Assembly (NCBI GenBank): GCA_963719225.1 | Contig: CAVRAY010000002.1 | Location: 495,032 to 559,031 of the forward strand | Direction: 5' to 3' | Length of the DNA: 64,000 nt | DNA from: Thermoanaerobaculia bacterium | Lineage (GTDB): Bacteria > Acidobacteriota > Thermoanaerobaculia > UBA5066 | In this document: positions 1 through 64,000 of the stretch, piece by piece | Numbering within the stretch: position 1 is the stretch's first letter | Layout of the letters: every line of letters starts with the position of its first letter | Notes under the pieces: model-generated | Database searches by the model: none | What the model was told of the DNA's origin: nothing | Seen by the model: the letters and a program-made list of their open reading frames with translations, nothing else | Program-made: the position numbers and the translations under genes

Positions 1-733
1 GTGCGGCGAGAGAAAGCTCGTCGGCGGAAAGCGCGCCCCGCGCGTGAAGGAGCGCGAGGATCCGTTTTCCGCGCCGGATCGCGCGAAGCCTCCCTTCGGG
101 ATCGAACGGGTTCATTTTTCGCGGCGATTGCGGGATGGCGGTGAGGAACGCCGTCTCCGCCCAGGAGAGGTCCTCCACCGGCTTGTCGAGGTAGCGTCTC
201 GCGGCGTACGCGATGCCGTGGATCCGGTTTCCGTACGGGACGATCTCGAGGTAGTGGCGCAGGACGCCGGCGCGTCCGTACCACGCCGTCAGGAGGAGCG
301 CGGTCACCGCCTCCTGCGCTTTTCGCAGCAGGTGTCGCCGCCCCGGGTGCTGCAGGCGAGCCACCTGCATCGCGAGCGTCGAGCCGCCCGAGACGCGCTT
401 GAGGTGCCGGATGTTCTGGACGACGGCACGGGCGACGGCGAACGGGTCGACGCCCGCGTGCGACGCGAACCGGCGATCCTCCACGGCGATCGTCGCGGCG
501 ACGACCCGCTCCGGAACTTCCGGCAGCGTCCAATAGCCGAACTCCGGCCTCTTGTCCGCGAACGCGACCTCGCCGAGGAAGCGATCGTTCCGGTCGCGCA
601 GGAGGAGCGTCGGCTCGGGAGAGACGAAACGCGCGCGCCACACGGCCGGCCCGAGAACCGCGAGGCAGAGCGCCGCCGCCGCGAGGAGGGCGAGGCGGCG
701 AGGCGGGGACCACCCGGAAAGGCGCATCGTCAT
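1..733 (-). CDS. pbpC: Penicillin-binding protein 1C, N-terminal transglycosylase part (gene continues beyond window start)
   Basis: Own minus-strand translation from ATG 733..731, one nt after the A2M stop, reads MTMRLSGWSPPRRLALLAAAALCLAVL...EDRRFASHAGVDP...GGSTLAMQVARL...RKAQEAVTALLL...YGNRIHGIAYAARRYL. That is a membrane anchor plus GT51 glycosyltransferase motifs. It is not in the ORF track because no stop lies inside the window. pbpC directly downstream of a bacterial alpha-2-macroglobulin is the classic yfhM-pbpC arrangement. Confidence 0.85.
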   Translation of the reverse strand, partial: MTMRLSGWSPPRRLALLAAAALCLAVLGPAVWRARFVSPEPTLLLRDRNDRFLGEVAFADKRPEFGYWTLPEVPERVVAATIAVEDRRFASHAGVDPFAVARAVVQNIRHLKRVSGGSTLAMQVARLQHPGRRHLLRKAQEAVTALLLTAWYGRAGVLRHYLEIVPYGNRIHGIAYAARRYLDKPVEDLSWAETAFLTAIPQSPRKMNPFDPEGRLRAIRRGKRILALLHARGALSADELSLAA

Positions 734-734
734 G

Positions 735-3700
735 TCACTTCGTGCGTGAGACCTCGACCAACGCCCCGTTCGAGTTGCCGCGGACGGCCGCGTCGTACAT
801 CAGCTCGCTCTTGGCCGGAGGCTGGATGAAAGAGCCCGGCGTCACGGCGCGGGTCCGGAAGCGGAAGTCGTACGTGCCCGCCGGGAGCGTGTCGTAGAAA
901 TAGGCCACGGCGTCGTCGAGGAACCTGACGTACGTCGGGGCGAGCGTGGGAGGCTTGCTCGGCGCGGCCTCACGCGGCGCGGTGGCGAGGGCCGGGTTCA
1001 GGGGCTCGAGTCCGGCCGCCAGCGGCGCCGTGATCGCCACGTGATGCCGTACCTGGGGATTCACGATCTGGACGTGCTCCTCCACGATGGCGCCGATCGC
1101 GAGCGGCACCGTGATTCCCGGCTCACCCAGGGCGATCCTCTCCGGGGGCGCGCCGTCCACGATCCGGAAGAGCTCGCGCGTCACGACGAAGCCGTTCGAC
1201 GCCGACGCGGCGCGGCTCCCGTCCTCGGCGAGGACGTAGCGCGTCTCGGCGGCGAGGACCAGCGGCCGCGAGGCCGAGGTCACGGCGAGTGGTGTTTCGG
1301 CGGGCGCCCTCGAAGCGAGCCTGGCAACCGCGCTCCCGGCCGCGGGGGCGAGCGGCTTGGCCTCGGCACCCTCCTTCACGATGCACGTGAAGGCCTCGGG
1401 CTTTCCGGAGCCCAGGACGTCCGAGAGCGCGAGGAGAGCCGCGGCGTTTGCGTTCGTCGATCCCCAGCCGTCGCCGCGCCCCATCGTCACGAGCGCGTTG
1501 ACGAGCGCGCCGAGACGCGTGTCCCCGGGGACGACGCGGTGGAGAGCACGCAGGACCTCCGCGAGCGCCCGCGGCTCGCTGCAGAGGAGGACGAGATCGC
1601 CGAGCCGGTCGCCGTCCTGGAGGCCGCCGTAGACCGCTTTTCCTTCGCGGCTCCGCCAGATGATGCCGTCCCAGAGCGTGTTGCCGATGGCGAGAGCCGT
1701 CTCGCTCCTGGCCTCCTTCGAGCGTGAGAAAGCGAGGAGCACCTCTGCTTTTCCTTCGAGCCTCAGGAACTGGGGTCTCCGCGCCAGCTCGGCGGCGTAG
1801 GCCGCGTCGAAGCGGCCGGCGTGCGCGAGAGCGGAGAGCGCCCACGTCCTCTCGAGGAACGACTCGCCTCCGACGAAGCGGGGGTAGTCGGATCTCAGCG
1901 CCTTCTCGAGCGACGTCAGGAGCCGCTCGAGGAGCTTGTCGTCGATCGCGAAGCCCGCCTCCTTCGTCTCCACCAGAAAATCGACGGACCACGCGGTGAG
2001 GGAGACGTATCCGGGCGATCCCGGCCAGAAGGCGACGAAGCCGTTCGGGTCGATCGCGTCTGCGATCGCCTTCTGCGCGGTCGAGAAGGCGCGGGTCGCC
2101 CGCTCCTCGTCGCCCGTCCTTCCGAGGAGGGCGCGCAGCTTCCGCGCCGCGGCGAGAGCGCGCGCGGCGCTCATCGTCTGCTCCGTGCAGCCGTAGGGAT
2201 ACTCGTCGAAGAAATCGAGGCCATTCGCCATCTTGATGACGGCAGGTTCGGACGAGACGAGGAGCGAGCGCCGGAGCGTCCCCGCCCGGACCCGGTCCTT
2301 GATCTCGGGGACCGTGAACGTCGCCCCCGGGGCGAGGTCGGCGAGGATCCGCTTCAGGACCGGATCGCGATCCGCGTGGATCGGCAGCTTCACCTCGAAG
2401 GCGTCGCTCGCCTTGTCGCTCGCCCTCTCGACACCGGCGCGGAACGTGACGTGACCGGACGCGTTCGCGGGCACTTTCACCCCGAACTCGATGCGCTCGG
2501 GCTTGTTCGGCTCCAGGGCGAGCGCGCGTGCGGCGGAACCTTCGAGCGAGGCGCCCAGGACCTTGACCTGGGCGGCGGCCGGGCCGCCTTTCCCTTCCAC
2601 GATGCGGGCCAGGGCGGCCCCCGTGAAGACGTCTCCGGCACGAACGAAGCGGGGAAGCGCGGGCTGGATGATCACGGGCAGCCGGACCGCGATCGTCCCG
2701 GTCCCGAAGCCAAAGCGGTCCGGGCCGCTCATCACCTTGGCGCGCACCTTGAAGTTCGTCAGGTTGTCGGGGAGCTGCACCTGGACGGTTTTCGTTCCGT
2801 CGGGTCCGACGAGGATCGCCGGGTCGTAGAAAGGAACGGTCTTGAAATTCCGGCGGACTGTGGCGCGGTCGATGATCCCGCCCGCGGCCCCGCCGTCCCC
2901 GCCGGGCGCCTCCGCGAACGGCAGGAGCCCGAAGACTGAGTTGCGCGTGTCGCGCACGAGGAGGTGCGAGCGGACCGGTGTGATGAAGTCCGGCAGCGGG
3001 TCCAGGCGCTGCTCCTTGCCGAGCGCGAGAACGGCCTGATCCACGAGCCAGAGAGTGACCTCGCCGGCAAGGGGTTTGCCCTGCGGATCCTTGAGAGTGA
3101 TCGTCACGTCCACCTTCCGGCCCGGCATCGAAACGTCGGGGTGCGCCAGGGTCACCGCGACGCGGTTGGCCACGGGCTCCACCTCGAGCCAGGCGGTCGC
3201 CGCCATCGTCGAGGGCTTCCCGAGATCCGTGGCGTTTCCGGAGCTCGGGCCGGCTCCGGCGATCCGGCCGCGCATCAGGACGAAATGCACCGGCACGCGC
3301 GGGGCGAACGTCGGGAGGACGTCGAGACGGTACGTTCCGGCGCCCTTCTCAACGTCGAGCCACTCGTACCGGTTGCCCTCCGGCGCTTCCACGATCGCAA
3401 GCGCGCGTGCCTTCTGGAACGGGCTCTGGAGGACGATCGCGGCCTTCGCTCCGGGCTGGTACCTGGCCTTGTCCGTCGCGACAGCGAAGACCTTCGTGAC
3501 GGGCCGGGCCCACGTCACGGGCTCGTCGCCGCCCGCGTAGAGGTCGATGGCGACGATTTGCGCGCGCCCGAGCCGGTCACGCGCCTCGAGCTCCACGACG
3601 TAAACCCCCGACGACGAGATCGGGAGCGGGACGGTCAGCGGCGTGAGCTGGCTCTTCACCGTCTGCTCGCTCACTTTTTCGTCGACGACGTCGGTCAGGT

Positions 3701-6437
3701 ACCGGGCGATGCCGTCGGAGAAATCGCTGGCGCGGAGAACCGAGTGCCACTGCCGCTTAAGCAGCCGGACCGTGATCGTCTTTCCTTCGATCTCCTTTCC
3801 GTCGGGGCCGACCGCGATGACGCGCGGTGAGAGCGTCCGCGCGTGCTCCACGAAGCGCGGCACGTCGAGGCCGAGGACGAACGGCGGCAGCGCCGCGATG
3901 CGCCGCGTGGAGGTGACCGTCTGATCGTCGGCTCCGGTGACGGTGGCCTCCACGACGTACGTGCGCGGCTGGGCCGTCGGCTCGATGGCCGGGTTGAGCT
4001 TGAGCGTCGCGCCTCCGGCGTCGTTCGTGGTGTCGTCCTTCGTCAGGCGGGGAGACGACCGGAAGCGCTCGGCGCGCGAGAAGCGCCCGTCGGACGAGAA
4101 GCGGAATCCCTCGCGCTGCGGGGGACTCCAGTCGTGCGGAAACTGCGTCACGCGCCATTGAACGGGACGAGAGCTCACCTTCCCGCCGGCGTAGTAGGTC
4201 GCGGTGAGGGAGACCTGGAACTCCTTGTCGAGCGCGGCCTGGTCGGGGCCGTGGAGGTCGACCTCGAACTCCGGGATCCGGTAAGCCTCCATCCGGAAGC
4301 TGACGTGCCCGAACGGGCGCTTCTTCTTGTCCTCGTAATGCGCGTTGTAGATGCCGGTCGGGAGGTTCTTCTCCTTGAAGAGATGGTAGAAGCTCCCGCT
4401 CTCGGAGACCGAAACCGGCAGACGCCAGGCGAGCTCGCCCGGTCCCTCGACGACGATCGTCCCGTCCTCGGCGGGAAGCGGGTGCAGCAACCCGCGCACC
4501 CGTTCGCGGAGATATCCCTTGAGATGCACCTCGTCCTCCGGGCGGTAGACGGGGCGCTCCGTGAAGAGGTGGCAAAGTGTCTCGGCCCGGGCGCCGCGCG
4601 CTTCGAGCGGCTGAAACGCCCAGTCGAGCCAGTTGTCGCGGCTCTTCGCCCACTGGTTGTCGGCATAGCTCTCGGGCGGGTGCGCCGTGTCGAGAACGAG
4701 GAGGTCCTTTCCCTTCGTCACGACGATCCGCCTCGTCGTGCGGCTTTCGTGGACGTTCGGGCGGCCGGGCGCGTCCCAGCGGAACGTCCCGTCGGGACCG
4801 GTCGTCCCTTCCACGAAGGTTTCCCAGACCGACTTGCCGGGCATCCGATGAGTTCCTTCCAGCCGCACGGCCGCGCCCGGAACCGGAAGGCCCGTCGCGA
4901 GCGACGTCACCGTGAAGCGGACCGCCTGCGGCTCCTCGAGGGCCGTGAGCGCGAGGTCCGTCGCCTGGATGCGCATCCAGCTCCTCAGGCTTCCCCCTTC
5001 GAGCGCGCGAAGGCCGACGAGGTAAGTACCGCTCTCGCCCGGCCCGGAGATCTTCGCGAGGTGCGGTGCGAGGTCGAGGCCGAAAGCCGCCGCATTGCCG
5101 TCGCGCTTGAGCGGGAGCTGGACGATGGCGGAGACCGGCGGCGAGCCGAGGAGCTTCACGTGTCGCGCGATGCCCTCGGGCGCGATGTTTTGCTCGGGTG
5201 CGTTCCACGCGCCGGGCTCCTCGCCCGGTCCCGGCGGGCGTGTCGACTCGTCCGTCGTGATCGCGCGGTCGGGGAAAGGCCACAAGCTCCTGTCGAGGGG
5301 GTCGATCTTCTGGATCCTCAGGTCGAGCTTTTCGGCGCCCCGCCCGTCCACGGGCACCATTTGCGCGCCGAGCCGCTCCACGATTCCCTGCCCGGCGCCC
5401 CACTTCACGTAGGACGCGCGCCGCGGGAAGACGACGAAGGCCTCGCTCCTGCCGGCCGCATCCAGCGTGCGGCCGCGCTGATCCGTGAGCTTCGCCGGAA
5501 GGATCGAGACGGCGTAGAGAGTGTCGCGCCGGAAGGCGCCCCGGATCTCGAGCGTCCGCGCGCTGGTCTGGAGCTTCAGGTCTTCGACGGACGGCGTGAA
5601 CCGGACGAGGTTGCGCGCCTCGACCGGGGAGATCGGGCGCGGCGCGCTCGAGAACTCGACGAGGATCGCCGGGCTTTCGGTGCCGCACTTGATCGCCTGA
5701 TCCTTCTCGTAGAGCGTCCCCGACGGGGTGACGGGCAGCTGGCGCTCGCGACAGCCGAAGGAGAGGACGCGGAACGGCTCACCGGTCGCGAACGAAAGCT
5801 CCTTCGCGGCGCCGGCGGCGGCTTCGTCCGCGGAGAGCCGGAGCGTGAGCACCGCGCGGGTGCCGGCGGGAACCGGGTGCGCGAGGGAGAGGGAATACGA
5901 AGGGGCGTCGGCGCGACTCGTCCTCTCGAGCGCCTTGATCCTGATCTCCTCGGGCGGAAGGCGGCGTCCTAGAGAGACGCCGGGGAGCGGACGCAGCTCG
6001 AGCGTCACCATCTTCGCGAGCATCGCGGGAGGGAGCGGCTCGCCGAACGTGAGCGTGATCTCGTCGAAGGGCTCCAGCCCCTCGGCGCCGTCGTTCGGCA
6101 CGGTGGCCACCGGCGCTTCGAGGAGCGTGGCGAGCGTTCCGGCCTTTCCTCCCAGCGGCGTCACGCGAAAGCGCGTCAGCGCCGGCCAGGGCTCGGCGGG
6201 GCGGAACTGGAGAGTCCGGGCGTCCAGCCACCCGTACGCGCCGGGTTGCGCGGGATCGATCGACACGAAGCGCTCGGGCCGGTCTTCCGGTCCCCCCTTC
6301 GCGGGGCCGAGGTCCGATGCGAAGAACACGGTCACCGGGTCCCAGCGGCGCAGGAGCCGGTCGGGGACGACGCGCGGTCCCGTCTCGGCGGCGCCGATCG
6401 GGAGGGCGAGCAGGAAGGTCAGCAGAAGGGGTTTCAT
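735..6437 (-). CDS. yfhM: Bacterial alpha-2-macroglobulin family protein (YfhM-like), 1900 aa
   Basis: Track ORF 735..8213(-) trimmed to ATG 6437, where a signal peptide starts (MKPLLLTFLLALPIGAAE). The ~590 aa upstream are Arg-rich read-through overlapping the real upstream gene. Thioester motif YPYGCTEQTMS is present, and pbpC follows 1 nt later. Confidence 0.9.
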   Translation of the reverse strand: MKPLLLTFLLALPIGAAETGPRVVPDRLLRRWDPVTVFFASDLGPAKGGPEDRPERFVSIDPAQPGAYGWLDARTLQFRPAEPWPALTRFRVTPLGGKAGTLATLLEAPVATVPNDGAEGLEPFDEITLTFGEPLPPAMLAKMVTLELRPLPGVSLGRRLPPEEIRIKALERTSRADAPSYSLSLAHPVPAGTRAVLTLRLSADEAAAGAAKELSFATGEPFRVLSFGCRERQLPVTPSGTLYEKDQAIKCGTESPAILVEFSSAPRPISPVEARNLVRFTPSVEDLKLQTSARTLEIRGAFRRDTLYAVSILPAKLTDQRGRTLDAAGRSEAFVVFPRRASYVKWGAGQGIVERLGAQMVPVDGRGAEKLDLRIQKIDPLDRSLWPFPDRAITTDESTRPPGPGEEPGAWNAPEQNIAPEGIARHVKLLGSPPVSAIVQLPLKRDGNAAAFGLDLAPHLAKISGPGESGTYLVGLRALEGGSLRSWMRIQATDLALTALEEPQAVRFTVTSLATGLPVPGAAVRLEGTHRMPGKSVWETFVEGTTGPDGTFRWDAPGRPNVHESRTTRRIVVTKGKDLLVLDTAHPPESYADNQWAKSRDNWLDWAFQPLEARGARAETLCHLFTERPVYRPEDEVHLKGYLRERVRGLLHPLPAEDGTIVVEGPGELAWRLPVSVSESGSFYHLFKEKNLPTGIYNAHYEDKKKRPFGHVSFRMEAYRIPEFEVDLHGPDQAALDKEFQVSLTATYYAGGKVSSRPVQWRVTQFPHDWSPPQREGFRFSSDGRFSRAERFRSSPRLTKDDTTNDAGGATLKLNPAIEPTAQPRTYVVEATVTGADDQTVTSTRRIAALPPFVLGLDVPRFVEHARTLSPRVIAVGPDGKEIEGKTITVRLLKRQWHSVLRASDFSDGIARYLTDVVDEKVSEQTVKSQLTPLTVPLPISSSGVYVVELEARDRLGRAQIVAIDLYAGGDEPVTWARPVTKVFAVATDKARYQPGAKAAIVLQSPFQKARALAIVEAPEGNRYEWLDVEKGAGTYRLDVLPTFAPRVPVHFVLMRGRIAGAGPSSGNATDLGKPSTMAATAWLEVEPVANRVAVTLAHPDVSMPGRKVDVTITLKDPQGKPLAGEVTLWLVDQAVLALGKEQRLDPLPDFITPVRSHLLVRDTRNSVFGLLPFAEAPGGDGGAAGGIIDRATVRRNFKTVPFYDPAILVGPDGTKTVQVQLPDNLTNFKVRAKVMSGPDRFGFGTGTIAVRLPVIIQPALPRFVRAGDVFTGAALARIVEGKGGPAAAQVKVLGASLEGSAARALALEPNKPERIEFGVKVPANASGHVTFRAGVERASDKASDAFEVKLPIHADRDPVLKRILADLAPGATFTVPEIKDRVRAGTLRRSLLVSSEPAVIKMANGLDFFDEYPYGCTEQTMSAARALAAARKLRALLGRTGDEERATRAFSTAQKAIADAIDPNGFVAFWPGSPGYVSLTAWSVDFLVETKEAGFAIDDKLLERLLTSLEKALRSDYPRFVGGESFLERTWALSALAHAGRFDAAYAAELARRPQFLRLEGKAEVLLAFSRSKEARSETALAIGNTLWDGIIWRSREGKAVYGGLQDGDRLGDLVLLCSEPRALAEVLRALHRVVPGDTRLGALVNALVTMGRGDGWGSTNANAAALLALSDVLGSGKPEAFTCIVKEGAEAKPLAPAAGSAVARLASRAPAETPLAVTSASRPLVLAAETRYVLAEDGSRAASASNGFVVTRELFRIVDGAPPERIALGEPGITVPLAIGAIVEEHVQIVNPQVRHHVAITAPLAAGLEPLNPALATAPREAAPSKPPTLAPTYVRFLDDAVAYFYDTLPAGTYDFRFRTRAVTPGSFIQPPAKSELMYDAAVRGNSNGALVEVSRTK

Positions 6438-9400
6438 CGCGGGCTTCCTTTTTCTTCGTCGGGCGTCTCGGCGTCGGGCTCGCCCTCGCCTTTCGACGCG
6501 GCAGCCTCCTCGTCGCTCTCCTCGACCCGTGCGGCGCTTGCACTCCTGGCGGGCGGCTCCGCGAGGACGTACGTTCGGATCACGTCGGCAGGCGGACCCG
6601 TGCCGGGCGGGTCCACGCCTGCCAGCGCGGGACGGATCCTCACGGGCGCGGCGTCGGCCGGGGCGCGGACGGAAACGAGATAGTCGCCGACGGCGAGCTC
6701 CGGCATCTGGACCAGCCCCTCGCCCAGCCGGGCGCCGCCGGCCGATAGAAGCGTCGCGGTGACGAGGTCCGAGCTCGCGCGAACTCCGAGGCCGACGGCG
6801 CCTGAGCGCGCGACGTGGAATCCGTAGAGCCGCGCCTGACCCGCGCCGAGGAGGATCTCGGGTCCAAGTCCTTCGGCGATCTTCGTGACGGGCGTTGCCG
6901 TCAGCGTGGCGCGGCCTGAGAGCGATCCGGAGCCGAGCGCCCTGAGGAGGATTCGCGCCGAGCCGGAAGAAGCGTAGAGGTCGAGCCTCACGCCGCCTTG
7001 GTGGATGGCCACTTCGGGCGGGGCGCCGTCGCGCGTGACGAGCGAAAGCGCGGGGCCCGCGGAACGGAACGAGAGAAGTGACGGCGCGCTCGAAGCGACC
7101 GTGAAAGTCGCGACCTCGCCCGAGAGCGTCACGGCGACCGGCGGCGCGAGCGCGACGGGCGGCGTTCCCGCTCCGTCGCCGAAGAGGTCGGCGGCCTCGC
7201 TTCCCGGACGGTCGACCCAGGCGAGAACGAGACCGGGAGCGTGCGGCAGCAGGAGCGTGCCGCCTTCCACGGGGACCACGAGGTCGGCGCCGCGGAGGTT
7301 CCGCGCGTCGGGAGAGAGGAGCGTGACCGGGCCCGAAGCGCCCCGCACGTGAAGGGTGCGCGTCTCCCCCGAAGGGGGAGCGGCAACGGGGATCCGAAGC
7401 GTCCCGCCGTCGGGGAGAGACGCGGCGAAAGGAGCGCGCGGGACGAGCGCGGCCGGCGCCCCCGACGTCGCGAAGACGTCGAGCGCGAACCGGGTCTCGG
7501 AGAGAGACGCCGAAAGGAGGGCGATCTTCTCGCCGTCCGTCTCGAGCGTCTCGTCGGCCGGAGCGTCCGTCGTGCCGAGGAGCGCGAGTCCGTCGCGACC
7601 CTTCGAGACGAGAGCAAAGAGCCCCGCACCGAGCGCGACACGGAGCCTCTTCACGCCGGAGGGAAGGACGAAGGCGCGCGCCGCGAGGCCGGCGACGGCG
7701 CCGTCGAACGAGAGGCGCGCGGGAGTCTCGGTGCGTGGGTTCGCGAAGGCGATTCGCGAAAGGACCACGTCCGAGAGGGGCTCGCCCGGGCCGGCGGCCA
7801 GGGAAACGGCCGGCGGCGCCTCGAGCGCGGCGGCGAACCCCGTCCGCTCGCCTGCGGTCGCGGCTCCGCGAGTGAGAAGGAGGCCGGGCTGACCCGTTGC
7901 CGCCCGGGCTCGCACGAGGACCGGCCCCTTGGCGACGGCGAGGTCGCAGAGCGCCCCAGATGCGTCGAGCGTCACCTCCTTCTCGTCGAGCTTCACGCGC
8001 GCACCGCGCACCGGGCCCTCGGAGACGATGACGATTCGCTTTCCTCCGCCCGCGACGAGCCCCTCGACCTGGAGGGCCGGCGCGTCGGGAGCGGTGCTGA
8101 CGCGCAGAGCAGAACCGGAAGTCTCGAGGCGGAAAACGCCGGGGCGCTCGAGCGCGACTGCGACGGCGCCGTTCGGGAGCGCGCCGCCTTTCTCGAGCTG
8201 GCGCTCTTTCCACTCGACGAGCGGCACGCTGGAGGCCGCGACCTTCACGGACCCGCCGCGCCCGTCCGCCGAGAAGAGACCGATGCGAAGCATGCGCGCC
8301 GCGCCGGTCGGAAGGAACACGCGGGCGGCGCGCCCGGTCTCCTGCGCCAGGAGCGCTCCGTCCTCCGCCATGACGGAGAGTCCCACGCTCTCGGAGGCGG
8401 TGGCCGAGATCGAGAGGAGCGATCCCGCCGCGACGGATACCGGGATCTCGAGGACGCCTCGCCCCGGCTCGAGCTCGCGCGCGATCGGAAGCGGCTCCAG
8501 GGGGAGCGCGCTCCGCACGAGCTCCCGGAGCGCGATCGCCGTTCGGGCCGTCGGCGCTCCGGCCGGGTCGACGCGGAGCGTGTAACGCCCCGGCGCGAGC
8601 GGGCGCGCGATCGCGAAGTTCCAGTCGTCGGCCCGGTCGTCGTTCTCGGCCACGACGTTACCGGCCGAGTCGCGGAGGCGTGCGCGAACGTCGTCCACCC
8701 CGCTCGAGGCGAGCTCGTAGAGACCGGGACTTCCGATCGAAATCGGGATCTCCGCGGGGGCGGTCACGGCGCGGGAGAGACCGGCGACGAGCGGCTCGGG
8801 TGTCACCGAGACCGCGTACTCCACGCGGCTGTCGCGGCGCGCGGCGGTCGCTTCCAGGACGTACGAGCCAGGCGCGAGTGATCCGTGGAAGCCCGCGCCA
8901 GACGAAACTTCGACGGTGGCAGCGCTGTCCCTCAGGAGGCGACCCTGCATGCCGGCCGTCAGGACGACTTTCACAACGGCGGGCGCGGGCAGCGTGAAGC
9001 CGAAGCGGTCGGGGATGCGATCGGCTCCCTCGGCCGGCTCCATCCAAAGCGCAGCGGCGCTCACACCGAGCGGGAGCGCGTGCGGACCATGCCCGCGAAA
9101 GCGAAGCGGGCCGGCCTGCCGGTCGAGCGAGACGACCGCGCGCGCGGAGACCGCGAAGGGAAGGACCACGAGGCGATACGTCCCCTTCGCGAGCGTCCGG
9201 CGGAGGTCGCCGTCCACGCCCGGCTTGAGGAGCGGCCAGCCGTCCTTGTCCTCGAGGCGAACCGGAAATTTTCTTTTCAGCCCGAGCGCGCGAATCCGGT
9301 AGGTGCCGGCCTTGCGCACGTCGAGCCGGAGCTCCGCCGCTTCTCCGGCGCCGAGCGAAAGGCGCGCCGGGACGCCGTCGGTGACGTCGCCGCCGTTCAC

Positions 9401-11614
9401 GACGGCCGTCTTCGAGAGGACGACGCCGACGTGGCCGGCGGAGAGCCCGCGAGGCTGCACGGTCACCTGGTAGTCGCCCTCCCTGAGGTAGTCGGCGACG
9501 AGCGCGTTTCGCCCGACGCCGTTCTCCGCTTCTTCGCGAAACTTCGTGACGGTGCGCGTGCGCAGGAGCGCGTTCGTCGCGAGGAGGCCGGTCGTCTCGA
9601 TCCTGTAGAGGCCCGGCTCCGGCACCTTCACGTCGAAGGTCGCGGCTTCGTCCTTCGCGAGGTCGAGCGTCCGCGGCGTCTCGGGCAGGAGGTCGGGGAA
9701 CTTCGGGAGTGCGGCGATCGCCTGATCGGGAAGCGGCGGCAGCGGAGCGTCCTTCGCGAGCGACCGCGTCTGCGCCGCGATCGAGAGGACCCGTGGCGCG
9801 TCTCCAGAGAGCGTCACGGCCGCTTCGTGGGCGCCGGGCGCAACCCGCGGGCGCGGAACGGCCGGCGCGCCGTTGAGCGAGATCGCGAGCGGCGTGCCGT
9901 CCTCGGTCTGCGCCACGAGAAGCGATTCCTCGGCCGTGACGAACGGAACGCTCACTGTCTCGCCGGGGCGCGCGGCGACGGCGAGCGGGTCCGTCAGGTC
10001 GAGCGGCAGCTTCCGGAAGACGAGACCCGAGACGACGCCCGGGCGTTTCCCGACGACGAGCGTGTACCACGCGGTCTGCGAGAGAGAAACCTTCGGAAAG
10101 AGGACGCCGCCGCGAGGGGCGTGCGGCGACGGGGCGGCCTCGCCCGCTGCGCGGATCGAGAGAGTGACGATCCCCTTCTTGACGGGGTGGACCGTGAGCT
10201 CCCAGAGCCCCGCGTCGAGATCGACGGTTCCCTTCCCGCGAAGGGCCACCGGCTTGATCTCGTTCGACCGCCGCGCGAGAGCCGGGAGGATCTGCATTCT
10301 CGCGTCGACTCCGGCCGCCTCCAGCTCGTACTTCCCGGCCGAGGCGGTCCGAAAGAAGAGCGACAGCGGGCCGTCGAGGTTTCCGCGCCCGGCCCACGGA
10401 CGTCGCGGGGCGACTTCGACTTCCGCGCTCCTGAGCGGCACGCGTTGGCCGCTCTCCACGAGCACGCCGGTCTCGTCGACGGCGTCGCGCGAGTCGGCGG
10501 ACGGGATGCTTCCGATCCACCAGTCGCCGCTCCCGCGCACGGCGTATTCGTCGCGCATCTCGAAGTGCGTCAGAACGTACGGCTGTCCGGCGTCGCCGCG
10601 GACGGTCACGAGCGTGAATCCGTCGGTCCGGCCGGCGACGCTCAGAGATGCAGCGGGCGGATTCGTCTTCTTGCCGATGGACGCGCTCTCCGCCGCTTCG
10701 CGGAAAGGCTGTGCGTCATCCCATGGCGCGCCGTTGAACGAGATCGGCCGGGCCTCGGGGACCTCGAGCCCCACGAACGTCGCCGCGCCCGCGATGAGGA
10801 AGCGGTCGATACCCGAGGCGCCCAGCTCGTGTCGCCCGCGCCCCGCGACGCCGTATCGCGGAATCCCCCACACGAGAGAAAGCGGATGCTCGGCGCTTTC
10901 CTCCGCCCAGGGCTCGCCCGGAGAGCCGTAGGCGGAAAGCAGGTACAGGCCGGGCTCGAGGGCGGCCCAGAGCCGCATCACGCGAAGCGGGCGCCCGGCG
11001 CTCGGAATCGTGACCTCGCTCTCGGGCTCGGCGGCGACGAGCCAGCTTCCGCCGTTCCAGAGGCGGAGGTCGGCGAGGTTCCGGCCGGCCGCCTCGAAGG
11101 CGACCTTCCGTCGCTTGTCGATCGAGATCCACCAGGATCGCTTTTCGAAATCGGCCAGCGCCGTCTCGACGGGCTTCGTCTCCACGAGTCGGGGCGGCGT
11201 GTCGCCGTTTTTCTCGACGAACTCGTGAACCGCGAGCTTCGCCCGCCCCTTGGCCTTCGGGTCGCCGTTGAGGACGAGGCGAACCTGTCCGCGGTCGAGG
11301 AAGACGTCCGCGCGGCCGTCCTCTTCCCCCGGCATCCCGAAACGCGGGCCGGGACCCGCCATCCGGTCGACGACCGTCAACGCGACGCCTTCGTCGCTCT
11401 TCGCGGTCAGAGCCCAACGGCCGAACCGGGGAATGGTGACGACCGCCACCTGGCGGCCCGCGGCCGCGATCTGCGCGGGGACGACGCGAGCCTCCTCGGC
11501 TCGGAGCGCGAGCGGAAGGAGAAGCGGGAGGAGCCACTTCCTGCGTCGCCCTGTGCGGGATTCCAATGGAAACGAGAATAGCAGCGGAACTTCGTGTGCC
11601 TTCTTGTGGCTCAT
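6434..11614 (-). CDS. Giant secreted repeat protein (1726 aa), unknown function; first gene of the A2M-pbpC operon
   Basis: Track ORF 6434..14308(-) trimmed to ATG 11614 (MSHKKAHEVPLLFSFPLESRTGRRRKWLLPLLLPLALRAEEA, signal-like). Its stop overlaps the A2M start (ATGA at 6434-6437). Recurring G-x-Y-x-(L/V)-x-V strands occur (GDYQVTVQPRG, GTYRIRALG, GTYRLVVLP, GSYVLEATA, GRYTLRVDP, GDYLVSVRA), and the tail is acidic (EESDEEAAASKGEGEPDAETPDEEKG). Confidence 0.7.
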   Translation of the reverse strand: MSHKKAHEVPLLFSFPLESRTGRRRKWLLPLLLPLALRAEEARVVPAQIAAAGRQVAVVTIPRFGRWALTAKSDEGVALTVVDRMAGPGPRFGMPGEEDGRADVFLDRGQVRLVLNGDPKAKGRAKLAVHEFVEKNGDTPPRLVETKPVETALADFEKRSWWISIDKRRKVAFEAAGRNLADLRLWNGGSWLVAAEPESEVTIPSAGRPLRVMRLWAALEPGLYLLSAYGSPGEPWAEESAEHPLSLVWGIPRYGVAGRGRHELGASGIDRFLIAGAATFVGLEVPEARPISFNGAPWDDAQPFREAAESASIGKKTNPPAASLSVAGRTDGFTLVTVRGDAGQPYVLTHFEMRDEYAVRGSGDWWIGSIPSADSRDAVDETGVLVESGQRVPLRSAEVEVAPRRPWAGRGNLDGPLSLFFRTASAGKYELEAAGVDARMQILPALARRSNEIKPVALRGKGTVDLDAGLWELTVHPVKKGIVTLSIRAAGEAAPSPHAPRGGVLFPKVSLSQTAWYTLVVGKRPGVVSGLVFRKLPLDLTDPLAVAARPGETVSVPFVTAEESLLVAQTEDGTPLAISLNGAPAVPRPRVAPGAHEAAVTLSGDAPRVLSIAAQTRSLAKDAPLPPLPDQAIAALPKFPDLLPETPRTLDLAKDEAATFDVKVPEPGLYRIETTGLLATNALLRTRTVTKFREEAENGVGRNALVADYLREGDYQVTVQPRGLSAGHVGVVLSKTAVVNGGDVTDGVPARLSLGAGEAAELRLDVRKAGTYRIRALGLKRKFPVRLEDKDGWPLLKPGVDGDLRRTLAKGTYRLVVLPFAVSARAVVSLDRQAGPLRFRGHGPHALPLGVSAAALWMEPAEGADRIPDRFGFTLPAPAVVKVVLTAGMQGRLLRDSAATVEVSSGAGFHGSLAPGSYVLEATAARRDSRVEYAVSVTPEPLVAGLSRAVTAPAEIPISIGSPGLYELASSGVDDVRARLRDSAGNVVAENDDRADDWNFAIARPLAPGRYTLRVDPAGAPTARTAIALRELVRSALPLEPLPIARELEPGRGVLEIPVSVAAGSLLSISATASESVGLSVMAEDGALLAQETGRAARVFLPTGAARMLRIGLFSADGRGGSVKVAASSVPLVEWKERQLEKGGALPNGAVAVALERPGVFRLETSGSALRVSTAPDAPALQVEGLVAGGGKRIVIVSEGPVRGARVKLDEKEVTLDASGALCDLAVAKGPVLVRARAATGQPGLLLTRGAATAGERTGFAAALEAPPAVSLAAGPGEPLSDVVLSRIAFANPRTETPARLSFDGAVAGLAARAFVLPSGVKRLRVALGAGLFALVSKGRDGLALLGTTDAPADETLETDGEKIALLSASLSETRFALDVFATSGAPAALVPRAPFAASLPDGGTLRIPVAAPPSGETRTLHVRGASGPVTLLSPDARNLRGADLVVPVEGGTLLLPHAPGLVLAWVDRPGSEAADLFGDGAGTPPVALAPPVAVTLSGEVATFTVASSAPSLLSFRSAGPALSLVTRDGAPPEVAIHQGGVRLDLYASSGSARILLRALGSGSLSGRATLTATPVTKIAEGLGPEILLGAGQARLYGFHVARSGAVGLGVRASSDLVTATLLSAGGARLGEGLVQMPELAVGDYLVSVRAPADAAPVRIRPALAGVDPPGTGPPADVIRTYVLAEPPARSASAARVEESDEEAAASKGEGEPDAETPDEEKGSPR

Positions 11615-11718
11615 CGCCGCGTATTCATCAAGGCGGGTGCCGGAGAGCCTCGGGCCTGCGGCCGCGCGGCGACGTGTCCCGCCTGCTTCCTTCCGCGGTA
11701 TGCATCTCCATTCCGGAG

Positions 11719-14680
11719 ATGAAAGGGCGCCGATTAGACTCCCCGCTCCGAACGGAGGTGTCCGTGAACCGGTCTCGACGCCGTGCCCTCTCGCCCCTTC
11801 CTCTCGCCGCGCTTCTCGCTCTCGCCGGCGCCGCCGCCGCGCAGCCGTTTTCCGAGACTCTGTTCTCGGAGATGCGCTGGCGGATGATCGGCCCGTTTCG
11901 CGCAGGGCGCACAGTCGCCGCGAGCGGCATCCCCGGCAACACGAACGTCTTCTACGCCGCCGCGAACAACGGCGGGGTCTGGAAGACGACGGACGCCGGA
12001 CGCGTCTGGACTCCGATCTTCGACGACCAGCCCACGGGCTCGATCGGCGCCCTCGCCGTCGCGCCGTCGCGCCCCGACACGCTCTACGTCGGGAGCGGGG
12101 AAGGCCTGCAGCGCCCCGACCTCTCCGTCGGCGACGGCATCTACAAGTCGACGGACGCGGGGAAGACCTGGGTCGCACCTCGGCCTGCGCGACGCCCAGC
12201 AGATCGCGGGCCTCGCCGTCCACCCGCGCGACCCGGACCGCGTTTACGCGGCGGTCCTCGGCCACCCGTACGGCGCGAACGCCGAGCGCGGCGTCTTCCG
12301 GTCGACCGACGGCGGAAAGACGTGGACGAAGGTCCTCTACAAGGACGAGAACACGGGCGCCTCGGCCGTGACGCTCGACCCGTCGAATCCCGACGTCGTC
12401 TATGCCGTGCTCTGGGCCGCGCGGCTCGGCCCGTGGGAGAACGGCGAGTGGCAGGGGCCCGAAAGCGGCCTCTTCAAGAGCACGGACGGCGGGACCACGT
12501 GGAAGAAGCTCGTGAACGGTTTGCCCACGTTCGCCGACGGCCTCGGGCGCATCGGCGTTTGCGTCTCCCCCGTGGATCCGAAACGCCTCTACGCCACTGT
12601 CGACGCGACGCCCGAGAAGGCGGGCATCTACGTGTCCGACGATGCCGGGGAGAGCTTCACGCGCACGAACGGCGAGTCGCGCGTCTGGGGCCGCGGCAGC
12701 GACTTCGCCGAGCTGCGCGCGCACCCGAAGAACCGCGACGAAGTCTGGGCCGCGAACATCGCGACGTACCGGTCGACCGACGGCGGAAAGACGTTCGCCC
12801 CCGTGAAGGGCGCGCCGGGCGGAGACGACTACCACACGATCTTCATCCACCCCGAGAATCCCGACGTCATCCTCCTCGCGGCCGATCAGGGCGCGACGAT
12901 CTCCGTGAACGCGGGCGCGACGTGGAGCAGCTGGTACAACCAGCCGACGGCGCAGCTCTACCACGTCTCCACGGACGACCGCTTTCCGTACTGGGTGTAC
13001 GGAGGGCAGCAGGAAAGCGGCTCCGTCGCGATCGCGAGCCGGGGCGACGACGGGGCGATCACCCATCGCGACTGGCACCCCGTCGGCGCGGAGGAGTACG
13101 GCTACGTCGCGCCGGATCCGCTCGACCCCGACGTCGTCTACGGCGGAAAGCTCACGCGCTTCCGCCATTCCACGGGCCAGGTGCAGGACGTCTCGCCCGC
13201 GCCGCTCCGCGGCACGTACCGCTTCCTGCGCACGGCGCCCGTCCTGTTCTCGCCGGCGGACCCGCACATCCTCTTCTATGCGGGCAACGTCCTCTTCAGG
13301 ACCAGGAACGGCGGGAAGACCTGGGACGTCGTCAGCCCCGACCTCTCCCGCGAGGCGCCGGACGTGCCCGAGTCGATCGGCGTCTACCGCAAGCCCGAGA
13401 TGGCGACGCAGAAGCGCCGCGGCGTCATCTACACCGTCGCGCCCGCGAAGAAAGACGTGAACGTGATCTGGGCGGGCACGGACGACGGCCTCATCCACCG
13501 CACCGCGGACGGGGGAAAGACGTGGGTCAACGTCACGCCGCCCGGCCTCACGGCCTGGAGCAAGGTGTCGCTGATCGACGCCTCGCCGTTCGACGACCTC
13601 ACGGCCTACGCCGCCATCAACCGCATCCGCCTCGACGACCAGCAGCCCCACGTCCTGCGCACGCACGACGGCGGAAAGACGTGGAAAGAGATCGTGAAGG
13701 GCCTTCCCGACGATCCCGTCAACGCCGTGCGCGAGGATCCGGTCCGGAAAGGGCTCCTCTACGCGGGCACGGAGCGCATGGTCCACGTCTCCTTCGACGA
13801 CGGCGAGAGCTGGCAGCCGCTGCGCCTCAACATGCCGGCCACGTCCATCCGCGACCTCGTCGTCCACGGCGACGACCTCGTCGTCGGCACGCACGGGCGG
13901 AGCTTCTGGATCCTCGACGACGTCACGCCGCTCCGCCAGCTCGACGCGAAAACGGCCTCGAGCGCGCCGTTTCTCTACGCGCCCCAGACCGCGATCCGCG
14001 TGCGCCGGAGCCGCTGGACCGACACGCCGCTTCCGCCGGAAGAGCCCGCGGGCCGGAACCCGCCGGACGGCGCGATCCTCGACTACGTCCTCGCCGTGAA
14101 GCCGGCGGCGCCCGTGACTCTCGAGATCCTGGACGACAAGGGCGCTCTCGTCCGGCGCTTTTCGAGCGACGATGCGCCCGAGCCGCTCGTCGACCCTCTC
14201 GTCGTCGCGCCGTACTGGGTGCGGCCGCCGCGCATCCTGCCGGCGGCGCCCGGCATGCACCGCTTCGTCTGGGACCTGCGCTTTCCGCCCCCGCGCACGA
14301 ACCAGCACGAGTACCCGATCTCCGCGATCCCGGGCGACACGCCGAAGGAGCCGCTCGGGCCGTTCGTTCTGCCCGGGGCGTATACCGTGAAGCTGACCGT
14401 GGACGGGACGTCCTTCACGCGAAGCCTGACCGTGAAGCTGGATCCGCGGGTCCGGATGTCGCCGGCCGACCTCGCCGCTCAGCTCGCCCTCCTCAACCGG
14501 TTGAGCGCGGCGCTCGAGCGCGTCGCGTCGGAGCCCGCCCCTCGGGAAGCGGAGGCGAAGAAGAAGCGCGGCTCGCTGGAAGACAAGCTCGTGCGTCTCT
14601 GGGGAATCATCGAGGGTGCGGACGAGGCGCCGACGGCGCAGGCCGCGGCCGCGGTCGACGAGCTGGCCGCCGTTCCATGA
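11719..14680 (+). pseudogene. BNR/Asp-box repeat (sortilin/VPS10-like) glycosyl-hydrolase-like secreted protein, one frame break
   Basis: The frame of track ORF 11566.. (real from MKGRRLDSPL...LALAGAAAAQ signal peptide) joins track ORF 12368..14680. Repeated Asp-box motifs are WKTTDAGRVW, YKSTDAGKTW, FRSTDGGKTW, FKSTDGGTTW, YRSTDGGKTF, RTRNGGKTW, HRTADGGKTW, RTHDGGKTW. The frame break lies near 12172 (..DAGKTWV / HLGLRDAQQIAGLAVHPRDPDRVYA..). Confidence 0.75.
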
Positions 14681-16104
14681 GCGGCACCTCCACGAACGCG
14701 CCGCCGGGGGCGGCGCCCGGCGCGCCCGTCCTCGTCTGCGGCCTCGGGCACGTCGGCATTCGGGTCGTCGAGCTCCTCGCCCGCCTCGGCGAGCGCGCCG
14801 TCGTCATCACGCGGGAGACACGGCCCGAGTGGCGCCGCATCGCCGAGGCCGCGGGGGCGACGGTCGTCACGGGCGACGCGCGCGACCCGGACCTGCTGCG
14901 CGCGTCGGGTCTCATGCAGGCGCGCGCCCTCCTCGCCGTGACCGACCACGACCCGGTCAACCTCGAGATCGCGCTCGACGCGTCGCGCGTGCGCCCGGAC
15001 CTCCCCGTCGTCGCGCGCCTCTTCGACCAGAATCTCGCGCAGCAGCTCGAGGCGAGCGGCGCCGTCCGGCGCGCGCTCTCGGTCTCGGCCCTCGCGGCGC
15101 CGGCGTTCGCGGGTGCGGCGCTCGGGGAGTCGGTCCTCGCGTCCTTCACGATCGACGGCAAGCTCGACGTCGTCGTGCGGGAAGGCGAGGACCTCCTCGT
15201 CTTCGAGGAGCTCGAGGCGAAGAAGCGTTTCGAGCTGCACGTCGAGGCCTCCCAGGTCGCGGCCCGCCGCGGGCCCGCCTCAGGCCTTCTCCGCGTCTGG
15301 AAGAGCGCACCGCTCGGGCTGCGGTACGTCTTCGCCGCGCTCGTCGCGCTCACGGCGCTCTCCGTCTTCGTCTTCTCGTGGGCGATGGACCTCGGCCTCG
15401 TGGACGCGTTCTACTTCGTCGTCACGACGGTCACGACCGTGGGCTACGGCGACATCACGCCGCTCAAGGCCGCGCCGGCGCTGAAGCTCTACACCTCTTT
15501 CCTCATGGTCCTCGGCTCTGCGACGCTCGCGACGCTCACGTCCATCCTCACGGCCTTCGTCGTGACCGAGCGCTTCGAGCGCCTCCTCGGCCGGGGCCGC
15601 ATCCCGGCCGGAGGCCACGTCGTCGTGATCGGCCTCGGCAACGTCGGGTCGCGCACGCTCGCGGCGCTCCAGCGAGCGGACGTCCCCGCCGCCGGCGTCG
15701 AGCTCGACCCCGCAGCGGCCCGCGGCGTCGCGCCGGGGACCGCCGTCGTGACGGGAGACGCCCGCCAGGCCGGCATTCTCGAGCAGGCCCATGTGGCCAC
15801 GGCGCGCGCCGTCGTCGCCGTCACCGGTGACGACGCCGTCAATCTCGGCGTCGCGCTCCTCGCCGAGAAGCTCAACCCGAAGATCCGCACCGTCGTGCGG
15901 CTCTTCGACGCGGGCCTCGCCGAGAAGGTGCAGGCCGCTCTCGACGTGGACGTCGCGATGGGCGCCGCGCGCGTCGCCGCGCCGATGTTCGTGGCGGCGG
16001 CGCTGGAGGACGGCGTCGCCGCAGCCGTCGTCTCCGGCGGCGCGCTCCACGTCCTGAAGAGGAGCGCGTCCGGCCTCGCCTGGACGAAGCGAGCGCTGAA
16101 CTGA
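14677..16104 (+). CDS. Potassium channel with two TrkA-N/RCK domains
   Basis: In-frame tail of track ORF 11566..16104. ATG 14677 overlaps the upstream stop (ATGA). Rossmann motifs VLVCGLGHVGIRV and VVVIGLGNVGSRT flank a pore module with selectivity filter TTVGYGD. Confidence 0.85.
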   Translation: MSGTSTNAPPGAAPGAPVLVCGLGHVGIRVVELLARLGERAVVITRETRPEWRRIAEAAGATVVTGDARDPDLLRASGLMQARALLAVTDHDPVNLEIALDASRVRPDLPVVARLFDQNLAQQLEASGAVRRALSVSALAAPAFAGAALGESVLASFTIDGKLDVVVREGEDLLVFEELEAKKRFELHVEASQVAARRGPASGLLRVWKSAPLGLRYVFAALVALTALSVFVFSWAMDLGLVDAFYFVVTTVTTVGYGDITPLKAAPALKLYTSFLMVLGSATLATLTSILTAFVVTERFERLLGRGRIPAGGHVVVIGLGNVGSRTLAALQRADVPAAGVELDPAAARGVAPGTAVVTGDARQAGILEQAHVATARAVVAVTGDDAVNLGVALLAEKLNPKIRTVVRLFDAGLAEKVQAALDVDVAMGAARVAAPMFVAAALEDGVAAAVVSGGALHVLKRSASGLAWTKRALN

Positions 16105-16111
16105 AGACCTT

Positions 16112-17443
16112 TCAGCCTGCGATGGACGCCCGGCTCAGTTTTCGCCCGAGGACGAACAGCGGCCACCCCGTCACGAGGATCGCCGTTCCAGCGAGCGCGA
16201 GGCGCGGCTCGGTGATCGCCACGTGCGCCGCGACGGCGGCGAGCGCGAGGACGTAGAGCGCGGGGAGGACGGGGAACCCCGGGATCCGGAACGTGCCGGT
16301 GCCGCCCTCGCCGCGTTTCCTCAGGACGAACAGAGTCGAGGAGACGACGACGAGCGTCAGCATGTCCGTGAAGATCACGTAGTTGAGGAGCTTCTCGAAA
16401 GAGCCGAGGAGGAACGCAGGCACGAGCATCGTCGCGCCGAAGAGGAGGAGCCCGGCCATCGACACCTGCGTCCGTGGCGCGACGCGCAGGAAGACGCGCG
16501 GCAGAACGCCGTCCTCGGCCATCGCGTAATAGCTCCGCGGCATCTGGAGGACAGTCGCGTTCACGAAGCCGGCCGCCGAGAGGAAGATCAGCGCCGACAC
16601 CACGGCTTCCCCGACTCCCCCGAGGCTCACCCGCGCGAGGGCGGCCGCGACGAGCTTCGACTCCGCGACGCCGCCCGCCCCGAGAGACCTGACGTACGCG
16701 AAGTTCAGGACGAGGTAGAGCCCGACGACGGTGAGCATTCCCGCCGTCACGGCGATCGGAAAGCGCCGCCTCGCGTCCTTCACGTCCGCGCCGAGGTTCA
16801 TCGTCATGTGGTACCCGCCGTACGCGTAGAAGACGGGGATCAGCGCGGCGGCGAGGCCGGCCGGAACGGCGGACGGAGCGACTGCCTGTCCGGCCGCCTT
16901 CGGAGCGAGGGCGAGAGCGACGGCCGCCAGTCCCACGATCATCACGATCTTCAGCATCGAGAGAACGTTCTGCGTGCCCGCGCCCACGCGGATCCCGAGG
17001 CCGTTCAGGACGAGGAGGGCGAGCATCAGCCCCAGCGAGACCCAGAGCACGCTCCTGCCGCCGCGCGGCACCGGCGGAAGGAGCAGTCCGACGAGGTATT
17101 CCGCCCCGATGAACGCGACTCCCGCCGCCCCCGCGCCCTGCATGAGCGTCTGCGCCCAGTTCAGGCTGAACGCGAGCGCCGGGTGGTAGCAGTCGGCGAC
17201 GACGCGGTAGTAGCCGCCCGCGCGCGGATGCCTCGAGCCGATCTCCGCGAACACGAGCGCCCCGACGAGGCTCACGAGGCCGCCGATTCCCCACGCGAGG
17301 AGGAAGAGGCCCTGGGTTCCCGTCGCGCGCGCCACGATCGCGGGCGTCCGGAAGATCCCGATGCCGACGACGAGGCTCACGACGACCATCGCCGTGTCGA
17401 ACGTCCCGAGCCTGGCGTCGATCTTCTCGGAGTCCGCCTTCAC
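16112..17443 (-). CDS. APC-superfamily amino-acid permease
   Basis: Track ORF 16112..18589(-) trimmed to GTG 17443, which overlaps the upstream stop (GTGA). Multi-helix membrane protein with GTFDTAMVVVSLVVGIGIFRTPAIVA and FAEIGSRHPRAGGYY, as in APC transporters. Confidence 0.85.
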   Translation of the reverse strand: MKADSEKIDARLGTFDTAMVVVSLVVGIGIFRTPAIVARATGTQGLFLLAWGIGGLVSLVGALVFAEIGSRHPRAGGYYRVVADCYHPALAFSLNWAQTLMQGAGAAGVAFIGAEYLVGLLLPPVPRGGRSVLWVSLGLMLALLVLNGLGIRVGAGTQNVLSMLKIVMIVGLAAVALALAPKAAGQAVAPSAVPAGLAAALIPVFYAYGGYHMTMNLGADVKDARRRFPIAVTAGMLTVVGLYLVLNFAYVRSLGAGGVAESKLVAAALARVSLGGVGEAVVSALIFLSAAGFVNATVLQMPRSYYAMAEDGVLPRVFLRVAPRTQVSMAGLLLFGATMLVPAFLLGSFEKLLNYVIFTDMLTLVVVSSTLFVLRKRGEGGTGTFRIPGFPVLPALYVLALAAVAAHVAITEPRLALAGTAILVTGWPLFVLGRKLSRASIAG

Positions 17444-18612
17444 TTCAGGGCCTCGACGAGGAGACCCGCGAGCCTGACGTACTGCTCCTCGGTGTTGTAG
17501 AGCTGCGCGGAGACGCGCACGAGCTTTCCGCGGCCGGCCGGCCAGTCGTAGAACCACGGCTCGGCGCCGCGCACGCGCATCCAGTCCGCGAGCGCCTCCC
17601 GCCCGAGCTTCCGGGCGGGAGTCGTCGGCCCGGAGACGGGCAACGGCACCGACGCCATCGAGCCGAGCATCGATTCGGGCGCGGGCGCCGGAATGCCGAG
17701 GGTCGCGCAGATCGCCGCGCGCGCCTTCAGCGCGAGCGCATGGTTCGTCGCCATCAGCTCCGGCCAGCCGCCGGGCAGAAGGCCGCCGAGATACGCGATG
17801 CAGTCGGGGATGCAGAGAGCGGCCGTGGGATCGGCCGTGCCCGTCCAGTCGAACTCGTCCTTGAAACGCGTCTCGCCTCCGGCATAGCCGTGGCTGATCG
17901 AGACGGGATGCAGGCCCTTCTGCCGGTCCTTGCGCACGTGCAGAAACGCGGCGCCCTTCGGCGCGCAGAGCCACTTGTGGGCGTTCGCCGTGTAGTACGC
18001 CGCGCCGAGGCGCCCGAGATCGAGCGGAACCATCGCGAGCGCGTGCGCGCCGTCCACGAGCGTGTCCACGCCGCGCGCGGAGAGCTCGGCGACGAGCCGC
18101 CCGATCGGGAAGACGAGCGCCGTCGGGCTTGTGACGTGATCCAGCATCGCGAGGCGCGTGTGAGGCGTGACGCGCGAGAGAACGCCGGAAACGACCTCCT
18201 CCTCGGAACGCAGCGGAAAAGGAATCTCCGCCACCACGACGCGCGCGCCCGTCCGGGATGCCGCGTAGTCGAGCGTCTTCCTGCACGCGGCGTAGGCGTG
18301 GTCCGTCGTGAGGAGCTCGTCGCCGGGAGAGAACGGGAGCGAGCGGACGACCGCGTTGACGCCCGCCGTCGCGTTCGGGACGAAAGCGAGATCCTCGCCG
18401 TCCGCACCCACGAACGCCGCCAGCGCCCCGCGCGCGCCGGCGACCAGCTCCGGAAGCTCGCGGATGAAGAAGTCCACCGGCTCCCTCTCGAGCCGGCTCC
18501 TGAGCTCCGACTGCTTCGCGAGGATCGCCTTCGGGCACGCCCCGAACGAGCCGTGGTTCAGGTAGTCGACCGCCGGGTCGAGGAGCCAAAGATCGGCCCA
18601 GGGATTCGTCAC
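17440..18612 (-). CDS. Class V aminotransferase-fold PLP enzyme (isopenicillin-N-epimerase/cysteine-desulfurase-like)
   Basis: Track ORF 17440..19203(-) trimmed to GTG 18612, which overlaps the fic stop (GTGA). N-terminus is VTNPWADLWLLDPAVDYLNHGSFGACP; the PLP-lysine context is YTANAHKWLCAPKGAAFL. Confidence 0.85.
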   Translation of the reverse strand: MTNPWADLWLLDPAVDYLNHGSFGACPKAILAKQSELRSRLEREPVDFFIRELPELVAGARGALAAFVGADGEDLAFVPNATAGVNAVVRSLPFSPGDELLTTDHAYAACRKTLDYAASRTGARVVVAEIPFPLRSEEEVVSGVLSRVTPHTRLAMLDHVTSPTALVFPIGRLVAELSARGVDTLVDGAHALAMVPLDLGRLGAAYYTANAHKWLCAPKGAAFLHVRKDRQKGLHPVSISHGYAGGETRFKDEFDWTGTADPTAALCIPDCIAYLGGLLPGGWPELMATNHALALKARAAICATLGIPAPAPESMLGSMASVPLPVSGPTTPARKLGREALADWMRVRGAEPWFYDWPAGRGKLVRVSAQLYNTEEQYVRLAGLLVEALK

Positions 18613-19769
18613 TGCTCGAGAACTCCGAGGATGCCGCGGGCCACGAAGACGCGGTTGCGCCCCCGCCCCGTGACCTCCGCGACGACGCCGGACTGAACGA
18701 GCTTCATGACGTTCAGCGTGGCGGCGCGGTGCGTGATCTTCAGCCGCTTCGCGGCCTGGGGGATCGTCAGGACAGGTGCCTCGAGGAGACCGTCCACGAG
18801 CTTCAGGAGCAGAGCCGACGACCGGGCGGACTCGAACTGCGCCCGATAGCGCTGGCGGAGGTCGAGGAGCGCTTTCGCGCGCCGGATCGCGTCGTGCGAT
18901 TGCTCCTCGACGCCGGTCAGGAAGAACTCGATCCAGCGAGTCCAGGCTCCCTTGCGGCTCACGTCGAGCAGCAGCCGGTAGTAGTCCTTTCGCCGGCGCT
19001 CGAAGAACGCGCTGAGAGAAAGGAGAGGCTGGGCCAGGAGCCCCTCGCTCTGGAGAAGAAGGGAGATCAGGAGCCGTCCGACGCGGCCGTTCCCGTCGAT
19101 GAACGGATGAATCGCCTCGAACTGGTAATGGACGAGCGCGATGCGGACGAGCGGCGGGAGCTCGGACGAGGCGTGTACGAACGACTCGAGGTCGCGGAGG
19201 CATCGCTCCATCGCGGCGACCGGCGGAGGCACGAAGACCGCATCGTCGAGCGGCGATTCCGGCGGGCCGATCCAGTTCTGTCGCCTTCGAAACTCGCCCG
19301 GCGTCACGCCGGCTCCGCCGATTCCCTTCATCAGGCGCGCGTGAAGCTCCCGGAGGAGGCGGAGGCTCACCGGGAGCGTCTCGAGGCGCGCGAGCCCGTC
19401 GTCGAGCGCCGCCACGTAATTCGCGACCTCACGGACGTCTTCCGGCGGGGTCGCGTCCGAGGATTTCGCGAACGCGGGACCGGACTCGAAGAAGAACAGG
19501 TCGGAAAGCGATGCCTGGGTGCCCTCGATCTGGCTCGAAAGAACGGCCTCGCGCCTGACGAGGGGCGCCACGAGGAGCTGCGGGTTCGGCAACGTGCGCG
19601 CGGCGCCGGCCAGCTCGGCAAGCGCGCGGTCGGCACGCGAGACGGCCGAGCTCAGCGCCCACGTGGGCGCGAGTGGCGGCGGCAGCGGCCGCGGGACGAA
19701 GGCTTCGTAACCAACGGCGATGCGGACGAGCCGGCCCCAGCTGTCGGCCGAGAAATCGGAGGCTTTCAT
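18609..19769 (-). CDS. Fic family protein (AMPylase-type) with C-terminal HTH-like domain
   Basis: Track ORF. Fic motif is HPFIDGNGRVGRLL. An upstream SSQIEGT helix and a C-terminal segment ITHRAATLNVMKLVQSGVV resembling a winged helix are present. Confidence 0.9.
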   Translation of the reverse strand: MKASDFSADSWGRLVRIAVGYEAFVPRPLPPPLAPTWALSSAVSRADRALAELAGAARTLPNPQLLVAPLVRREAVLSSQIEGTQASLSDLFFFESGPAFAKSSDATPPEDVREVANYVAALDDGLARLETLPVSLRLLRELHARLMKGIGGAGVTPGEFRRRQNWIGPPESPLDDAVFVPPPVAAMERCLRDLESFVHASSELPPLVRIALVHYQFEAIHPFIDGNGRVGRLLISLLLQSEGLLAQPLLSLSAFFERRRKDYYRLLLDVSRKGAWTRWIEFFLTGVEEQSHDAIRRAKALLDLRQRYRAQFESARSSALLLKLVDGLLEAPVLTIPQAAKRLKITHRAATLNVMKLVQSGVVAEVTGRGRNRVFVARGILGVLEQ

Positions 19770-19803
19770 TCCTGCGATACCTTGTTACGACCCGCTCATG
19801 GTA

Positions 19804-19831
19804 ATGATACTTTAGGCGGTAAAAGTATCAT
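19804..19831. promoter_or_regulatory. Perfect 10-bp inverted repeat in the fic / GH47 divergent intergenic region (candidate operator)
   Basis: ATGATACTTT (19804-19813), 8-nt spacer, AAAGTATCAT (19822-19831). It sits 35-62 nt upstream of the fic start codon in the AT-richest part of the spacer. Confidence 0.4.
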
Positions 19832-19909
19832 AACGCTGCCCTCAACGTCATCGGGCATTCCTGATGACATCTCCGGGGGTCCTTCCAAGAATGTAATCTG
19901 ACCTCGGGT

Positions 19910-21258
19910 ATGAAGGCCGGAGCGTTCGCCCTCGTTCTCTCGCTTGCCGCCGTTGCCGGCGCACGGACCTTGCCTGCGCCCGTCGACCGCGCGGAGATGG
20001 CGCGGAGGGTCCGGGCCGAGATGCTCCATGCGTGGAAAGGCTACGAGGCGTACGCCTGGGGCCACGACGAGCTCAAGCCCCTGAGCGGGACAGCGCACGA
20101 CTGGTACGGCCCGTCGCTCTTCATGACGCCCGTCGACGCGCTCGACACGCTCCTCCTCATGGGCCTCACCGATGAGGCCGACAAGGCGAAGGCCCTCGTC
20201 CTCGCGAAGCTCGATTTCGACCGCGACATCTCCGTCAAGAACTTCGAGATCACGATCCGGCTCCTCGGGGGGCTGCTTTCGAGCTACCAGCTCACGGGTG
20301 ACGCGCGGCTCCTCGCGCTGGCGGACGACCTTGGCAGGCGGCTGCTGCCCGCCTTCGACTCCCCGACGGGCATGCCATACGTGAACGTGAACCTAAGACG
20401 GGAAAGGCGAGCGGCAGGGTCTCCAACCCCGCCGAGATCGGGACGCTTCTCCTCGAGCTCGGCACGCTCTCGAAGCTCACGAGAAAGCCCGTCTATTACG
20501 ACAAGGCGAAACACGCGCTCGTGACGCTCTACGGCCGGCGCTCGACTCTCGGCCTCGTCGGCGAGGAGATCGACGTCGAGACGGGCGAGTGGAAGAGCCG
20601 GCAGAGCCACGTGGGCGGCGGCATCGATTCGTACTACGAGTACCTCCTCAAATGCGCGCGTCTCTTCGGCGACAAGGAATGCGACACGATGTGGAGGGAC
20701 AGCGTTCGCGCCCTGAACACCCGCCTCGCCGACGACACGCGAAAGGGCCTGTGGTACGGGCAGGTCGACATGGAGACCGGCCGGCGGACCGCGTCCGAGT
20801 TCGGGGCCCTCCACGCGTTCCTCCCCGGGGTCCTCGCGCTGTCCGGCGATCTCGGGAGGCGCCCGCCGCCTCCAGGAGTCGTGCTTCAGGATGTGGACCC
20901 TTCACGGCATCGAGCCCGAGGTCCTCGACTACCGGGCGATGAAGGTCCTCGGCGCGGGCTACCAGCTCCGGCCCGAGATCATCGAGTCGGCGTACACCTC
21001 CATCGCGTCACGAAGGACCGGCGGTACCTCGAGATGGGCAGGACGTTCTTCGAAAGCCTCGTGAAGCACTGCCGCACCGAGCGCGGCTACACGACGCTGA
21101 AGAGCGTCGTCACGAAGGAGAAGGGCGACCTCATGCCCAGCTACTTCCTCGCCGAAACGCTCAAGTACCTCTACCTTCTTTTCGCTCCCGACGAGACGCT
21201 CGACTTCGGCACCGTCGTCTTCAACACCGAGGCCCATCCCCTGAAACGGACGTGGTGA
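19910..21258 (+). pseudogene. Glycoside hydrolase family 47 (class I alpha-mannosidase-like), three frame breaks
   Basis: Track ORFs 19910..20524 and 20521..21258 plus a third frame join into WKGYEAYAWGHDELKPLSG..FEITIRLLGGLLSSYQLTGD..SNPAEIGTLLLELGTLSKLT..GGGIDSYYEYLLK..RPEIIESAY..FLAETLKYLYLLF. Frame breaks lie near 20395, 20855 and 20995. Confidence 0.8.
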
Positions 21259-21307
21259 CCGAACCGTACGTCTCGTGAAATACTCCCGCACCCCCACGGG
21301 AAGTTCC

Positions 21308-22315
21308 ATGAAGAGAGTCCTCGCCAGCCTCGTCCTCCTCGCGGCCGCGTCGCTCGCGCCCGCGAACGACATGCTCGTGTCGACCGACTGGCTCGCCGAG
21401 CACCGGGGCGAGGAGAACCTCGTCCTCCTGCACGTCGGGGTGCCCGCCGACTTCGAGAAGGAGCACATTCCCGGCGCGATCCCCGTGAACCCGCAGGACC
21501 TCTCGTTCCCGCGCTCCGAGGGCGCTCTCGTCCTCCAGCTCCTTCCTCCCGACCAGCTCCGCGCGAAGCTCGAGGGCTACGGCATCGGCGACGACTCGCG
21601 CATCGTCGTCTACTTCGCGAAGGACTGGGTCTCGCCGACCACGCGCGTCTACTTCAGCCTCGATGCGGCCGGCCTCGGCGCGAGGACCTCCATTCTCGAC
21701 GGGGGCATGCCGGCGTGGAAAGCCGAGGGCGGAACGGTCGTCGCGTCGGTGAACGACCCCGCGTCGGCCATCCAGAGGAAGCCCGGGAAGATCACGGCCC
21801 GGCCGCATCCCGAGCTCGTGGTCGATCTCGAATACGTGAAGGCGAATCTCGGCACGCCCGGCGTCACGCTCGTCGACGCGCGCAACACGAGGTTCTTCCT
21901 CGGCACCGAGGCGGGCGCGATGCCGCGCGCCGGCCACATCCCAGGCGCGAAGAGCCTGCCGTTCGACACCCTCGTCACCGACGACGACCGGATGAAGAGC
22001 CCCGCCGACACGGCGAGGCTGCTGGCGGCCGCGGGCGTCAAACCGGGCGACACCGTCGTGAGCTATTGCCACATCGGGCAGCAGGCCAGCGTCGTGTACT
22101 TCGCGGCCAAGCGCCTCGGCTACAAGGCGCGCCTGTACGACGGCTCGTGGGACGAGTGGAGCCGGAAGAGCGAGCTGCCGATCGAGAAGAACGGCTCGAG
22201 CTCCCCGGTCGCCGCCGCTTCCGCAGCCGCGGCGCCTCAGCCGATGCCGGCGGCGCCCGCGCCCGTTCCCGAGCGCGTCGCCGCCGACACGCCGAAGACG
22301 ACGCCCGGCGGCACG
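21308..22315 (+). CDS. Secreted tandem-rhodanese sulfurtransferase (3' end unresolved)
   Basis: First ~335 aa of track ORF 21275..23326, with the start set at signal peptide MKRVLASLVLLAAASLAPA. Two rhodanese modules are present, with catalytic loop CHIGQQAS. After a Pro/Ala linker the frame turns to Arg-rich nonsense near 22315, where the next gene's frame takes over. Confidence 0.75.
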
Positions 22316-22316
22316 C

Positions 22317-24195
22317 AACTTCAAGGCGCCCGCCGGCTGGACGATCACGACGAAGGGCCCGATGGTCGTCCTCGAGCCGCCGGAACCCGACATGCACGTC
22401 GCGATCGTGGACGTCGAGGCGAAGGACGCCGACGCCGCGGTCGCCGCGGGCTGGGCCGCCTTCCAGCCGGACTTCAAGCGGCCCTTGAAGATCGCGCAGC
22501 CCGCGGCGGCGCGCGACGGCTGGGACGAACGGCGCGGCTACGTCTACGAGACCTCGCCGAACGAAAAGCTGACCGTCTTCGCCCTCGCCTGGCGCGCCGG
22601 CAAGGTCTGGACCGTGACGCTCGTCGACGCCGCCGACGCGACGATGGAAAAGCGCGGCGGACCGGTCTCGCTGATCGTGAGCAGCCTGCGACCGAAGGGC
22701 TACGCGCGCGAGACGTTCGCGGGAAAGAAGGCGCACCCGGTCGACGCGAAGATGATCGCGGCTCTGAAGGACTTTCTCTCGACGGGGATGAAGCTCTTCG
22801 ACGTTCCCGGCGTCGGCTTCAGCCTCATCGACGGCGGGAAGGTCGTCACCGAGGGCGGGCTCGGCGTCAAGGATCTGGGGGTGCCGGACCCGGTGAACGC
22901 GAACACGCTCTTCGCGATCGCGTCGAACACGAAGGCGCTCACGACGCTCCTCCTCGCGGAGCTCGTCGACGAGAAGAAGCTGCGCTGGGACGAGCCCGTC
23001 ACGGAGGCCTACCCCGCGTTCAAGCTCGGCGACGCCGCGACGACGAAGCACGTCCTCGTCGAGCACCTCATCTGCGCCTGCACCGGCATGCCGCGCCAGG
23101 ACTACGAGTGGCTCTTCGAGTTCGCGAACGCGACGCCGGCGTCGGCGCTCGGCGATGCTCGGCTCCATGCAGCCGACGAGCAAGTTCGGCGAGGTCTTCC
23201 AGTACAGCAACCTCATGGCGGCGGCGGCTGGATACGTCGGCGGCTCGATCGCGTATCCCGGCAAGGAGCTCGGTGCCGCGTACGACAAGGCGATGCAGAA
23301 GAGGGTCTTCGGCCCGCTCGGCATGAAGCACACGACGTTCGACTTCAAGAGGGCCCTGAGAGGCGACGTCGCGCAGCCGCACGGCGAAGACGTGGACGGC
23401 AACCCGGCGCGCGCGCGGATGGACCCGAACAAGTCGCTCGTCCCGGTGCGCCCCGCGGGCGGCGCCTTCTCGAGCGCGCACGACCTTTCGAAGTACGTGG
23501 AGATGGAGCTCGCGAAGGGCCTCCTGCCGAACGGCAAGCGGCTCGTCTCCGAGGAGAACCTCCTGGCCCGCCGCGCGCCGCACGTCATCGTCGGCGACGA
23601 CGTCACGTACGGCATGGGCCTCTTCGTCGACAAGAGGTGGGGGATCCCGGTCGTGCACCACGGAGGCTCCCTCTTCGGCTACAAGAGCGACATGATCTGG
23701 CTGCCCGAGCACGGCGTCGGCGCCGTCCTTCTGACGAACTCGGATTCCGGGTACTCGCTCCTGGGCCCGTTCCAGCGCCGGCTCCTCGAGCTGCTCTTCG
23801 ACGGAAAGCCCGAGGCCGAGGAGCTGCTCCGCGTCAACGCCGTCCAGAGAAAAGCCGCCATCGCGAAGGAGCGCGAGCGCCTCGTCGTCCCGGCCGACGC
23901 CGCCGAGGCCGCGAAGCTCGCGCCCCGCTACGCCAACGCCGCGCTCGGCGAGGTGATCGTGAAAAAGGGACCTGGCGGCGCCGTCGTCTTCGACGCCGGG
24001 GAGTGGTACAGCACCGTGGCCTCCCGCAAGAACGACGACGGGACCGTCTCCTTCATCACGATCGACCCGTCGATCTCCGGCTTCGAGTTCGTCGTCGCCG
24101 ACAAGGACGGCAAGCGCGCGCTCGTCGCCCGCGACGCCCAGCACGAGTACGTGTTCAACGAGCTCGAGGTCGAGAAAGGCGCGGCGAAGCAATGA
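22317..24195 (+). pseudogene. Beta-lactamase-fold serine hydrolase (class C/PBP-like) with N- and C-terminal extra domains; no own start, one internal frame break
   Basis: Track ORFs 22362..24422 (real to ~23153) and 23155..24195. Motifs are SNTK (S-x-x-K) and YSN. The frame opens at ..NFKAPAGWTITTKGP.. with no start codon or signal peptide upstream. The internal break is near 23153. Confidence 0.75.
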
Positions 24196-24217
24196 GCGTG
24201 CGGGCGGCACGCCCGTT

Positions 24218-24643
24218 TCAGCGACGCCTGCCCTTCGCCCGTGCGCGCGGCCGCGGCTTCGCCTTCGTCGGGCGGGCCGCGGACGCGCCTTTCGCCGCGA
24301 TCTTCTTCGCAGACTGGCGTGCCGCGACGTCCGCGTATCCCTCGAGCACGAGGCCCGCGATGACCTTCCAGTCGAGCCCGCTCTCGAGGCGGATGCCGAC
24401 CCAGCCGGCCGTGCCGACATAGGGCGGCACGTAGAAGTGCTCGGGGCTCGACGTGACGAGCTCTTCCTGGGCGCCCTCCGGCAGCTTGAGCCACAGCCCG
24501 GCGAAGCCGACACCGTGGTGGTCGTCCGCGAACATCGCGAACTGCCGCTCGCCGACGCGAAAGGTCGGCGCGCTCCACGCGACCTTCTCGTACGCGCCGG
24601 GCAGCGCGAGACAGATTTTTCGGACGCGGTCGAGGAGCGTCAT
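24218..24643 (-). CDS. MmcQ/YjbR-family protein with Lys/Arg-rich tail
   Basis: Track ORF 24218..24721 trimmed to MTLLDRVRKICLALPGAYEKVAWSAPTFRVGERQFAMF.., the N-terminal pattern I associate with YjbR-like proteins. Confidence 0.65.
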   Translation of the reverse strand: MTLLDRVRKICLALPGAYEKVAWSAPTFRVGERQFAMFADDHHGVGFAGLWLKLPEGAQEELVTSSPEHFYVPPYVGTAGWVGIRLESGLDWKVIAGLVLEGYADVAARQSAKKIAAKGASAARPTKAKPRPRARAKGRRR

Positions 24644-24872
24644 CGGAGGGGCAGCATAGTCGATAGAATTCCCCTCATGAATCGCGGCCCGAAGGTTCAG
24701 CGCGTCACCGTCGCGTGACACGGCTTCCGAGGCCCACAGGCAAAGAGCTCCTCACGGTCGCGCTGCGCCCCCATCCGTCGCAAGGTCGGCCGAGGGTTTC
24801 ACAAGGGAGACGTAACGCTGTCCCATCGTAGAGACGCAGCAGCGGGTACCGGGGTTGCAACATCGTTGCGAC

Positions 24873-26609
24873 ATGAAGTGGGCCCTCCGGCTCGCCTTCG
24901 CAATCGGCCTCGCGCTGGCGCCGCGGGCCTGGGCCGGAGACACGTTCGAGGCGATCCTGGTCGGCTCCAACGAGGTTCCCGGCCCCGGGATCTCCGAAGG
25001 CAGCTTCGATGCGGTCGTGGTCCTCGAGGGGACGAAAGTCACCCTGACCCTGACGCCGAAGGGGATCAGGGGCTGGATGTCCGCACACATCCACAAGGGA
25101 GCCGCGGGCGTCGACGGCAAGCTGGTAACGGAGTTTCCCTGGGAATCGGGCGACGGCTCGCCGCGCCGGTACGTCGGCTCGGTCTCCGAAAAGGTCGCAG
25201 TCGACATGGCCGCGAATCCCGGGAAGTACTACGTGCACGTCCATCTCCCGAACTTTCCGGCCGGGGGAGCTCGAGGGCAGCTCGCCGCGCACCCGAACAC
25301 GGAGCCTACCCAGCCCCCGTTGCTCGCGCAGGTCCAGGCAATGGGGCAGCGCCCTCTCCCGCCTGGACCGGGGATTTCGCGGGCCTTCCCGGGTCCCGGC
25401 GTAGGCGGGACCGAGTCGGTGGCGTACGCGTCTCGTCCGCAATTCCGGTCTCCCTCAGCGTCGACTTACGCGTTCTTCTTTAACCGCCTCGCGGACCTCG
25501 ACGAGGCCGCCGGCGACGACGAAGCAGCGGGCCTCGACCCCAACGCTGCTGAAAAGCGCCAGCGCGAAACGCGAGCCGCGGGGCTCACGGAAAGGGAAGG
25601 GACGATCCTGAAAGAGGTCGCGTTCGACTGCAACCGGGCTCTCGCGCCTTTGGAAGCGAAGCTTCAGGCATCGAGGGATGGTGGCCTCTGGCAGGAAGCA
25701 AGTCGGCTTTGGGACGAGAGAAGCCGCATCGCCGAACCGTACGTCGTTCGCCTGCGGGCACGCCTCGGCGAAGCCGCCTTCGCGAATCTCGACACCTACG
25801 TCGGAGACCACTTCGGGGCGATGCCGGACCCGCCGCAGACGCCCGTGCCCGCCTCGAGACGCGCCCAGACCATCAACTTCTTACCCGCGAGGTCCAGGGT
25901 CTACCGGGACGGTGACTTCAGGCTGGACGCCTCCGCGAGCTCGGGGCTCCGCGTCTTCTTCACCGGGTCCGGCGACTGCACGGTGTACGGCTCGACCGTC
26001 CACATCCTCTCGGCCGGCAAGTGCTGGGTGACCGCGCACCAGCCCGGCGACGCGCGATTCGAAGCGGCGCCGGACGTCGACCAGCTGATTCCGATCGCGA
26101 AAGCGGGCCAGGGGATCGCCGGCGCCCCGCCGGAATTCAAGACGTACCTCGATCCCGACTTCCCGCTCGATATGTCCGCGACGTCTGGGCTTTCCGTCGT
26201 CTTCTTCGCCTGGGGCGATTGCGCCGTCAACGGGCCTTACATCCACATCACCGGAGCGGGCAGCTGCTCGCTGACGGCGCACCAGCCCGGCGACTCGAAC
26301 TACCTGGCGGCACGCATCGTCGACGGACAGTTCCCGATCGCCAAGGCCGACCAGACGATCGACTTTTCGGATCCCCCGAATCCGTACTACGGCAACGTCG
26401 ACTTCCAGCTTTACGCGCGCGCCTCCTCGGGCCTGCCGGTCGTCTTCAGCGCTTCGGGCGTGTGCACGATGGCCGCTACCTCCTCGATACACGTCATCGA
26501 CTCGGGAGAGTGCTCGGTGACCGTGGACCAGGCGGGCGACAGGAACTTCAACGCGGCACCCTCCGTGAAGAAAACGTTCCAGATCGTCGTCCCGCCCCCG
26601 CCGACCTAG
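24873..26609 (+). CDS. Secreted CHRD-domain protein with three C-terminal tandem repeats
   Basis: Track ORF 24855..26609 trimmed to signal peptide MKWALRLAFAIGLALAPRAWA. CHRD-like segments are FEAILVGSNEVPGPG..SAHIHKGAAGVDGKLV and YYVHVHLPNFPAGGARGQL. Confidence 0.75.
   Translation: MKWALRLAFAIGLALAPRAWAGDTFEAILVGSNEVPGPGISEGSFDAVVVLEGTKVTLTLTPKGIRGWMSAHIHKGAAGVDGKLVTEFPWESGDGSPRRYVGSVSEKVAVDMAANPGKYYVHVHLPNFPAGGARGQLAAHPNTEPTQPPLLAQVQAMGQRPLPPGPGISRAFPGPGVGGTESVAYASRPQFRSPSASTYAFFFNRLADLDEAAGDDEAAGLDPNAAEKRQRETRAAGLTEREGTILKEVAFDCNRALAPLEAKLQASRDGGLWQEASRLWDERSRIAEPYVVRLRARLGEAAFANLDTYVGDHFGAMPDPPQTPVPASRRAQTINFLPARSRVYRDGDFRLDASASSGLRVFFTGSGDCTVYGSTVHILSAGKCWVTAHQPGDARFEAAPDVDQLIPIAKAGQGIAGAPPEFKTYLDPDFPLDMSATSGLSVVFFAWGDCAVNGPYIHITGAGSCSLTAHQPGDSNYLAARIVDGQFPIAKADQTIDFSDPPNPYYGNVDFQLYARASSGLPVVFSASGVCTMAATSSIHVIDSGECSVTVDQAGDRNFNAAPSVKKTFQIVVPPPPT
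25865..26590 (+). repeat. Three tandem ~80-85-aa coding repeats inside the CHRD gene
   Basis: The units share D-F-x-L-x-A-S-A-S-S-G-L-x-V-x-F, a C-x-V-x-G..IHI..xG-x-C strand pair, (T/V)-x-(H/D)-Q-x-G-D and F-P-I-A-K-A-x-Q-x-I. Examples are GDFRLDASASSGLRVFF, DFPLDMSATSGLSVVFF and VDFQLYARASSGLPVVF. Boundaries are approximate. Confidence 0.5.
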
Positions 26610-26657
26610 GCTTACCGCGACTTGCGTGTTAGCCATGAGTCAGTATTTAATACATAC

Positions 26658-26903
26658 ATGAAGCGCAAGCTCGTCCAGGCCGGCAGCTCTCTCGCCGTGA
26701 CGCTCCCCGCGGAGGTCGTCCACGCCTTCGGCCTCGAAAAAGGCCAGGAGGTGGACGTCACGGTTCATCCCGTCAGCGGCGCCGTCATCGTGCGTGCCGG
26801 CACCGCGCACTACGAGGACGGCGAGGTCACGCCCCGATTCCGTCGGACCGTCGCCTCTCTCCTGAAAAGGCGCGCTTCGGTCTACCGAGCCCTCGCGAAG
26901 TGA
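26658..26903 (+). CDS. AbrB/MazE/SpoVT-fold antitoxin (Phd-equivalent partner of Doc)
   Basis: Track ORF 26622..26903 trimmed to MKRKLVQAGSSLAVTLPAEVVHAFGLEKGQEV (swapped-hairpin motif). Its stop overlaps the doc start (GTGA). Confidence 0.8.
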   Translation: MKRKLVQAGSSLAVTLPAEVVHAFGLEKGQEVDVTVHPVSGAVIVRAGTAHYEDGEVTPRFRRTVASLLKRRASVYRALAK

Positions 26904-27292
26904 TCGTCACCCTCTCGGCGGGCCAGCTCGTCGCCCTTCACGGCGAGTTGATGAAGGCCTTCGGCGGGCGCCGGGGCCTGCGGGACCGCGGAGCCCTCGA
27001 GGCAGCCGCCGCGCGACCGGGCATGACGTTCGACGGTGAGGATCTCTATCCCGACCTCGCCGCGAAGGCGGCGGCGCTCATGCACTCGCTCGTCGTGAAC
27101 CACGGCTTCGTGGACGGGAACAAGCGCGTCGGCGCGGCGGCGGCCGAGCTCGTGGTGGAGGTCAACGGCTACCGCCTCCGGGCGGAGGACTCCGACCTCG
27201 AGAAGATCACGTTCTCCGTGGCCCGGGGCGAGCTGTCCGCCGAAGCGCTCGCAATCTGGTTTCGCCAGAGGCTCGAGCCTGCCGAGGAGTGA
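26900..27292 (+). CDS. doc: Doc (death-on-curing) Fic-fold toxin
   Basis: Track ORF. Doc-type motif is HGFVDGNKRVG. Confidence 0.9.
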   Translation: MIVTLSAGQLVALHGELMKAFGGRRGLRDRGALEAAAARPGMTFDGEDLYPDLAAKAAALMHSLVVNHGFVDGNKRVGAAAAELVVEVNGYRLRAEDSDLEKITFSVARGELSAEALAIWFRQRLEPAEE

Positions 27293-27345
27293 CGGACTCT
27301 GTTACTGCGCGACCTTCCGTCCCGAGAGGAGCGGCAGCTTCTCCG

Positions 27346-27552
27346 TCAAACGGAGATGTCCACCTGGTGGACGGCGACGGTCAGCGGCATTCCCTTCTCG
27401 GTTCTGACCTCGAGGCACTCGCGGATGGCGTTCTCGATGTTCTTCAGGGCCTCCGTCTCGGTGACGCCCTGGCTGACACACCCGGGAATCGCCGGACACT
27501 CGGCGACGAAGAACCCGTCCTCATCGCGGTCGACGGTCACGACAAACTTCAT
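27346..27552 (-). CDS. HicB-like (UPF0150) antitoxin, no adjacent hicA
   Basis: C-terminal 68 aa of track ORF 27346..27615: MKFVVTVDRDEDGFFVAECPAIPGCVSQGVTETEALKNIENAIRECLE. Confidence 0.7.
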   Translation of the reverse strand: MKFVVTVDRDEDGFFVAECPAIPGCVSQGVTETEALKNIENAIRECLEVRTEKGMPLTVAVHQVDISV

Positions 27553-27615
27553 ACGGTAGACCCTCAGCAACTCCGAAACGGCGGGGGAGAGAGCGTTATC
27601 GACGAAAAACTTCAC
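27553..27615 (-). pseudogene. 21-codon remnant of a DUF5615 (PIN-like) toxin, fused in frame to hicB
   Basis: MKFFVDNALSPAVSELLRVYR matches the usual DUF5615 N-terminus. Its GTG overlaps the DUF433 stop (GTGA). The reading frame then runs straight into the hicB Met. Confidence 0.5.
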
Positions 27616-27878
27616 GCACCGACCGACAGCGGGAGCTCGCGCTCCCGAACCGCTTCGGCGGCATACCGCAGGGCCTCACGGACATCTTCCTCGACGAGAT
27701 CCGGAAACGCCTTGAGAATCTCGGCGGTCGTCATCCCGTCCGCCACCATCCCTACGACCGTGGCTACCGGGATCCGCAAGCCACGGATGGTCGGAACTCC
27801 ACCCATCTGGTCGGAATTGACGGTGATGCGAGCGAACGTCACGGCGGTTCTCCTTACGACGTTCATTCTAGCTCCCAC
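27612..27878 (-). CDS. DUF433 antitoxin-like protein
   Basis: Track ORF: ITVNSDQMGGVPTIRGLRIPVATVVGMVADGMTTAEILKAFPDLVEEDVREALRYA. Confidence 0.8.
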   Translation of the reverse strand: MGARMNVVRRTAVTFARITVNSDQMGGVPTIRGLRIPVATVVGMVADGMTTAEILKAFPDLVEEDVREALRYAAEAVRERELPLSVGA

Positions 27879-27915
27879 CCTAGCCGCAATCAGCTCGATG
27901 CGCGCAGGTCCACCG

Positions 27916-27931
27916 ATATCAGATCTGATAT
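27916..27931. promoter_or_regulatory. Perfect 16-bp palindrome 10 nt upstream of the higB-like gene (candidate TA operator)
   Basis: ATATCAGA|TCTGATAT at 27916-27931, followed by a TATACT -10-like hexamer. Confidence 0.45.
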
Positions 27932-27940
27932 ACTCGTTGC

Positions 27941-28278
27941 GTGGCGAAGGCGCTTCGGATTCTCCACGGCGTAATCAAGACGCCGCCGATGTCCATCGAA
28001 GCCAGGAGGGAGGTCGGCTTCCTTTTGCGGCAGCTACAGGAGGGAATCGCGCTTCCCTGCCAGCATCGCGGCCGATGCCGGAGATCGAGAGCAGATGTCA
28101 CGAGCTTAGAGTCAAGGACGAGAGTCATGACTGGAGAGTCGTCTACGCGGTCGAGCGAGATGCAATCCTGATCCTCGAAGTCTTCGAAAAGGGCTCGAGG
28201 AAGACCCCGAGACAAGCAAAGGAAGTCTGTCGCAGGCGCGTCCGCGAATATCGGCGACTAATTCGGGAGGAAGAATGA
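27941..28278 (+). pseudogene. higB: RelE/ParE-superfamily toxin of the HigB / Gp49-like type, one frame break
   Basis: Track ORF 27941..28171 (VAKALRILHGVIKTPPMSIEARREVGFLLRQLQEGIALP) continues in another frame as ASRPMPEIESRCHELRVKDESHDWRVVYAVERDAILILEVFEKGSRKTPRQAKEV. It is a paralogue of the intact gene at 52815..53147. The break is near 28060. Confidence 0.7.
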
Positions 28279-28649
28279 GCGAGAGCAAGGAAGCCAGGAG
28301 GTCCGCCCGGCTCGAGAAAGCCGGCTGGAAGACGTCTACGGTCCAGGAGTTTCTCGGGCTCTCGGACGAAGACATGGCGGTCATCGAAGTGAAGCTGGCG
28401 CTCGCGAAGCGGCTCCGTACGCAGAGGGCGCGCGCGGGCCTGAGCCAGGTCGAGGTGGCGAAGATCGTCCGGTCCAGCCAACCGCGAGTCGCGAAGATGG
28501 AAGCGGCCGATAAGACCGTTTCGATCGATCTTCTGGTGAAGGCGCTTGTGAAGACCGGGGTCTCAGTTCAGGATATCGGCAGATCGCTCGAGAAGATCAC
28601 GAACGCGAAGGTGAAACCGAGACGCGGGCAACGTCTGGCCCACGCCTGA
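28275..28649 (+). CDS. higA: XRE-family HTH antitoxin (HigA-like)
   Basis: Track ORF. HTH is LSQVEVAKIVRSSQPRVAKMEAADKTVSIDLLVKAL. The ATGA overlaps the toxin stop. It is a paralogue of 52499..52810. Confidence 0.8.
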   Translation: MSESKEARRSARLEKAGWKTSTVQEFLGLSDEDMAVIEVKLALAKRLRTQRARAGLSQVEVAKIVRSSQPRVAKMEAADKTVSIDLLVKALVKTGVSVQDIGRSLEKITNAKVKPRRGQRLAHA

Positions 28650-28713
28650 AGGCCGGAATCGTTTGGCTACGTCGACACCGACTCAAGCTCGTTGAGCCTG
28701 GGCGGCCCTCCGG

Positions 28714-29176
28714 TTACGGCTCTTCCAACAGCTTTCGCAGTAAATCCGGCCGAGCGCGGAAACTCGTCTTCTGAAGATCCGCGACCACCTTAGGAAGGTC
28801 GACAAGCTTGCGGCGGCCCGCGTCAACAAGAACGCCAAGTGTGCCGCTCAAGTGAAGCCCGCGAAGCGACGCGACCGCCGGGAGCGAGGAGAAGGACATC
28901 TGGGTTCAACCGCTCGGCAAGAAGGATCGCGGAGCGCTCGCCTACGTGGAGACGAGCAAGCTCGGGCGGAGCGTTCGTGTCGTCCACCTCCGCCACCGTC
29001 AGCCAGTCAGGAGGCGTCGACATCCACCTCCGTATGGCCTCCGGGGCGCGCTTGTCGAGGAGTTCGTCTCGAACTTGCTCCGGAATCGAGATAGACGAGA
29101 ACGTCTTTGGCAGAAGCTCGGACTGCCCTATCAGAATCAGGTATCCGAGCGGAGATGTATCCGAGACGGCCTTCAC
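28714..29176 (-). pseudogene. DUF3368 PIN-like nuclease toxin, one frame break
   Basis: Track ORFs 28823..29176 (MKAVSDTSPLGYLILIGQSELLPKTF..) and 28714..28899 (..LRGLHLSGTLGVLVDAGRRKLV..) join across a break near 28870. Confidence 0.7.
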
Positions 29177-29439
29177 GAGGCCCGAAGGCGTCGAAGCACT
29201 TCAAGATCTCGGGTCAAATCTTCCTGGGTATAGTCGAGATGGACCATCGACCGCTTCAAGAAGGCTTCCGTGTCCCAGCGTGTCGACAGCCGCAGCAGTT
29301 CCTGAACCTCTGCCGCGGTGAGAGCACCGCCGCGGTAGGCCTCCACGGCAACGGCCTCGAGGGCCTTTCGAGGGACGTCGCCCCACTGCGCGCGAAGGCG
29401 CTGAACGAGGTCATCCGGGATGTCTATGGCGACTGTCAC
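29173..29439 (-). CDS. UPF0175-family antitoxin
   Basis: Track ORF: ALEAVAVEAYRGGALTAAEVQELLRLSTRWDTEAFLKR. It overlaps the DUF3368 start by 4 nt. Confidence 0.75.
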   Translation of the reverse strand: MTVAIDIPDDLVQRLRAQWGDVPRKALEAVAVEAYRGGALTAAEVQELLRLSTRWDTEAFLKRSMVHLDYTQEDLTRDLEVLRRLRAS

Positions 29440-29731
29440 GCGTGCGATTCTCCCTGCGGCTCTTCTCGAATCCGCCGGAATGAGTTTACAGGAAGGGTGA
29501 TCCGCCGGCCGGGGCCGGACGGCAGACCATGAGCAAGTCCGGTAGCCCGCCTCGACCTCGGTGGCTGCTTGTCAGCTGCCCCCCTGTCCCAGACACTCCC
29601 CGACACATCTCAGACACATCCGCTCCTCGAACCCTCCCCGGACATCGCCTGTCCCAGCGCCTTCTCAACCTTTGCATTCGGCGCTTTCCGCCACTTTTCG
29701 ACTGATGCATTTGCATTTTTCCCGACACTTC

Positions 29732-29750
29732 CCGGACACGCCGTGTCCGG
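29732..29750. promoter_or_regulatory. Inverted repeat CCGGACACG-C-CGTGTCCGG about 50 nt upstream of the WYL regulator (candidate autoregulatory operator)
   Basis: 9-bp perfect arms with a 1-nt spacer. The half-site core GACAC recurs at least five times between 29590 and 29740 (CAGACAC, CCGACAC, CAGACAC, CCGACAC, CGGACAC). Confidence 0.35.
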
Positions 29751-29801
29751 ATGCCCCGCCAAACGCGGTGGACGCGGAATTGCAAGGCTCCCGACCCGCC
29801 C

Positions 29802-30842
29802 ATGCCCTTCAACGACCGGCCCTACTTCCGTAGGCTCCTGGACTTCGACGACCTCGTGCGCCGCGGGCGCCCCGTCACGTGCGAGTCCCTCGCCGGGCGC
29901 TGGGAGACGTCCACGAAGACCGTCCAGCGCTTCGTCGACCAGATCCGCGCCGACTTCGACGCCCCCGTCGTCTTCGACCGCAGGAAGCGCTCCTTCCGCT
30001 ACGAGGACCCCGGCTGGCGCTTCCCGTTCCTCGACGTCTCCGGCGCCGACCTCTTCGCCATCGGCGTCGCCATGAAGGTCTTCCAGATCTACGACGGCAC
30101 GCCCGTCCTCAAGGACCTCAGGGCCACCTTCGACCGCATCGCGCGCCTCCTGCCGGAATCGGTCCGCGTCCAGCCGTCGTCTCTCGTGGAAAAGCTCTGG
30201 GTCCACCCGCAGCCCGTGCGCGCCATCGCGCGCGACGTGTGGGCCGCCACCGCCAACGCCCTGCGCGAGAAGACCCAGCTCGAGATCGACTACCGAAAGC
30301 CCACGGGCCTCTCCTCGCGCCGCCTCGTCGAGCCGCTCGTCCTCGCCCACATGAACTGGGACTGGTTCCTCGCCGCGCGCGACCCCGAGGACGGCGTCAT
30401 CAAGACCTTCTACCTGTCGCGTGTCCAAGGAGCCAAGAACACGAACTTCCACTTCACCCCGCCGAAGGACTTCGACGCCGCCACGCACTTCGGCGACTCC
30501 ATCGGCCTCTACGTCGGCGGCAAGCCCTTCCGCTTCAAGGTGCGCGTCGCGAAGGAGATCGCCCCCTGGATCACCGAGGTGCGCTGGCACCCCGCGCAGA
30601 AGCTCGAGACCCTGAAGAACGGCGACGTCGTCCTCGACCTCCCGGCCGGCTCCCTCATCGAAGCCAAGCGCTTCGTCCTGTCGCTGGGGAGGTTCGGGAA
30701 GGCGCTGGGGCCGAAGGAGCTGGTGGAGGAGATGAGGAACGAGGTGGAGGAACTGGACCGGATCTATCTCCAGAGGTTAACCAGGACAAATACACGCCGA
30801 CAGGCTGGAACTAGCCAGACATCGGCGGAGCAACCATGTTGA
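29802..30842 (+). CDS. WYL-domain transcriptional regulator (BrxR/CapW-like)
   Basis: Track ORF 29751..30842 trimmed to MPFNDRPYFRRLLDF. It has an N-terminal HTH (CESLAGRWETSTKTVQRFVDQIR), a WYL-like core (NWDWFLAARDPEDGVIKTFYLSRV) and a C-terminal extension. The last ~35 codons run into AT-richer foreign-looking DNA. Confidence 0.85.
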   Translation: MPFNDRPYFRRLLDFDDLVRRGRPVTCESLAGRWETSTKTVQRFVDQIRADFDAPVVFDRRKRSFRYEDPGWRFPFLDVSGADLFAIGVAMKVFQIYDGTPVLKDLRATFDRIARLLPESVRVQPSSLVEKLWVHPQPVRAIARDVWAATANALREKTQLEIDYRKPTGLSSRRLVEPLVLAHMNWDWFLAARDPEDGVIKTFYLSRVQGAKNTNFHFTPPKDFDAATHFGDSIGLYVGGKPFRFKVRVAKEIAPWITEVRWHPAQKLETLKNGDVVLDLPAGSLIEAKRFVLSLGRFGKALGPKELVEEMRNEVEELDRIYLQRLTRTNTRRQAGTSQTSAEQPC

Positions 30843-30962
30843 GCTTTTCGGCAGAGATGAGCCGGTGGCCGCGTCAATGCAGCCTGGGGCTTCATCTCGA
30901 AAGAGCCGGCCAAACGTTGACCGGCATTTGCAGTCTTGCCTTCCCTAAAGAAAGGTCGCTTC

Positions 30963-31622
30963 ATGAAACGCCCGTCGTTACTCGCCGCCCTCCTTCTTGC
31001 AGTCCCGTTTACGGGCTGCGCCTTTGGTAACCGCGACCTCAATCTAACGTATCCCCCGAATACGAAGGGCGCGTCCGCACAGCGCGCCTCTGCGGAGCCG
31101 CTTCCTACGGTAATGCTCATCGACTTCCTAGATCAACGTACCGAGAAGGCCGCGGTGGGAGCCATTCACAACGGGTTTGGAGCCCATACCGCGGACGCAA
31201 TTACTAAGAGTAACGTTGCTGATTGGGTAGTGAACGCGGTAACGCTCGAGCTTCAGGGTGCTGGCTTCAAGGTCGTTCGAGCACACTCTGTACCGAAGTA
31301 CTCAGAGAACTCCGTAATTACTGGAGAGGTCCTTACCGTCTATTGCAATATGTATTCCAAGTACGAGGGCAACGTGTCCTTCTCTATTAGTGTTAGATAC
31401 CAGGGGCGAGAGCTACTCCACAAGACGTATGACGGAAAAATCACTTACAAAAGCCATAGCACTAAATTCGGCCCGCAATTTGCCGAGGCTCTAAGCCAAT
31501 CGCTAGAGGGTGCCGCTAAGGCGTTTACCGCGGAGCTTAGTCGAGATCTGCCGGCGGCGACGATAAACCCAGACCTTACGTCTACCCCGAGTACCAGCTT
31601 TGTCCCTTTGGGGGGTAAGTAG
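30963..31622 (+). CDS. Lipoprotein, unknown function (YajG-like size and topology)
   Basis: Track ORF 30936..31622 trimmed to MKRPSLLAALLLAVPFTGC (lipobox). Codon usage is clearly AT-richer than the flanks. Confidence 0.7.
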   Translation: MKRPSLLAALLLAVPFTGCAFGNRDLNLTYPPNTKGASAQRASAEPLPTVMLIDFLDQRTEKAAVGAIHNGFGAHTADAITKSNVADWVVNAVTLELQGAGFKVVRAHSVPKYSENSVITGEVLTVYCNMYSKYEGNVSFSISVRYQGRELLHKTYDGKITYKSHSTKFGPQFAEALSQSLEGAAKAFTAELSRDLPAATINPDLTSTPSTSFVPLGGK

Positions 31623-31690
31623 AGGTTCTCTAACTGTTCGCGCCGCGCAGTCTTGTGTTGGCGGGGATGCCGCCTCCAGCCGCGGCGCGA

Positions 31691-31807
31691 CCACCGTTCC
31701 TGAAGGCTCTGTCGCTCGGTAGGTTCGGGAAGGCGTTGGGGCCGAAGGAGTTGGTGGAGGAGATGAGGGAGGAGATCAGCCAGATGAGGAAGGACGGCGG
31801 GGCATGA
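31691..31807 (+). pseudogene. Orphan 3' fragment of a WYL regulator gene
   Basis: Own translation gives ..PPFLKALSLGRFGKALGPKELVEEMREEISQMRKDGGA*. This duplicates VLSLGRFGKALGPKELVEEMR of the intact gene (30672-30738). The stop overlaps the next ATG (ATGA at 31804-31807). Confidence 0.7.
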
Positions 31808-32499
31808 AGCGGACGCCCAGGATTTATCTCGTAATGAGCAAGAGGGCGCGCCTCGCCTACGTAGGAAAGGGTGCGGACGGTCGAATCGATCATGAACACA
31901 GCGCGCCTTTCCAGCACGTCGTGCGACAGCGTGATGCGACGCAGTGGGAGTCCGCGCCGTTTTCCTCGGAGAAGGACGCTCTTATCGCTGAGGCGGCTGC
32001 GATTCGGATCCTCGGATGCGTCGGAACCAAAACGCGGCTACTCAATGTTCAGAAGTCTCATGAAAAGCGGTTCTTTCCGAGATACCCCATACCGTTTGTA
32101 GACGGCCGAGTCACGAAGGCCGCCCTTCCTCGAGAGATCGTCGTGACGCTTTGCCCCGACGTTCTCGAGGACGATCATCGCGCGGCACCCAATTCGCCGT
32201 GGAAGCCTGAGGAACTGGCCGAGCGCGCGAGAAAATTCTGGCGATTTCGGCCTTCGCGGGTGAAGGGATGGGTCACGGGAAAGGGCGCCCCCAATGTCCT
32301 CATTGCGGTGGCAAAGGCGAGCGCAAGGATTCTCGGTGCTTTCGAAATCGATAACACCGGCTGGCTCTCGGATCCGGAGAATCGGAAGGTATTCCGAGCG
32401 ATCCCGGCTGAAGAACCGCAACAAGCCGAACTTCAACGGTGTGCAGGGAATGGAATACATCGGAAATCGGCGAGGCGGAGCTGTGACATACGGCGTTGA
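31804..32499 (+). CDS. GIY-YIG-like nuclease-domain protein with uncharacterised C-terminal domain
   Basis: Track ORF. Spacing IY-x10-YVG-x6-R-x2-H-x-H, then E (EKDALIAEAAAIRIL) and N (LLNVQ), fits the GIY-YIG order. The C-terminal ~30 aa may be frame-shifted: the alternative frame reads ..RLKNRNKPNFNGVQGMEYIGNRRGGAVTYGVEVA* and ends at 32509. Confidence 0.5.
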   Translation: MKRTPRIYLVMSKRARLAYVGKGADGRIDHEHSAPFQHVVRQRDATQWESAPFSSEKDALIAEAAAIRILGCVGTKTRLLNVQKSHEKRFFPRYPIPFVDGRVTKAALPREIVVTLCPDVLEDDHRAAPNSPWKPEELAERARKFWRFRPSRVKGWVTGKGAPNVLIAVAKASARILGAFEIDNTGWLSDPENRKVFRAIPAEEPQQAELQRCAGNGIHRKSARRSCDIRR

Positions 32500-32590
32500 A
32501 GTAGCGTGACTTCGGTGATCGAAGCCAAGCGGGGCGGCATGAGGCCGGTTCCTTTGACCGCGCCCTCGTTCCGGCCTACGATTCGAGGTC

Positions 32591-32797
32591 ATGAGCGAAG
32601 TGATCTTCCTCGTGGAGGACGCGCTGGAAGGCGGCTACACGGCCAAGGCCGTGGGGGCGGCGATCTTCACGCAGGCGAAAGACCTCGATGAGCTCCAGGA
32701 GCGCGTGCGCGACGCGGTTCGTTGCCATTTCGATGATGGCTCAGCTCCGAAGCTCATTCGGTTGCACTTCGTCAAAGACGTCGTCATCGCCGCATGA
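32591..32797 (+). CDS. HicB-family antitoxin-like protein
   Basis: Track ORF: MSEVIFLVEDALEGGYTAKAVGAAIFTQAKDLDELQERVRDAVRCHFDD. Confidence 0.6.
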   Translation: MSEVIFLVEDALEGGYTAKAVGAAIFTQAKDLDELQERVRDAVRCHFDDGSAPKLIRLHFVKDVVIAA

Positions 32798-32848
32798 GGC
32801 TGCCGCGGGACTGTCTGGTCTCGATCTGGCGACGAGGCTCTTCTCCTA
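32794..32848 (+). pseudogene. Truncated hicA-like toxin remnant
   Basis: An ATGA overlap with the antitoxin stop. MRLPRD then (one frame over) LSGLDLATRLFS* resembles a HicA N-terminus (MKLPRDLSG..). It ends after ~18 codons, just before the nuclease-helicase gene. Confidence 0.4.
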
Positions 32849-32880
32849 GCGGACGTTGACTTGGTCGAGGGGCACCGCTA

Positions 32881-35800
32881 ATGCACCTCTCCTCCGGCCG
32901 CCTCACCCTCGCCGCCACCGACCTCGGTCGCTTCCTCGCGTGCCGGCATTCCACCGGCCTCGACATCGAGGTCGCGTTCGGCAGGCGCGCGAAGCCGCCG
33001 AAGTACCCGGACCCTTTCCTCGACCTCCTCATCCAGCGCGGTCTCGCCCACGAGAAGGACTACACGGGAAAGATCGAGAAGGGCGGCTCGCGCGTCCTCG
33101 ACCTCACCGGTCCCAGGGCGCCGACGCCGTCGCCGCACCATCGAAGCCATGAAGGCGGGGAAGCCCGCCATCGCACAGGGCGCGCTCGCGGCCGACGGCT
33201 GGTTCGGCCGGCCCGACTTCCTCCAGAAGGTCGGAGAAGCCGAGCGCCCTCGGCGCGTGGTCGTACGAGGCCTCGGACACGAAGCTCTCGCGCGAGACCC
33301 GCGGCTCGACCATCCTCCAGCTCTCCTTCTACTCCGAGCTCCTCGGCGCCGTGCAAGGCATCCAGCCCGAGTTCTTCCACGTCGTCACCCGCTTCGAGCG
33401 GAGCACTACCGCGTCGCCGACTTCGCCGCCTACTACCGCCTCGTCAAGCGGCGCCTCGAGGAAGCGGCCGCAGGCGACACCACGGCCCTCCTCTCCTCCA
33501 ACTACCCCGAGCCCGTCGACTACTGCGACGTCTGCCGCTGGGGCCAGCAGTGCGACGAGCGCCGGCACGCCGACGACCACCTCTCCCTCGTCGCCGGCAT
33601 CACGCGCCTCAACCGGCGCGAGTTCGAGGCGAACGACGTCAAGACGCTCGAGCGCCTCGGCGACCTCGTCCTCCCCATCCCCTTCAAGCCGGCCAAGTGC
33701 TCGAAGGAGTCGCTCGAGAAGGCGCAGGGCCAGGCCCGCATCCAGCTCGCGGGGCGCCGCGCCCATGCGCCCATCCACGAGCTGCTGCCCATCGAGGACG
33801 GCCGCGGCCTCGCTCTCCTGCCCGAGCCCTCGCCCGGCGACGTCTTCCTCGACCTCGAAGGCGACCATTTCGCCGCCGAAGGCCCGCGCGAGTACCTCTT
33901 CGGCATGACCGTCCTGGCCCGAAGGGCGAGACATCCCACCTCAGCCTCTGGGCCCACACCGACGCCGAAGAGAAAGCCGTCTTCGAGACGATCCTCGACC
34001 GCATCGGCGAGCTCTGGAAAGCCAACCCAGGGCTCCACGTCTACCACTACGCGCCCTACGAGCCCACCGCGTTCAAGAGGCTCATGGGCCGGCACGCCAC
34101 GCGCGCCCGCGAGCTCGACCGCATGCTGCGCGCCGAGCTGTTCGTCGACCTCCTGGCCGTCGTCAAGCAGGGCCTGAGGGCCAGCGTCGAGTCCTACTCC
34201 ATCAAGAAGCTCGAGGAGTTCTACGGCTTCACGCGCAAGGCCGACCTGCGCGACGCGGGCGCCGCCCGCCGGGCCGTCGAGTTCTCTCTCCAGACGGGCG
34301 ACCTCACCGTCCTCACCCCCGAGGTCAAACGCCTCGTCGCCCTCTACAACGAGGAAGACTGCGTCTCGGCCCTGCGCCTGCGCGACTGGCTCGAAACCCT
34401 GCGGCCCGACATCCCCCGGCCGCCGCGCAAGGACGGCGACGAGAGCGAGCAGCAGGAGCAGCGCAGCAAGGACGTCCAGGACGCGATGGACGCGCTCCTG
34501 AAGGGCGTGCCCGACGAGAAGACCGAGCGCACGAGCGAGCAGCACGCCCGCTGGCTCCTCGCCCACATGCTCGAGTTCCACCGCCGCGAAGACAAGGTCA
34601 CGTGGTGGGAGTTCTACCGGCTGCGCGACCTCACCGACGAAGACGACCTCCTCGACGAGCGCAAGGTGATCGCGGGAATGAGATTCCTGAAGAGGGTCGG
34701 AGGGACGAAGAAGTGCCCGATCGACCGATACACGTTTCCTTCGCAGGACATCGACGCCCGCGAAGACGACACGCTGAAGACCAGCGACGAAGGAACCCTC
34801 GGGCACATCGAAGCCATCGACCGCGACAAGCGCACCGTCGACATCAAGAAAACGCAGAAGAAGGCCGACGAGCACCCTTCGTGGGCATTCGTCCATTCCT
34901 ACATCTCCTCGAAGGAAATCGTCGCCTCCCTCATGAGCCTCGCCGCCGACATCGCGAAGAACGGCTTCACCCCGAAGTCCGCCGCCCGCGACCTCCTCCT
35001 CGGCAATCCCCCGCGCCTGAAGAAGGGCGCGTTCGGGCCGACGAAGGGCGAAGATCCGGTCGAATTCGCGAAGCGCACCGTCCTCTCCCTCGACCGCTCG
35101 CTCCTCGCCATCCAGGGCCCGCCCGGAGCGGGGAAGACCTACACCGGCGCGCGGATGATCGTCGCCTGCGTCGACGCGGGCCTCAAGGTCGGCATCACCG
35201 CCGTCAGCCACAAGGTCATCCGCAACCTCCTCGACGCCGTCCTCGAAGCCGCCCGCGAGATGAAGGTCTCCGTCCCGTGCGTCCAGAAGATCAAGACGGG
35301 CGCCGAGAAGTCCGACCCGCCCATCCCCGGCATCGTCGAAGTCACCGACAACGCCGGCGTCCTCGCCGCGCTCGACGACGGCTCCGCTCAGGTCGGCGCC
35401 GGCACGGCGTGGATGTGGTCGCGCGACGAGTACGCCGGCGCCGTCGACGTCCTCTTCGTGGACGAGGCCGGCCAGGCCTCCCTCGCCAACGTCCTCGCCA
35501 TGGCCCAGGCCGCGAAAAGCGTCGTCCTCCTCGGCGACCCGCAGCAGCTCGAGCAGCCGCAGCGCGGCACGCACCCCGAAGGCGTCGACGCCTCGGCCCT
35601 CGAGCACCTCCTCGCCGGCAGCAAGACCATGCCGAACGACCGCGGCATCTTCCTCGACAAGACGTGGCGCCTCCCGCCCGCCATCTGCGCCTTCACGTCC
35701 GAGCTGTTCTACGAAGGCCGCCTCGAATCGCGCCCCGAGCAGGAGAAGCAGAAGCTCTCCGGCGCGCCGCCCTACGAGGGCGCGGGGCTGTGGTTCGTGC

Positions 35801-36271
35801 CCGTCGAGCACGACGGCAACACGAACTCCTCCGCCGAGGAAGTGAAAGCCGTCGAGGCCATCGTCGAGACGCTCCTGAAGAAGGGCAGCCGCTGGACGAA
35901 CCAGAAGGGCGAGACGAAACAGGTCACGCCCGACGACATCCTCGTCGTCGCCCCCTTCAACGCGCAGGTCAACCGCCTGCAGGACGCGCTCGAACTCGAA
36001 GGGCATCCGCGTCGGCACGGTGGACAGGTTCCAGGGGCAGGAAGGCGCCATCGTCATCTACTCGATGGCCACTTCACGGCCCGAAGACGCGCCGCGAGGG
36101 ATGGAATTCCTCTACGATCTCAACCGCTTGAACGTCGCGACGTCGAGGGCCCGCTGTGCGTGCATTCTCGTGGCGTCGCCGCGCCTGCTCGAGCCTGACT
36201 GCAAGACGCCGAGGCAGATGCGGCTGGCGAATGCGATGTGCAGCTTTACCGAACGGAAGCGGGCTAGGTGA
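32881..36271 (+). pseudogene. RecB/Cas4-like nuclease + RNase-H-like + Upf1-like SF1 helicase giant protein (TM0106-type), about six frame breaks
   Basis: Pieces of track ORFs 32881..36198, 33149..34177, 33351..33908 and 36020..36271 join. Elements seen are N-terminus MHLSSGRLTLAATDLGRFLACRHS, Cys cluster CDVCRWGQQC, VFLDLEGD, Walker A GPPGAGKTYTG, Walker B VLFVDEAGQ, LLGDPQQL, VGTVDRFQGQEG and LNVATSRAR. Breaks lie near 33110, 33137, 33245, 33390, 33915 and 35990. Confidence 0.8.
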
Positions 36272-37855
36272 CAGCGATGAAGGCTGCTCACACCGGAGAG
36301 AAGGGTCGAATACCAGTCGTGGATCTATTTGCGGGCCCCGGGGGCTTGGCCGAAGGATTCTCCGCTTTCAGTGGTTCCACCGCTGGCCATCCATTTCGCG
36401 TAGCGCTTTCAATAGAAAAGAACGCGGATGCTCACGCGACGCTCGAGCTAAGGAGTTTCTTCCGGTCGTTTTCGAAGGGAGATGTCCCTGAGGCGTATTT
36501 CCAAGTTCTAAGGGGTGAGCTCGGAACGGAGCAACTCTACTCTGAGTTTCCACGGGAGGCGGCAAAGGCGAGGGCTGAGGCGTGGAAAGCGGAGCTTGGT
36601 GTGGAGAGTCGGCATGAACTCGGACGGCAGATCTCGGCAGCCGTTTCGGGGAATGAGCCGTGGGTGCTCGTCGGTGGGCCCCCCTGTCAGGCCTACTCCT
36701 TGGTCGGCAGATCCAGAAACCGCGGCACGAGGGGCTACGTCCCAGAACTCGACAAGCGACAAACACTCTACGTGGAGTACCTGCAGGTTCTGGCAGATCA
36801 CGCGCCCTCGGTCTTCGTGATGGAAAATGTTAAGGGCCTCTTGTCGGCACATCTTGAAGGCAATGCTCTTTTTGAAAGGATACGGGAAGATCTTGCTGCG
36901 CCTACCAAGGCATTGCGGCGCGAACGCCGGCCGACTTCTCGGCGGTCTGTGCGATATACCCTTTACGCCTTTTCTAGCTCTGGCTTGCCGGTCGGAACTC
37001 TTTAGGCGGGCTAGCGACTTCATTGTCCGATCGGAACACTTCGGAATACCGCAAGCCCGCCACAGGGTAATCATCCTGGGCGTCCGGGATGACCTGCGAG
37101 ATCCCTTTGCCAGCGGCACTCGTGCAAGTTGAATCAATACCTGTTTCGCGTGTTCTCTCTGGGCTTCCTAGGCTGCGAAGTCGCATTTCGGGTGGGACTG
37201 ACACAGGAATGCGCTGGAAGGATTCGCTGAAGAGCGCGAAAACCGCTCGTTGGGTAGCGGAACTGAGGTCGAGCGGGGACCGCGATGTTGCTAAAAGAGT
37301 CCTGTCAGCGCTTGATACGTTAACGATTCCGTCGGCCGAGAATGGCGCGGAATTTTTGGCCTGGCCGGCGCCACATATTGCCTATGGCCAGATTGGTATC
37401 TCAGGATTCGCGCGTCCGAGGTATCGCGAACCACACAGCGCGTTCACACATGACGGGAGACCTATATCGCTATCTCTTCTGTGCGTGCTACGCGGAGGTT
37501 AGGGGCCATTCGCCCGGTCTCTCCGAGTTTCCCGCCAAGTCTGCTGCCCGCACACAAGAATGTGAAGCGGGCACTTGCAGGTAGTCTGTTTTCTGACCGC
37601 TTTCGGGTTCAGTCTGCTGGGCGCCCGGCGACGACCGTAACGAGCCACATAGCCAAGGATGGCCATTACTTCATCCACTTCGATCCGACGCAATGTCGAA
37701 GTCTGACCGTGCGAGAAGCAGCCCGCCTGCAAACGTTCCCGGATAACTACTACTTCAGTGGAGGCAGGACCTCCCAGTACGTTCAGGTCGGCAACGCCGT
37801 TCCGCCTCTTCTCGCCCGGTCCTTAGCCGAAATCGTCTATGGAATCCTCAGGTAA
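36268..37855 (+). pseudogene. dcm: DNA (cytosine-5)-methyltransferase, about four frame breaks
   Basis: Motif [59 protein letters not shown] and [10 protein letters not shown] are spread over track ORFs 36268.., 36827.., 37089.., 37342.. and 37481... Breaks lie near 36985, 37105, 37385 and 37545. Confidence 0.85.
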
Positions 37856-37861
37856 AGGCAG

Positions 37862-38287
37862 ATGGATTCGCTAAGCCCTGAACGCCGCAGCTGGAACATG
37901 TCGCGAATCCGGAGTCGCAACTCGGGCCCGGAGGTCGCGGTGCGGTCGGCTTTACATCGGCTGGGTTTTCGGTTTCGACTTATCTCTAGAAGACTCCCTG
38001 GCCGACCGGACGTCGTGCTTACGAGGCACCGTATCGCGGTCTTCGTGCACGGCTGCTTTTGGCATCGCCATAAGGGTTGCCGCCTCGCGTATACGCCAGG
38101 CAGCAACAAGGCGTTCTGGGCAAAGAAGTTCCTCGAAAACGTGCGGCGGGATCGGGCGGTCCGCCAGCGGTTGGAGGCCTCGGGCTGGCACGTTCTCACA
38201 GTCTGGGAATGTGCCGTTCGGCGAACTTCTCCTGACTCCCTGCGAATCTACCTGGCCGGAAGGCTATTGAAACTGCGCATTCGCTGA
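37862..38287 (+). CDS. vsr: Very-short-patch repair endonuclease
   Basis: Track ORF, intact: RNSGPEVAVRSALHRLGFRFRL..GRPDVVL..IAVFVHGCFWHRHKGC..FWAKKFLENVRRD..GWHVLTVWEC. Confidence 0.9.
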   Translation: MDSLSPERRSWNMSRIRSRNSGPEVAVRSALHRLGFRFRLISRRLPGRPDVVLTRHRIAVFVHGCFWHRHKGCRLAYTPGSNKAFWAKKFLENVRRDRAVRQRLEASGWHVLTVWECAVRRTSPDSLRIYLAGRLLKLRIR

Positions 38288-38298
38288 AAGAGAGCCAC

Positions 38299-39765
38299 AT
38301 GCGATTCGTCGAGCTGCCTCCTGATGCGCCCACATTGCTTGAATCAATGCGTGCCATCGGATATTCGTTCGAGGCCGCGGTGGCCGACATCCTCGACAAC
38401 AGTCTTGCCGCCGGCGCGACCGCCATCGACATCCTCTTCGACTCAATTGGTCAGCCATATGTTGCAATACTCGATGATGGCCTTGGAATGACGGCCAAGG
38501 AGCTCCGCACAGCAATGCGTCACGGCGGCCGCAACCCGCGGGGCGTCGGGGAAGGCGTCGACCTCGGAAGGTTTGGTCTGGGGATGAAGACGGCATCTCT
38601 TTCACAATGTCGTTGTCTCACGGTTGTCTCGAAGAAGGATGGCCGTACATCGGGAGCAAGATGGGACCTCGATACAGTCGCAAGCAGGGGCAGCTGGTCT
38701 CTCGAGGAACTCGATGAAAGTGACTTGGCCACTGTCCCGGAAGTCTCACGGCTGGTCACGCTAGGCCAGGGGACACTTGTCGTCTGGCAGAGGCTGGATC
38801 GCGTCGTAGCTGGAGAGGCGTCGAGCGACCGTGCGGTCCAGGGGAAGATTGATAACGCGCGAAGGCATGTGGAACTCGTGTTCCATCGGTTCTTGGAGTC
38901 TGGCCCACACACAGTCAAGCTCCGAATCAACAATTTCGAAGTAGTGGGTCGCGATCCCTTTCTGCGCTCTCGGACCGGTACACAGGTGCTTCCTGGCGAA
39001 GCGATTCCGATTGGCGATCAACGGATCGAGGTGCAGGCCTACATCCTGCCGCACGCATCGCGGCTTACGCAGGCCGACCTGGACATCGCTGGCGGCTTCG
39101 ATGGTCTTCGACTCAGCCAGGGATTTTACGTCTACCGGAACCGCCGCCTGATCATCTGGGGCACGTGGTTCCGGTTAGCTCGCCAGGAGGAGATGGCCAA
39201 GCTCGCAAGAGTCATGGTCGACGTGCCTAGCACACTGGACAGCCTCTGGTCCCTTGACATCAAGAAGTCTGCCGCCTACCCCCCGGAATCCGTCCGGGAT
39301 GGCCTGAAACGCATCGTTGCCCGTATCGTCGATTCGAGTAGACGCGTCTATACGTTTCGAGGTCGTACCGTCAGGGAGCCCGGGATCATTCGACTGTGGG
39401 AGCGCTCTGAGGGCCGAGACGGCGCCGTTAGTTACTCGGTCAACAGAGAGAGCCCTGTCGTAGAGGCGCTTCGGTCATCGCTGCCCGCGGACCGGCGGGA
39501 TCTCTTGGAGGGGTGCCTTCAGGCTGTCGAGCGTACCTATCCCGTAGGCGCTGTATACGCGGATCTAGCTTCTGACCGCAAACTCGCTGATTCGGAGAAA
39601 CCGCAGAAGATCGAGGCAGATCTTCTGGAGATTGCCAATGAACTCCTTGATGTGCTTGGGCGAGACTCTGCCGAAGCCATCACCCTGATACAGAAGCTCC
39701 ACCTTGTCGAACCATTCGCGCTGCACCCGGCTGAAACAGAGCGGGTAAAGGAGATGCTCGGCTAG
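38299..39765 (+). CDS. GHKL (HATPase_c_3 / MORC-like) ATPase
   Basis: Track ORF, intact. N-box is AVADILDNSLAAGA, G1 is ILDDGLGM and G2 is GRFGLGMKTAS. Confidence 0.85.
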   Translation: MRFVELPPDAPTLLESMRAIGYSFEAAVADILDNSLAAGATAIDILFDSIGQPYVAILDDGLGMTAKELRTAMRHGGRNPRGVGEGVDLGRFGLGMKTASLSQCRCLTVVSKKDGRTSGARWDLDTVASRGSWSLEELDESDLATVPEVSRLVTLGQGTLVVWQRLDRVVAGEASSDRAVQGKIDNARRHVELVFHRFLESGPHTVKLRINNFEVVGRDPFLRSRTGTQVLPGEAIPIGDQRIEVQAYILPHASRLTQADLDIAGGFDGLRLSQGFYVYRNRRLIIWGTWFRLARQEEMAKLARVMVDVPSTLDSLWSLDIKKSAAYPPESVRDGLKRIVARIVDSSRRVYTFRGRTVREPGIIRLWERSEGRDGAVSYSVNRESPVVEALRSSLPADRRDLLEGCLQAVERTYPVGAVYADLASDRKLADSEKPQKIEADLLEIANELLDVLGRDSAEAITLIQKLHLVEPFALHPAETERVKEMLG

Positions 39766-42504
39766 TGCTCTCACAACGAGGAGAAAGAATCGCTACCACG
39801 GTCGCGGTCTGTGTCGGCGGGCACGTTCCCAGCGAAGAGGAGCTGCGCGACTTGGCGCAGAAGATGCGCTCGGTCCTCGCACCCGCAACCGACCCGATCT
39901 CGGACGAGGAATTCGCCGAAATCATCCGGACGCTCCATGCACGCCTAGCGGTGACCATGGACATGGGTGCGGCGCTCCAGGAAGAGGATCATCGTCCATG
40001 GCTGAATGCGCGGCGCGCGGAGATCGAGCCGTTTACTGGAAACGCTATTCCGAACTGCTCCACCAGAGGCACTGGTCGCCATCAGTGATCGGGGTGATGG
40101 ACAGGGTAACGGACGAGATTCTCGACCTCGCCGGAGATCCAAAACGGGCAACAGGATGGAAGCGACGAGGGCTGGTCATAGGCGACGTACAGTCAGGGAA
40201 AACCGCGGCGTACACAGCCCTCTGCTGCAAAGCCGCGGATGCAGGATATCGACTCGTCATTCTCCTTACTGGTACTCTCGAGAGTCTCCGGCGCCAGACC
40301 CAGCTTCGACTCGACGAGGGCTTCGTCGGGCGCGATAGTTCAGACATCCTGTCCGCAACTGCGAGGGCGAAACGAGTCGTAGGAGCTGGCGAATTTGACC
40401 AGCGGCGCTTTGCCGGAGTGTTTACATCGCGCTCGCGCGATTTCAGTCGCGTCCTTCTGACCCAGCTCGGAATTACGCTGGCATCGATCAACGAGCCCGT
40501 CCTTGTTGTCGTCAAGAAGAACAAGAAGATACTCGATAACCTCGAGGGATGGCTGCGCGGAAACAATGCGGATGCAGCTGGACAGATCCACGAGCCCCTG
40601 CTCTTGATTGACGATGAAGCGGACAATGCGTCTGTAAATACAGCGGACCCAGACAACACGCCAACAGCAATAAACGACAGTATCCGTGGGCTGATTTCAC
40701 TCTTCAGCCGAGTGGCGTATGTGGGGTTTACGGCGACTCCATTCGCCAACATCTTCATCGATCCCGACACCGCCGACGAAATGCGTGGACAGGACCTCTT
40801 CCCGCGCGACTTTATCTATGCGCTGGAACCACCCACAAACTACCTCGGACCCGCGAGACTGTTTGGAGACGAGATCGTAAATGGGCTTATATGTCCGATT
40901 AAGGACGCCGACGACTACTTTCCACGCGGTCACAAGGGAACGCTCGCGGTCGCCATACTGCCTCAGAGCCTGCGGGACGCGGTCGACCAGTTTGTCCTAG
41001 CGAATGTCATAAGGGATCTTCGTGGCGAGGGCCTGACGCATCGCTCGATGCTGATCAATGTCAGCCGATTTACAGCAGTACAGGATGGAGCAGCAGAGCG
41101 TGTCGACGAGTGCCTGAAGGCGCTCCAGCAGGATGTACGGAACTACAGCCAGCTGGATGATTCCCGCGCCCTCGCGAACCCAACCCTTGTGCGGTTGAAG
41201 AAGCGGCTTGAAACGGACTTCAAGGAAGCAGGGTGTAGATGGCCCGAGGTGTCGCGGCAGCTGCCCGCGAGTGCCCTACCTATCGTCGTAAGGGCGGTTA
41301 ATCAGCGCACGGGAGCGTCTGTTCTTGACTACGCGAGCCACGTTGATGCCGGCCTGCGGGTCATCGCGGTCGGCGGCAACAGCCTCTCGAGGGGTCTGAC
41401 GTTGGAAGGGCTCTGTACTAGCTATTTCTTCAGGAATTCCCAGATGTACGACACCCTCCTTCAAATGGGCCGGTGGTTCGGCTATCGGGACAACTACGCC
41501 GACCTCTGCAGGCTCTGGCTGACGACGGAGGCTGAAGGCTGGTATCGACACATCACCCTTGCTTCAGAGGAACTCCGCCAAGAGGTGCGCAGGATGCAGG
41601 GCCTTGGCCTGACGCCAGCGGACTTTGGCTTAAAAGTGAGGTCACATCCGGATGCGTTGATTGTCACGGCCCGGAACAAGATGCGTGCTGCTAAGGAAGT
41701 GATTCGTCAGATTTCATTCAGCGGAGAGGCACCGGAGACGACGCGCCTGAGTCGAGATATCTCGACAATCCGGCGGAACTACCGGGCCGTCGTGCGGCTA
41801 GTCGGCGAAATAAGGGCGGCGGGCCTAAGTGCTACGCAATCGGAATGGGGTACGACATACATCTGGCGGGGCGTGCCGAAAGAAGCAGTCGGAAGGTTCC
41901 TAGCCGCCTTTCAGAGCGATCCACGGACGTTTACGTTCTTCAGTCCCGAAGATGAGGGGGCTGGCTCGGGCCTCGCGAAGTTCGTCCGCGAAACCACCGA
42001 TCCGACGCTCCAGCAGTGGGACGTTGCGATGCCTTCCGGCGAAGAGGATGAGATCAGTCTTCCGACGCTCGAACCTGCAGATCGCCCGAGAAGACGGAAC
42101 GTGGCTCTTCCGATACAACCACAATGCTCGTGTCGGGCAGGAATGCCCGCGTAGGCTCACGTGGAGATGAGAGGCAAGGGCTAACGCCAGAGGAGGCCGA
42201 GGCAACCGAGCGCCAGTTCCGTGCGGCGAACCCCGACAAGAAGGAAGTCCCTGACCGTGCCTATAGAACCGTACGCAAGCGGCCTCTACTGCTCCTGCAC
42301 GTGATCAAGCCTCGGGTGGATGGCGTTGAACTTTCCTTAGGCGTAGAAGAGCCGGTCGTGGCACTTGGCCTAAGTTTCCCGCCGTTCGACGACGAGGATG
42401 TAGCCAAGCGCGTCGCCTATCAGGTCAACAAGGTCGAATACCGAAGTCTCTTCGAGGCCGAGGCGGACGACGAAATCGAGACCAGTGATGCCGACCCGGA
42501 TTGA
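39765..42504 (+). pseudogene. Z1-domain P-loop NTPase/helicase-like protein, three frame breaks
   Basis: Track ORFs 39765..40088, 39998..42154, 41952..42170 and 42124..42504 join. Walker A is GDVQSGKTAAYT and Walker B is LLLIDDEADNAS; also LSRGLTLEGL and RVGSRGDERQGL. Breaks lie near 40033, 42072 and 42122. The start overlaps the ATPase stop. Confidence 0.8.
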
Positions 42505-43424
42505 ACCGCTTTGGCGGGAACTCCTGCAGGCCGGTGAGTGCCCGGCGCACCTCCGCGTGAGCGCGAGCCACCCGTTGGATTTGTATGCGGAGGTAGCAGA
42601 GGGTGGCCAGCTCGGACTGCTGGCTGTTGTCGAAGAAGAGCCACCAGCAGCGCCGACCTTCGGGTCAATTGCAGTTCAGATCAACCGGCGAGCGGACGCT
42701 CGTTGGGCCATTTCAATTCTCTTGCAGCGCCCCGACCTGCGATCTCTGTTTGCAACCCTCTGCGATGACATCATCGAAGCCGGGGGCGGTCTGCCCCCGA
42801 ACAGATGCCGGTAGGTTCGTCCTGACTCGGCTGGAGCGATGGCGCAGGCTTACAGAGAAAGGCTCCAGCGGGCTGTTGAGCGATTCAGAGCAGAGGGGGC
42901 TGGCCGGGGAGCTGGTCTTCCTGGAAAAGGCAATCCAGCGTTTTGGCCCACGAATCGCGGTGGAAGGTTGGGTGGGGCCACTCGATGCCGCACGCGATTT
43001 CGACCTTCCGGAAGAGTTATCCGAGGTCAAGACGATATCTCCGGGCAGCTTGACCGTACAGATCAGCTCCCTGGAGCAGCTCGAAGGAGAGCCATACCTC
43101 GTCGTGTATGAACTAGCTCACGTTCAATCTCAAGGAACGGGGACGTTCTCACTCCCAGATGCAGTTACGGGGGTGAGAAAGGCAATAGAAGGCGATGACG
43201 CTGCAGCGGAGGAGTTCGAGCGCAGGCTGCGACTAGCTGGTTACGAGCCCCGCAAAGAATACGAGACGATTCACTTTCGGCTTCTCGACAGCTATGTCTT
43301 CAAAGTCGCACAGGCCTTCCCCCGCCTGGTGCGCAGTGCTGTTAGTAAAGGCGTCGTCGAGGCCAAGTATTCACTCTACCTACCTGATCTGAAGCAGTTT
43401 CGCTATGGCGGGACGGGCGAATGA
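42485..43424 (+). pseudogene. PD-(D/E)XK-motif protein of the Z1/AIPR cluster, one frame break
   Basis: Track ORFs 42485..42814 and 42603..43424 join near 42785, inside a G5/C5 run. The candidate catalytic segment is GELVFLEKA..ARDFDLPEELSEVKT. Confidence 0.7.
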
Positions 43425-45490
43425 GCGAAGAACTCTCCGCGTTCCGTGCCGAACTGCTCGCCGAGGTCAAAACTCTAGCGAGCGCTGACGGCAATTTCAT
43501 GCACACGGCGTTCGTCGAGCGTGCGGGCGAGCTGCTTGAAGAAGCCGAAGAGATCTTCGATTTTGCGTCGTGCTATTACCGCGGTACGGGCTCGCGGCAC
43601 AGAAGCTCCGGCGTCGATGGCTACGCGTTCGATGACGCGGACGAATCTCTCCGCTGTGTAATAGCGGAATTCTCGGGTGGCCCGGAACTTCCGACCCTGA
43701 ACCAGACTACCGCTCGTGGGATGTTTGGACGTGCACAGACTTTCGTCGAGGATTCACTCTCCGGCCGGAACCACGCACAGCTTGAAGAGAGCACACCAGC
43801 CTACGATCTGGCCCGTGAGATTCAGCGCAGGGCAACGGGGGTATCAAAGTGCCGGTTCTTCCTCGTCACCGACTCGGTACTGAGTGAGCGGGTTCGTGAT
43901 TGGCCGGAGGCAGAAGTCGCCGGAATGCGGGCCGAGTTTCACATCTGGGACGTGTCACGGTTCCATCGCCTGCGCCTCTCCAAGACCGGCCGGGATGAGC
44001 TCTACGTTGACTTCAGAGAGTCGGTTCCGGGAGGCGTTCCCGGAATCCAGGCGAGCATGGCAACAACGGAGTACGCCGCCTATCTGTGCGTCCTGCCTGG
44101 GCGCGCTCTAGCCGATATCTACGATAAGTACGGTAGTCGACTACTGGAAGGCAATGTTCGCTCGTTCCTGAGCGCGACGGGCAAGATCAATAAAGGTATC
44201 CGGGCGACGATTCTGAAGGAGCCCGGAATGTTCTTTGCCTATAACAACGGTATCGCCTGCACTGCATCAGCCCTTACGCTGAACGAAGAGTCCGGCGCGC
44301 TGAGAATCGAGGGTGCAAAGGACTTTCAGATAGTCAATGGCGGGCAGACAACAGCCTCCCTAGCCAACGCACGCCGTCGCGATGGCGCATCGCTGGATGG
44401 CACGTTTGTTCAAATGAAACTCTCCGTCATCGACAACGAAACCTCGGGCGCCATTATCCCGCGGATATCACGGTACGCCAACTCCCAGAACCGAGTGTCG
44501 GACGCTGATTTCTTCTCAAACCATGACTATCACAGGCTCTTGGAGTCGATATCCCGGCGGTTGCGTGCACCTGCGAGGGCCGGAGCGCAGATTGAAACGT
44601 TCTGGTTCTACGAACGGGCTAGGGGCAGTACGCCTCCGAGTTAGCCGCTTGACGGCGGCACAGCGGCGGCGATTCGAATTGGACCATCCTCGCACTCAGG
44701 TTATTACGAAGACGGATCTGGCGAAGGTGGAGAACGCGTGGCGACTGCTACCACATGAGGTAAGTAAGGGGGCCCAGAAGAACTCTCCTGGAAGTTCGCT
44801 GAGTTCGTGACCGAAGAGTGGGACCGCAAGTCAGATCAATTCAGCGATGAGTACTTTCGTGCAGTAGTCGCGCATTCAATTGTCTGGCGGCGTCTTGAGG
44901 CGATTGTGCCGAAGCAGCCGTGGTACGGGGGTGGATATCGCGCGAACATCGTTGCATTTGCCTTCGCCCGCCTGGCGCGTCTGATTCAGGAGGAAATGGA
45001 CGGAAGCGCGCTAAACGTGCCCGCGATATGGCGTGGCCAGGCAGTCTCTCCGACCTTTGAGGCACAGCTAGTCGCCATTGCAAAAGCGGTGTTTGACGTT
45101 ATCGTCGCCCCGGAGGCAGGCATACAGAACGTCACGGAGTGGTGCAAGAAAGAGCTATGTACGCAACGCGCTCTCGCGGTGCCCGTTGACGTGGTTGCGG
45201 GCTTCGAGGATGAACTGGCTGAGGGTGATGAGGAACGTGCGCGGCTTCGAGAGGGACGGGAGGGAGCGCGCATTGCGGCAGGCCTGGAGGCGACCACGGC
45301 GGTCCTTGAATACGGCGCGGAAAACTGGCGGCGGGTACGCGACTGGGCTAGGGGGAAAAGTTCGGTCAGCCCAGTAGAAGACCGGCTCCTTAGCCTTGTA
45401 TGTGGTGCGGGGCGTATCCCGAACCCCCGTCAAAGCGGCGAGCTTCTGGGGATTCTGAGCCGGTTGGAGGGCGAGGGATTCAGCCGGTGA
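43421..45490 (+). pseudogene. AIPR (abortive-infection phage-resistance) family protein, about three frame breaks
   Basis: Track ORFs 43421..44644, 44523..44810 and 44807..45490 join. Motifs are FFAYNNGIACTA, IVNGGQTTASL and ANSQNRVSDADFFSN. Breaks lie near 44618, 44640 and 44782. Confidence 0.8.
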
Positions 45491-45632
45491 TTTGGGGCAA
45501 GGATCTACACTCTCGGCGAAACGTCCCTCGCCAGCGACGCAAGTCGTTGAATGGCAGCTGGATAGAGCCTTGGTGGCCTGGCACAGGACTAGGAAACACC
45601 CCGGGGCAACACGCGGAATGATCGAGGTGGAG

Positions 45633-45820
45633 ATGCGGCAGCCCACGTACTGGCTTGATCTCTTCACTGGAGCAACGTGGAAGGAATTCCTCGACGCCGG
45701 CGCCGCGGTCTCTGGGTTCCGCGAGAGGCGGTGGACAACCGTTCAGAAGATCAAGCCGGGAGATTTTCTACTCTGCTACCTCACCGGGCTGTCCCGGTTC
45801 ATCGCTGTTCCAACACTTGA
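45633..45820 (+). pseudogene. 5' part of an EVE(PUA-like)-domain nuclease gene, interrupted by IS3-family DNA
   Basis: MRQPTYWLDLFTGATWKEFLDAGAAVSGFRERRWTTVQKIKPGDFLLCYLTGLSRFIAV(PT) within track ORF 45492..45986. The sequence then switches to the IS. Confidence 0.6.
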
Positions 45821-45832
45821 GAGGATGGAGCC

Positions 45833-47947
<2,115 letters not shown>

Positions 47948-48034
47948 TTCTACGCGACGAGGGCCCAAGACCCTGGCATAAGATAGGCGGCGCCCTGAGG
48001 CAGAAGCACCAGAAGACGAAGAAAGAGGGGCCTC

Positions 48035-48760
48035 GTGGCTAACTTCTTCGAGGACGAGAAGAAGTATCCGGACAACAAACCTCGGGAGAACTTCATCTTT
48101 CTCGGATACCCGTTCGAACCGCCGCTCCCCTTGGACGATTATCGGAAGGCGGTCAAGGAGCTTCAGGCAGAACTGCCGCTTCGGTTCTGGTACTTTCTCG
48201 ACGAGATCACGACCGCCGAGATGATGCGAAAGATCTGGCGCGCAATCCTCCGCTCCGATCTTGCGGTATTCGATATCTCGCGCGGGAACCCGAATGTCGC
48301 ACTCGAGCTCGGTCTCGCCTTAGGAGTGAATAAGACGTGCATGACGATCCTGAAGACCGGAGAAGCTAATCCGCTCGGGAGGGCCGACCTCGGCTATGCG
48401 GAACGGGCGGAATACCAGTCGGTAACGACCCTGAAGGACACCCTACGACGACTCGCGGTAGCGAAGTCCTCGGGCCTCCGGAAGATCCGCGATATCTCCT
48501 ACCGATTGCACGACCCGGCTCAAGGTACTCGCGAGGATCTGGAGAAGCAGATTGCGCAGGTGCTCCACACTGTGTTTGTCTCGAAGAAAGTGACGAAGGC
48601 ACACGCGGAGAAGACCCTTGGCCAGCGGAGAGCCGCTGACTCGGTCTTGGACACACTCCGAGAGAACGGCGTCCTCCAGATCGAGGGGCAAAAGGGCGGC
48701 GCAAAGTGGGTCTTCACCGACGCGTGGGTTCACGGCGATCACGAAGTCGCCGGAGAATAG
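48035..48760 (+). CDS. Nucleoside-2-deoxyribosyltransferase/TIR-like (flavodoxin-fold) domain fused to a C-terminal winged-helix-like domain
   Basis: Track ORF with GTG start. IFLGYPFE...IWRAILRSDLAVFDISRGNPNVALELGLALGVNKTCMTIL follows the NDT/TIR-like pattern: strand-1 G-x-P-F, then an acidic/ELG motif. The tail ADSVLDTLRENGVLQIEGQKGGAKWVF is wHTH-like. The assignment rests on pattern only. Confidence 0.45.
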   Translation: MANFFEDEKKYPDNKPRENFIFLGYPFEPPLPLDDYRKAVKELQAELPLRFWYFLDEITTAEMMRKIWRAILRSDLAVFDISRGNPNVALELGLALGVNKTCMTILKTGEANPLGRADLGYAERAEYQSVTTLKDTLRRLAVAKSSGLRKIRDISYRLHDPAQGTREDLEKQIAQVLHTVFVSKKVTKAHAEKTLGQRRAADSVLDTLRENGVLQIEGQKGGAKWVFTDAWVHGDHEVAGE

Positions 48761-48855
48761 AATCGACCTGCTCCCCGAGGATGGGCCACTCAGGATGTGA
48801 GAGCTCGCCCCCCCGGTGAGCCGCCGCTGCTTCGGCGCGGGGGTCAGCGAAAGAA

Positions 48856-49245
48856 TCATGCCTGTTGTCGCCGGATCGGGAATGAAAACAGGTAGTCATC
48901 GTTGCCTTCACGCCAAAGCCCGATGGCGATGTCTCCCAAGGGCGCCCATCGGGCGATTACTCCAGTATCAGCGTCCTGTCCCGCAAAGAAGCCCTCGCGA
49001 GTCCGTGTTCCGTTGATCAGGAACCCGTCGTGGCTGCGTTTGCCCGTCGAGAGGTTTATCCCATACCACTCAGGATCGTCAGGAACATAGAGAACCGTTG
49101 TGTCAGCGTCGACCGTCCTGATCTCGATGGTCACATGACTGTCTGAATCGCACGATATGAAGTGAGCCGTCGTGGTGTAGCCTCGCGATTCGGCATGAAG
49201 GCGTTGGTGTCGCTTGCCTCTATTGGGTGCCGGCGAAGTCTTCAC
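48856..49245 (-). CDS. Hypothetical protein (129 aa)
   Basis: Distal part of track ORF 48856..49674(-). The start was chosen at GTG 49245, preceded by GGAG 6 nt upstream. The non-Arg-rich sequence YTTTAHFISCDSDSHVTIEIRTVDADTTVLYVPDDPEWYGINL contrasts with the upstream read-through. I recognise no family. Confidence 0.35.
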   Translation of the reverse strand: MKTSPAPNRGKRHQRLHAESRGYTTTAHFISCDSDSHVTIEIRTVDADTTVLYVPDDPEWYGINLSTGKRSHDGFLINGTRTREGFFAGQDADTGVIARWAPLGDIAIGLWREGNDDYLFSFPIRRQQA

Positions 49246-49436
49246 TTGGCGCTCCGCGATGCGGCGCGCTCGCGATGAAGGACGTGTCCTCCTGAGGGCG
49301 GGCACCAGTGTTTCATGCAGGGCCCCTCTTATATCTAACGATACCGAGTTCACCGGGGAGCGCAAGTAGAGTGAACTGCGGGGGTGCACTCCGCAAGGCC
49401 GAGGCGGAGGTTGGGGCCAGAAGGCATAGGCCGCCG

Positions 49437-50262
49437 CGCGTCTGAACAAGTCACAGCCGGCCGTGACGATGACGGTGAAGGCTCTGGAGCGGGAGATGGG
49501 TGTGCCCCTCTTTGCGCGGGAGGGCCGCGGAAAGAGGCTGACGGCGGCGGGAGCGAGGCTGGCCGCGAAGGCCGCGGGCATCCTGGAGGGCGCGCGGCGA
49601 TTGAAGGAGGATGTCGCCGGAGAGCCGGAGGTGCCCCGGGGGCCCGTGCGGGTGGGGGCCGGGGAGGCCGCCATCGTCTACTTCCTGCTTCCGCTTCTTC
49701 GAAGGATTCGCGAGGCGTACCCGTCCCTGGCTCTCGAGGTGCGAAACCAGCGCGACATGGAGTCGTTCGATCAGTTGCTCGCGGGCGAGCTGGACCTGGC
49801 GGTTCGGTCCCGGGAGGCGCTGCCGCACGGTTTGAGGTTCGAGCCGCTGTTCGCGTCGGATCGAATGCTGATCGTGCCGCGTGGTCACGAGCTGGCGGGG
49901 AAGAAGCGCCCGACGCTCAGAGACCTCGCTCGCCATGCGTTCGTGATCCCCCCGGCGGGTTCGACGTCGCGCCGCCTGATCGAGGCCGCGTTCCTGCGGG
50001 CCGGCCTGAGGCTGGAGATCGCGATGGAGGCGGGAGGCTGGGAGATCGTGAAGCGCCTGGTGCGGGCAGGGGTGGGCGTGGCGGTGGTTCCTCGATTCTG
50101 TTGGAGGCTCCTGATCTCAGGAGCGGTGGCGATTCCGGCGGGGCATCTCTTCCCTCCGGATGTCCATGGGCTGGTGACGCGGGAGGGCACCGGCGCCTCA
50201 TCCGCAACGGCCGCCGTGACGCGGGTGCTGGAGGAGGCGGGGAGGAGGGTGGGGTAGGGGGG
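49437..50262 (+). repeat. LysR-type regulator gene fragment, copy A (longest; lacks only the first part of the HTH)
   Basis: It reads AAARLNKSQPAVTMTVKALEREMGVPLFAREGRGKRLTAAGARL...RVLEEAGRRVG* (track ORF 49463..50257), with an in-frame TAG immediately upstream. It ends in GGGTGGGGTAGGGGGG. Confidence 0.85.
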
Positions 50263-50263
50263 C

Positions 50264-50301
50264 TTTACATGACTTGCGAGTATACGCAGAATGCGTATAC
50301 T
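50264..50301 (+). promoter_or_regulatory. Sigma-70-like promoter overlapped by a palindromic operator for higB2/higA2
   Basis: TTTACA (50264-50269), a 17-nt spacer, then CAGAAT (50287-50292). The inverted repeat is AGTATACGC (50279-50287) / GCGTATACT (50293-50301) with a 5-nt spacer. Confidence 0.45.
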
Positions 50302-50652
50302 TTCAGGCGTGAAAGGCGTGTTCGTCGAGCTGCCCGCCTTCGAACGACATCGGACGAATTACCTCGATGACGAGGCGTTCCGGAGCCTCCAGAGCCTTCT
50401 CATGAAGGATCCGTCGGCGGGCGACCCGATCCCGGGGACCGGAGGCCTGCGAAAACTTCGCTTCGCCGATGTGCGGCGGGGAAAAGGAAGCGAGGCGGGC
50501 TCAGGGTGATCTATTACTGGTGGCAGGCCGGGCTGCAGTTCTGGCTCTTCACCATCTACGCCAAGGACGAGATGTCGGACTTGACCGCGGCCCAGCGCGA
50601 AGCGCTGAAGAGAATGATCAAGGCGGAACTGGAAGCAAGGAGAACGTCATGA
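50291..50652 (+). pseudogene. HigB-2-type (RelE/ParE superfamily) toxin, one frame break
   Basis: Track ORF 50291..50509 (..VFVELPAFERHRTNYLDDEAFRSLQSLLMKDPSAGDPIPGTGGLRKLRFADVRRGKG) continues one frame over as KRGGLRVIYYWWQAGLQFWLFTIYAKDEMSDLTAAQREALKRMIKAE. It closely follows the Vibrio HigB-2 pattern. The break is near 50487. The true start is probably GTG 50309 or 50318. Confidence 0.75.
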
Positions 50653-50996
50653 AGATCGAAGGCGGAGGCAGGCGGGCGCGTTCGGGCAAGCGCGACCTGT
50701 TCGTCGAGCTGAGCGAGGGAGTCGCCGCTCTCACCGAAGCGCGTGAGGGGAAGCGGACGCTGCGATCTCACACGGTCGAGTACAAGCCGGCGCCAAAGGT
50801 GACACCACAGGAGTTGATTCGCGTTCGCGAGCACCTGAACCTGTCGCGCGCCCTCTTTGCCGTCTATCTGCGGACCAACGTGCGAACTCTGGAGAACTGG
50901 GAGCAGGGCCGCGCCAAGCCGAATGCGCAGGCGGCTCTTCTGATCAACCTGGTCAAGAAGTACCCGGACACGGTCGAGCGGCTCGCAGCGATCTGA
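50649..50996 (+). CDS. HTH antitoxin (HigA-2-like)
   Basis: In-frame part of track ORF 50469..50996, from an ATG overlapping the toxin stop (ATGA). HTH is LNLSRALFAVYLRTNVRTLENWEQGRAKPNAQAALLINLV. Confidence 0.8.
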   Translation: MKIEGGGRRARSGKRDLFVELSEGVAALTEAREGKRTLRSHTVEYKPAPKVTPQELIRVREHLNLSRALFAVYLRTNVRTLENWEQGRAKPNAQAALLINLVKKYPDTVERLAAI

Positions 50997-51031
50997 TCAG
51001 GAGCCTTAGCCGGTAAGCTTGACCCTGGGCA

Positions 51032-51964
51032 ATGAGCTACGACCTTTTCTTCCGGTTTCGTCCCGGCGCACTTCACGCCTCCGCCAGCGAGATCCTGGAC
51101 TTCTTCAAATCGCGTCCCGGATATGAGTGCTCCGAGACGCAGGCCTGGTACTCGAACGAAACGACGGGCGTCTATTTCTCGTTCGAGATTGAGGAACGGG
51201 GAACTGCGGAAGAGGCGGGCGAGCAGTTCGACGAGGAAGCACCTCCGCCAGATCCTGACGCGGCGCCCGTTTCCTTCAACATCAACTACTACCGCCCGCA
51301 CTTCTTCGGGCTGGAGGCCGAGCCGGAGCTGACGCTGTTCGTGAAGCTCTTCGACCTGCTCGTGTCCGACCCGCAGGTCAGCGGGATGGGCGATGGGGAG
51401 TACACGCCAGAAGGATTCTTGGCGGGCTGGAACGCAGGAAACGTCGTCGGATATCGCGCCGCTGCTGCGTCAATCGAGGACGAAAAACCTCACCTTCTGC
51501 CCACCGCGGTACTGGAGCGGATCTGGCGTTGGAACTACACCCGCCCCAATCGCGCGGAGGCGCTCGGCGAGGAGACATACGTGCCCCGGATCTTCCACTT
51601 CCAGAAAGACGGCCAGCTGCAGTCGGGCATCGTATGGGGCGATGCGATGCCTATCCTGATTCCGCGGGTCGACCTGATCCTTGCCCCTCGCGAAAAACTA
51701 GCCCCTCGCAGGTTCTTCAAGGCGCAAGAGGACAAGGTGCTGTGCACATGGGGCGAGATCGAGCCGCTCCTCACGACGTTTCCTCAGGTGAACGACTATC
51801 TGCCGGCTTGGCGTCTTTCCTATCGGGAGATTCCGCGGGCCATCGAGGCGTTCTTCCGCTCGCATGAGCCGCTCCTTGATACGTCGGCAGGCATGAAGAT
51901 CGTCGCGATGGACCTCGTGCTGAACGCGGAGATCTATGAAGAGGCGCGAAAGCCTCGCACCTAG
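51032..51964 (+). CDS. Hypothetical protein (310 aa), cassette cargo
   Basis: Track ORF with ordinary composition (MSYDLFFRFRPGALHASASEILDFFKSRPGYECSETQAWYSNETTGVYFSFEIEE..). I recognise no family. Its stop abuts LysR fragment B. Confidence 0.5.
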   Translation: MSYDLFFRFRPGALHASASEILDFFKSRPGYECSETQAWYSNETTGVYFSFEIEERGTAEEAGEQFDEEAPPPDPDAAPVSFNINYYRPHFFGLEAEPELTLFVKLFDLLVSDPQVSGMGDGEYTPEGFLAGWNAGNVVGYRAAAASIEDEKPHLLPTAVLERIWRWNYTRPNRAEALGEETYVPRIFHFQKDGQLQSGIVWGDAMPILIPRVDLILAPREKLAPRRFFKAQEDKVLCTWGEIEPLLTTFPQVNDYLPAWRLSYREIPRAIEAFFRSHEPLLDTSAGMKIVAMDLVLNAEIYEEARKPRT

Positions 51965-51965
51965 C

Positions 51966-52493
51966 GGCGTACCCGTCCCTGGCTCTCGAGGTGCGAAACC
52001 AGCGCGACATGGAGTCGTTCGATCAGTTGCTCGCGGGCGAGCTGGACCTGGCGGTTCGGTCCCGGGAGGCGCTGCCGCACGGTTTGAGGTTCGAGCCGCT
52101 GTTCGCGTCGGATCGAATGCTGATCGTGCCGCGTGGTCACCTTAGAAACCCCTCGCTCGCCATGCGTTCGTGATCCCCCCGGCGGGTTCGACGTCGCGCC
52201 GCCTGATCGAGGCCGCGTTCCTGCGGGCCGGCCTGAGGCTGGAGATCGCGATGGAGGCGGGAGGCTGGGAGATCGTGAAGCGCCTGGTGCGGGCGGGGGT
52301 GGGCGTGGCGGTGGTTCCTCGATTCTGTCTGGAGGCTGCTGATCTCAGGAAGCTGGTGGCGATTCCGGCGGGGCATCTCTTCCCTCCGGATGCTTATGGG
52401 CTGGTGACGCGGGCGGGCACCGGCGCCTCATCCGCAACGGCCGCCGTGACGCGGTTGCTAGAGGAGGCGGGGAGGAGGGTGGGGTAGGGGGGG
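51966..52493 (+). repeat. LysR gene fragment, copy B
   Basis: It starts at ..AYPSLALEVRNQRDMES... It carries a 27-nt deletion plus a small indel after PRGH (GGTCACCTTAGAAACCCCTCGC). It ends ..LLEEAGRRVG* GGGTGGGGTAGGGG. Confidence 0.85.
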
Positions 52494-52498
52494 CGGGG

Positions 52499-52810
52499 CT
52501 ATCTGGCCACGGCCCGGGCGATCTCTCGAGGCCGTTTCCCGGTGGCGAGAAGCGACCGAACGATGAGATCGAGGCTGACCTGCGCGTCAGCGGCCTCCAT
52601 CTTCGCGACTCGGGACTGGCTCGAGCCCAGCTTCGAGGCGAGCGCCGTCTGGGACAGCCCCTTCTTCAAGCGCGCCTTCTTGAGTTCGCGAGCGAGGCTG
52701 AGCTTGATCTCGATGTAGGCCGATTCCTCGGGGGTCAGGCCGAGGAAGGTCTCGGCGGATCCGAATGTCCAGCCCTTCTTCGTGAGGCGAGCCTTCTTCG
52801 TCTTGTCCAT
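52499..52810 (-). CDS. higA: XRE-family HTH antitoxin (HigA-like)
   Basis: Track ORF: LSQTALASKLGSSQSRVAKMEAADAQVSLDLIVRSL. Confidence 0.8.
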   Translation of the reverse strand: MDKTKKARLTKKGWTFGSAETFLGLTPEESAYIEIKLSLARELKKARLKKGLSQTALASKLGSSQSRVAKMEAADAQVSLDLIVRSLLATGKRPREIARAVAR

Positions 52811-52814
52811 CTGA

Positions 52815-53147
52815 TTACTCCCTGTCCCATGCCGCGAGGCGCTGCGCGCAGGCGGCGATCACGGCTTTCGGCGTGCGTTGAGTGCCCTTCTTCTCGACTC
52901 CCAGTACCACGATCGCGTCATGCCGAACTGCATAGAAGATCCGCCAGTCGACGTTCCCGTCGGGCACTCGGAGCTCGTGGCAACCCTTCCCGATCCCCGG
53001 CATCGGTCGAGAATCCGGCAGCGAAAGCACGTCCCCCTGCTGAAGGCCCCTCAAGAGGTATCCGGCACGAACCCGCCCCTCCTTCGAAAAGGGCGGAGAC
53101 TTGATTCCACCGTGCATCCACGCGAGGGGTTTCTCGGGGAGCTTCAT
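52815..53147 (-). CDS. higB: HigB / Gp49-like RelE-superfamily toxin (intact)
   Basis: Track ORF: KPLAWMHGGIKSPPFSKEGRVRAGYLLRGLQQGD..PMPGIGKGCHELRVPDGNVDWRIFYAVRHDAIVVLGVEKKGTQRTP. Confidence 0.8.
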   Translation of the reverse strand: MKLPEKPLAWMHGGIKSPPFSKEGRVRAGYLLRGLQQGDVLSLPDSRPMPGIGKGCHELRVPDGNVDWRIFYAVRHDAIVVLGVEKKGTQRTPKAVIAACAQRLAAWDRE

Positions 53148-53181
53148 TTCACCCGGAACGAGATTAGGGTGATTAGTGGTC

Positions 53182-53199
53182 TATGTCAAGACTGACATA
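53182..53199. promoter_or_regulatory. Inverted repeat upstream of the higBA operon (candidate operator)
   Basis: TATGTCA (53182-53188), AGAC, TGACATA (53193-53199). It lies 35-52 nt upstream of the higB start on the minus strand and abuts LysR fragment C. Confidence 0.3.
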
Positions 53200-53200
53200 T

Positions 53201-53539
53201 GTCCCCGGAGGTGCTGCCGCACGGTTTGAGGTTCGAGCCGCTGTTCGCGTCGGATCGAATGCTGATCGTGCCGCGTGGTCACGAGCTGGCGGGGAAGAAG
53301 CGCCCGACCCTCAGAGACCTCGCTCGCCATGGGTTCGTGATCCCCCCGGCGGGTTCGACGTCGCGCCGCCTGATCGAGGCCGCGTTCCTGCGGGCCGGCC
53401 TGAGGCTGGAGATCGCGATGGAGGCGGGAGGCTGGAGATCGTGAAGCGCCTGGTGCGGGCAGGGGTGGGCGTGGCGGTGGTTCCTCGGCCGCCGTGAGGA
53501 GGGTGCTGGAGGAGGCGGGGAGGAGGGTGGGGTAGGGGT
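53201..53539 (+). repeat. LysR gene fragment, copy C
   Basis: It starts near ..EVLPHGLRFEPLFASDRMLIVPRGHELAGKKRPTLRDLARH... It has a 1-nt deletion after EAGGW and a large deletion (..VAVVPR|AAVRRVLEEAGRRVG*). The 3' end is the same as in the other copies. Confidence 0.85.
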
Positions 53540-53544
53540 GGCTG

Positions 53545-53757
53545 TTAGGCGTAGGCGAGGCGGCCGCGGGCCTCGGGAATGGGTCGCCCGAGCGACTTTG
53601 CGGTCTCGATCCACTCGCGAATGACTACCTCGGCGGCCGCGAGAGCCTCGGCGTAGGACGCACCATCGGCCATGCAGCCCGGCAGCTCGGGAACCTCGGC
53701 GACGAACGCCTCGTCCTCTTTGCTCCAGTAGATGATGACTTCGTACTTGGGGCTCAT
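53545..53757 (-). CDS. hicB: HicB antitoxin
   Basis: Track ORF: YEVIIYWSKEDEAFVAEVPELPGCMADGASYAEALAAAEVVIREWIETAKSLGRPIPE. Confidence 0.85.
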   Translation of the reverse strand: MSPKYEVIIYWSKEDEAFVAEVPELPGCMADGASYAEALAAAEVVIREWIETAKSLGRPIPEARGRLAYA

Positions 53758-54008
53758 AGCGCACCTGAAAGTTTATACCGGACGAGAATCGATCGCACCT
53801 GCTTGACCTGATAAGGCTTAGCTTTCGAACCCTTGGGCTGAATGTTGAGGATCTCGACGACCCCGTCCTTCGTGAAGATGTGATGGCTGCCTCGGGTGCG
53901 ACTCTCGAACCCGAGTTCCTCGAGGAGAGCGCAGAGATCTGAGAAGCGGATGTTTGCGTCCGAGGCTCCGGTCAGGATCTGCTCCAGAAGCCGGCTGTGC
54001 CGAGTCAC
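53754..54008 (-). CDS. hicA: HicA mRNA-interferase toxin
   Basis: Track ORF with GTG start: LLEELGFESRTRGSHHIFTKDG..ILNIQPKGSKAKPYQVKQV. It overlaps hicB by 4 nt. Confidence 0.85.
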   Translation of the reverse strand: MTRHSRLLEQILTGASDANIRFSDLCALLEELGFESRTRGSHHIFTKDGVVEILNIQPKGSKAKPYQVKQVRSILVRYKLSGAL

Positions 54009-54113
54009 GGGAGAACGCTAGCACGCCGAGCGACTCGCGAGCCGGCGCCGGAGGGGCTGGACTTGCCCCGATTTCGGGCGATAGGATTTGCCTCGCCAAC
54101 CGGGGGTACATCG

Positions 54114-55970
54114 ATGACGCGGTCGCTCATATCGGCCTTGGCTTCGCTTCTCCTCGCAGTGGATGTCCGGGCGGCCGACCCCCGCTGGACGGTCGAATTC
54201 AAGGAAGGCGCGCGCACCTTCCTCACGGCGACGGGCCTCGAGGTCGGACAGAAGACAACTCCGGGCGCGACGATCGCGGGATACCTCGTCGTCAAGCTGC
54301 CAGCCGACGTCGACCCCGCCACCACGAACCGCGGCGTGTTTCTCGGCCGCGTGCGTGTGCCCGAGCGGCGTGTCACTTGGCTGAAAGGGGACGAGTTTGC
54401 GGCCGGTGCGCTGCTGCCCGCGCAGCACCTCATCGCCGTCACTCCCAACGCCGGCTTCGAGCCCGGGTTGTGGGCGGTGAAGGTCCGCGACACCGTCAAG
54501 GACCGCAACGGGCGCCCGGTCAATCCCACGAACGCCACGTGGACGGTCGAGATCGGGGAACCGCGTGTACGGCCGGACGAAAGCGGCCCGGCTCGTAACA
54601 CGCTGAAGCTGAAGTTCACGACCGAGGTCGATCCGGCGACGTACGCGGACGGGATCGTCGTGGAGAAGCAGGTCGCGGGAGGCTGGGAGGAGGAGCCGCG
54701 GGGCAGCGCGACGATCGCGCCGCGGGAGCACGGCGGGTCGGTCAACGAGATCGGTCTCCGGCCCCTCGGCGGGTGGGAACGTGGGGCGACGTACCGCGTG
54801 CGCGTCACGGAGGCAATCCGCGACCTTCGTGGGCTCCCCCTGACGAACGCCGAAGACTTCAGCTTTGTTGTGCCGAAGTCCGGGCCGTTCGACACGCGTC
54901 ACGAGCCGCGGCGGCCGGTGGCGCAGGCGAGTGCACAGGCGGCCTCTGCAGGGCCGGCGTTCCCGGGCGGGCAGGCGCTGGGCTGGCACGGGCACTGGAC
55001 CGACCCCGTCACCGGGCTCATCTACATGCGCCACCGCTGGTACGACCCGCGGACGGGGACGTTCCTGTCGCCGGATCCGCTCGAAGACATCGACTCGCCG
55101 AACCAGTACCTGTTCGGCGCGGGCAGGCCGCACGAGGTGGTGGATCCGCTGGGGCTGTGTCTAGGTCTGGACAAGGAAGGGCGCCCCTGCGGTTACTACG
55201 CTGACAGGATCGACGACTACCTAGTCGAGACGGCGAAGCTGCGAAGAGACCGAACCGGGGTTCCACTGGCCCTCGATCGTCTGCTGCTCAGTCCGGTCAC
55301 GGGGATTCTGCGACTCGGCGAGGCGCAGGGTCGACTCGGCTATCGATACGCCGAGGCTTTGACCAATCCCAGGGTCGCCCTGCCGCCAGGCGCGACCGTC
55401 ACGAGCGAGACGAACGAGGTCGGAGCCGACCTGCTTCAGGCTGCCGGCGACGCAGCGCTGCTGGCGCCGCTGACGAGGGGCCTGGTTGGCATGCGCACCG
55501 CTGCCTCGCCTGCCGCTTTAGTCCCCATTGCGGAGTCGATGCGTCCGTCTCTGCCGGTGCTGAACCCGCATTTCACCCCCGACCCAAAGGCGGTGTTGCA
55601 GAACCTGGCCACCTTCCAGAACGCACGGCTTGCTGCGAATCCGGCGCTCGCAGAAACGGTCCTGACACGCCCGGAGTACGCTGCCGCCACGAAGAACATC
55701 GGCATCGCGCGGATGGAGTGGGGGAACGCGGTTGAACGGCTAATGGCGGGAGAGGTTCGTGAGCAGCCCTCACTCAGATCTATGTTCGAACACCAGGGCG
55801 GACCAAACAGGCCAGATTTCATAGGAAGAGGCGCCTTCGATGGGCTGAAATTCGAGGTGACGACACCCGGACAAGTACGGGCGCACTTGGCTCGGCCCCG
55901 ATACGGACTAGGATTGAATGTAGTCACCTACCAGAGGCCCGCGGGCTTTACTCTATTCCCGCCACAATGA
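54114..55970 (+). CDS. Secreted polymorphic toxin: signal peptide + Ig-like (SbsA-type) region + terminal RHS-core motif + unique C-terminal toxin domain
   Basis: Track ORF 53997..55970 trimmed to MTRSLISALASLLLAVDVRAA. The RHS core end is GWHGHWTDPVTGLIYMRHRWYDPRTGTFLSPDPLEDIDSPNQYLFGAGRPHEVVDPLGL (ends 55157). A 270-aa CT follows, containing GGPNRPDFIGRGAFDGLKFEVTT (PD..E-x-T, possibly REase-like). Confidence 0.75.
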   Translation: MTRSLISALASLLLAVDVRAADPRWTVEFKEGARTFLTATGLEVGQKTTPGATIAGYLVVKLPADVDPATTNRGVFLGRVRVPERRVTWLKGDEFAAGALLPAQHLIAVTPNAGFEPGLWAVKVRDTVKDRNGRPVNPTNATWTVEIGEPRVRPDESGPARNTLKLKFTTEVDPATYADGIVVEKQVAGGWEEEPRGSATIAPREHGGSVNEIGLRPLGGWERGATYRVRVTEAIRDLRGLPLTNAEDFSFVVPKSGPFDTRHEPRRPVAQASAQAASAGPAFPGGQALGWHGHWTDPVTGLIYMRHRWYDPRTGTFLSPDPLEDIDSPNQYLFGAGRPHEVVDPLGLCLGLDKEGRPCGYYADRIDDYLVETAKLRRDRTGVPLALDRLLLSPVTGILRLGEAQGRLGYRYAEALTNPRVALPPGATVTSETNEVGADLLQAAGDAALLAPLTRGLVGMRTAASPAALVPIAESMRPSLPVLNPHFTPDPKAVLQNLATFQNARLAANPALAETVLTRPEYAAATKNIGIARMEWGNAVERLMAGEVREQPSLRSMFEHQGGPNRPDFIGRGAFDGLKFEVTTPGQVRAHLARPRYGLGLNVVTYQRPAGFTLFPPQ

Positions 55971-56659
55971 GGGTATTCGAAGGGCGCGAATTTCGTTCCT
56001 TTTACGACGATGGGGACTCGCTCTTCGAGGACATCGAGTTCCGGCGATGCTCCTTCATCAGTTCGGCGATCTCGATCACGAGAAACCCCGGTCGAAGGTC
56101 GACGGCTCGACGTTGTCGTGTCATTTCGTGTGAACAGCGAGGGTGCGCGATCGATACAGCCGTCCTTGAGGATGTGCTCGTGGACGGATTTCTCACGCAT
56201 GGCCTCTTGCAGACTTGGGGGGCCGTCTTCAAGCACGTCACGCTTCGGGGCCGGATGGGGCGAATCATGACGAGTGACCGCATCGCTACGGGCACCGCTA
56301 CGGCTGCCGAGCAGAGCGCCTTCGATGAAGCGAACGCTGCCTACTACGCCGCTGTCGATTGGGCCCTGGACCTGCGCGAGGCGGAGTTCACAGACGAACC
56401 GGACTTCAGGGGCATCCCCGCGAGGCTTGTCATCCGAGACCCTGATTCACAGGTTGTGGTGACGCGAGAGAGGGCGATGCAGGGGACGTGGAGGCAGGTC
56501 GACCTCTCGGGCACCTCCTGGGAGGCGTACATCCAGGGAATGCTGAGGGACGGCTATCCCGACGTCATCCTCGTCGCACCTAAGCGGAGTCGGAAGTTCC
56601 GGGACCTGCTCAATGGGCTCATGAGACTGAAAGACGCCGGCGTTACGGAACCGTATTGA
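55967..56659 (+). CDS. Putative immunity protein (position-based)
   Basis: Track ORF. Its ATG overlaps the toxin stop (ATGA). I recognise no family. Confidence 0.45.
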   Translation: MRVFEGREFRSFYDDGDSLFEDIEFRRCSFISSAISITRNPGRRSTARRCRVISCEQRGCAIDTAVLEDVLVDGFLTHGLLQTWGAVFKHVTLRGRMGRIMTSDRIATGTATAAEQSAFDEANAAYYAAVDWALDLREAEFTDEPDFRGIPARLVIRDPDSQVVVTRERAMQGTWRQVDLSGTSWEAYIQGMLRDGYPDVILVAPKRSRKFRDLLNGLMRLKDAGVTEPY

Positions 56660-57057
56660 TGGCATCGAGGATCATCGCGCACCGTGTGGAACTGCCGGGA
56701 GAAGGAATCCACGAAGTCTCCCTCGAGGCCTCGGACCACGGCCTTGTCATCGACGTCAACGCATCCACGGCCTACCACTACATCACGAACCGGGACTTCT
56801 CCGAGATCTTCGACGCACTGCACCTATACGATCGCGGCACCGCTGATGAGCTTCAGGGCGGAGAGTCAGCGTTCGTCGTGTGGTCGCCCGAACTCCAACG
56901 AGCCGGCGTCTTCTATCGGGGCAGGTTTCAGGCCGCTGTGGACTTTGAACGACACGAGGCGCGCTGCCGCAGCGGGTTTCCGACGTTGCCAAACACTCCG
57001 TGGCTTCGATCGGGCCACGGGTGGGACGATGAGCTCGTAAAGGGGCTGGAACCCTGA
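56659..57057 (+). CDS. Hypothetical small protein in toxin cassette
   Basis: Track ORF 56656..57057. An ATG at 56659 overlaps the upstream stop (TGATG). The sequence reads MASRIIAHRVELPGEGIHEVSLEASDHGLVIDVN... Confidence 0.4.
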   Translation: MASRIIAHRVELPGEGIHEVSLEASDHGLVIDVNASTAYHYITNRDFSEIFDALHLYDRGTADELQGGESAFVVWSPELQRAGVFYRGRFQAAVDFERHEARCRSGFPTLPNTPWLRSGHGWDDELVKGLEP

Positions 57058-57082
57058 ATTTACAGACCCCCAGCAGGCCTGC

Positions 57083-57922
57083 GTGGCTCAGTCTAGATCC
57101 GCTCTTCACGAAATGAACGGTCTGACGGATCTCGGCGCCTCCATCGCGATGAATGGCACGCCGGCCGTGCAGCAGGTCAGATTTCCCGGAAGGTTTCGTT
57201 GGACCAGGCGGCTGAACGTAAACCGCTTGTTTGACGACGTGGACCTTGGTGATGTGCATGGCCGCCCACGGCTCTGGGGCCATGTCTCATTTGAAGGCTG
57301 TGCCTTTCGGGGCGTGACGCTGGACGGGGCGCGGCTCGAACGAGCGTCGTTCACGGGATGCCGATTTGAGCGTGTCAGATTCGGGCATCGCCTGATGGGG
57401 CTTATCAAAGGCTGTACGTTTGAGCACTCGACGTTCTCGGAGGTGGCGTTCGGTGGGGCCCAGATCATTGATTCCGGCTTTGCGTCATGCGAATTTGACC
57501 GAGTGGATGCGAGAGACCTCATGTTTCGGCAGACTCATATTCAGGGGCTCACGCTATCTGGCAACGTTTCGTCCTGCAACTTAGTCGACTGCACTGTGTC
57601 GGAGCTCGACGCCGGCAGAGCCTACGTTGAAGACCTCGGAATCGTCGGGGGCAGCCTGAGGGACGTGACTTGGCCGCACCACGACTCGAACTTCGCGGTA
57701 GCCCCGTCCTCATTGATCGAGGTAATGGCAGAGGTGGAGCCGAAGCTCCGATTGGAGTCCCGGGCCCGCTACGAGGAAATGGCGCGTCTGTATTCCGCGT
57801 CATCGAGTCCGGTCGTGATGATTGCGAAGTCGGGCGTTAGGGAAATGACTGACGTGGAGTCGGACGCGGTCATAGGGGCTCTTCGGCGTTTCGGAGTCTC
57901 AAAGTCACCCGAGCCCAAGTGA
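57083..57922 (+). CDS. Pentapeptide-repeat protein
   Basis: Track ORF. It has a run of A(D/N)LxX-type quintets: FEGCAFRGVTLDGARLERASFTGCRFERVRFGH..CTFEHSTFSEVAFGGAQIIDSGFASCEFDRVDARDLMFRQTHIQGLTLSGN. The start is uncertain (GTG 57083 or ATG 57113). Confidence 0.6.
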   Translation: MAQSRSALHEMNGLTDLGASIAMNGTPAVQQVRFPGRFRWTRRLNVNRLFDDVDLGDVHGRPRLWGHVSFEGCAFRGVTLDGARLERASFTGCRFERVRFGHRLMGLIKGCTFEHSTFSEVAFGGAQIIDSGFASCEFDRVDARDLMFRQTHIQGLTLSGNVSSCNLVDCTVSELDAGRAYVEDLGIVGGSLRDVTWPHHDSNFAVAPSSLIEVMAEVEPKLRLESRARYEEMARLYSASSSPVVMIAKSGVREMTDVESDAVIGALRRFGVSKSPEPK

Positions 57923-58028
57923 CGAAGCCAAACGTTCTCACGCAGCACGTTTTCGCGTGCCTTATGCCGACGCCTGGACTCGTTGCGCTGCGCTCCGATT
58001 TCCGTTCTTGTCCGACGTGAAGACGATC

Positions 58029-58826
58029 CGCGTCTGAACAAGTCACAGCCGGCCGTGACGATGACGGTGAAGGCTCTGGAGCGGGAGATGGGTGTGCCCC
58101 TCTTTGCGCGGGGGCCGCGGAAAGAGGCTGACGGCGGCGGGAGCGAGGCTGGCCGCGAGGGCCGCGGGCATCCTGGAGGGCGCGCGGCGATTGAAGGAGG
58201 ATGTCGCCGGAGAGCCGGAGGTGCCCCGGGGGCCCGTGCGGGTGGGGGCCGGGGAGGGGGACTCGGATTCGCGAGGCGTACCCGTCCCTGGCTCTCGAGG
58301 TGCGAAACCAGCGCGACATGGAGTCGTTCGATCAGTTGCTCGCGGGCGAGCTGGACCTGGCGGTTCGGTCCCGGGAGGCGCTGCCGCACGGTTTGAGGTT
58401 CGAGCCGCTGTTCGCGTCGGATCGAATGCTGATCGTGCCGCGTGGTCACGAGCTGGCGGGGAAGAAGCGCCCGACGCTCAGAGACCTCGCTCGCCATGCG
58501 TTCGTGATCCCCCCGGCGGGTTCGACGTCGCGCCGCCTGATCGAGGCCGCGTTCCTGCGGGCCGGCCTGAGGCTGGAGATCGCGATGGAAGCGGGAGGCT
58601 GGGAGATCGTGCAGCGCCTGGTGCGGGCAGGGGTGGGCGTGGCGGTGGTTCCTCGATTCTGTCTGGAGGCTGCTGATCTCAGGAAACTGGTGGCGATTCC
58701 GGCGGGGCATCTCTTGCCTCCGGATGTCCATGGGCTGGTGACGCGGGAGGGCACCGGCGCCTCATCCGCAACGGCCGCGGTGAGGAGGGTGCTGGAGGAG
58801 GCGGGGAGGAGGGTGGGGTAGGGGGG
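58029..58826 (+). repeat. LysR gene fragment, copy D
   Basis: The 5' boundary is the same as in copy A (CGCGTCTGAACAAGTCACAGCC). It has a 1-nt frameshift after PLFAR and a ~36-nt deletion (..GAGE|..IREAYPSLALE). It ends ..RRVLEEAGRRVG* GGGTGGGGTAGGGGGG. Confidence 0.85.
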
Positions 58827-58878
58827 AAGCTAAGCGACTTGATAGATGGCGGGCTTGAAGGACGGGGGCGGTATGGTC

Positions 58879-59226
58879 TTACCCGCCTCCACCCTTGGAC
58901 AAGAGTTCCTTGACGGCTGCCTCGAGGCCCGGCAACTCTTCGTTAACCGCCTGCCAGACGATGTCGAGATCGGCGACGAAGTACTGGTGCGCGAGGACGT
59001 CGCGCATTCGGGCAAACCCACGCCAGTCGACAGCGGGATGGCGCTCCGTGAGTGCCTCCGGGAGCTTCTTGATGGCTTCCCCGATGACCCCGAGGTTGTG
59101 GAGGACGGCGTCGCGCGTGCGCACGTCGGAATCGAGCGTCTGCCGCGACGCGCCCGCGAGGTAGGTCCGCACGCGGGTTGCGGCCTCGAGGATGTCCTCC
59201 AGGTAGAGCCTAAAGTCCCGGGACAT
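58879..59226 (-). CDS. hepT: HepT (DUF86) RNase toxin
   Basis: Track ORF. R-x4-H-x-Y motif is RDVLAHQYF. Confidence 0.85.
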   Translation of the reverse strand: MSRDFRLYLEDILEAATRVRTYLAGASRQTLDSDVRTRDAVLHNLGVIGEAIKKLPEALTERHPAVDWRGFARMRDVLAHQYFVADLDIVWQAVNEELPGLEAAVKELLSKGGGG

Positions 59227-59539
59227 CCTGGGCTTCTGCGAGGACCCTCTCGCGAACGAGGGGCCTGATCGTCTCGCGGATCACGAGGTCCACCTTGTGT
59301 CCGAGCAGTTTCTCGAGGAAGTCTGCGAGGCCCATGTAGTTCCGGAACGTCTTCCTGTCGAAGTCGACGAGGAAGTCGAGATCGCTCTCGGGCCGCGCCT
59401 CACCTCGAACGGTCGAACCGAACAATGAAAGCCGCCGGACGCCAAAGGCCTTTAGCGCACCGACCTCACCCGCAAGGGCAGTAAGGACGTCCTCGGCGCG
59501 GAGCGCTTGGTGGTGGGGCCGATGGGCTATGGTACGCAT
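59210..59539 (-). CDS. mntA: MNT nucleotidyltransferase antitoxin
   Basis: Track ORF 59210..59731 trimmed to MRTIAHRP... The NTase motif is LSLFGSTVRGEARPESDLDFLVDF. Confidence 0.8.
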   Translation of the reverse strand: MRTIAHRPHHQALRAEDVLTALAGEVGALKAFGVRRLSLFGSTVRGEARPESDLDFLVDFDRKTFRNYMGLADFLEKLLGHKVDLVIRETIRPLVRERVLAEAQDVPGL

Positions 59540-59627
59540 GGCTGGCCGATTATCGCTCTCCGGCCGAGGGTCTGGACTTGCCCTGATTTCAAGCGATAGG
59601 ATTTGCCCCGCCACCGGGGGTACATCG

Positions 59628-61185
59628 ATGAAGCGGTCGCTCATATCGGCCTTGGCTTCGCTTCTCCTCACGGTAGACGTCCGGGCGGCCGAGCCTCGCT
59701 GGACGGTCGAATTCAAGGAAGGCGCGCACACATTCCTGACGGCGACGGGCCTCGAGGTCGGGCAGAAGACAAGTCCCGGGGCGATCGCGGGTTACCTCGT
59801 CATCAGGCTTCCCGCCGACGTCGACCCCGCCACGACAAATCGCGGGATCTTTCTCGGTCGCGTGCGTGTGCCCGAGCGCCGGGTCACGTGGCTGAAGGAG
59901 GACGCAGTAAAGGTGCGCGACACGGTCAAGGACCGCAGCGGGCGCCCGATCAACCCCACGAACGCTACGTGGACGGTCGAGATCGGGGAGCCTCGCGCGC
60001 GTCCGAACGACTCCGGTCCGGCGCGCAACACCCTCAAATTGAAGTTCACGACCGAGGTCGACCCGGCGACGTACGCGGACGGGATCGTCGTGGAGAAACA
60101 GGTCGCGAGCGGGTGGGAAGAGGAGCCGCGGGGCAGCGCGACGATCGCACCGAGCGCGCACGGCGGCTCGGTTAACGATATCGGACTCCGGCCGCTGGGC
60201 GGATGGGAGCGCGGCTCGACGTACCGCGTGCGCGTCACGGAGGCGATCCGCGACGTGCGCGGACAGCCGCTGACGAACGCCGAGGACTTCAGCTTCACCG
60301 TGCCGAAGTCCGGGCCGTTCGACACGCGCCACGAGCCGAAGCGGCCCGTGGCGCAGGCGAGCGCACAGGCGGCATCAGCAGGGCCGGCGTTCCCGGGCGG
60401 GCAGGCGCTCGGGTGGCACGGGCACTGGACGGACCCCGTCACCGGCCTGATCTACATGCGCCACCGCTGGTACGACCCGCGGACGGGGACGTTCCTCTCG
60501 CCGGACCCGCTGGAGGACATCGACTGGCCGAACCAGTACCTGTTCGGAGCGGGTAGGCCGCACGAAGTGGTGGATCCGCTGGGGCTGGCGGTGACGGTGA
60601 AGTGGGAGAAAGGCGTTCTCTGCAGGGGCTGTCTGACGTTTGGCGCCGACCTCGGGTTGACGATGGGAGGAACCGGAGTTCCAGTTCGCAAAGGACGTGG
60701 CCGGTGTCTATCTGCCCCGTCTCTTCGCCAGGCCGCGGCCTCGGGTTGCCACAGCCGGTGTCAGAGGTTCGGCCCCGATTGGTCCGGTGGGTCCGGTTCA
60801 GGCACTCGAGCCGGGGCAATGGGTGAGAGCCAGCGAGTCCATGAGTGCACGCGCTGCGGCCTACCAAACGCAGATCTCTGGCCGGGCCGCCGGTGAGGTC
60901 TACCTGGTGGACGGAGTGAATTTCGATGCATTTCGCGGCGGAACGCTCCTCGACGCGAAGGGCCCGGGCTATGCGACCTTTACGAAAGACGGACGCTTTC
61001 GGGAGTTCTTTCAGGGTGCCGAGGATCTGCTTAGCCAGGCGGCTCGACAGGTGCGGGCCGCTGGCAAGACATCCATCGAATGGCATGTCGCCGAAAGGGA
61101 GGCCGCCGACGCCATCACGACGTTGTTGCGTGAGGCGGGCTATTCTTCTCGGATCAATGTTGTCTTCACACCTCCAGTGCCGTGA
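59628..61185 (+). pseudogene. Paralogous RHS-end polymorphic toxin with Tox-REase-5-like C-terminal domain, one frame break
   Basis: Track ORF 59529..60896 trimmed to MKRSLISALASLLLTVDVRAA. It is near-identical to 54114.. up to ..PHEVVDPLGL (ends 60587). The CT continues in track ORF 60697..61185 (ARAAAYQTQISGRAAGEVYLVDGVNFDAFRGGTLLDAKGPGYATF), the pattern I associate with Tox-REase-5. The break is near 60668. Confidence 0.7.
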
Positions 61186-61910
61186 TGGCGGATAGCTTCG
61201 TTGTCGGCGCCTACTGGGGGAGCCGGTCGGAGATGCCGGAGGGCTGCGCACAAAGGCTGAATCAACTGCTCGCCGGGCTGAAGTCCCTGGACCCGGTGTT
61301 TGCTGGATGGTTCGCAAAAGGGCCTTCTGCGGGAATAGACCGAACAAAGAATCTCTCGCCCGCGGACATCAATGATCTCGCTATGCGTGGAGTGAATCGG
61401 CGCGACCTCGGCGCCTCGCCCATCCCTGCGCTTGGCGTGCGAATCGGAGTTTGGAACGGCGGCCGCGAGGGAACGACCGCGGTGGGCATCAGCACGCGCT
61501 GTGGCTCCTTCGATGAGTCCGGCGGCGTGCCGGCCTTGAACTCACTTCTCATCAGCCTGCCGAATCAAGGCCCGGACGCCGATCGCATTCTCAACATCGA
61601 GGCACTTGAAGAAATGCTCGAAGTGGTCGTTCGCGCCTACGACCCGGACTGGGCGGTCGTGGCATCACGAGAACACATGAAGCTGTGGCCTTCTGGTCCT
61701 GAGGGCGGGCCCCACGCGGGCTGGATCACATATCTGTCCAGACGAAATAGAGAAGCGACGTTGGCGGCCAACGGTTTGGCCCTGAAACGCCTTGAGTTCG
61801 CTGCTTTCGGGACAGCCTGGGTCACGACGGAGGAGAGGTTTTCTCTTAGCAACCCCACTCACATCGCACAGGGGCGCGTGTTGGAACAAGCCATCAGCCG
61901 AAGACCGTAG
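61185..61910 (+). CDS. Putative immunity protein (Imm52-like by position)
   Basis: Track ORF 61182..61910. Its ATG overlaps the toxin stop (TGATG). Tox-REase-5 toxins are classically followed by Imm52. The family call is tentative. Confidence 0.55.
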   Translation: MADSFVVGAYWGSRSEMPEGCAQRLNQLLAGLKSLDPVFAGWFAKGPSAGIDRTKNLSPADINDLAMRGVNRRDLGASPIPALGVRIGVWNGGREGTTAVGISTRCGSFDESGGVPALNSLLISLPNQGPDADRILNIEALEEMLEVVVRAYDPDWAVVASREHMKLWPSGPEGGPHAGWITYLSRRNREATLAANGLALKRLEFAAFGTAWVTTEERFSLSNPTHIAQGRVLEQAISRRP

Positions 61911-61956
61911 ACGAATGTAGTGTCACCCGACCAGTCTCACTGCGGGTGTGTGCAGC

Positions 61957-62621
61957 GCTCTGGAGCGGGAGATGGGTGTGTCCCTCTTCGCGCGGGAGGG
62001 TCGCGGAAAGAGGCTGACGGCGGCGGGAGCGAGGCTGGCCGCGAAGGCCGCGGGCATCCCGGAGGGCGCGCGGCGATTGAAGGAGGATGTCGCCGGAGAG
62101 CCGGAGGTGCCCCGGGGGCCGGTGCGGGTGGGGGCCGGCGAGGCCGCCATCGTCTACTTCCTGCTTCCGCTTCTTCGACGGATTCGCGAGGCGTACCCGT
62201 CCCTGGCTCTCGAGGTGCGAAACCAGCGCGACATGGAGTCGTTCGATCAGTTGCTCGCGGGCGAGCTGGACCTGGCGGTTCGGTCCCGGGAGGCGCTGCC
62301 GCACGGTTTGAGGTTCGAGCCGCTGTTCGCGTCGGATCGAATGCTGATCGTGCCGCGTGGTCACGAGCTGGCGGGGAAGAAGCGCCCGACGCTCAGAGAC
62401 CTCGCTCGCCATGCGTTCGTGATCCCCCCGGCGGGTTCGACGTCGCGCCGCCTGATCGAGGCCGCGTTCCTGCGGGCCGGCCTGAGGCTGGAGATCGCGA
62501 TGGAGGCGGGAGGCTGGATGTCCATGGGCTGGTGACGCGGGAGGGCACCGCCGCCTCATCCGCAACGGCCGCCGTGAGGAGGGTGCTGGAGGAGGCGGGG
62601 AGGAGGGTGGGGTAGGGGGGG
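61957..62621 (+). repeat. LysR gene fragment, copy E
   Basis: It starts at ..ALEREMGVSLFAREGRGKRLTAAG... It has a large deletion after EAGGW, joining to DVHGLVTREGT.. (..GGCTGG|ATGTCCATGGG). The 3' end is the same as in the other copies. Confidence 0.85.
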
Positions 62622-62650
62622 ACCCACCTACGCCACGATAGAATGCTCGA

Positions 62651-62896
62651 GTGAGCCGAGACCCGCTGCTCGCCAGAATCACGCTGGACCCCAAGGTCAT
62701 GGTGGGGCAACCCGTGGTCCGTGGCACGCGCCTGACCGTCTCCTTCATCCTGGGCCGTCTCGCCCACGGATCCGCGGTGGAGGACCTGCTGAGCGAGTAT
62801 CGCGGGCTGACCCAGGAAGACGTTCAGGCCTGCCTGCTCTTCGCTGCGGAAGCGGTGGGCGACAACACCTTCGCCCCCCTCGCCAACGCGAAGTAA
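62651..62896 (+). CDS. DUF433 antitoxin-like protein
   Basis: Track ORF: ITLDPKVMVGQPVVRGTRLTVSFILGRLAHGSAVEDLLSEYRGLTQEDVQACLLFA. Confidence 0.8.
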   Translation: MSRDPLLARITLDPKVMVGQPVVRGTRLTVSFILGRLAHGSAVEDLLSEYRGLTQEDVQACLLFAAEAVGDNTFAPLANAK

Positions 62897-63080
62897 GTGC
62901 GTTTTCTCGTCGACGAATCGACGGGGCCTGACGTGGCGCGGTGGCTTCGAGCGCCCGGCAAACAAGAAGGCGGTTCTGGAGAGGCTCCTTCAGGGGCACG
63001 GTAAGGACATTCCCGGCAGTTTCGTCGTCGTGTCGGAGGACACCGTGAGGATCACGCGGTTCTCGGGTGGCGGGAGCTGA
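62897..63080 (+). pseudogene. DUF5615 (PIN-like) toxin with internal deletion
   Basis: GTG 62897 gives VRFLVDESTGPDVARWLRA (N-terminus). After a junction, a different frame gives NKKAVLERLLQGHGKDIPGSFVVVSEDTVRITR (C-terminus). The catalytic middle is missing. Confidence 0.55.
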
Positions 63081-63402
63081 GGCGTACCCGTCCCTGGCTC
63101 TCGAGGTGCGAAACCAGCGCGACATGGAGTCGTTCGATCAGCTGCTCGCGGGCGAGCTGGACCTCGCGGTTCGGTCCCGGGAGGCGCTGCCGCACGGTTT
63201 GAGGTTCGAGCCGCTGTTCGCGTCGGATCGAATGCTGATCGTGCCGCGTGGTCACCTCAGAAACCCCTCGCTCGCCATGCGTTCGTGATCCCCCCGGCGG
63301 CTGTCCATGGGCTGGTGACGCAGGAGGGCACCGGCGCCTCATCCGCAACGGCCGCCGTGAGAAGGGTGCTGGAGGAGGCGGGGAGGAGGGTGGGGTAGGG
63401 GG
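63079..63402 (+). repeat. LysR gene fragment, copy F
   Basis: The 5' boundary (GAGGCGTACCC) and the 27-nt deletion are the same as in copy B. There is a further large deletion (..CCGGCGG|CTGTCCATGGG). The 3' end is the same as in the other copies. Confidence 0.85.
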
Positions 63403-63417
63403 TAACATTCTGAAGGT

Positions 63418-63741
63418 ATGAGCCCCGCGCAAGTGCTTTCAAGCGGACGGATTACGGTGCCTCGGGAGGCCATTGCGGGCTTCTGCCGGAAGCACCACAT
63501 CCGGCGGCTGGCTCTGTTCGGGTCGGTGCTTCGAGACGACTTTCGAGGTGACAGCGACGTGGACGTCCTGGTCGAGTTCGAACCCACCCACGTTCCCGGG
63601 TTCTTCGGGCTTTTCGGAATGGAGCAGGAGCTTGGGGAGATCGTCGGCCGCAAGGTGGACCTGAACACGCCGGGCTCGCTGAGCAAGTACTTCCGGGCCC
63701 GGGTATTGGCCGAGGCCGTGCCGCTGCATGACGCGGCATGA
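63418..63741 (+). CDS. mntA: MNT nucleotidyltransferase antitoxin
   Basis: Track ORF: [24 protein letters not shown]. Confidence 0.85.
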
Positions 63742-64000
63742 CGAGGACGCGCGCCTCCGGCACATGCTGGACGCTTCGCGCGAGGCCGTCGGCTTCGCGA
63801 AAGGGAGATCGAGAGCAGACCTGCACGCCGACCGCGGCTTGCAGCTGATTCTCACGAGGCTTCTCGAAATTGTCGGCGAGGCGGCGAACAAGGTGCCGCA
63901 GGCGACACGCGACCTCTACCCTGAGATTCCCTGGTCGGCCGCGATCGCGATCCGAAACCGCCTGATCCACGGCTACGAGGACGTCGACCTCGACATCGTC
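63728..64000 (+). CDS. hepT: HepT (DUF86) toxin, 3' end beyond window
   Basis: Own translation from ATG 63728, overlapping mnt by 14 nt: [76 protein letters not shown] (R-x4-H-x-Y motif). It is not in the track because no stop lies inside the window. Confidence 0.8.

Follow-up and report, generated by a model that had tools for sequence, protein, structure and literature searches.

Between 49 kb and 64 kb of the 64,000 nt stretch of Thermoanaerobaculia DNA analysed here (the window), six fragments of a single LysR-type regulator gene, all in the same orientation, alternate with unrelated gene cassettes to form an array. It lies in a defence island, and the lineage is an uncultured one within the Acidobacteriota. 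The best explanation found, in which we place about even confidence, is that this is a sedentary chromosomal array for which the last ~30-100 nt of a lysR relic act as a fixed insertion or recombination point.

The fragments were delimited by searching the window with copy A (BLASTN), by a repeat finder and by aligning the copies to a full-length relative with MAFFT; 5' ends and deletions are numbered on a full-length reference. Their coordinates match those of the initial annotation almost exactly, the homology of copy A beginning at 49428, 9 nt before the 49437 originally given:

Fragment A, 49428-50262, + strand: reference 60-894; the array head copy in the window, with the HTH short of its first ~20 codons.
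Fragment B, 51966-52492, + strand: reference 346-894, with a 25-nt deletion allele.
Fragment C, 53201-53540, + strand: reference 439-726 joined to 840-894 (727-839 missing).
Fragment D, 58029-58826, + strand: reference 69-894, with a 29-nt indel allele.
Fragment E, 61957-62620, + strand: reference 113-673 joined to 790-894, the common 674-789 deletion.
Fragment F, 63079-63402, + strand: reference 344-590 joined to 789-893 (~591-788 missing), with the 25-nt deletion allele.

That these are pieces of one LysR gene was borne out by a Pfam LysR_substrate match (4e-43) and by the 87-99% identity of the other copies to A. The 20-mer GGAGGAGGGTGGGGTAGGGG, part of the tail, occurs exactly six times in the window, always on the + strand, against a chance expectation of 0.02. 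All six 5' ends differ, and all six copies share the 3' end ...GGGTGGGGTAGGGG, immediately past the stop codon, their sequences diverging beyond about TAGGGG plus 0-2 G. Copy A, originally considered the only undamaged fragment, contains a compensated -1/-2 frameshift of ~9 codons close to its 3' end in the MAFFT alignment; hence all six are defective, and the view that no functional lysR is present here can be retained. No intact copy was found in any database searched (5.8 billion proteins): matches of at least 70% identity are all fragments, and the best full-length homologues are only 43-48% identical, on which basis the gene is considered a relic.

Gene content of the intervening DNA, assigned using Pfam and NCBIfam, agreed with the earlier description:

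Cassette c1, 50263-51965: composite of two units.
c1 unit 1, ~50291-50653: HigB2-like toxin pseudogene, frameshifted near 50489.
c1 unit 1, 50646-50996: MqsA/HTH-type antitoxin; the toxin-antitoxin (TA) unit ends at ~51006.
c1 unit 2, 51032-51964: 310-aa ORF without a family match.
Cassette c2, 52493-53200, - strand: HTH antitoxin (52499-52810) and Gp49/HigB-type toxin (52815-53147).
Cassette c3, 53541-58028: composite of hicAB, a polymorphic toxin and three further ORFs.
c3, 53545-53757, - strand: HicB.
c3, 53754-54008, - strand: HicA.
c3, 53997-55970, + strand: secreted Big_5 and Rhs_assc_core polymorphic toxin.
c3, 55967-56659: 230-aa ORF.
c3, 56656-57057: DUF2251.
c3, 57083-57922: pentapeptide-repeat protein.
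Cassette c4, 58827-61956: composite of two units.
c4 unit 1: HepT (58879-59226, - strand) and MNT (59210-~59542, - strand), ending near 59556.
c4 unit 2, 59529-60896: Big_5 and Rhs_assc_core toxin.
c4 unit 2, 60697-61185: Tox-REase-5 domain in a shifted frame.
c4 unit 2, 61182-61910: Imm52.
Cassette c5, 62621-63078, + strand: DUF433 antitoxin (62651-62896) and an internally deleted DUF5615/PIN toxin remnant (62893-63080).
Cassette c6, 63403-64000, + strand, truncated at the window edge: MNT (63418-63741) and HepT (from ~63728, past 64000).

Nearly all the cassette proteins belong to TA families, and the TA genes lie 0-50 nt from the lysR tail whichever way they are oriented; a palindromic operator/promoter, CTATGTCAAGACTGACATA, is found at the right edge of c2. 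Units span 0.45-4.5 kb, with cassettes being uniformly small, commonly ~0.5-0.7 kb. The cassettes do not each correspond to one TA module, since c1, c3 and c4 combine a TA unit with a cargo unit distinct from it, and each of these units occurs alone elsewhere. The c1 TA unit is found by itself at locus L094, with the composite at L060, and the c4 TA unit by itself at L055; cassette c6 is also present at L055, L063, L098 and L052. Two genuine Rhs-core toxin/immunity units ride as cargo in the array. Toxin genes, like the lysR fragments, are decaying by deletion and frameshift: the HigB2-like gene, frameshifted in the window, is intact at L060, and the DUF5615/PIN gene has suffered an internal deletion.

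The same architecture was detected at 21 further loci, drawn from Acidobacteriota MAGs and metagenome contigs that were assembled independently, the closest relatives of the window being Acidobacteriota/Thermoanaerobaculia MAGs. Including the window, 22 loci have at least two co-oriented fragments, and none has an inverted copy. Comparison with relatives, as advocated in the initial annotation, revealed that cassette number and order vary, ruling out that the locus is invariant and single-copy or that its assembly is chimeric. It is barely credible, then, that strain variants of a single lysR-plus-downstream locus have been artefactually concatenated. Repeats do confuse assemblers, and many short-read contigs break within these ones, but multi-fragment arrays appear in SPAdes NODE, JGI, ENA and Microflora-Danica-type MAG contigs, which are independent assemblies produced by different methods; furthermore, the arrays have unique chromosomal flanks, and the fragments within one array differ in their 5' ends and deletions, as variants of a single locus would not.

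Across the 21 further loci, 45 lysR tails, on one strand throughout, adjoin at least 21 different and unrelated types of cassette, all of which start within a few G of the same nucleotide, right after TAGGGG plus 0-4 G. The left junction is therefore fixed, in agreement with the insertion point originally placed at the 3' end of lysR. The punctuating tail consists of at least the last ~30-75 nt of the relic, usually the last 105 nt, ending ...GGAGGAGGCGGGGAGGAGGGTGGGGTAGGGG; as the shortest complete remnants begin at reference 817-824, ~75 nt is the smallest unit regularly retained.

The DNA between fragments does behave as cassettes, which assort independently between genomes. Where a cassette is shared between loci, the junction with the right-hand lysR fragment is kept in 11 of 19 comparisons, the left-hand fragment in none of nine and a neighbouring cassette in none of six (next, 0/4; previous, 0/2). 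What is inherited or moves is hence the cassette together with its junction to the right-hand fragment, and L061 and L036 differ by exactly one cassette-plus-fragment unit. This unit is not rigid, because the right junctions of several cassette families vary between loci at 90-95% identity. The same TA unit is joined at its discrete right end to different lysR positions, and unit ends recur across contexts: that of higB2A2, at 51006, is found in three contexts, that of hepT/mnt, near 59556, in two, that of higBA, ...GACATAG, in four and that of the hicAB family, ...CTAGCACGC, in three. The strictly serial model first put forward has every newcomer pushing the previous copy away from an intact head gene, so that a cassette should be inherited along with all the DNA to its right; as only the right-fragment junction is shared, the model is not supported. 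Nor was an intact head gene present in any array, the heads being copies truncated at reference 60-62 or ~75-nt stubs.

The ragged 5' ends are not all independent of one another. Each fragment is a mosaic of alleles; copies in one array have been homogenised, and deletions have eroded them repeatedly. The 25-nt deletion allele of B recurs in F, L122 and L055, and the 29-nt indel allele of D in L094, L055, L056 and L092; one cassette, its 416 junction unchanged, is found with different internal alleles; and the GAGGAGGGTGC variant is private to the window, where it is common to C-F regardless of cassette. Given this mosaicism, homologous exchange evidently acts on the fragments, which swap sequence via gene conversion or homologous recombination. 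Whether such exchange could build the array as well as reshuffle it, making a dedicated recombinase unnecessary, is a possibility to which we attach a lesser, though appreciable, weight. Circular or 'ends-in' linear DNA of the form lysR tail-cassette-lysR fragment, from transformation or direct-repeat excision, would undergo Campbell-style integration into any resident lysR copy, duplicating the shared segment; the sharp 3' boundary would be historical, representing one ancestral homology end at the stop codon, once maintained through selection for an intact lysR. The repeats, at 70-830 nt, are of RecA-competent length, direct-repeat excision would yield exactly the cassette plus right fragment, no recombinase was found near the arrays, and tail variants are array-specific. 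There is also precedent in the Rhs and CDI orphan arrays, which are kept by homology (PMC3967940). However, exchange moves junctions but creates none, leaving the common starting nucleotide of at least 21 unrelated cassette types to be explained; Campbell integration does not yield joins of one discrete TA unit end to different lysR positions; and selection on the LysR protein no longer operates, there being no intact head gene on which it could act.

Rhs, CdiA and MafB orphan arrays likewise comprise co-oriented, 5'-truncated fragments of one gene with a common end and different DNA after each, and are rearranged by homologous recombination between the fragments (PMC3967940). In the lysR array, by contrast, there is no intact 'main' head gene, the cassettes are independent TA operons, and the constant part is a regulator pseudogene ending at its stop codon, so the variable part is not fused to it; no protein-level constraint explains the sharp junction.

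Fixed insertion at the 3' end of a target gene is characteristic of SCC elements at rlmH/orfX and of islands at tRNA, tmRNA and icd genes, where copies of the target 3' terminus punctuate tandem elements and those lacking a recombinase can be mobilised in trans. The array resembles these in its insertion point and in the target termini between successive elements, and might conceivably, though improbably, be a graveyard of larger integrative elements which integrated site-specifically at the lysR 3' end, each bringing a replacement 3' end, accumulated in tandem and later shrank by deletion until their addictive TA modules remained, with the integrases being lost. A boundary fixed at the stop codon of the target is what integrases that target 3' ends produce, as are tandem accretion, a shared orientation and 5' ends that are ragged and specific to each element, all of which would fit; deletional decay is rampant in the arrays, and a variable defence region lies just downstream of the nearest intact LysR homologues. 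Yet SCC and island repeats are short (~15-165 nt) and of fixed length, the elements extend from kilobases to tens of kilobases and at least some carry integrase or ccr genes, whereas the units here are uniformly small and free of recombinase genes, and their target gene is dead. No integrase remnant was found in the flanks or among 45 cluster representatives of the cassette ORFs (127 ORFs called, in 75 clusters), individual cassettes pass from array to array, and TA genes so close to the tail in both orientations would be unexpected from random decay of large elements.

The array was confirmed to lack an integrase, attC sites and a transposase. Integrase and transposase families were absent from the scanned ORFs of 49-64 kb, and no HUH/Y2 transposase was found at the loci examined; an IS3-family element is present just upstream of the array, at 45833-47022. 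Sedentary chromosomal integrons, such as the Vibrio superintegron, similarly have long, co-oriented arrays of compact cassettes with repeats homogeneous within a genome, self-promoted TA cassettes in either orientation and defence-type cargo, and cassettes that are shuffled between relatives along with their 3'-side repeat (PMC4889954, PMC13108822, PMC12614218; for compact TA-rich cassettes, homogeneous repeats and defence cargo, also 10.1101/2024.07.02.601686). Despite this shared organisation, an ordinary sedentary integron, or a CALIN (a cluster of attC sites lacking an integrase), with its integrase outside the window is highly improbable and already largely refuted. The array has neither intI nor attI, intI being absent beside the array head or tail at five loci; no attC-like site was found in or beside any array; and the RYYYAAC...GTTRRRY pair (R''...R') is absent from both strands of 49.3-64 kb. 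The junction is TAGGGG|, as opposed to G|TTRRRY, and the repeats are coding relics of variable length (30-835 nt), constant at the 3' end but ragged at the 5' end. A candidate hairpin in the tail has no covariation support, is weaker in copies C-F of the window and is missing from some remnants.

ISCR1 structures offer another parallel, as variably 5'-truncated partial copies of an upstream conserved segment follow the variable region, a pattern explained by rolling-circle capture and subsequent homologous recombination. The precisely fixed oriIS end of these ISCR1/IS91-type elements adjoins 93 gene groups, with spacers of 0-1211 bp (PMC6218425). The common regions of complex class 1 integrons thus resemble the lysR array in having one fixed end adjoining many unrelated genes, but their conserved segment holds an HUH transposase gene rather than a LysR relic.

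If the array is, as we favour, a sedentary one organised around the lysR tail, the tail would serve as the insertion or recombination site, with new units entering directly 3' of a resident tail and bringing, or duplicating, upstream lysR sequence of varying length. For the junction to be fixed, a position-specific step would be required, performed by a recombinase or nickase that is encoded elsewhere, acts in trans and is orientation-specific; integron-like and rolling-circle/ISCR-like enzymes are candidates. RecA-type exchange between the 0.07-0.8 kb repeats would then shuffle, delete and homogenise units, and TA addiction would keep modules whilst non-essential surroundings are trimmed. Some observations count against this explanation: no recombinase able to perform the position-specific step was found in the 49 kb upstream within the window, in the flanks of L036, L055, L094 and L132 or among the scanned cassette ORFs; the tail lacks dyad symmetry of the tyrosine-recombinase core-site type; its candidate hairpin is unsupported by covariation, and its G-quadruplex motif is not conserved in around a third of copies; and tail variants follow the host array, not the cassette on either side, which no simple site-specific model predicts without added gene conversion.

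The array would appear to stockpile self-promoted TA modules, along with some polymorphic toxin/immunity and defence genes. No description of a lysR-tail cassette system was found in the literature; hence such arrays may represent an undescribed way to stockpile genes.

The window contains six copies of one sequence, all on the + strand, as found by self-BLASTN with copy A, by a repeat finder and by a MAFFT alignment that included a full-length relative. These bear out the initial annotation of six co-oriented LysR-type fragments with a common 3' end; reference positions are numbered on the full-length relative, and cassettes c1 to c6 lie to the right of copies A to F respectively.

49428-50262, + strand: lysR copy A; 5' end at reference 60; compensated frameshift
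51966-52492, + strand: lysR copy B; 5' end at reference 346; 25-nt deletion common to B and F
53201-53540, + strand: lysR copy C; 5' end at reference 439; 727-839 missing
58029-58826, + strand: lysR copy D; 5' end at reference 69; 29-nt indel
61957-62620, + strand: lysR copy E; 5' end at reference 113; 674-789 missing
63079-63402, + strand: lysR copy F; 5' end at reference 344; approximately 591-788 missing, plus the 25-nt deletion

The translated repeat is a LysR regulator (Pfam LysR_substrate, 4e-43), with the HTH_1 domain of copy A matched only from profile position 22. Its terminal 20-mer, GGAGGAGGGTGGGGTAGGGG, occurs six times in the window, always on the + strand, against 0.02 occurrences expected, and the likeness among the six copies ends directly after TAGGGG and zero to two further G residues. 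All six are truncated or frameshifted, such that none retains an uninterrupted reading frame with both HTH_1 and LysR_substrate; hence the window has no functional LysR, as had been proposed, although copy A, previously described as free of deletions and frameshifts, is likewise defective through its compensated frameshift.

No intact close homologue of the array lysR was found among 5.8 billion proteins: all hits of at least 70% identity were fragments, and the best full-length LysR proteins were merely 43-48% identical. Among the related loci in other assemblies only one (L001) retains the start codon, yet it has a 31-nt deletion, which is common to array fragments in two others (L061 and L062). 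The heads of the arrays are either copies truncated at reference 60-62 (window copy A, L094 and L132) or stubs of approximately 75 nt (L036 and L061). The nearest intact homologues lie in divergent orientation to an HD_4 gene and have variable defence-type DNA downstream, including an Mza-like cluster directly 3' of lysR in L133 and L134, which suggests that a variable region probably adjoined the ancestral lysR.

When one genome per species was scanned, close relatives appeared in three Acidobacteriota MAGs only; probing metagenomes with the C-terminal portion added around 20 further contigs, and L132 was identified through an exact-protein look-up. The same kind of look-up with three proteins of the window, aimed at sequence past 64000, gave no record. 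With the lysR reference mapped to each locus, 22 were seen to have two to eight fragments each, always co-oriented and with a 3' limit nearly always at reference 892-894. The array-bearing assemblies stem from different projects and assemblers, and a Thermoanaerobaculia MAG (L036) keeps the left chromosomal flank of the window, at 75-95% identity, beside a different and shorter array. Hence the architecture is biological and polymorphic: a chimeric assembly, against which the initial annotation had cautioned, is scarcely credible as the explanation given 22 such loci, and cassette number and order vary between relatives, excluding a single invariant locus.

The array sits within a stretch of low GC (58-66%, compared with around 70% further left) that is a defence island. 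The features to the left of the array are as follows.

18609-19769: Fic_N/Fic/HTH protein
26900-27292: Doc/Fic-family gene
27289-28649: ORF with a Gp49 domain, plus HTH partner
29682-36240: WYL/WCX protein and 1105-aa RNase_H_2 + SF1 helicase (weak MkoA/MkoC hits; Mokosh-like)
36268-45490: Mza-type defence system, between the helicase flank and the array; its remaining parts are MzaB/HATPase, MzaC/Z1 and MzaD/DUF4420
36268-37005 and 37481-37855: Mza Dcm methylase, split
37862-38287: Mza Vsr
43421-44644 and 44807-45490: MzaE/AIPR, split
45833-47022: IS3-family element; HTH_Tnp_1 orfA, and an orfB in which the rve core is matched over its first part only
46111-46227: ALIL frameshift pseudoknot (RF01497, 94.5 bits) within the IS3 element
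47093-47947: type II REase-like ORF; no Pfam match; PADLOC type II restriction enzyme model, 2e-15
48035-48760: TIR-like ORF; no Pfam match; PADLOC TIR effector model, 4e-06

The genes at 18609-19769 and 26900-28649 are additional addiction-type genes outside the array, those at 26900-28649 counting as TA (toxin-antitoxin) pairs. The WYL and helicase flank is common to L036 (2161-6992), where it is found without the Mza block; in L061, what is left of it is part of the WYL gene, beside the array head. The IS3 element is 2.4 kb upstream of copy A. The two ORFs with PADLOC matches immediately precede the array head and resemble defence genes rather than recombinases. At the far left (735-14308), a predicted bacterial alpha-2-macroglobulin gene of around 2500 aa (738-8213, - strand) overlaps another giant ORF (6437-14308, - strand) that matches no family.

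Cassette families reappear in different orders between loci, and linkage was counted for those present in at least two. The junction with the right-hand fragment, the lysR piece following the cassette, is common to 11 of 19 pairs, and a twelfth differs by a later internal deletion only; the left-hand fragment is shared in none of nine comparisons. The difference between L061 and L036 is exactly one unit of cassette plus fragment, inserted after a tail (the lysR 3' end up to just after the stop codon). From these counts and this difference, the assorting unit is the cassette with its junction to the right-hand fragment, like an integron cassette with its attC. Serial insertion at the 3' end of lysR, as first suggested, is upheld insofar as the junction is fixed there, but neighbouring cassettes are not shared (next cassette, 0/4; previous cassette, 0/2) and there is no intact head. 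Several TA (toxin-antitoxin) units have the same discrete right end on different lysR positions between loci, at 90-95% identity, hence right junctions have also been remade or eroded.

Over all loci, 45 tails end ...GGGTGGGGTAGGGG, and TAG, the stop codon of lysR, closes every fragment. Beyond the tail and zero to four extra G residues, no fewer than 21 unrelated cassettes begin, in many cases with a stop codon on the reverse strand, or a promoter, 0-20 nt from the tail; GGGGTAGGGG is the sequence abutting the cassette. In most copies the G-rich tract is compatible with a G4 motif, and in the window tails the final 22 nt (GGGGAGGAGGGTGGGGTAGGGG; 50233-50262 and the other five) have the canonical G-quadruplex pattern on the + strand (GGGG-N-GGG-N-GGGG-N-GGGG); however, the second G-tract is replaced by GGAAGG in about a third of tails at other loci, and a quadruplex was accordingly rejected as the functional core. 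Single-sequence DNA folds gave a candidate tail hairpin, GCCTCATCCGCAAC...GTTGCTGGAGGAGGC, which was also discarded, as RNAalifold found no compensatory pairs in 26 distinct tails and an alternative fold was equally supported. Rfam at E<=1 over 36-64 kb reported the IS3 ALIL pseudoknot alone, with no known RNA in the repeat, and no conserved motif was seen at the right ends of cassettes.

The fragments' 5' ends span reference 60-864, with clusters at 60-69, 329-346, 412-418, 437-445 and 817-824 that have no obvious motif in common; the shortest regular remnants, starting at 817-824, are around 75 nt, and the repeat as a whole varies from about 30 to 835 nt. The longest copies, found in four different upstream contexts (window 49428 and 58029, L094 4868 and L132 9879), start within 10 nt of one another, at reference 60-69 (...GCCGCCGCGCGTCTGAAC). 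Most fragments have lost reference 674-789, with several slightly differing junction versions and further nested deletions. Examples of this deleted stretch of approximately 115 nt are at window 62517/62516, L036 8357-8376, and in L055, L062 and L098; at least seven junction sequences were seen (with the break marked by a slash, GGCT/GGATG, GGAGG/CCGGATG, GGCTGGGA/GTCC and others), a variability that points to a hotspot of recurrent deletion, or else to a single site repaired repeatedly.

Fragments are also mosaic. Four loci with an identical cassette and 416 junction have fragments differing in internal alleles, one bearing the 25-nt deletion found in B and F of the window, and GAGGAGGGTGC, a variant seen in this window alone, occurs in copies C to F regardless of the adjoining cassettes. 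When compared with the cassettes on the left and right to map the crossover, tail variants were found to track the host array. These patterns of alleles amount to concerted evolution of the fragments by gene conversion or crossing-over, with homologous exchange active among them. Three other origins for the fragments were rejected: insertion of tail plus cassette at random positions in lysR, because successive fragments overlap and are not consecutive pieces; illegitimate joining of two independent ends, because the internal breakpoints are deletions throughout, with no duplication among them; and 5'-truncated, LINE-like retro-copying, since the spacers do not match and target-site duplications were not seen.

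The proteins encoded by the cassettes, examined as 45 cluster representatives, belong nearly all to TA families according to Pfam. Predicted pairs in the window are Gp49/HTH, HicA/HicB, HepT/MNT (twice) and DUF433/DUF5615, with a putative MqsA-like antitoxin beside the HigB2-like toxin in c1, and other loci add AbiEi/Eii, Phd/ParE and Fic. Pfam and NCBIfam thus recovered the spacer gene content originally listed, with the addition that two of the window's toxins are broken: the c1 HigB2-like toxin is frameshifted (it is intact in L060), and the PIN/DUF5615 toxin of c5 is missing approximately 190 nt. Cassettes are commonly around 0.5-0.7 kb long and are separate TA operons, in either orientation, with promoters of their own. 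Longer ones are composite, a TA unit abutting the tail with a separate cargo unit behind; the TA units of c1 and c4 are found alone elsewhere with identical right ends. The secreted Big_5 and Rhs_assc_core toxins of c3 and c4, of which the 5' parts (54046-54773 and 59561-60203) are 85-92% identical, diverge past a ...VVDPLGL motif, forming a miniature polymorphic-toxin pair nested in the lysR-punctuated array; the Tox-REase-5 domain of the c4 toxin is encoded in a shifted reading frame.

Pfam scans of ORFs in the 49 kb upstream and in the flanks of L036, L055 and L094 revealed neither Phage_integrase nor any other recombinase, and nor did the precomputed Pfam hits for L132; the only transposition or recombination genes in these scans were IS transposases, and the scanned ORFs contained no Y2_Tnp or HUH family. 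Recombinases were similarly absent from the 25 most frequent of the 35 Pfam families matched by the 45 cassette-protein representatives. Just past the distal end of the L094 array (16694-20116) is a 1141-aa fusion of Topoisom_bac with a RecQ helicase (DEAD, Helicase_C, RecQ_Zn_bind, HRDC), probably a chromosomal gene; RecQ helicases act on G-rich structures.

Functionally, the closest systems are sedentary chromosomal integrons (PMC4889954, PMC13108822, PMC12614218). Integrons, including CALINs (attC clusters without an integrase), share the assortment of cassettes with a 3' repeat, but here there is neither an intI (a tyrosine recombinase gene) at the head nor a supported hairpin, and both strands of 49301-64000 contain no attC R'' (RYYYAAC)...R' (GTTRRRY) pairs 45-150 nt apart. 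An attC is an imperfect palindrome with the cassette boundary in its R' box, whereas the junction here is GGGGTAGGGG. The absence of integrase and attC had been reported at the outset, and a true integron is extremely improbable. Formally, the closest are Rhs/CDI orphan arrays (PMC3967940) and tandem accretion at gene 3' ends; however, the former have an intact head gene with a 3' end replaceable by orphan modules, and a variable part translationally fused to the constant fragment, plus a cognate immunity gene, whereas these arrays have no intact head and their fragments stop at TAG. Tandem integrative elements (SCC, IMEs or islands) carry, in at least some cases, an integrase or Ccr and have fixed-length repeats, neither of which is found in the array, and decayed integrase-bearing islands are an improbable source. 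In IS91/ISCR elements, a fixed end of which can abut 93 different gene groups (PMC6218425), an HUH (Y2) transposase lies beside oriIS, whereas the conserved segment here is LysR (HTH_1 and LysR_substrate). The repeat matched nothing in the plasmid, phage and viral collections PLSDB, INPHARED and IMG/VR; such replicons or a known IS were discounted as its source. A search of the full-text literature likewise gave no description of such an array, in keeping with the earlier statement that no cassette system organised around a LysR fragment was known.

The locus is a genuine and widespread TA cassette array of integron-like form, built around the tail of a dead lysR. Five of its features are demonstrated here: a fixed, strand-specific left junction, assortment of cassettes with their right fragments, mosaic fragments, deletional decay and TA-dominated content. 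The main rival account invokes homologous recombination alone (Campbell or ends-in integration) and takes the boundary to be historical; it explains movement, but leaves the creation of at least 21 junctions at an identical position unexplained, and we consider it rather unlikely. A layered model, to which we give about even credence, would have the tail act as a site of both insertion and recombination. Creating junctions would need a position-specific step, perhaps performed by an enzyme encoded elsewhere and either integron-like or rolling-circle/ISCR-like; RecA-type exchange between repeats may account for much of the shuffling, loss and homogenisation, and TA addiction would retain modules as the surrounding DNA is trimmed. 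More tentatively, and with our judgement leaning somewhat against it, the tail could serve as attachment site for a new site-specific system of cassette capture, distinct from integrons and not described before. A strand-specific enzyme acting in trans (a tyrosine or serine recombinase, or an HUH nickase) would then insert and excise units of TA module plus lysR fragment immediately 3' of ...GGGGTAGGGG.

To our knowledge, no well-understood machinery other than the integron stockpiles and shuffles small gene cassettes. Another, unrelated route to building such arrays would broaden the view of how bacteria bank addiction, defence and antagonism genes, and would show that the sequence of a pseudogene can be preserved across species, at 95-99% identity, solely in the role of recombination substrate. 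If a dedicated enzyme exists, it would constitute a new site-specific tool with a G-rich target of around 30-75 nt; if not, this would be a natural cassette system that runs on homology alone, with TA addiction stabilising it, and would bear on the unsolved origin of integron-like cassettes. The sequence tag GGAGGCGGGGAGGAGGGTGGGGTAGGGG could in addition be used to retrieve many compact modules of TA and defence type from metagenomes of soil and sediment. Were the site-specific reading true, a lineage of Acidobacteriota would possess a 'superintegron' of its own, stocked with modules for addiction and defence.
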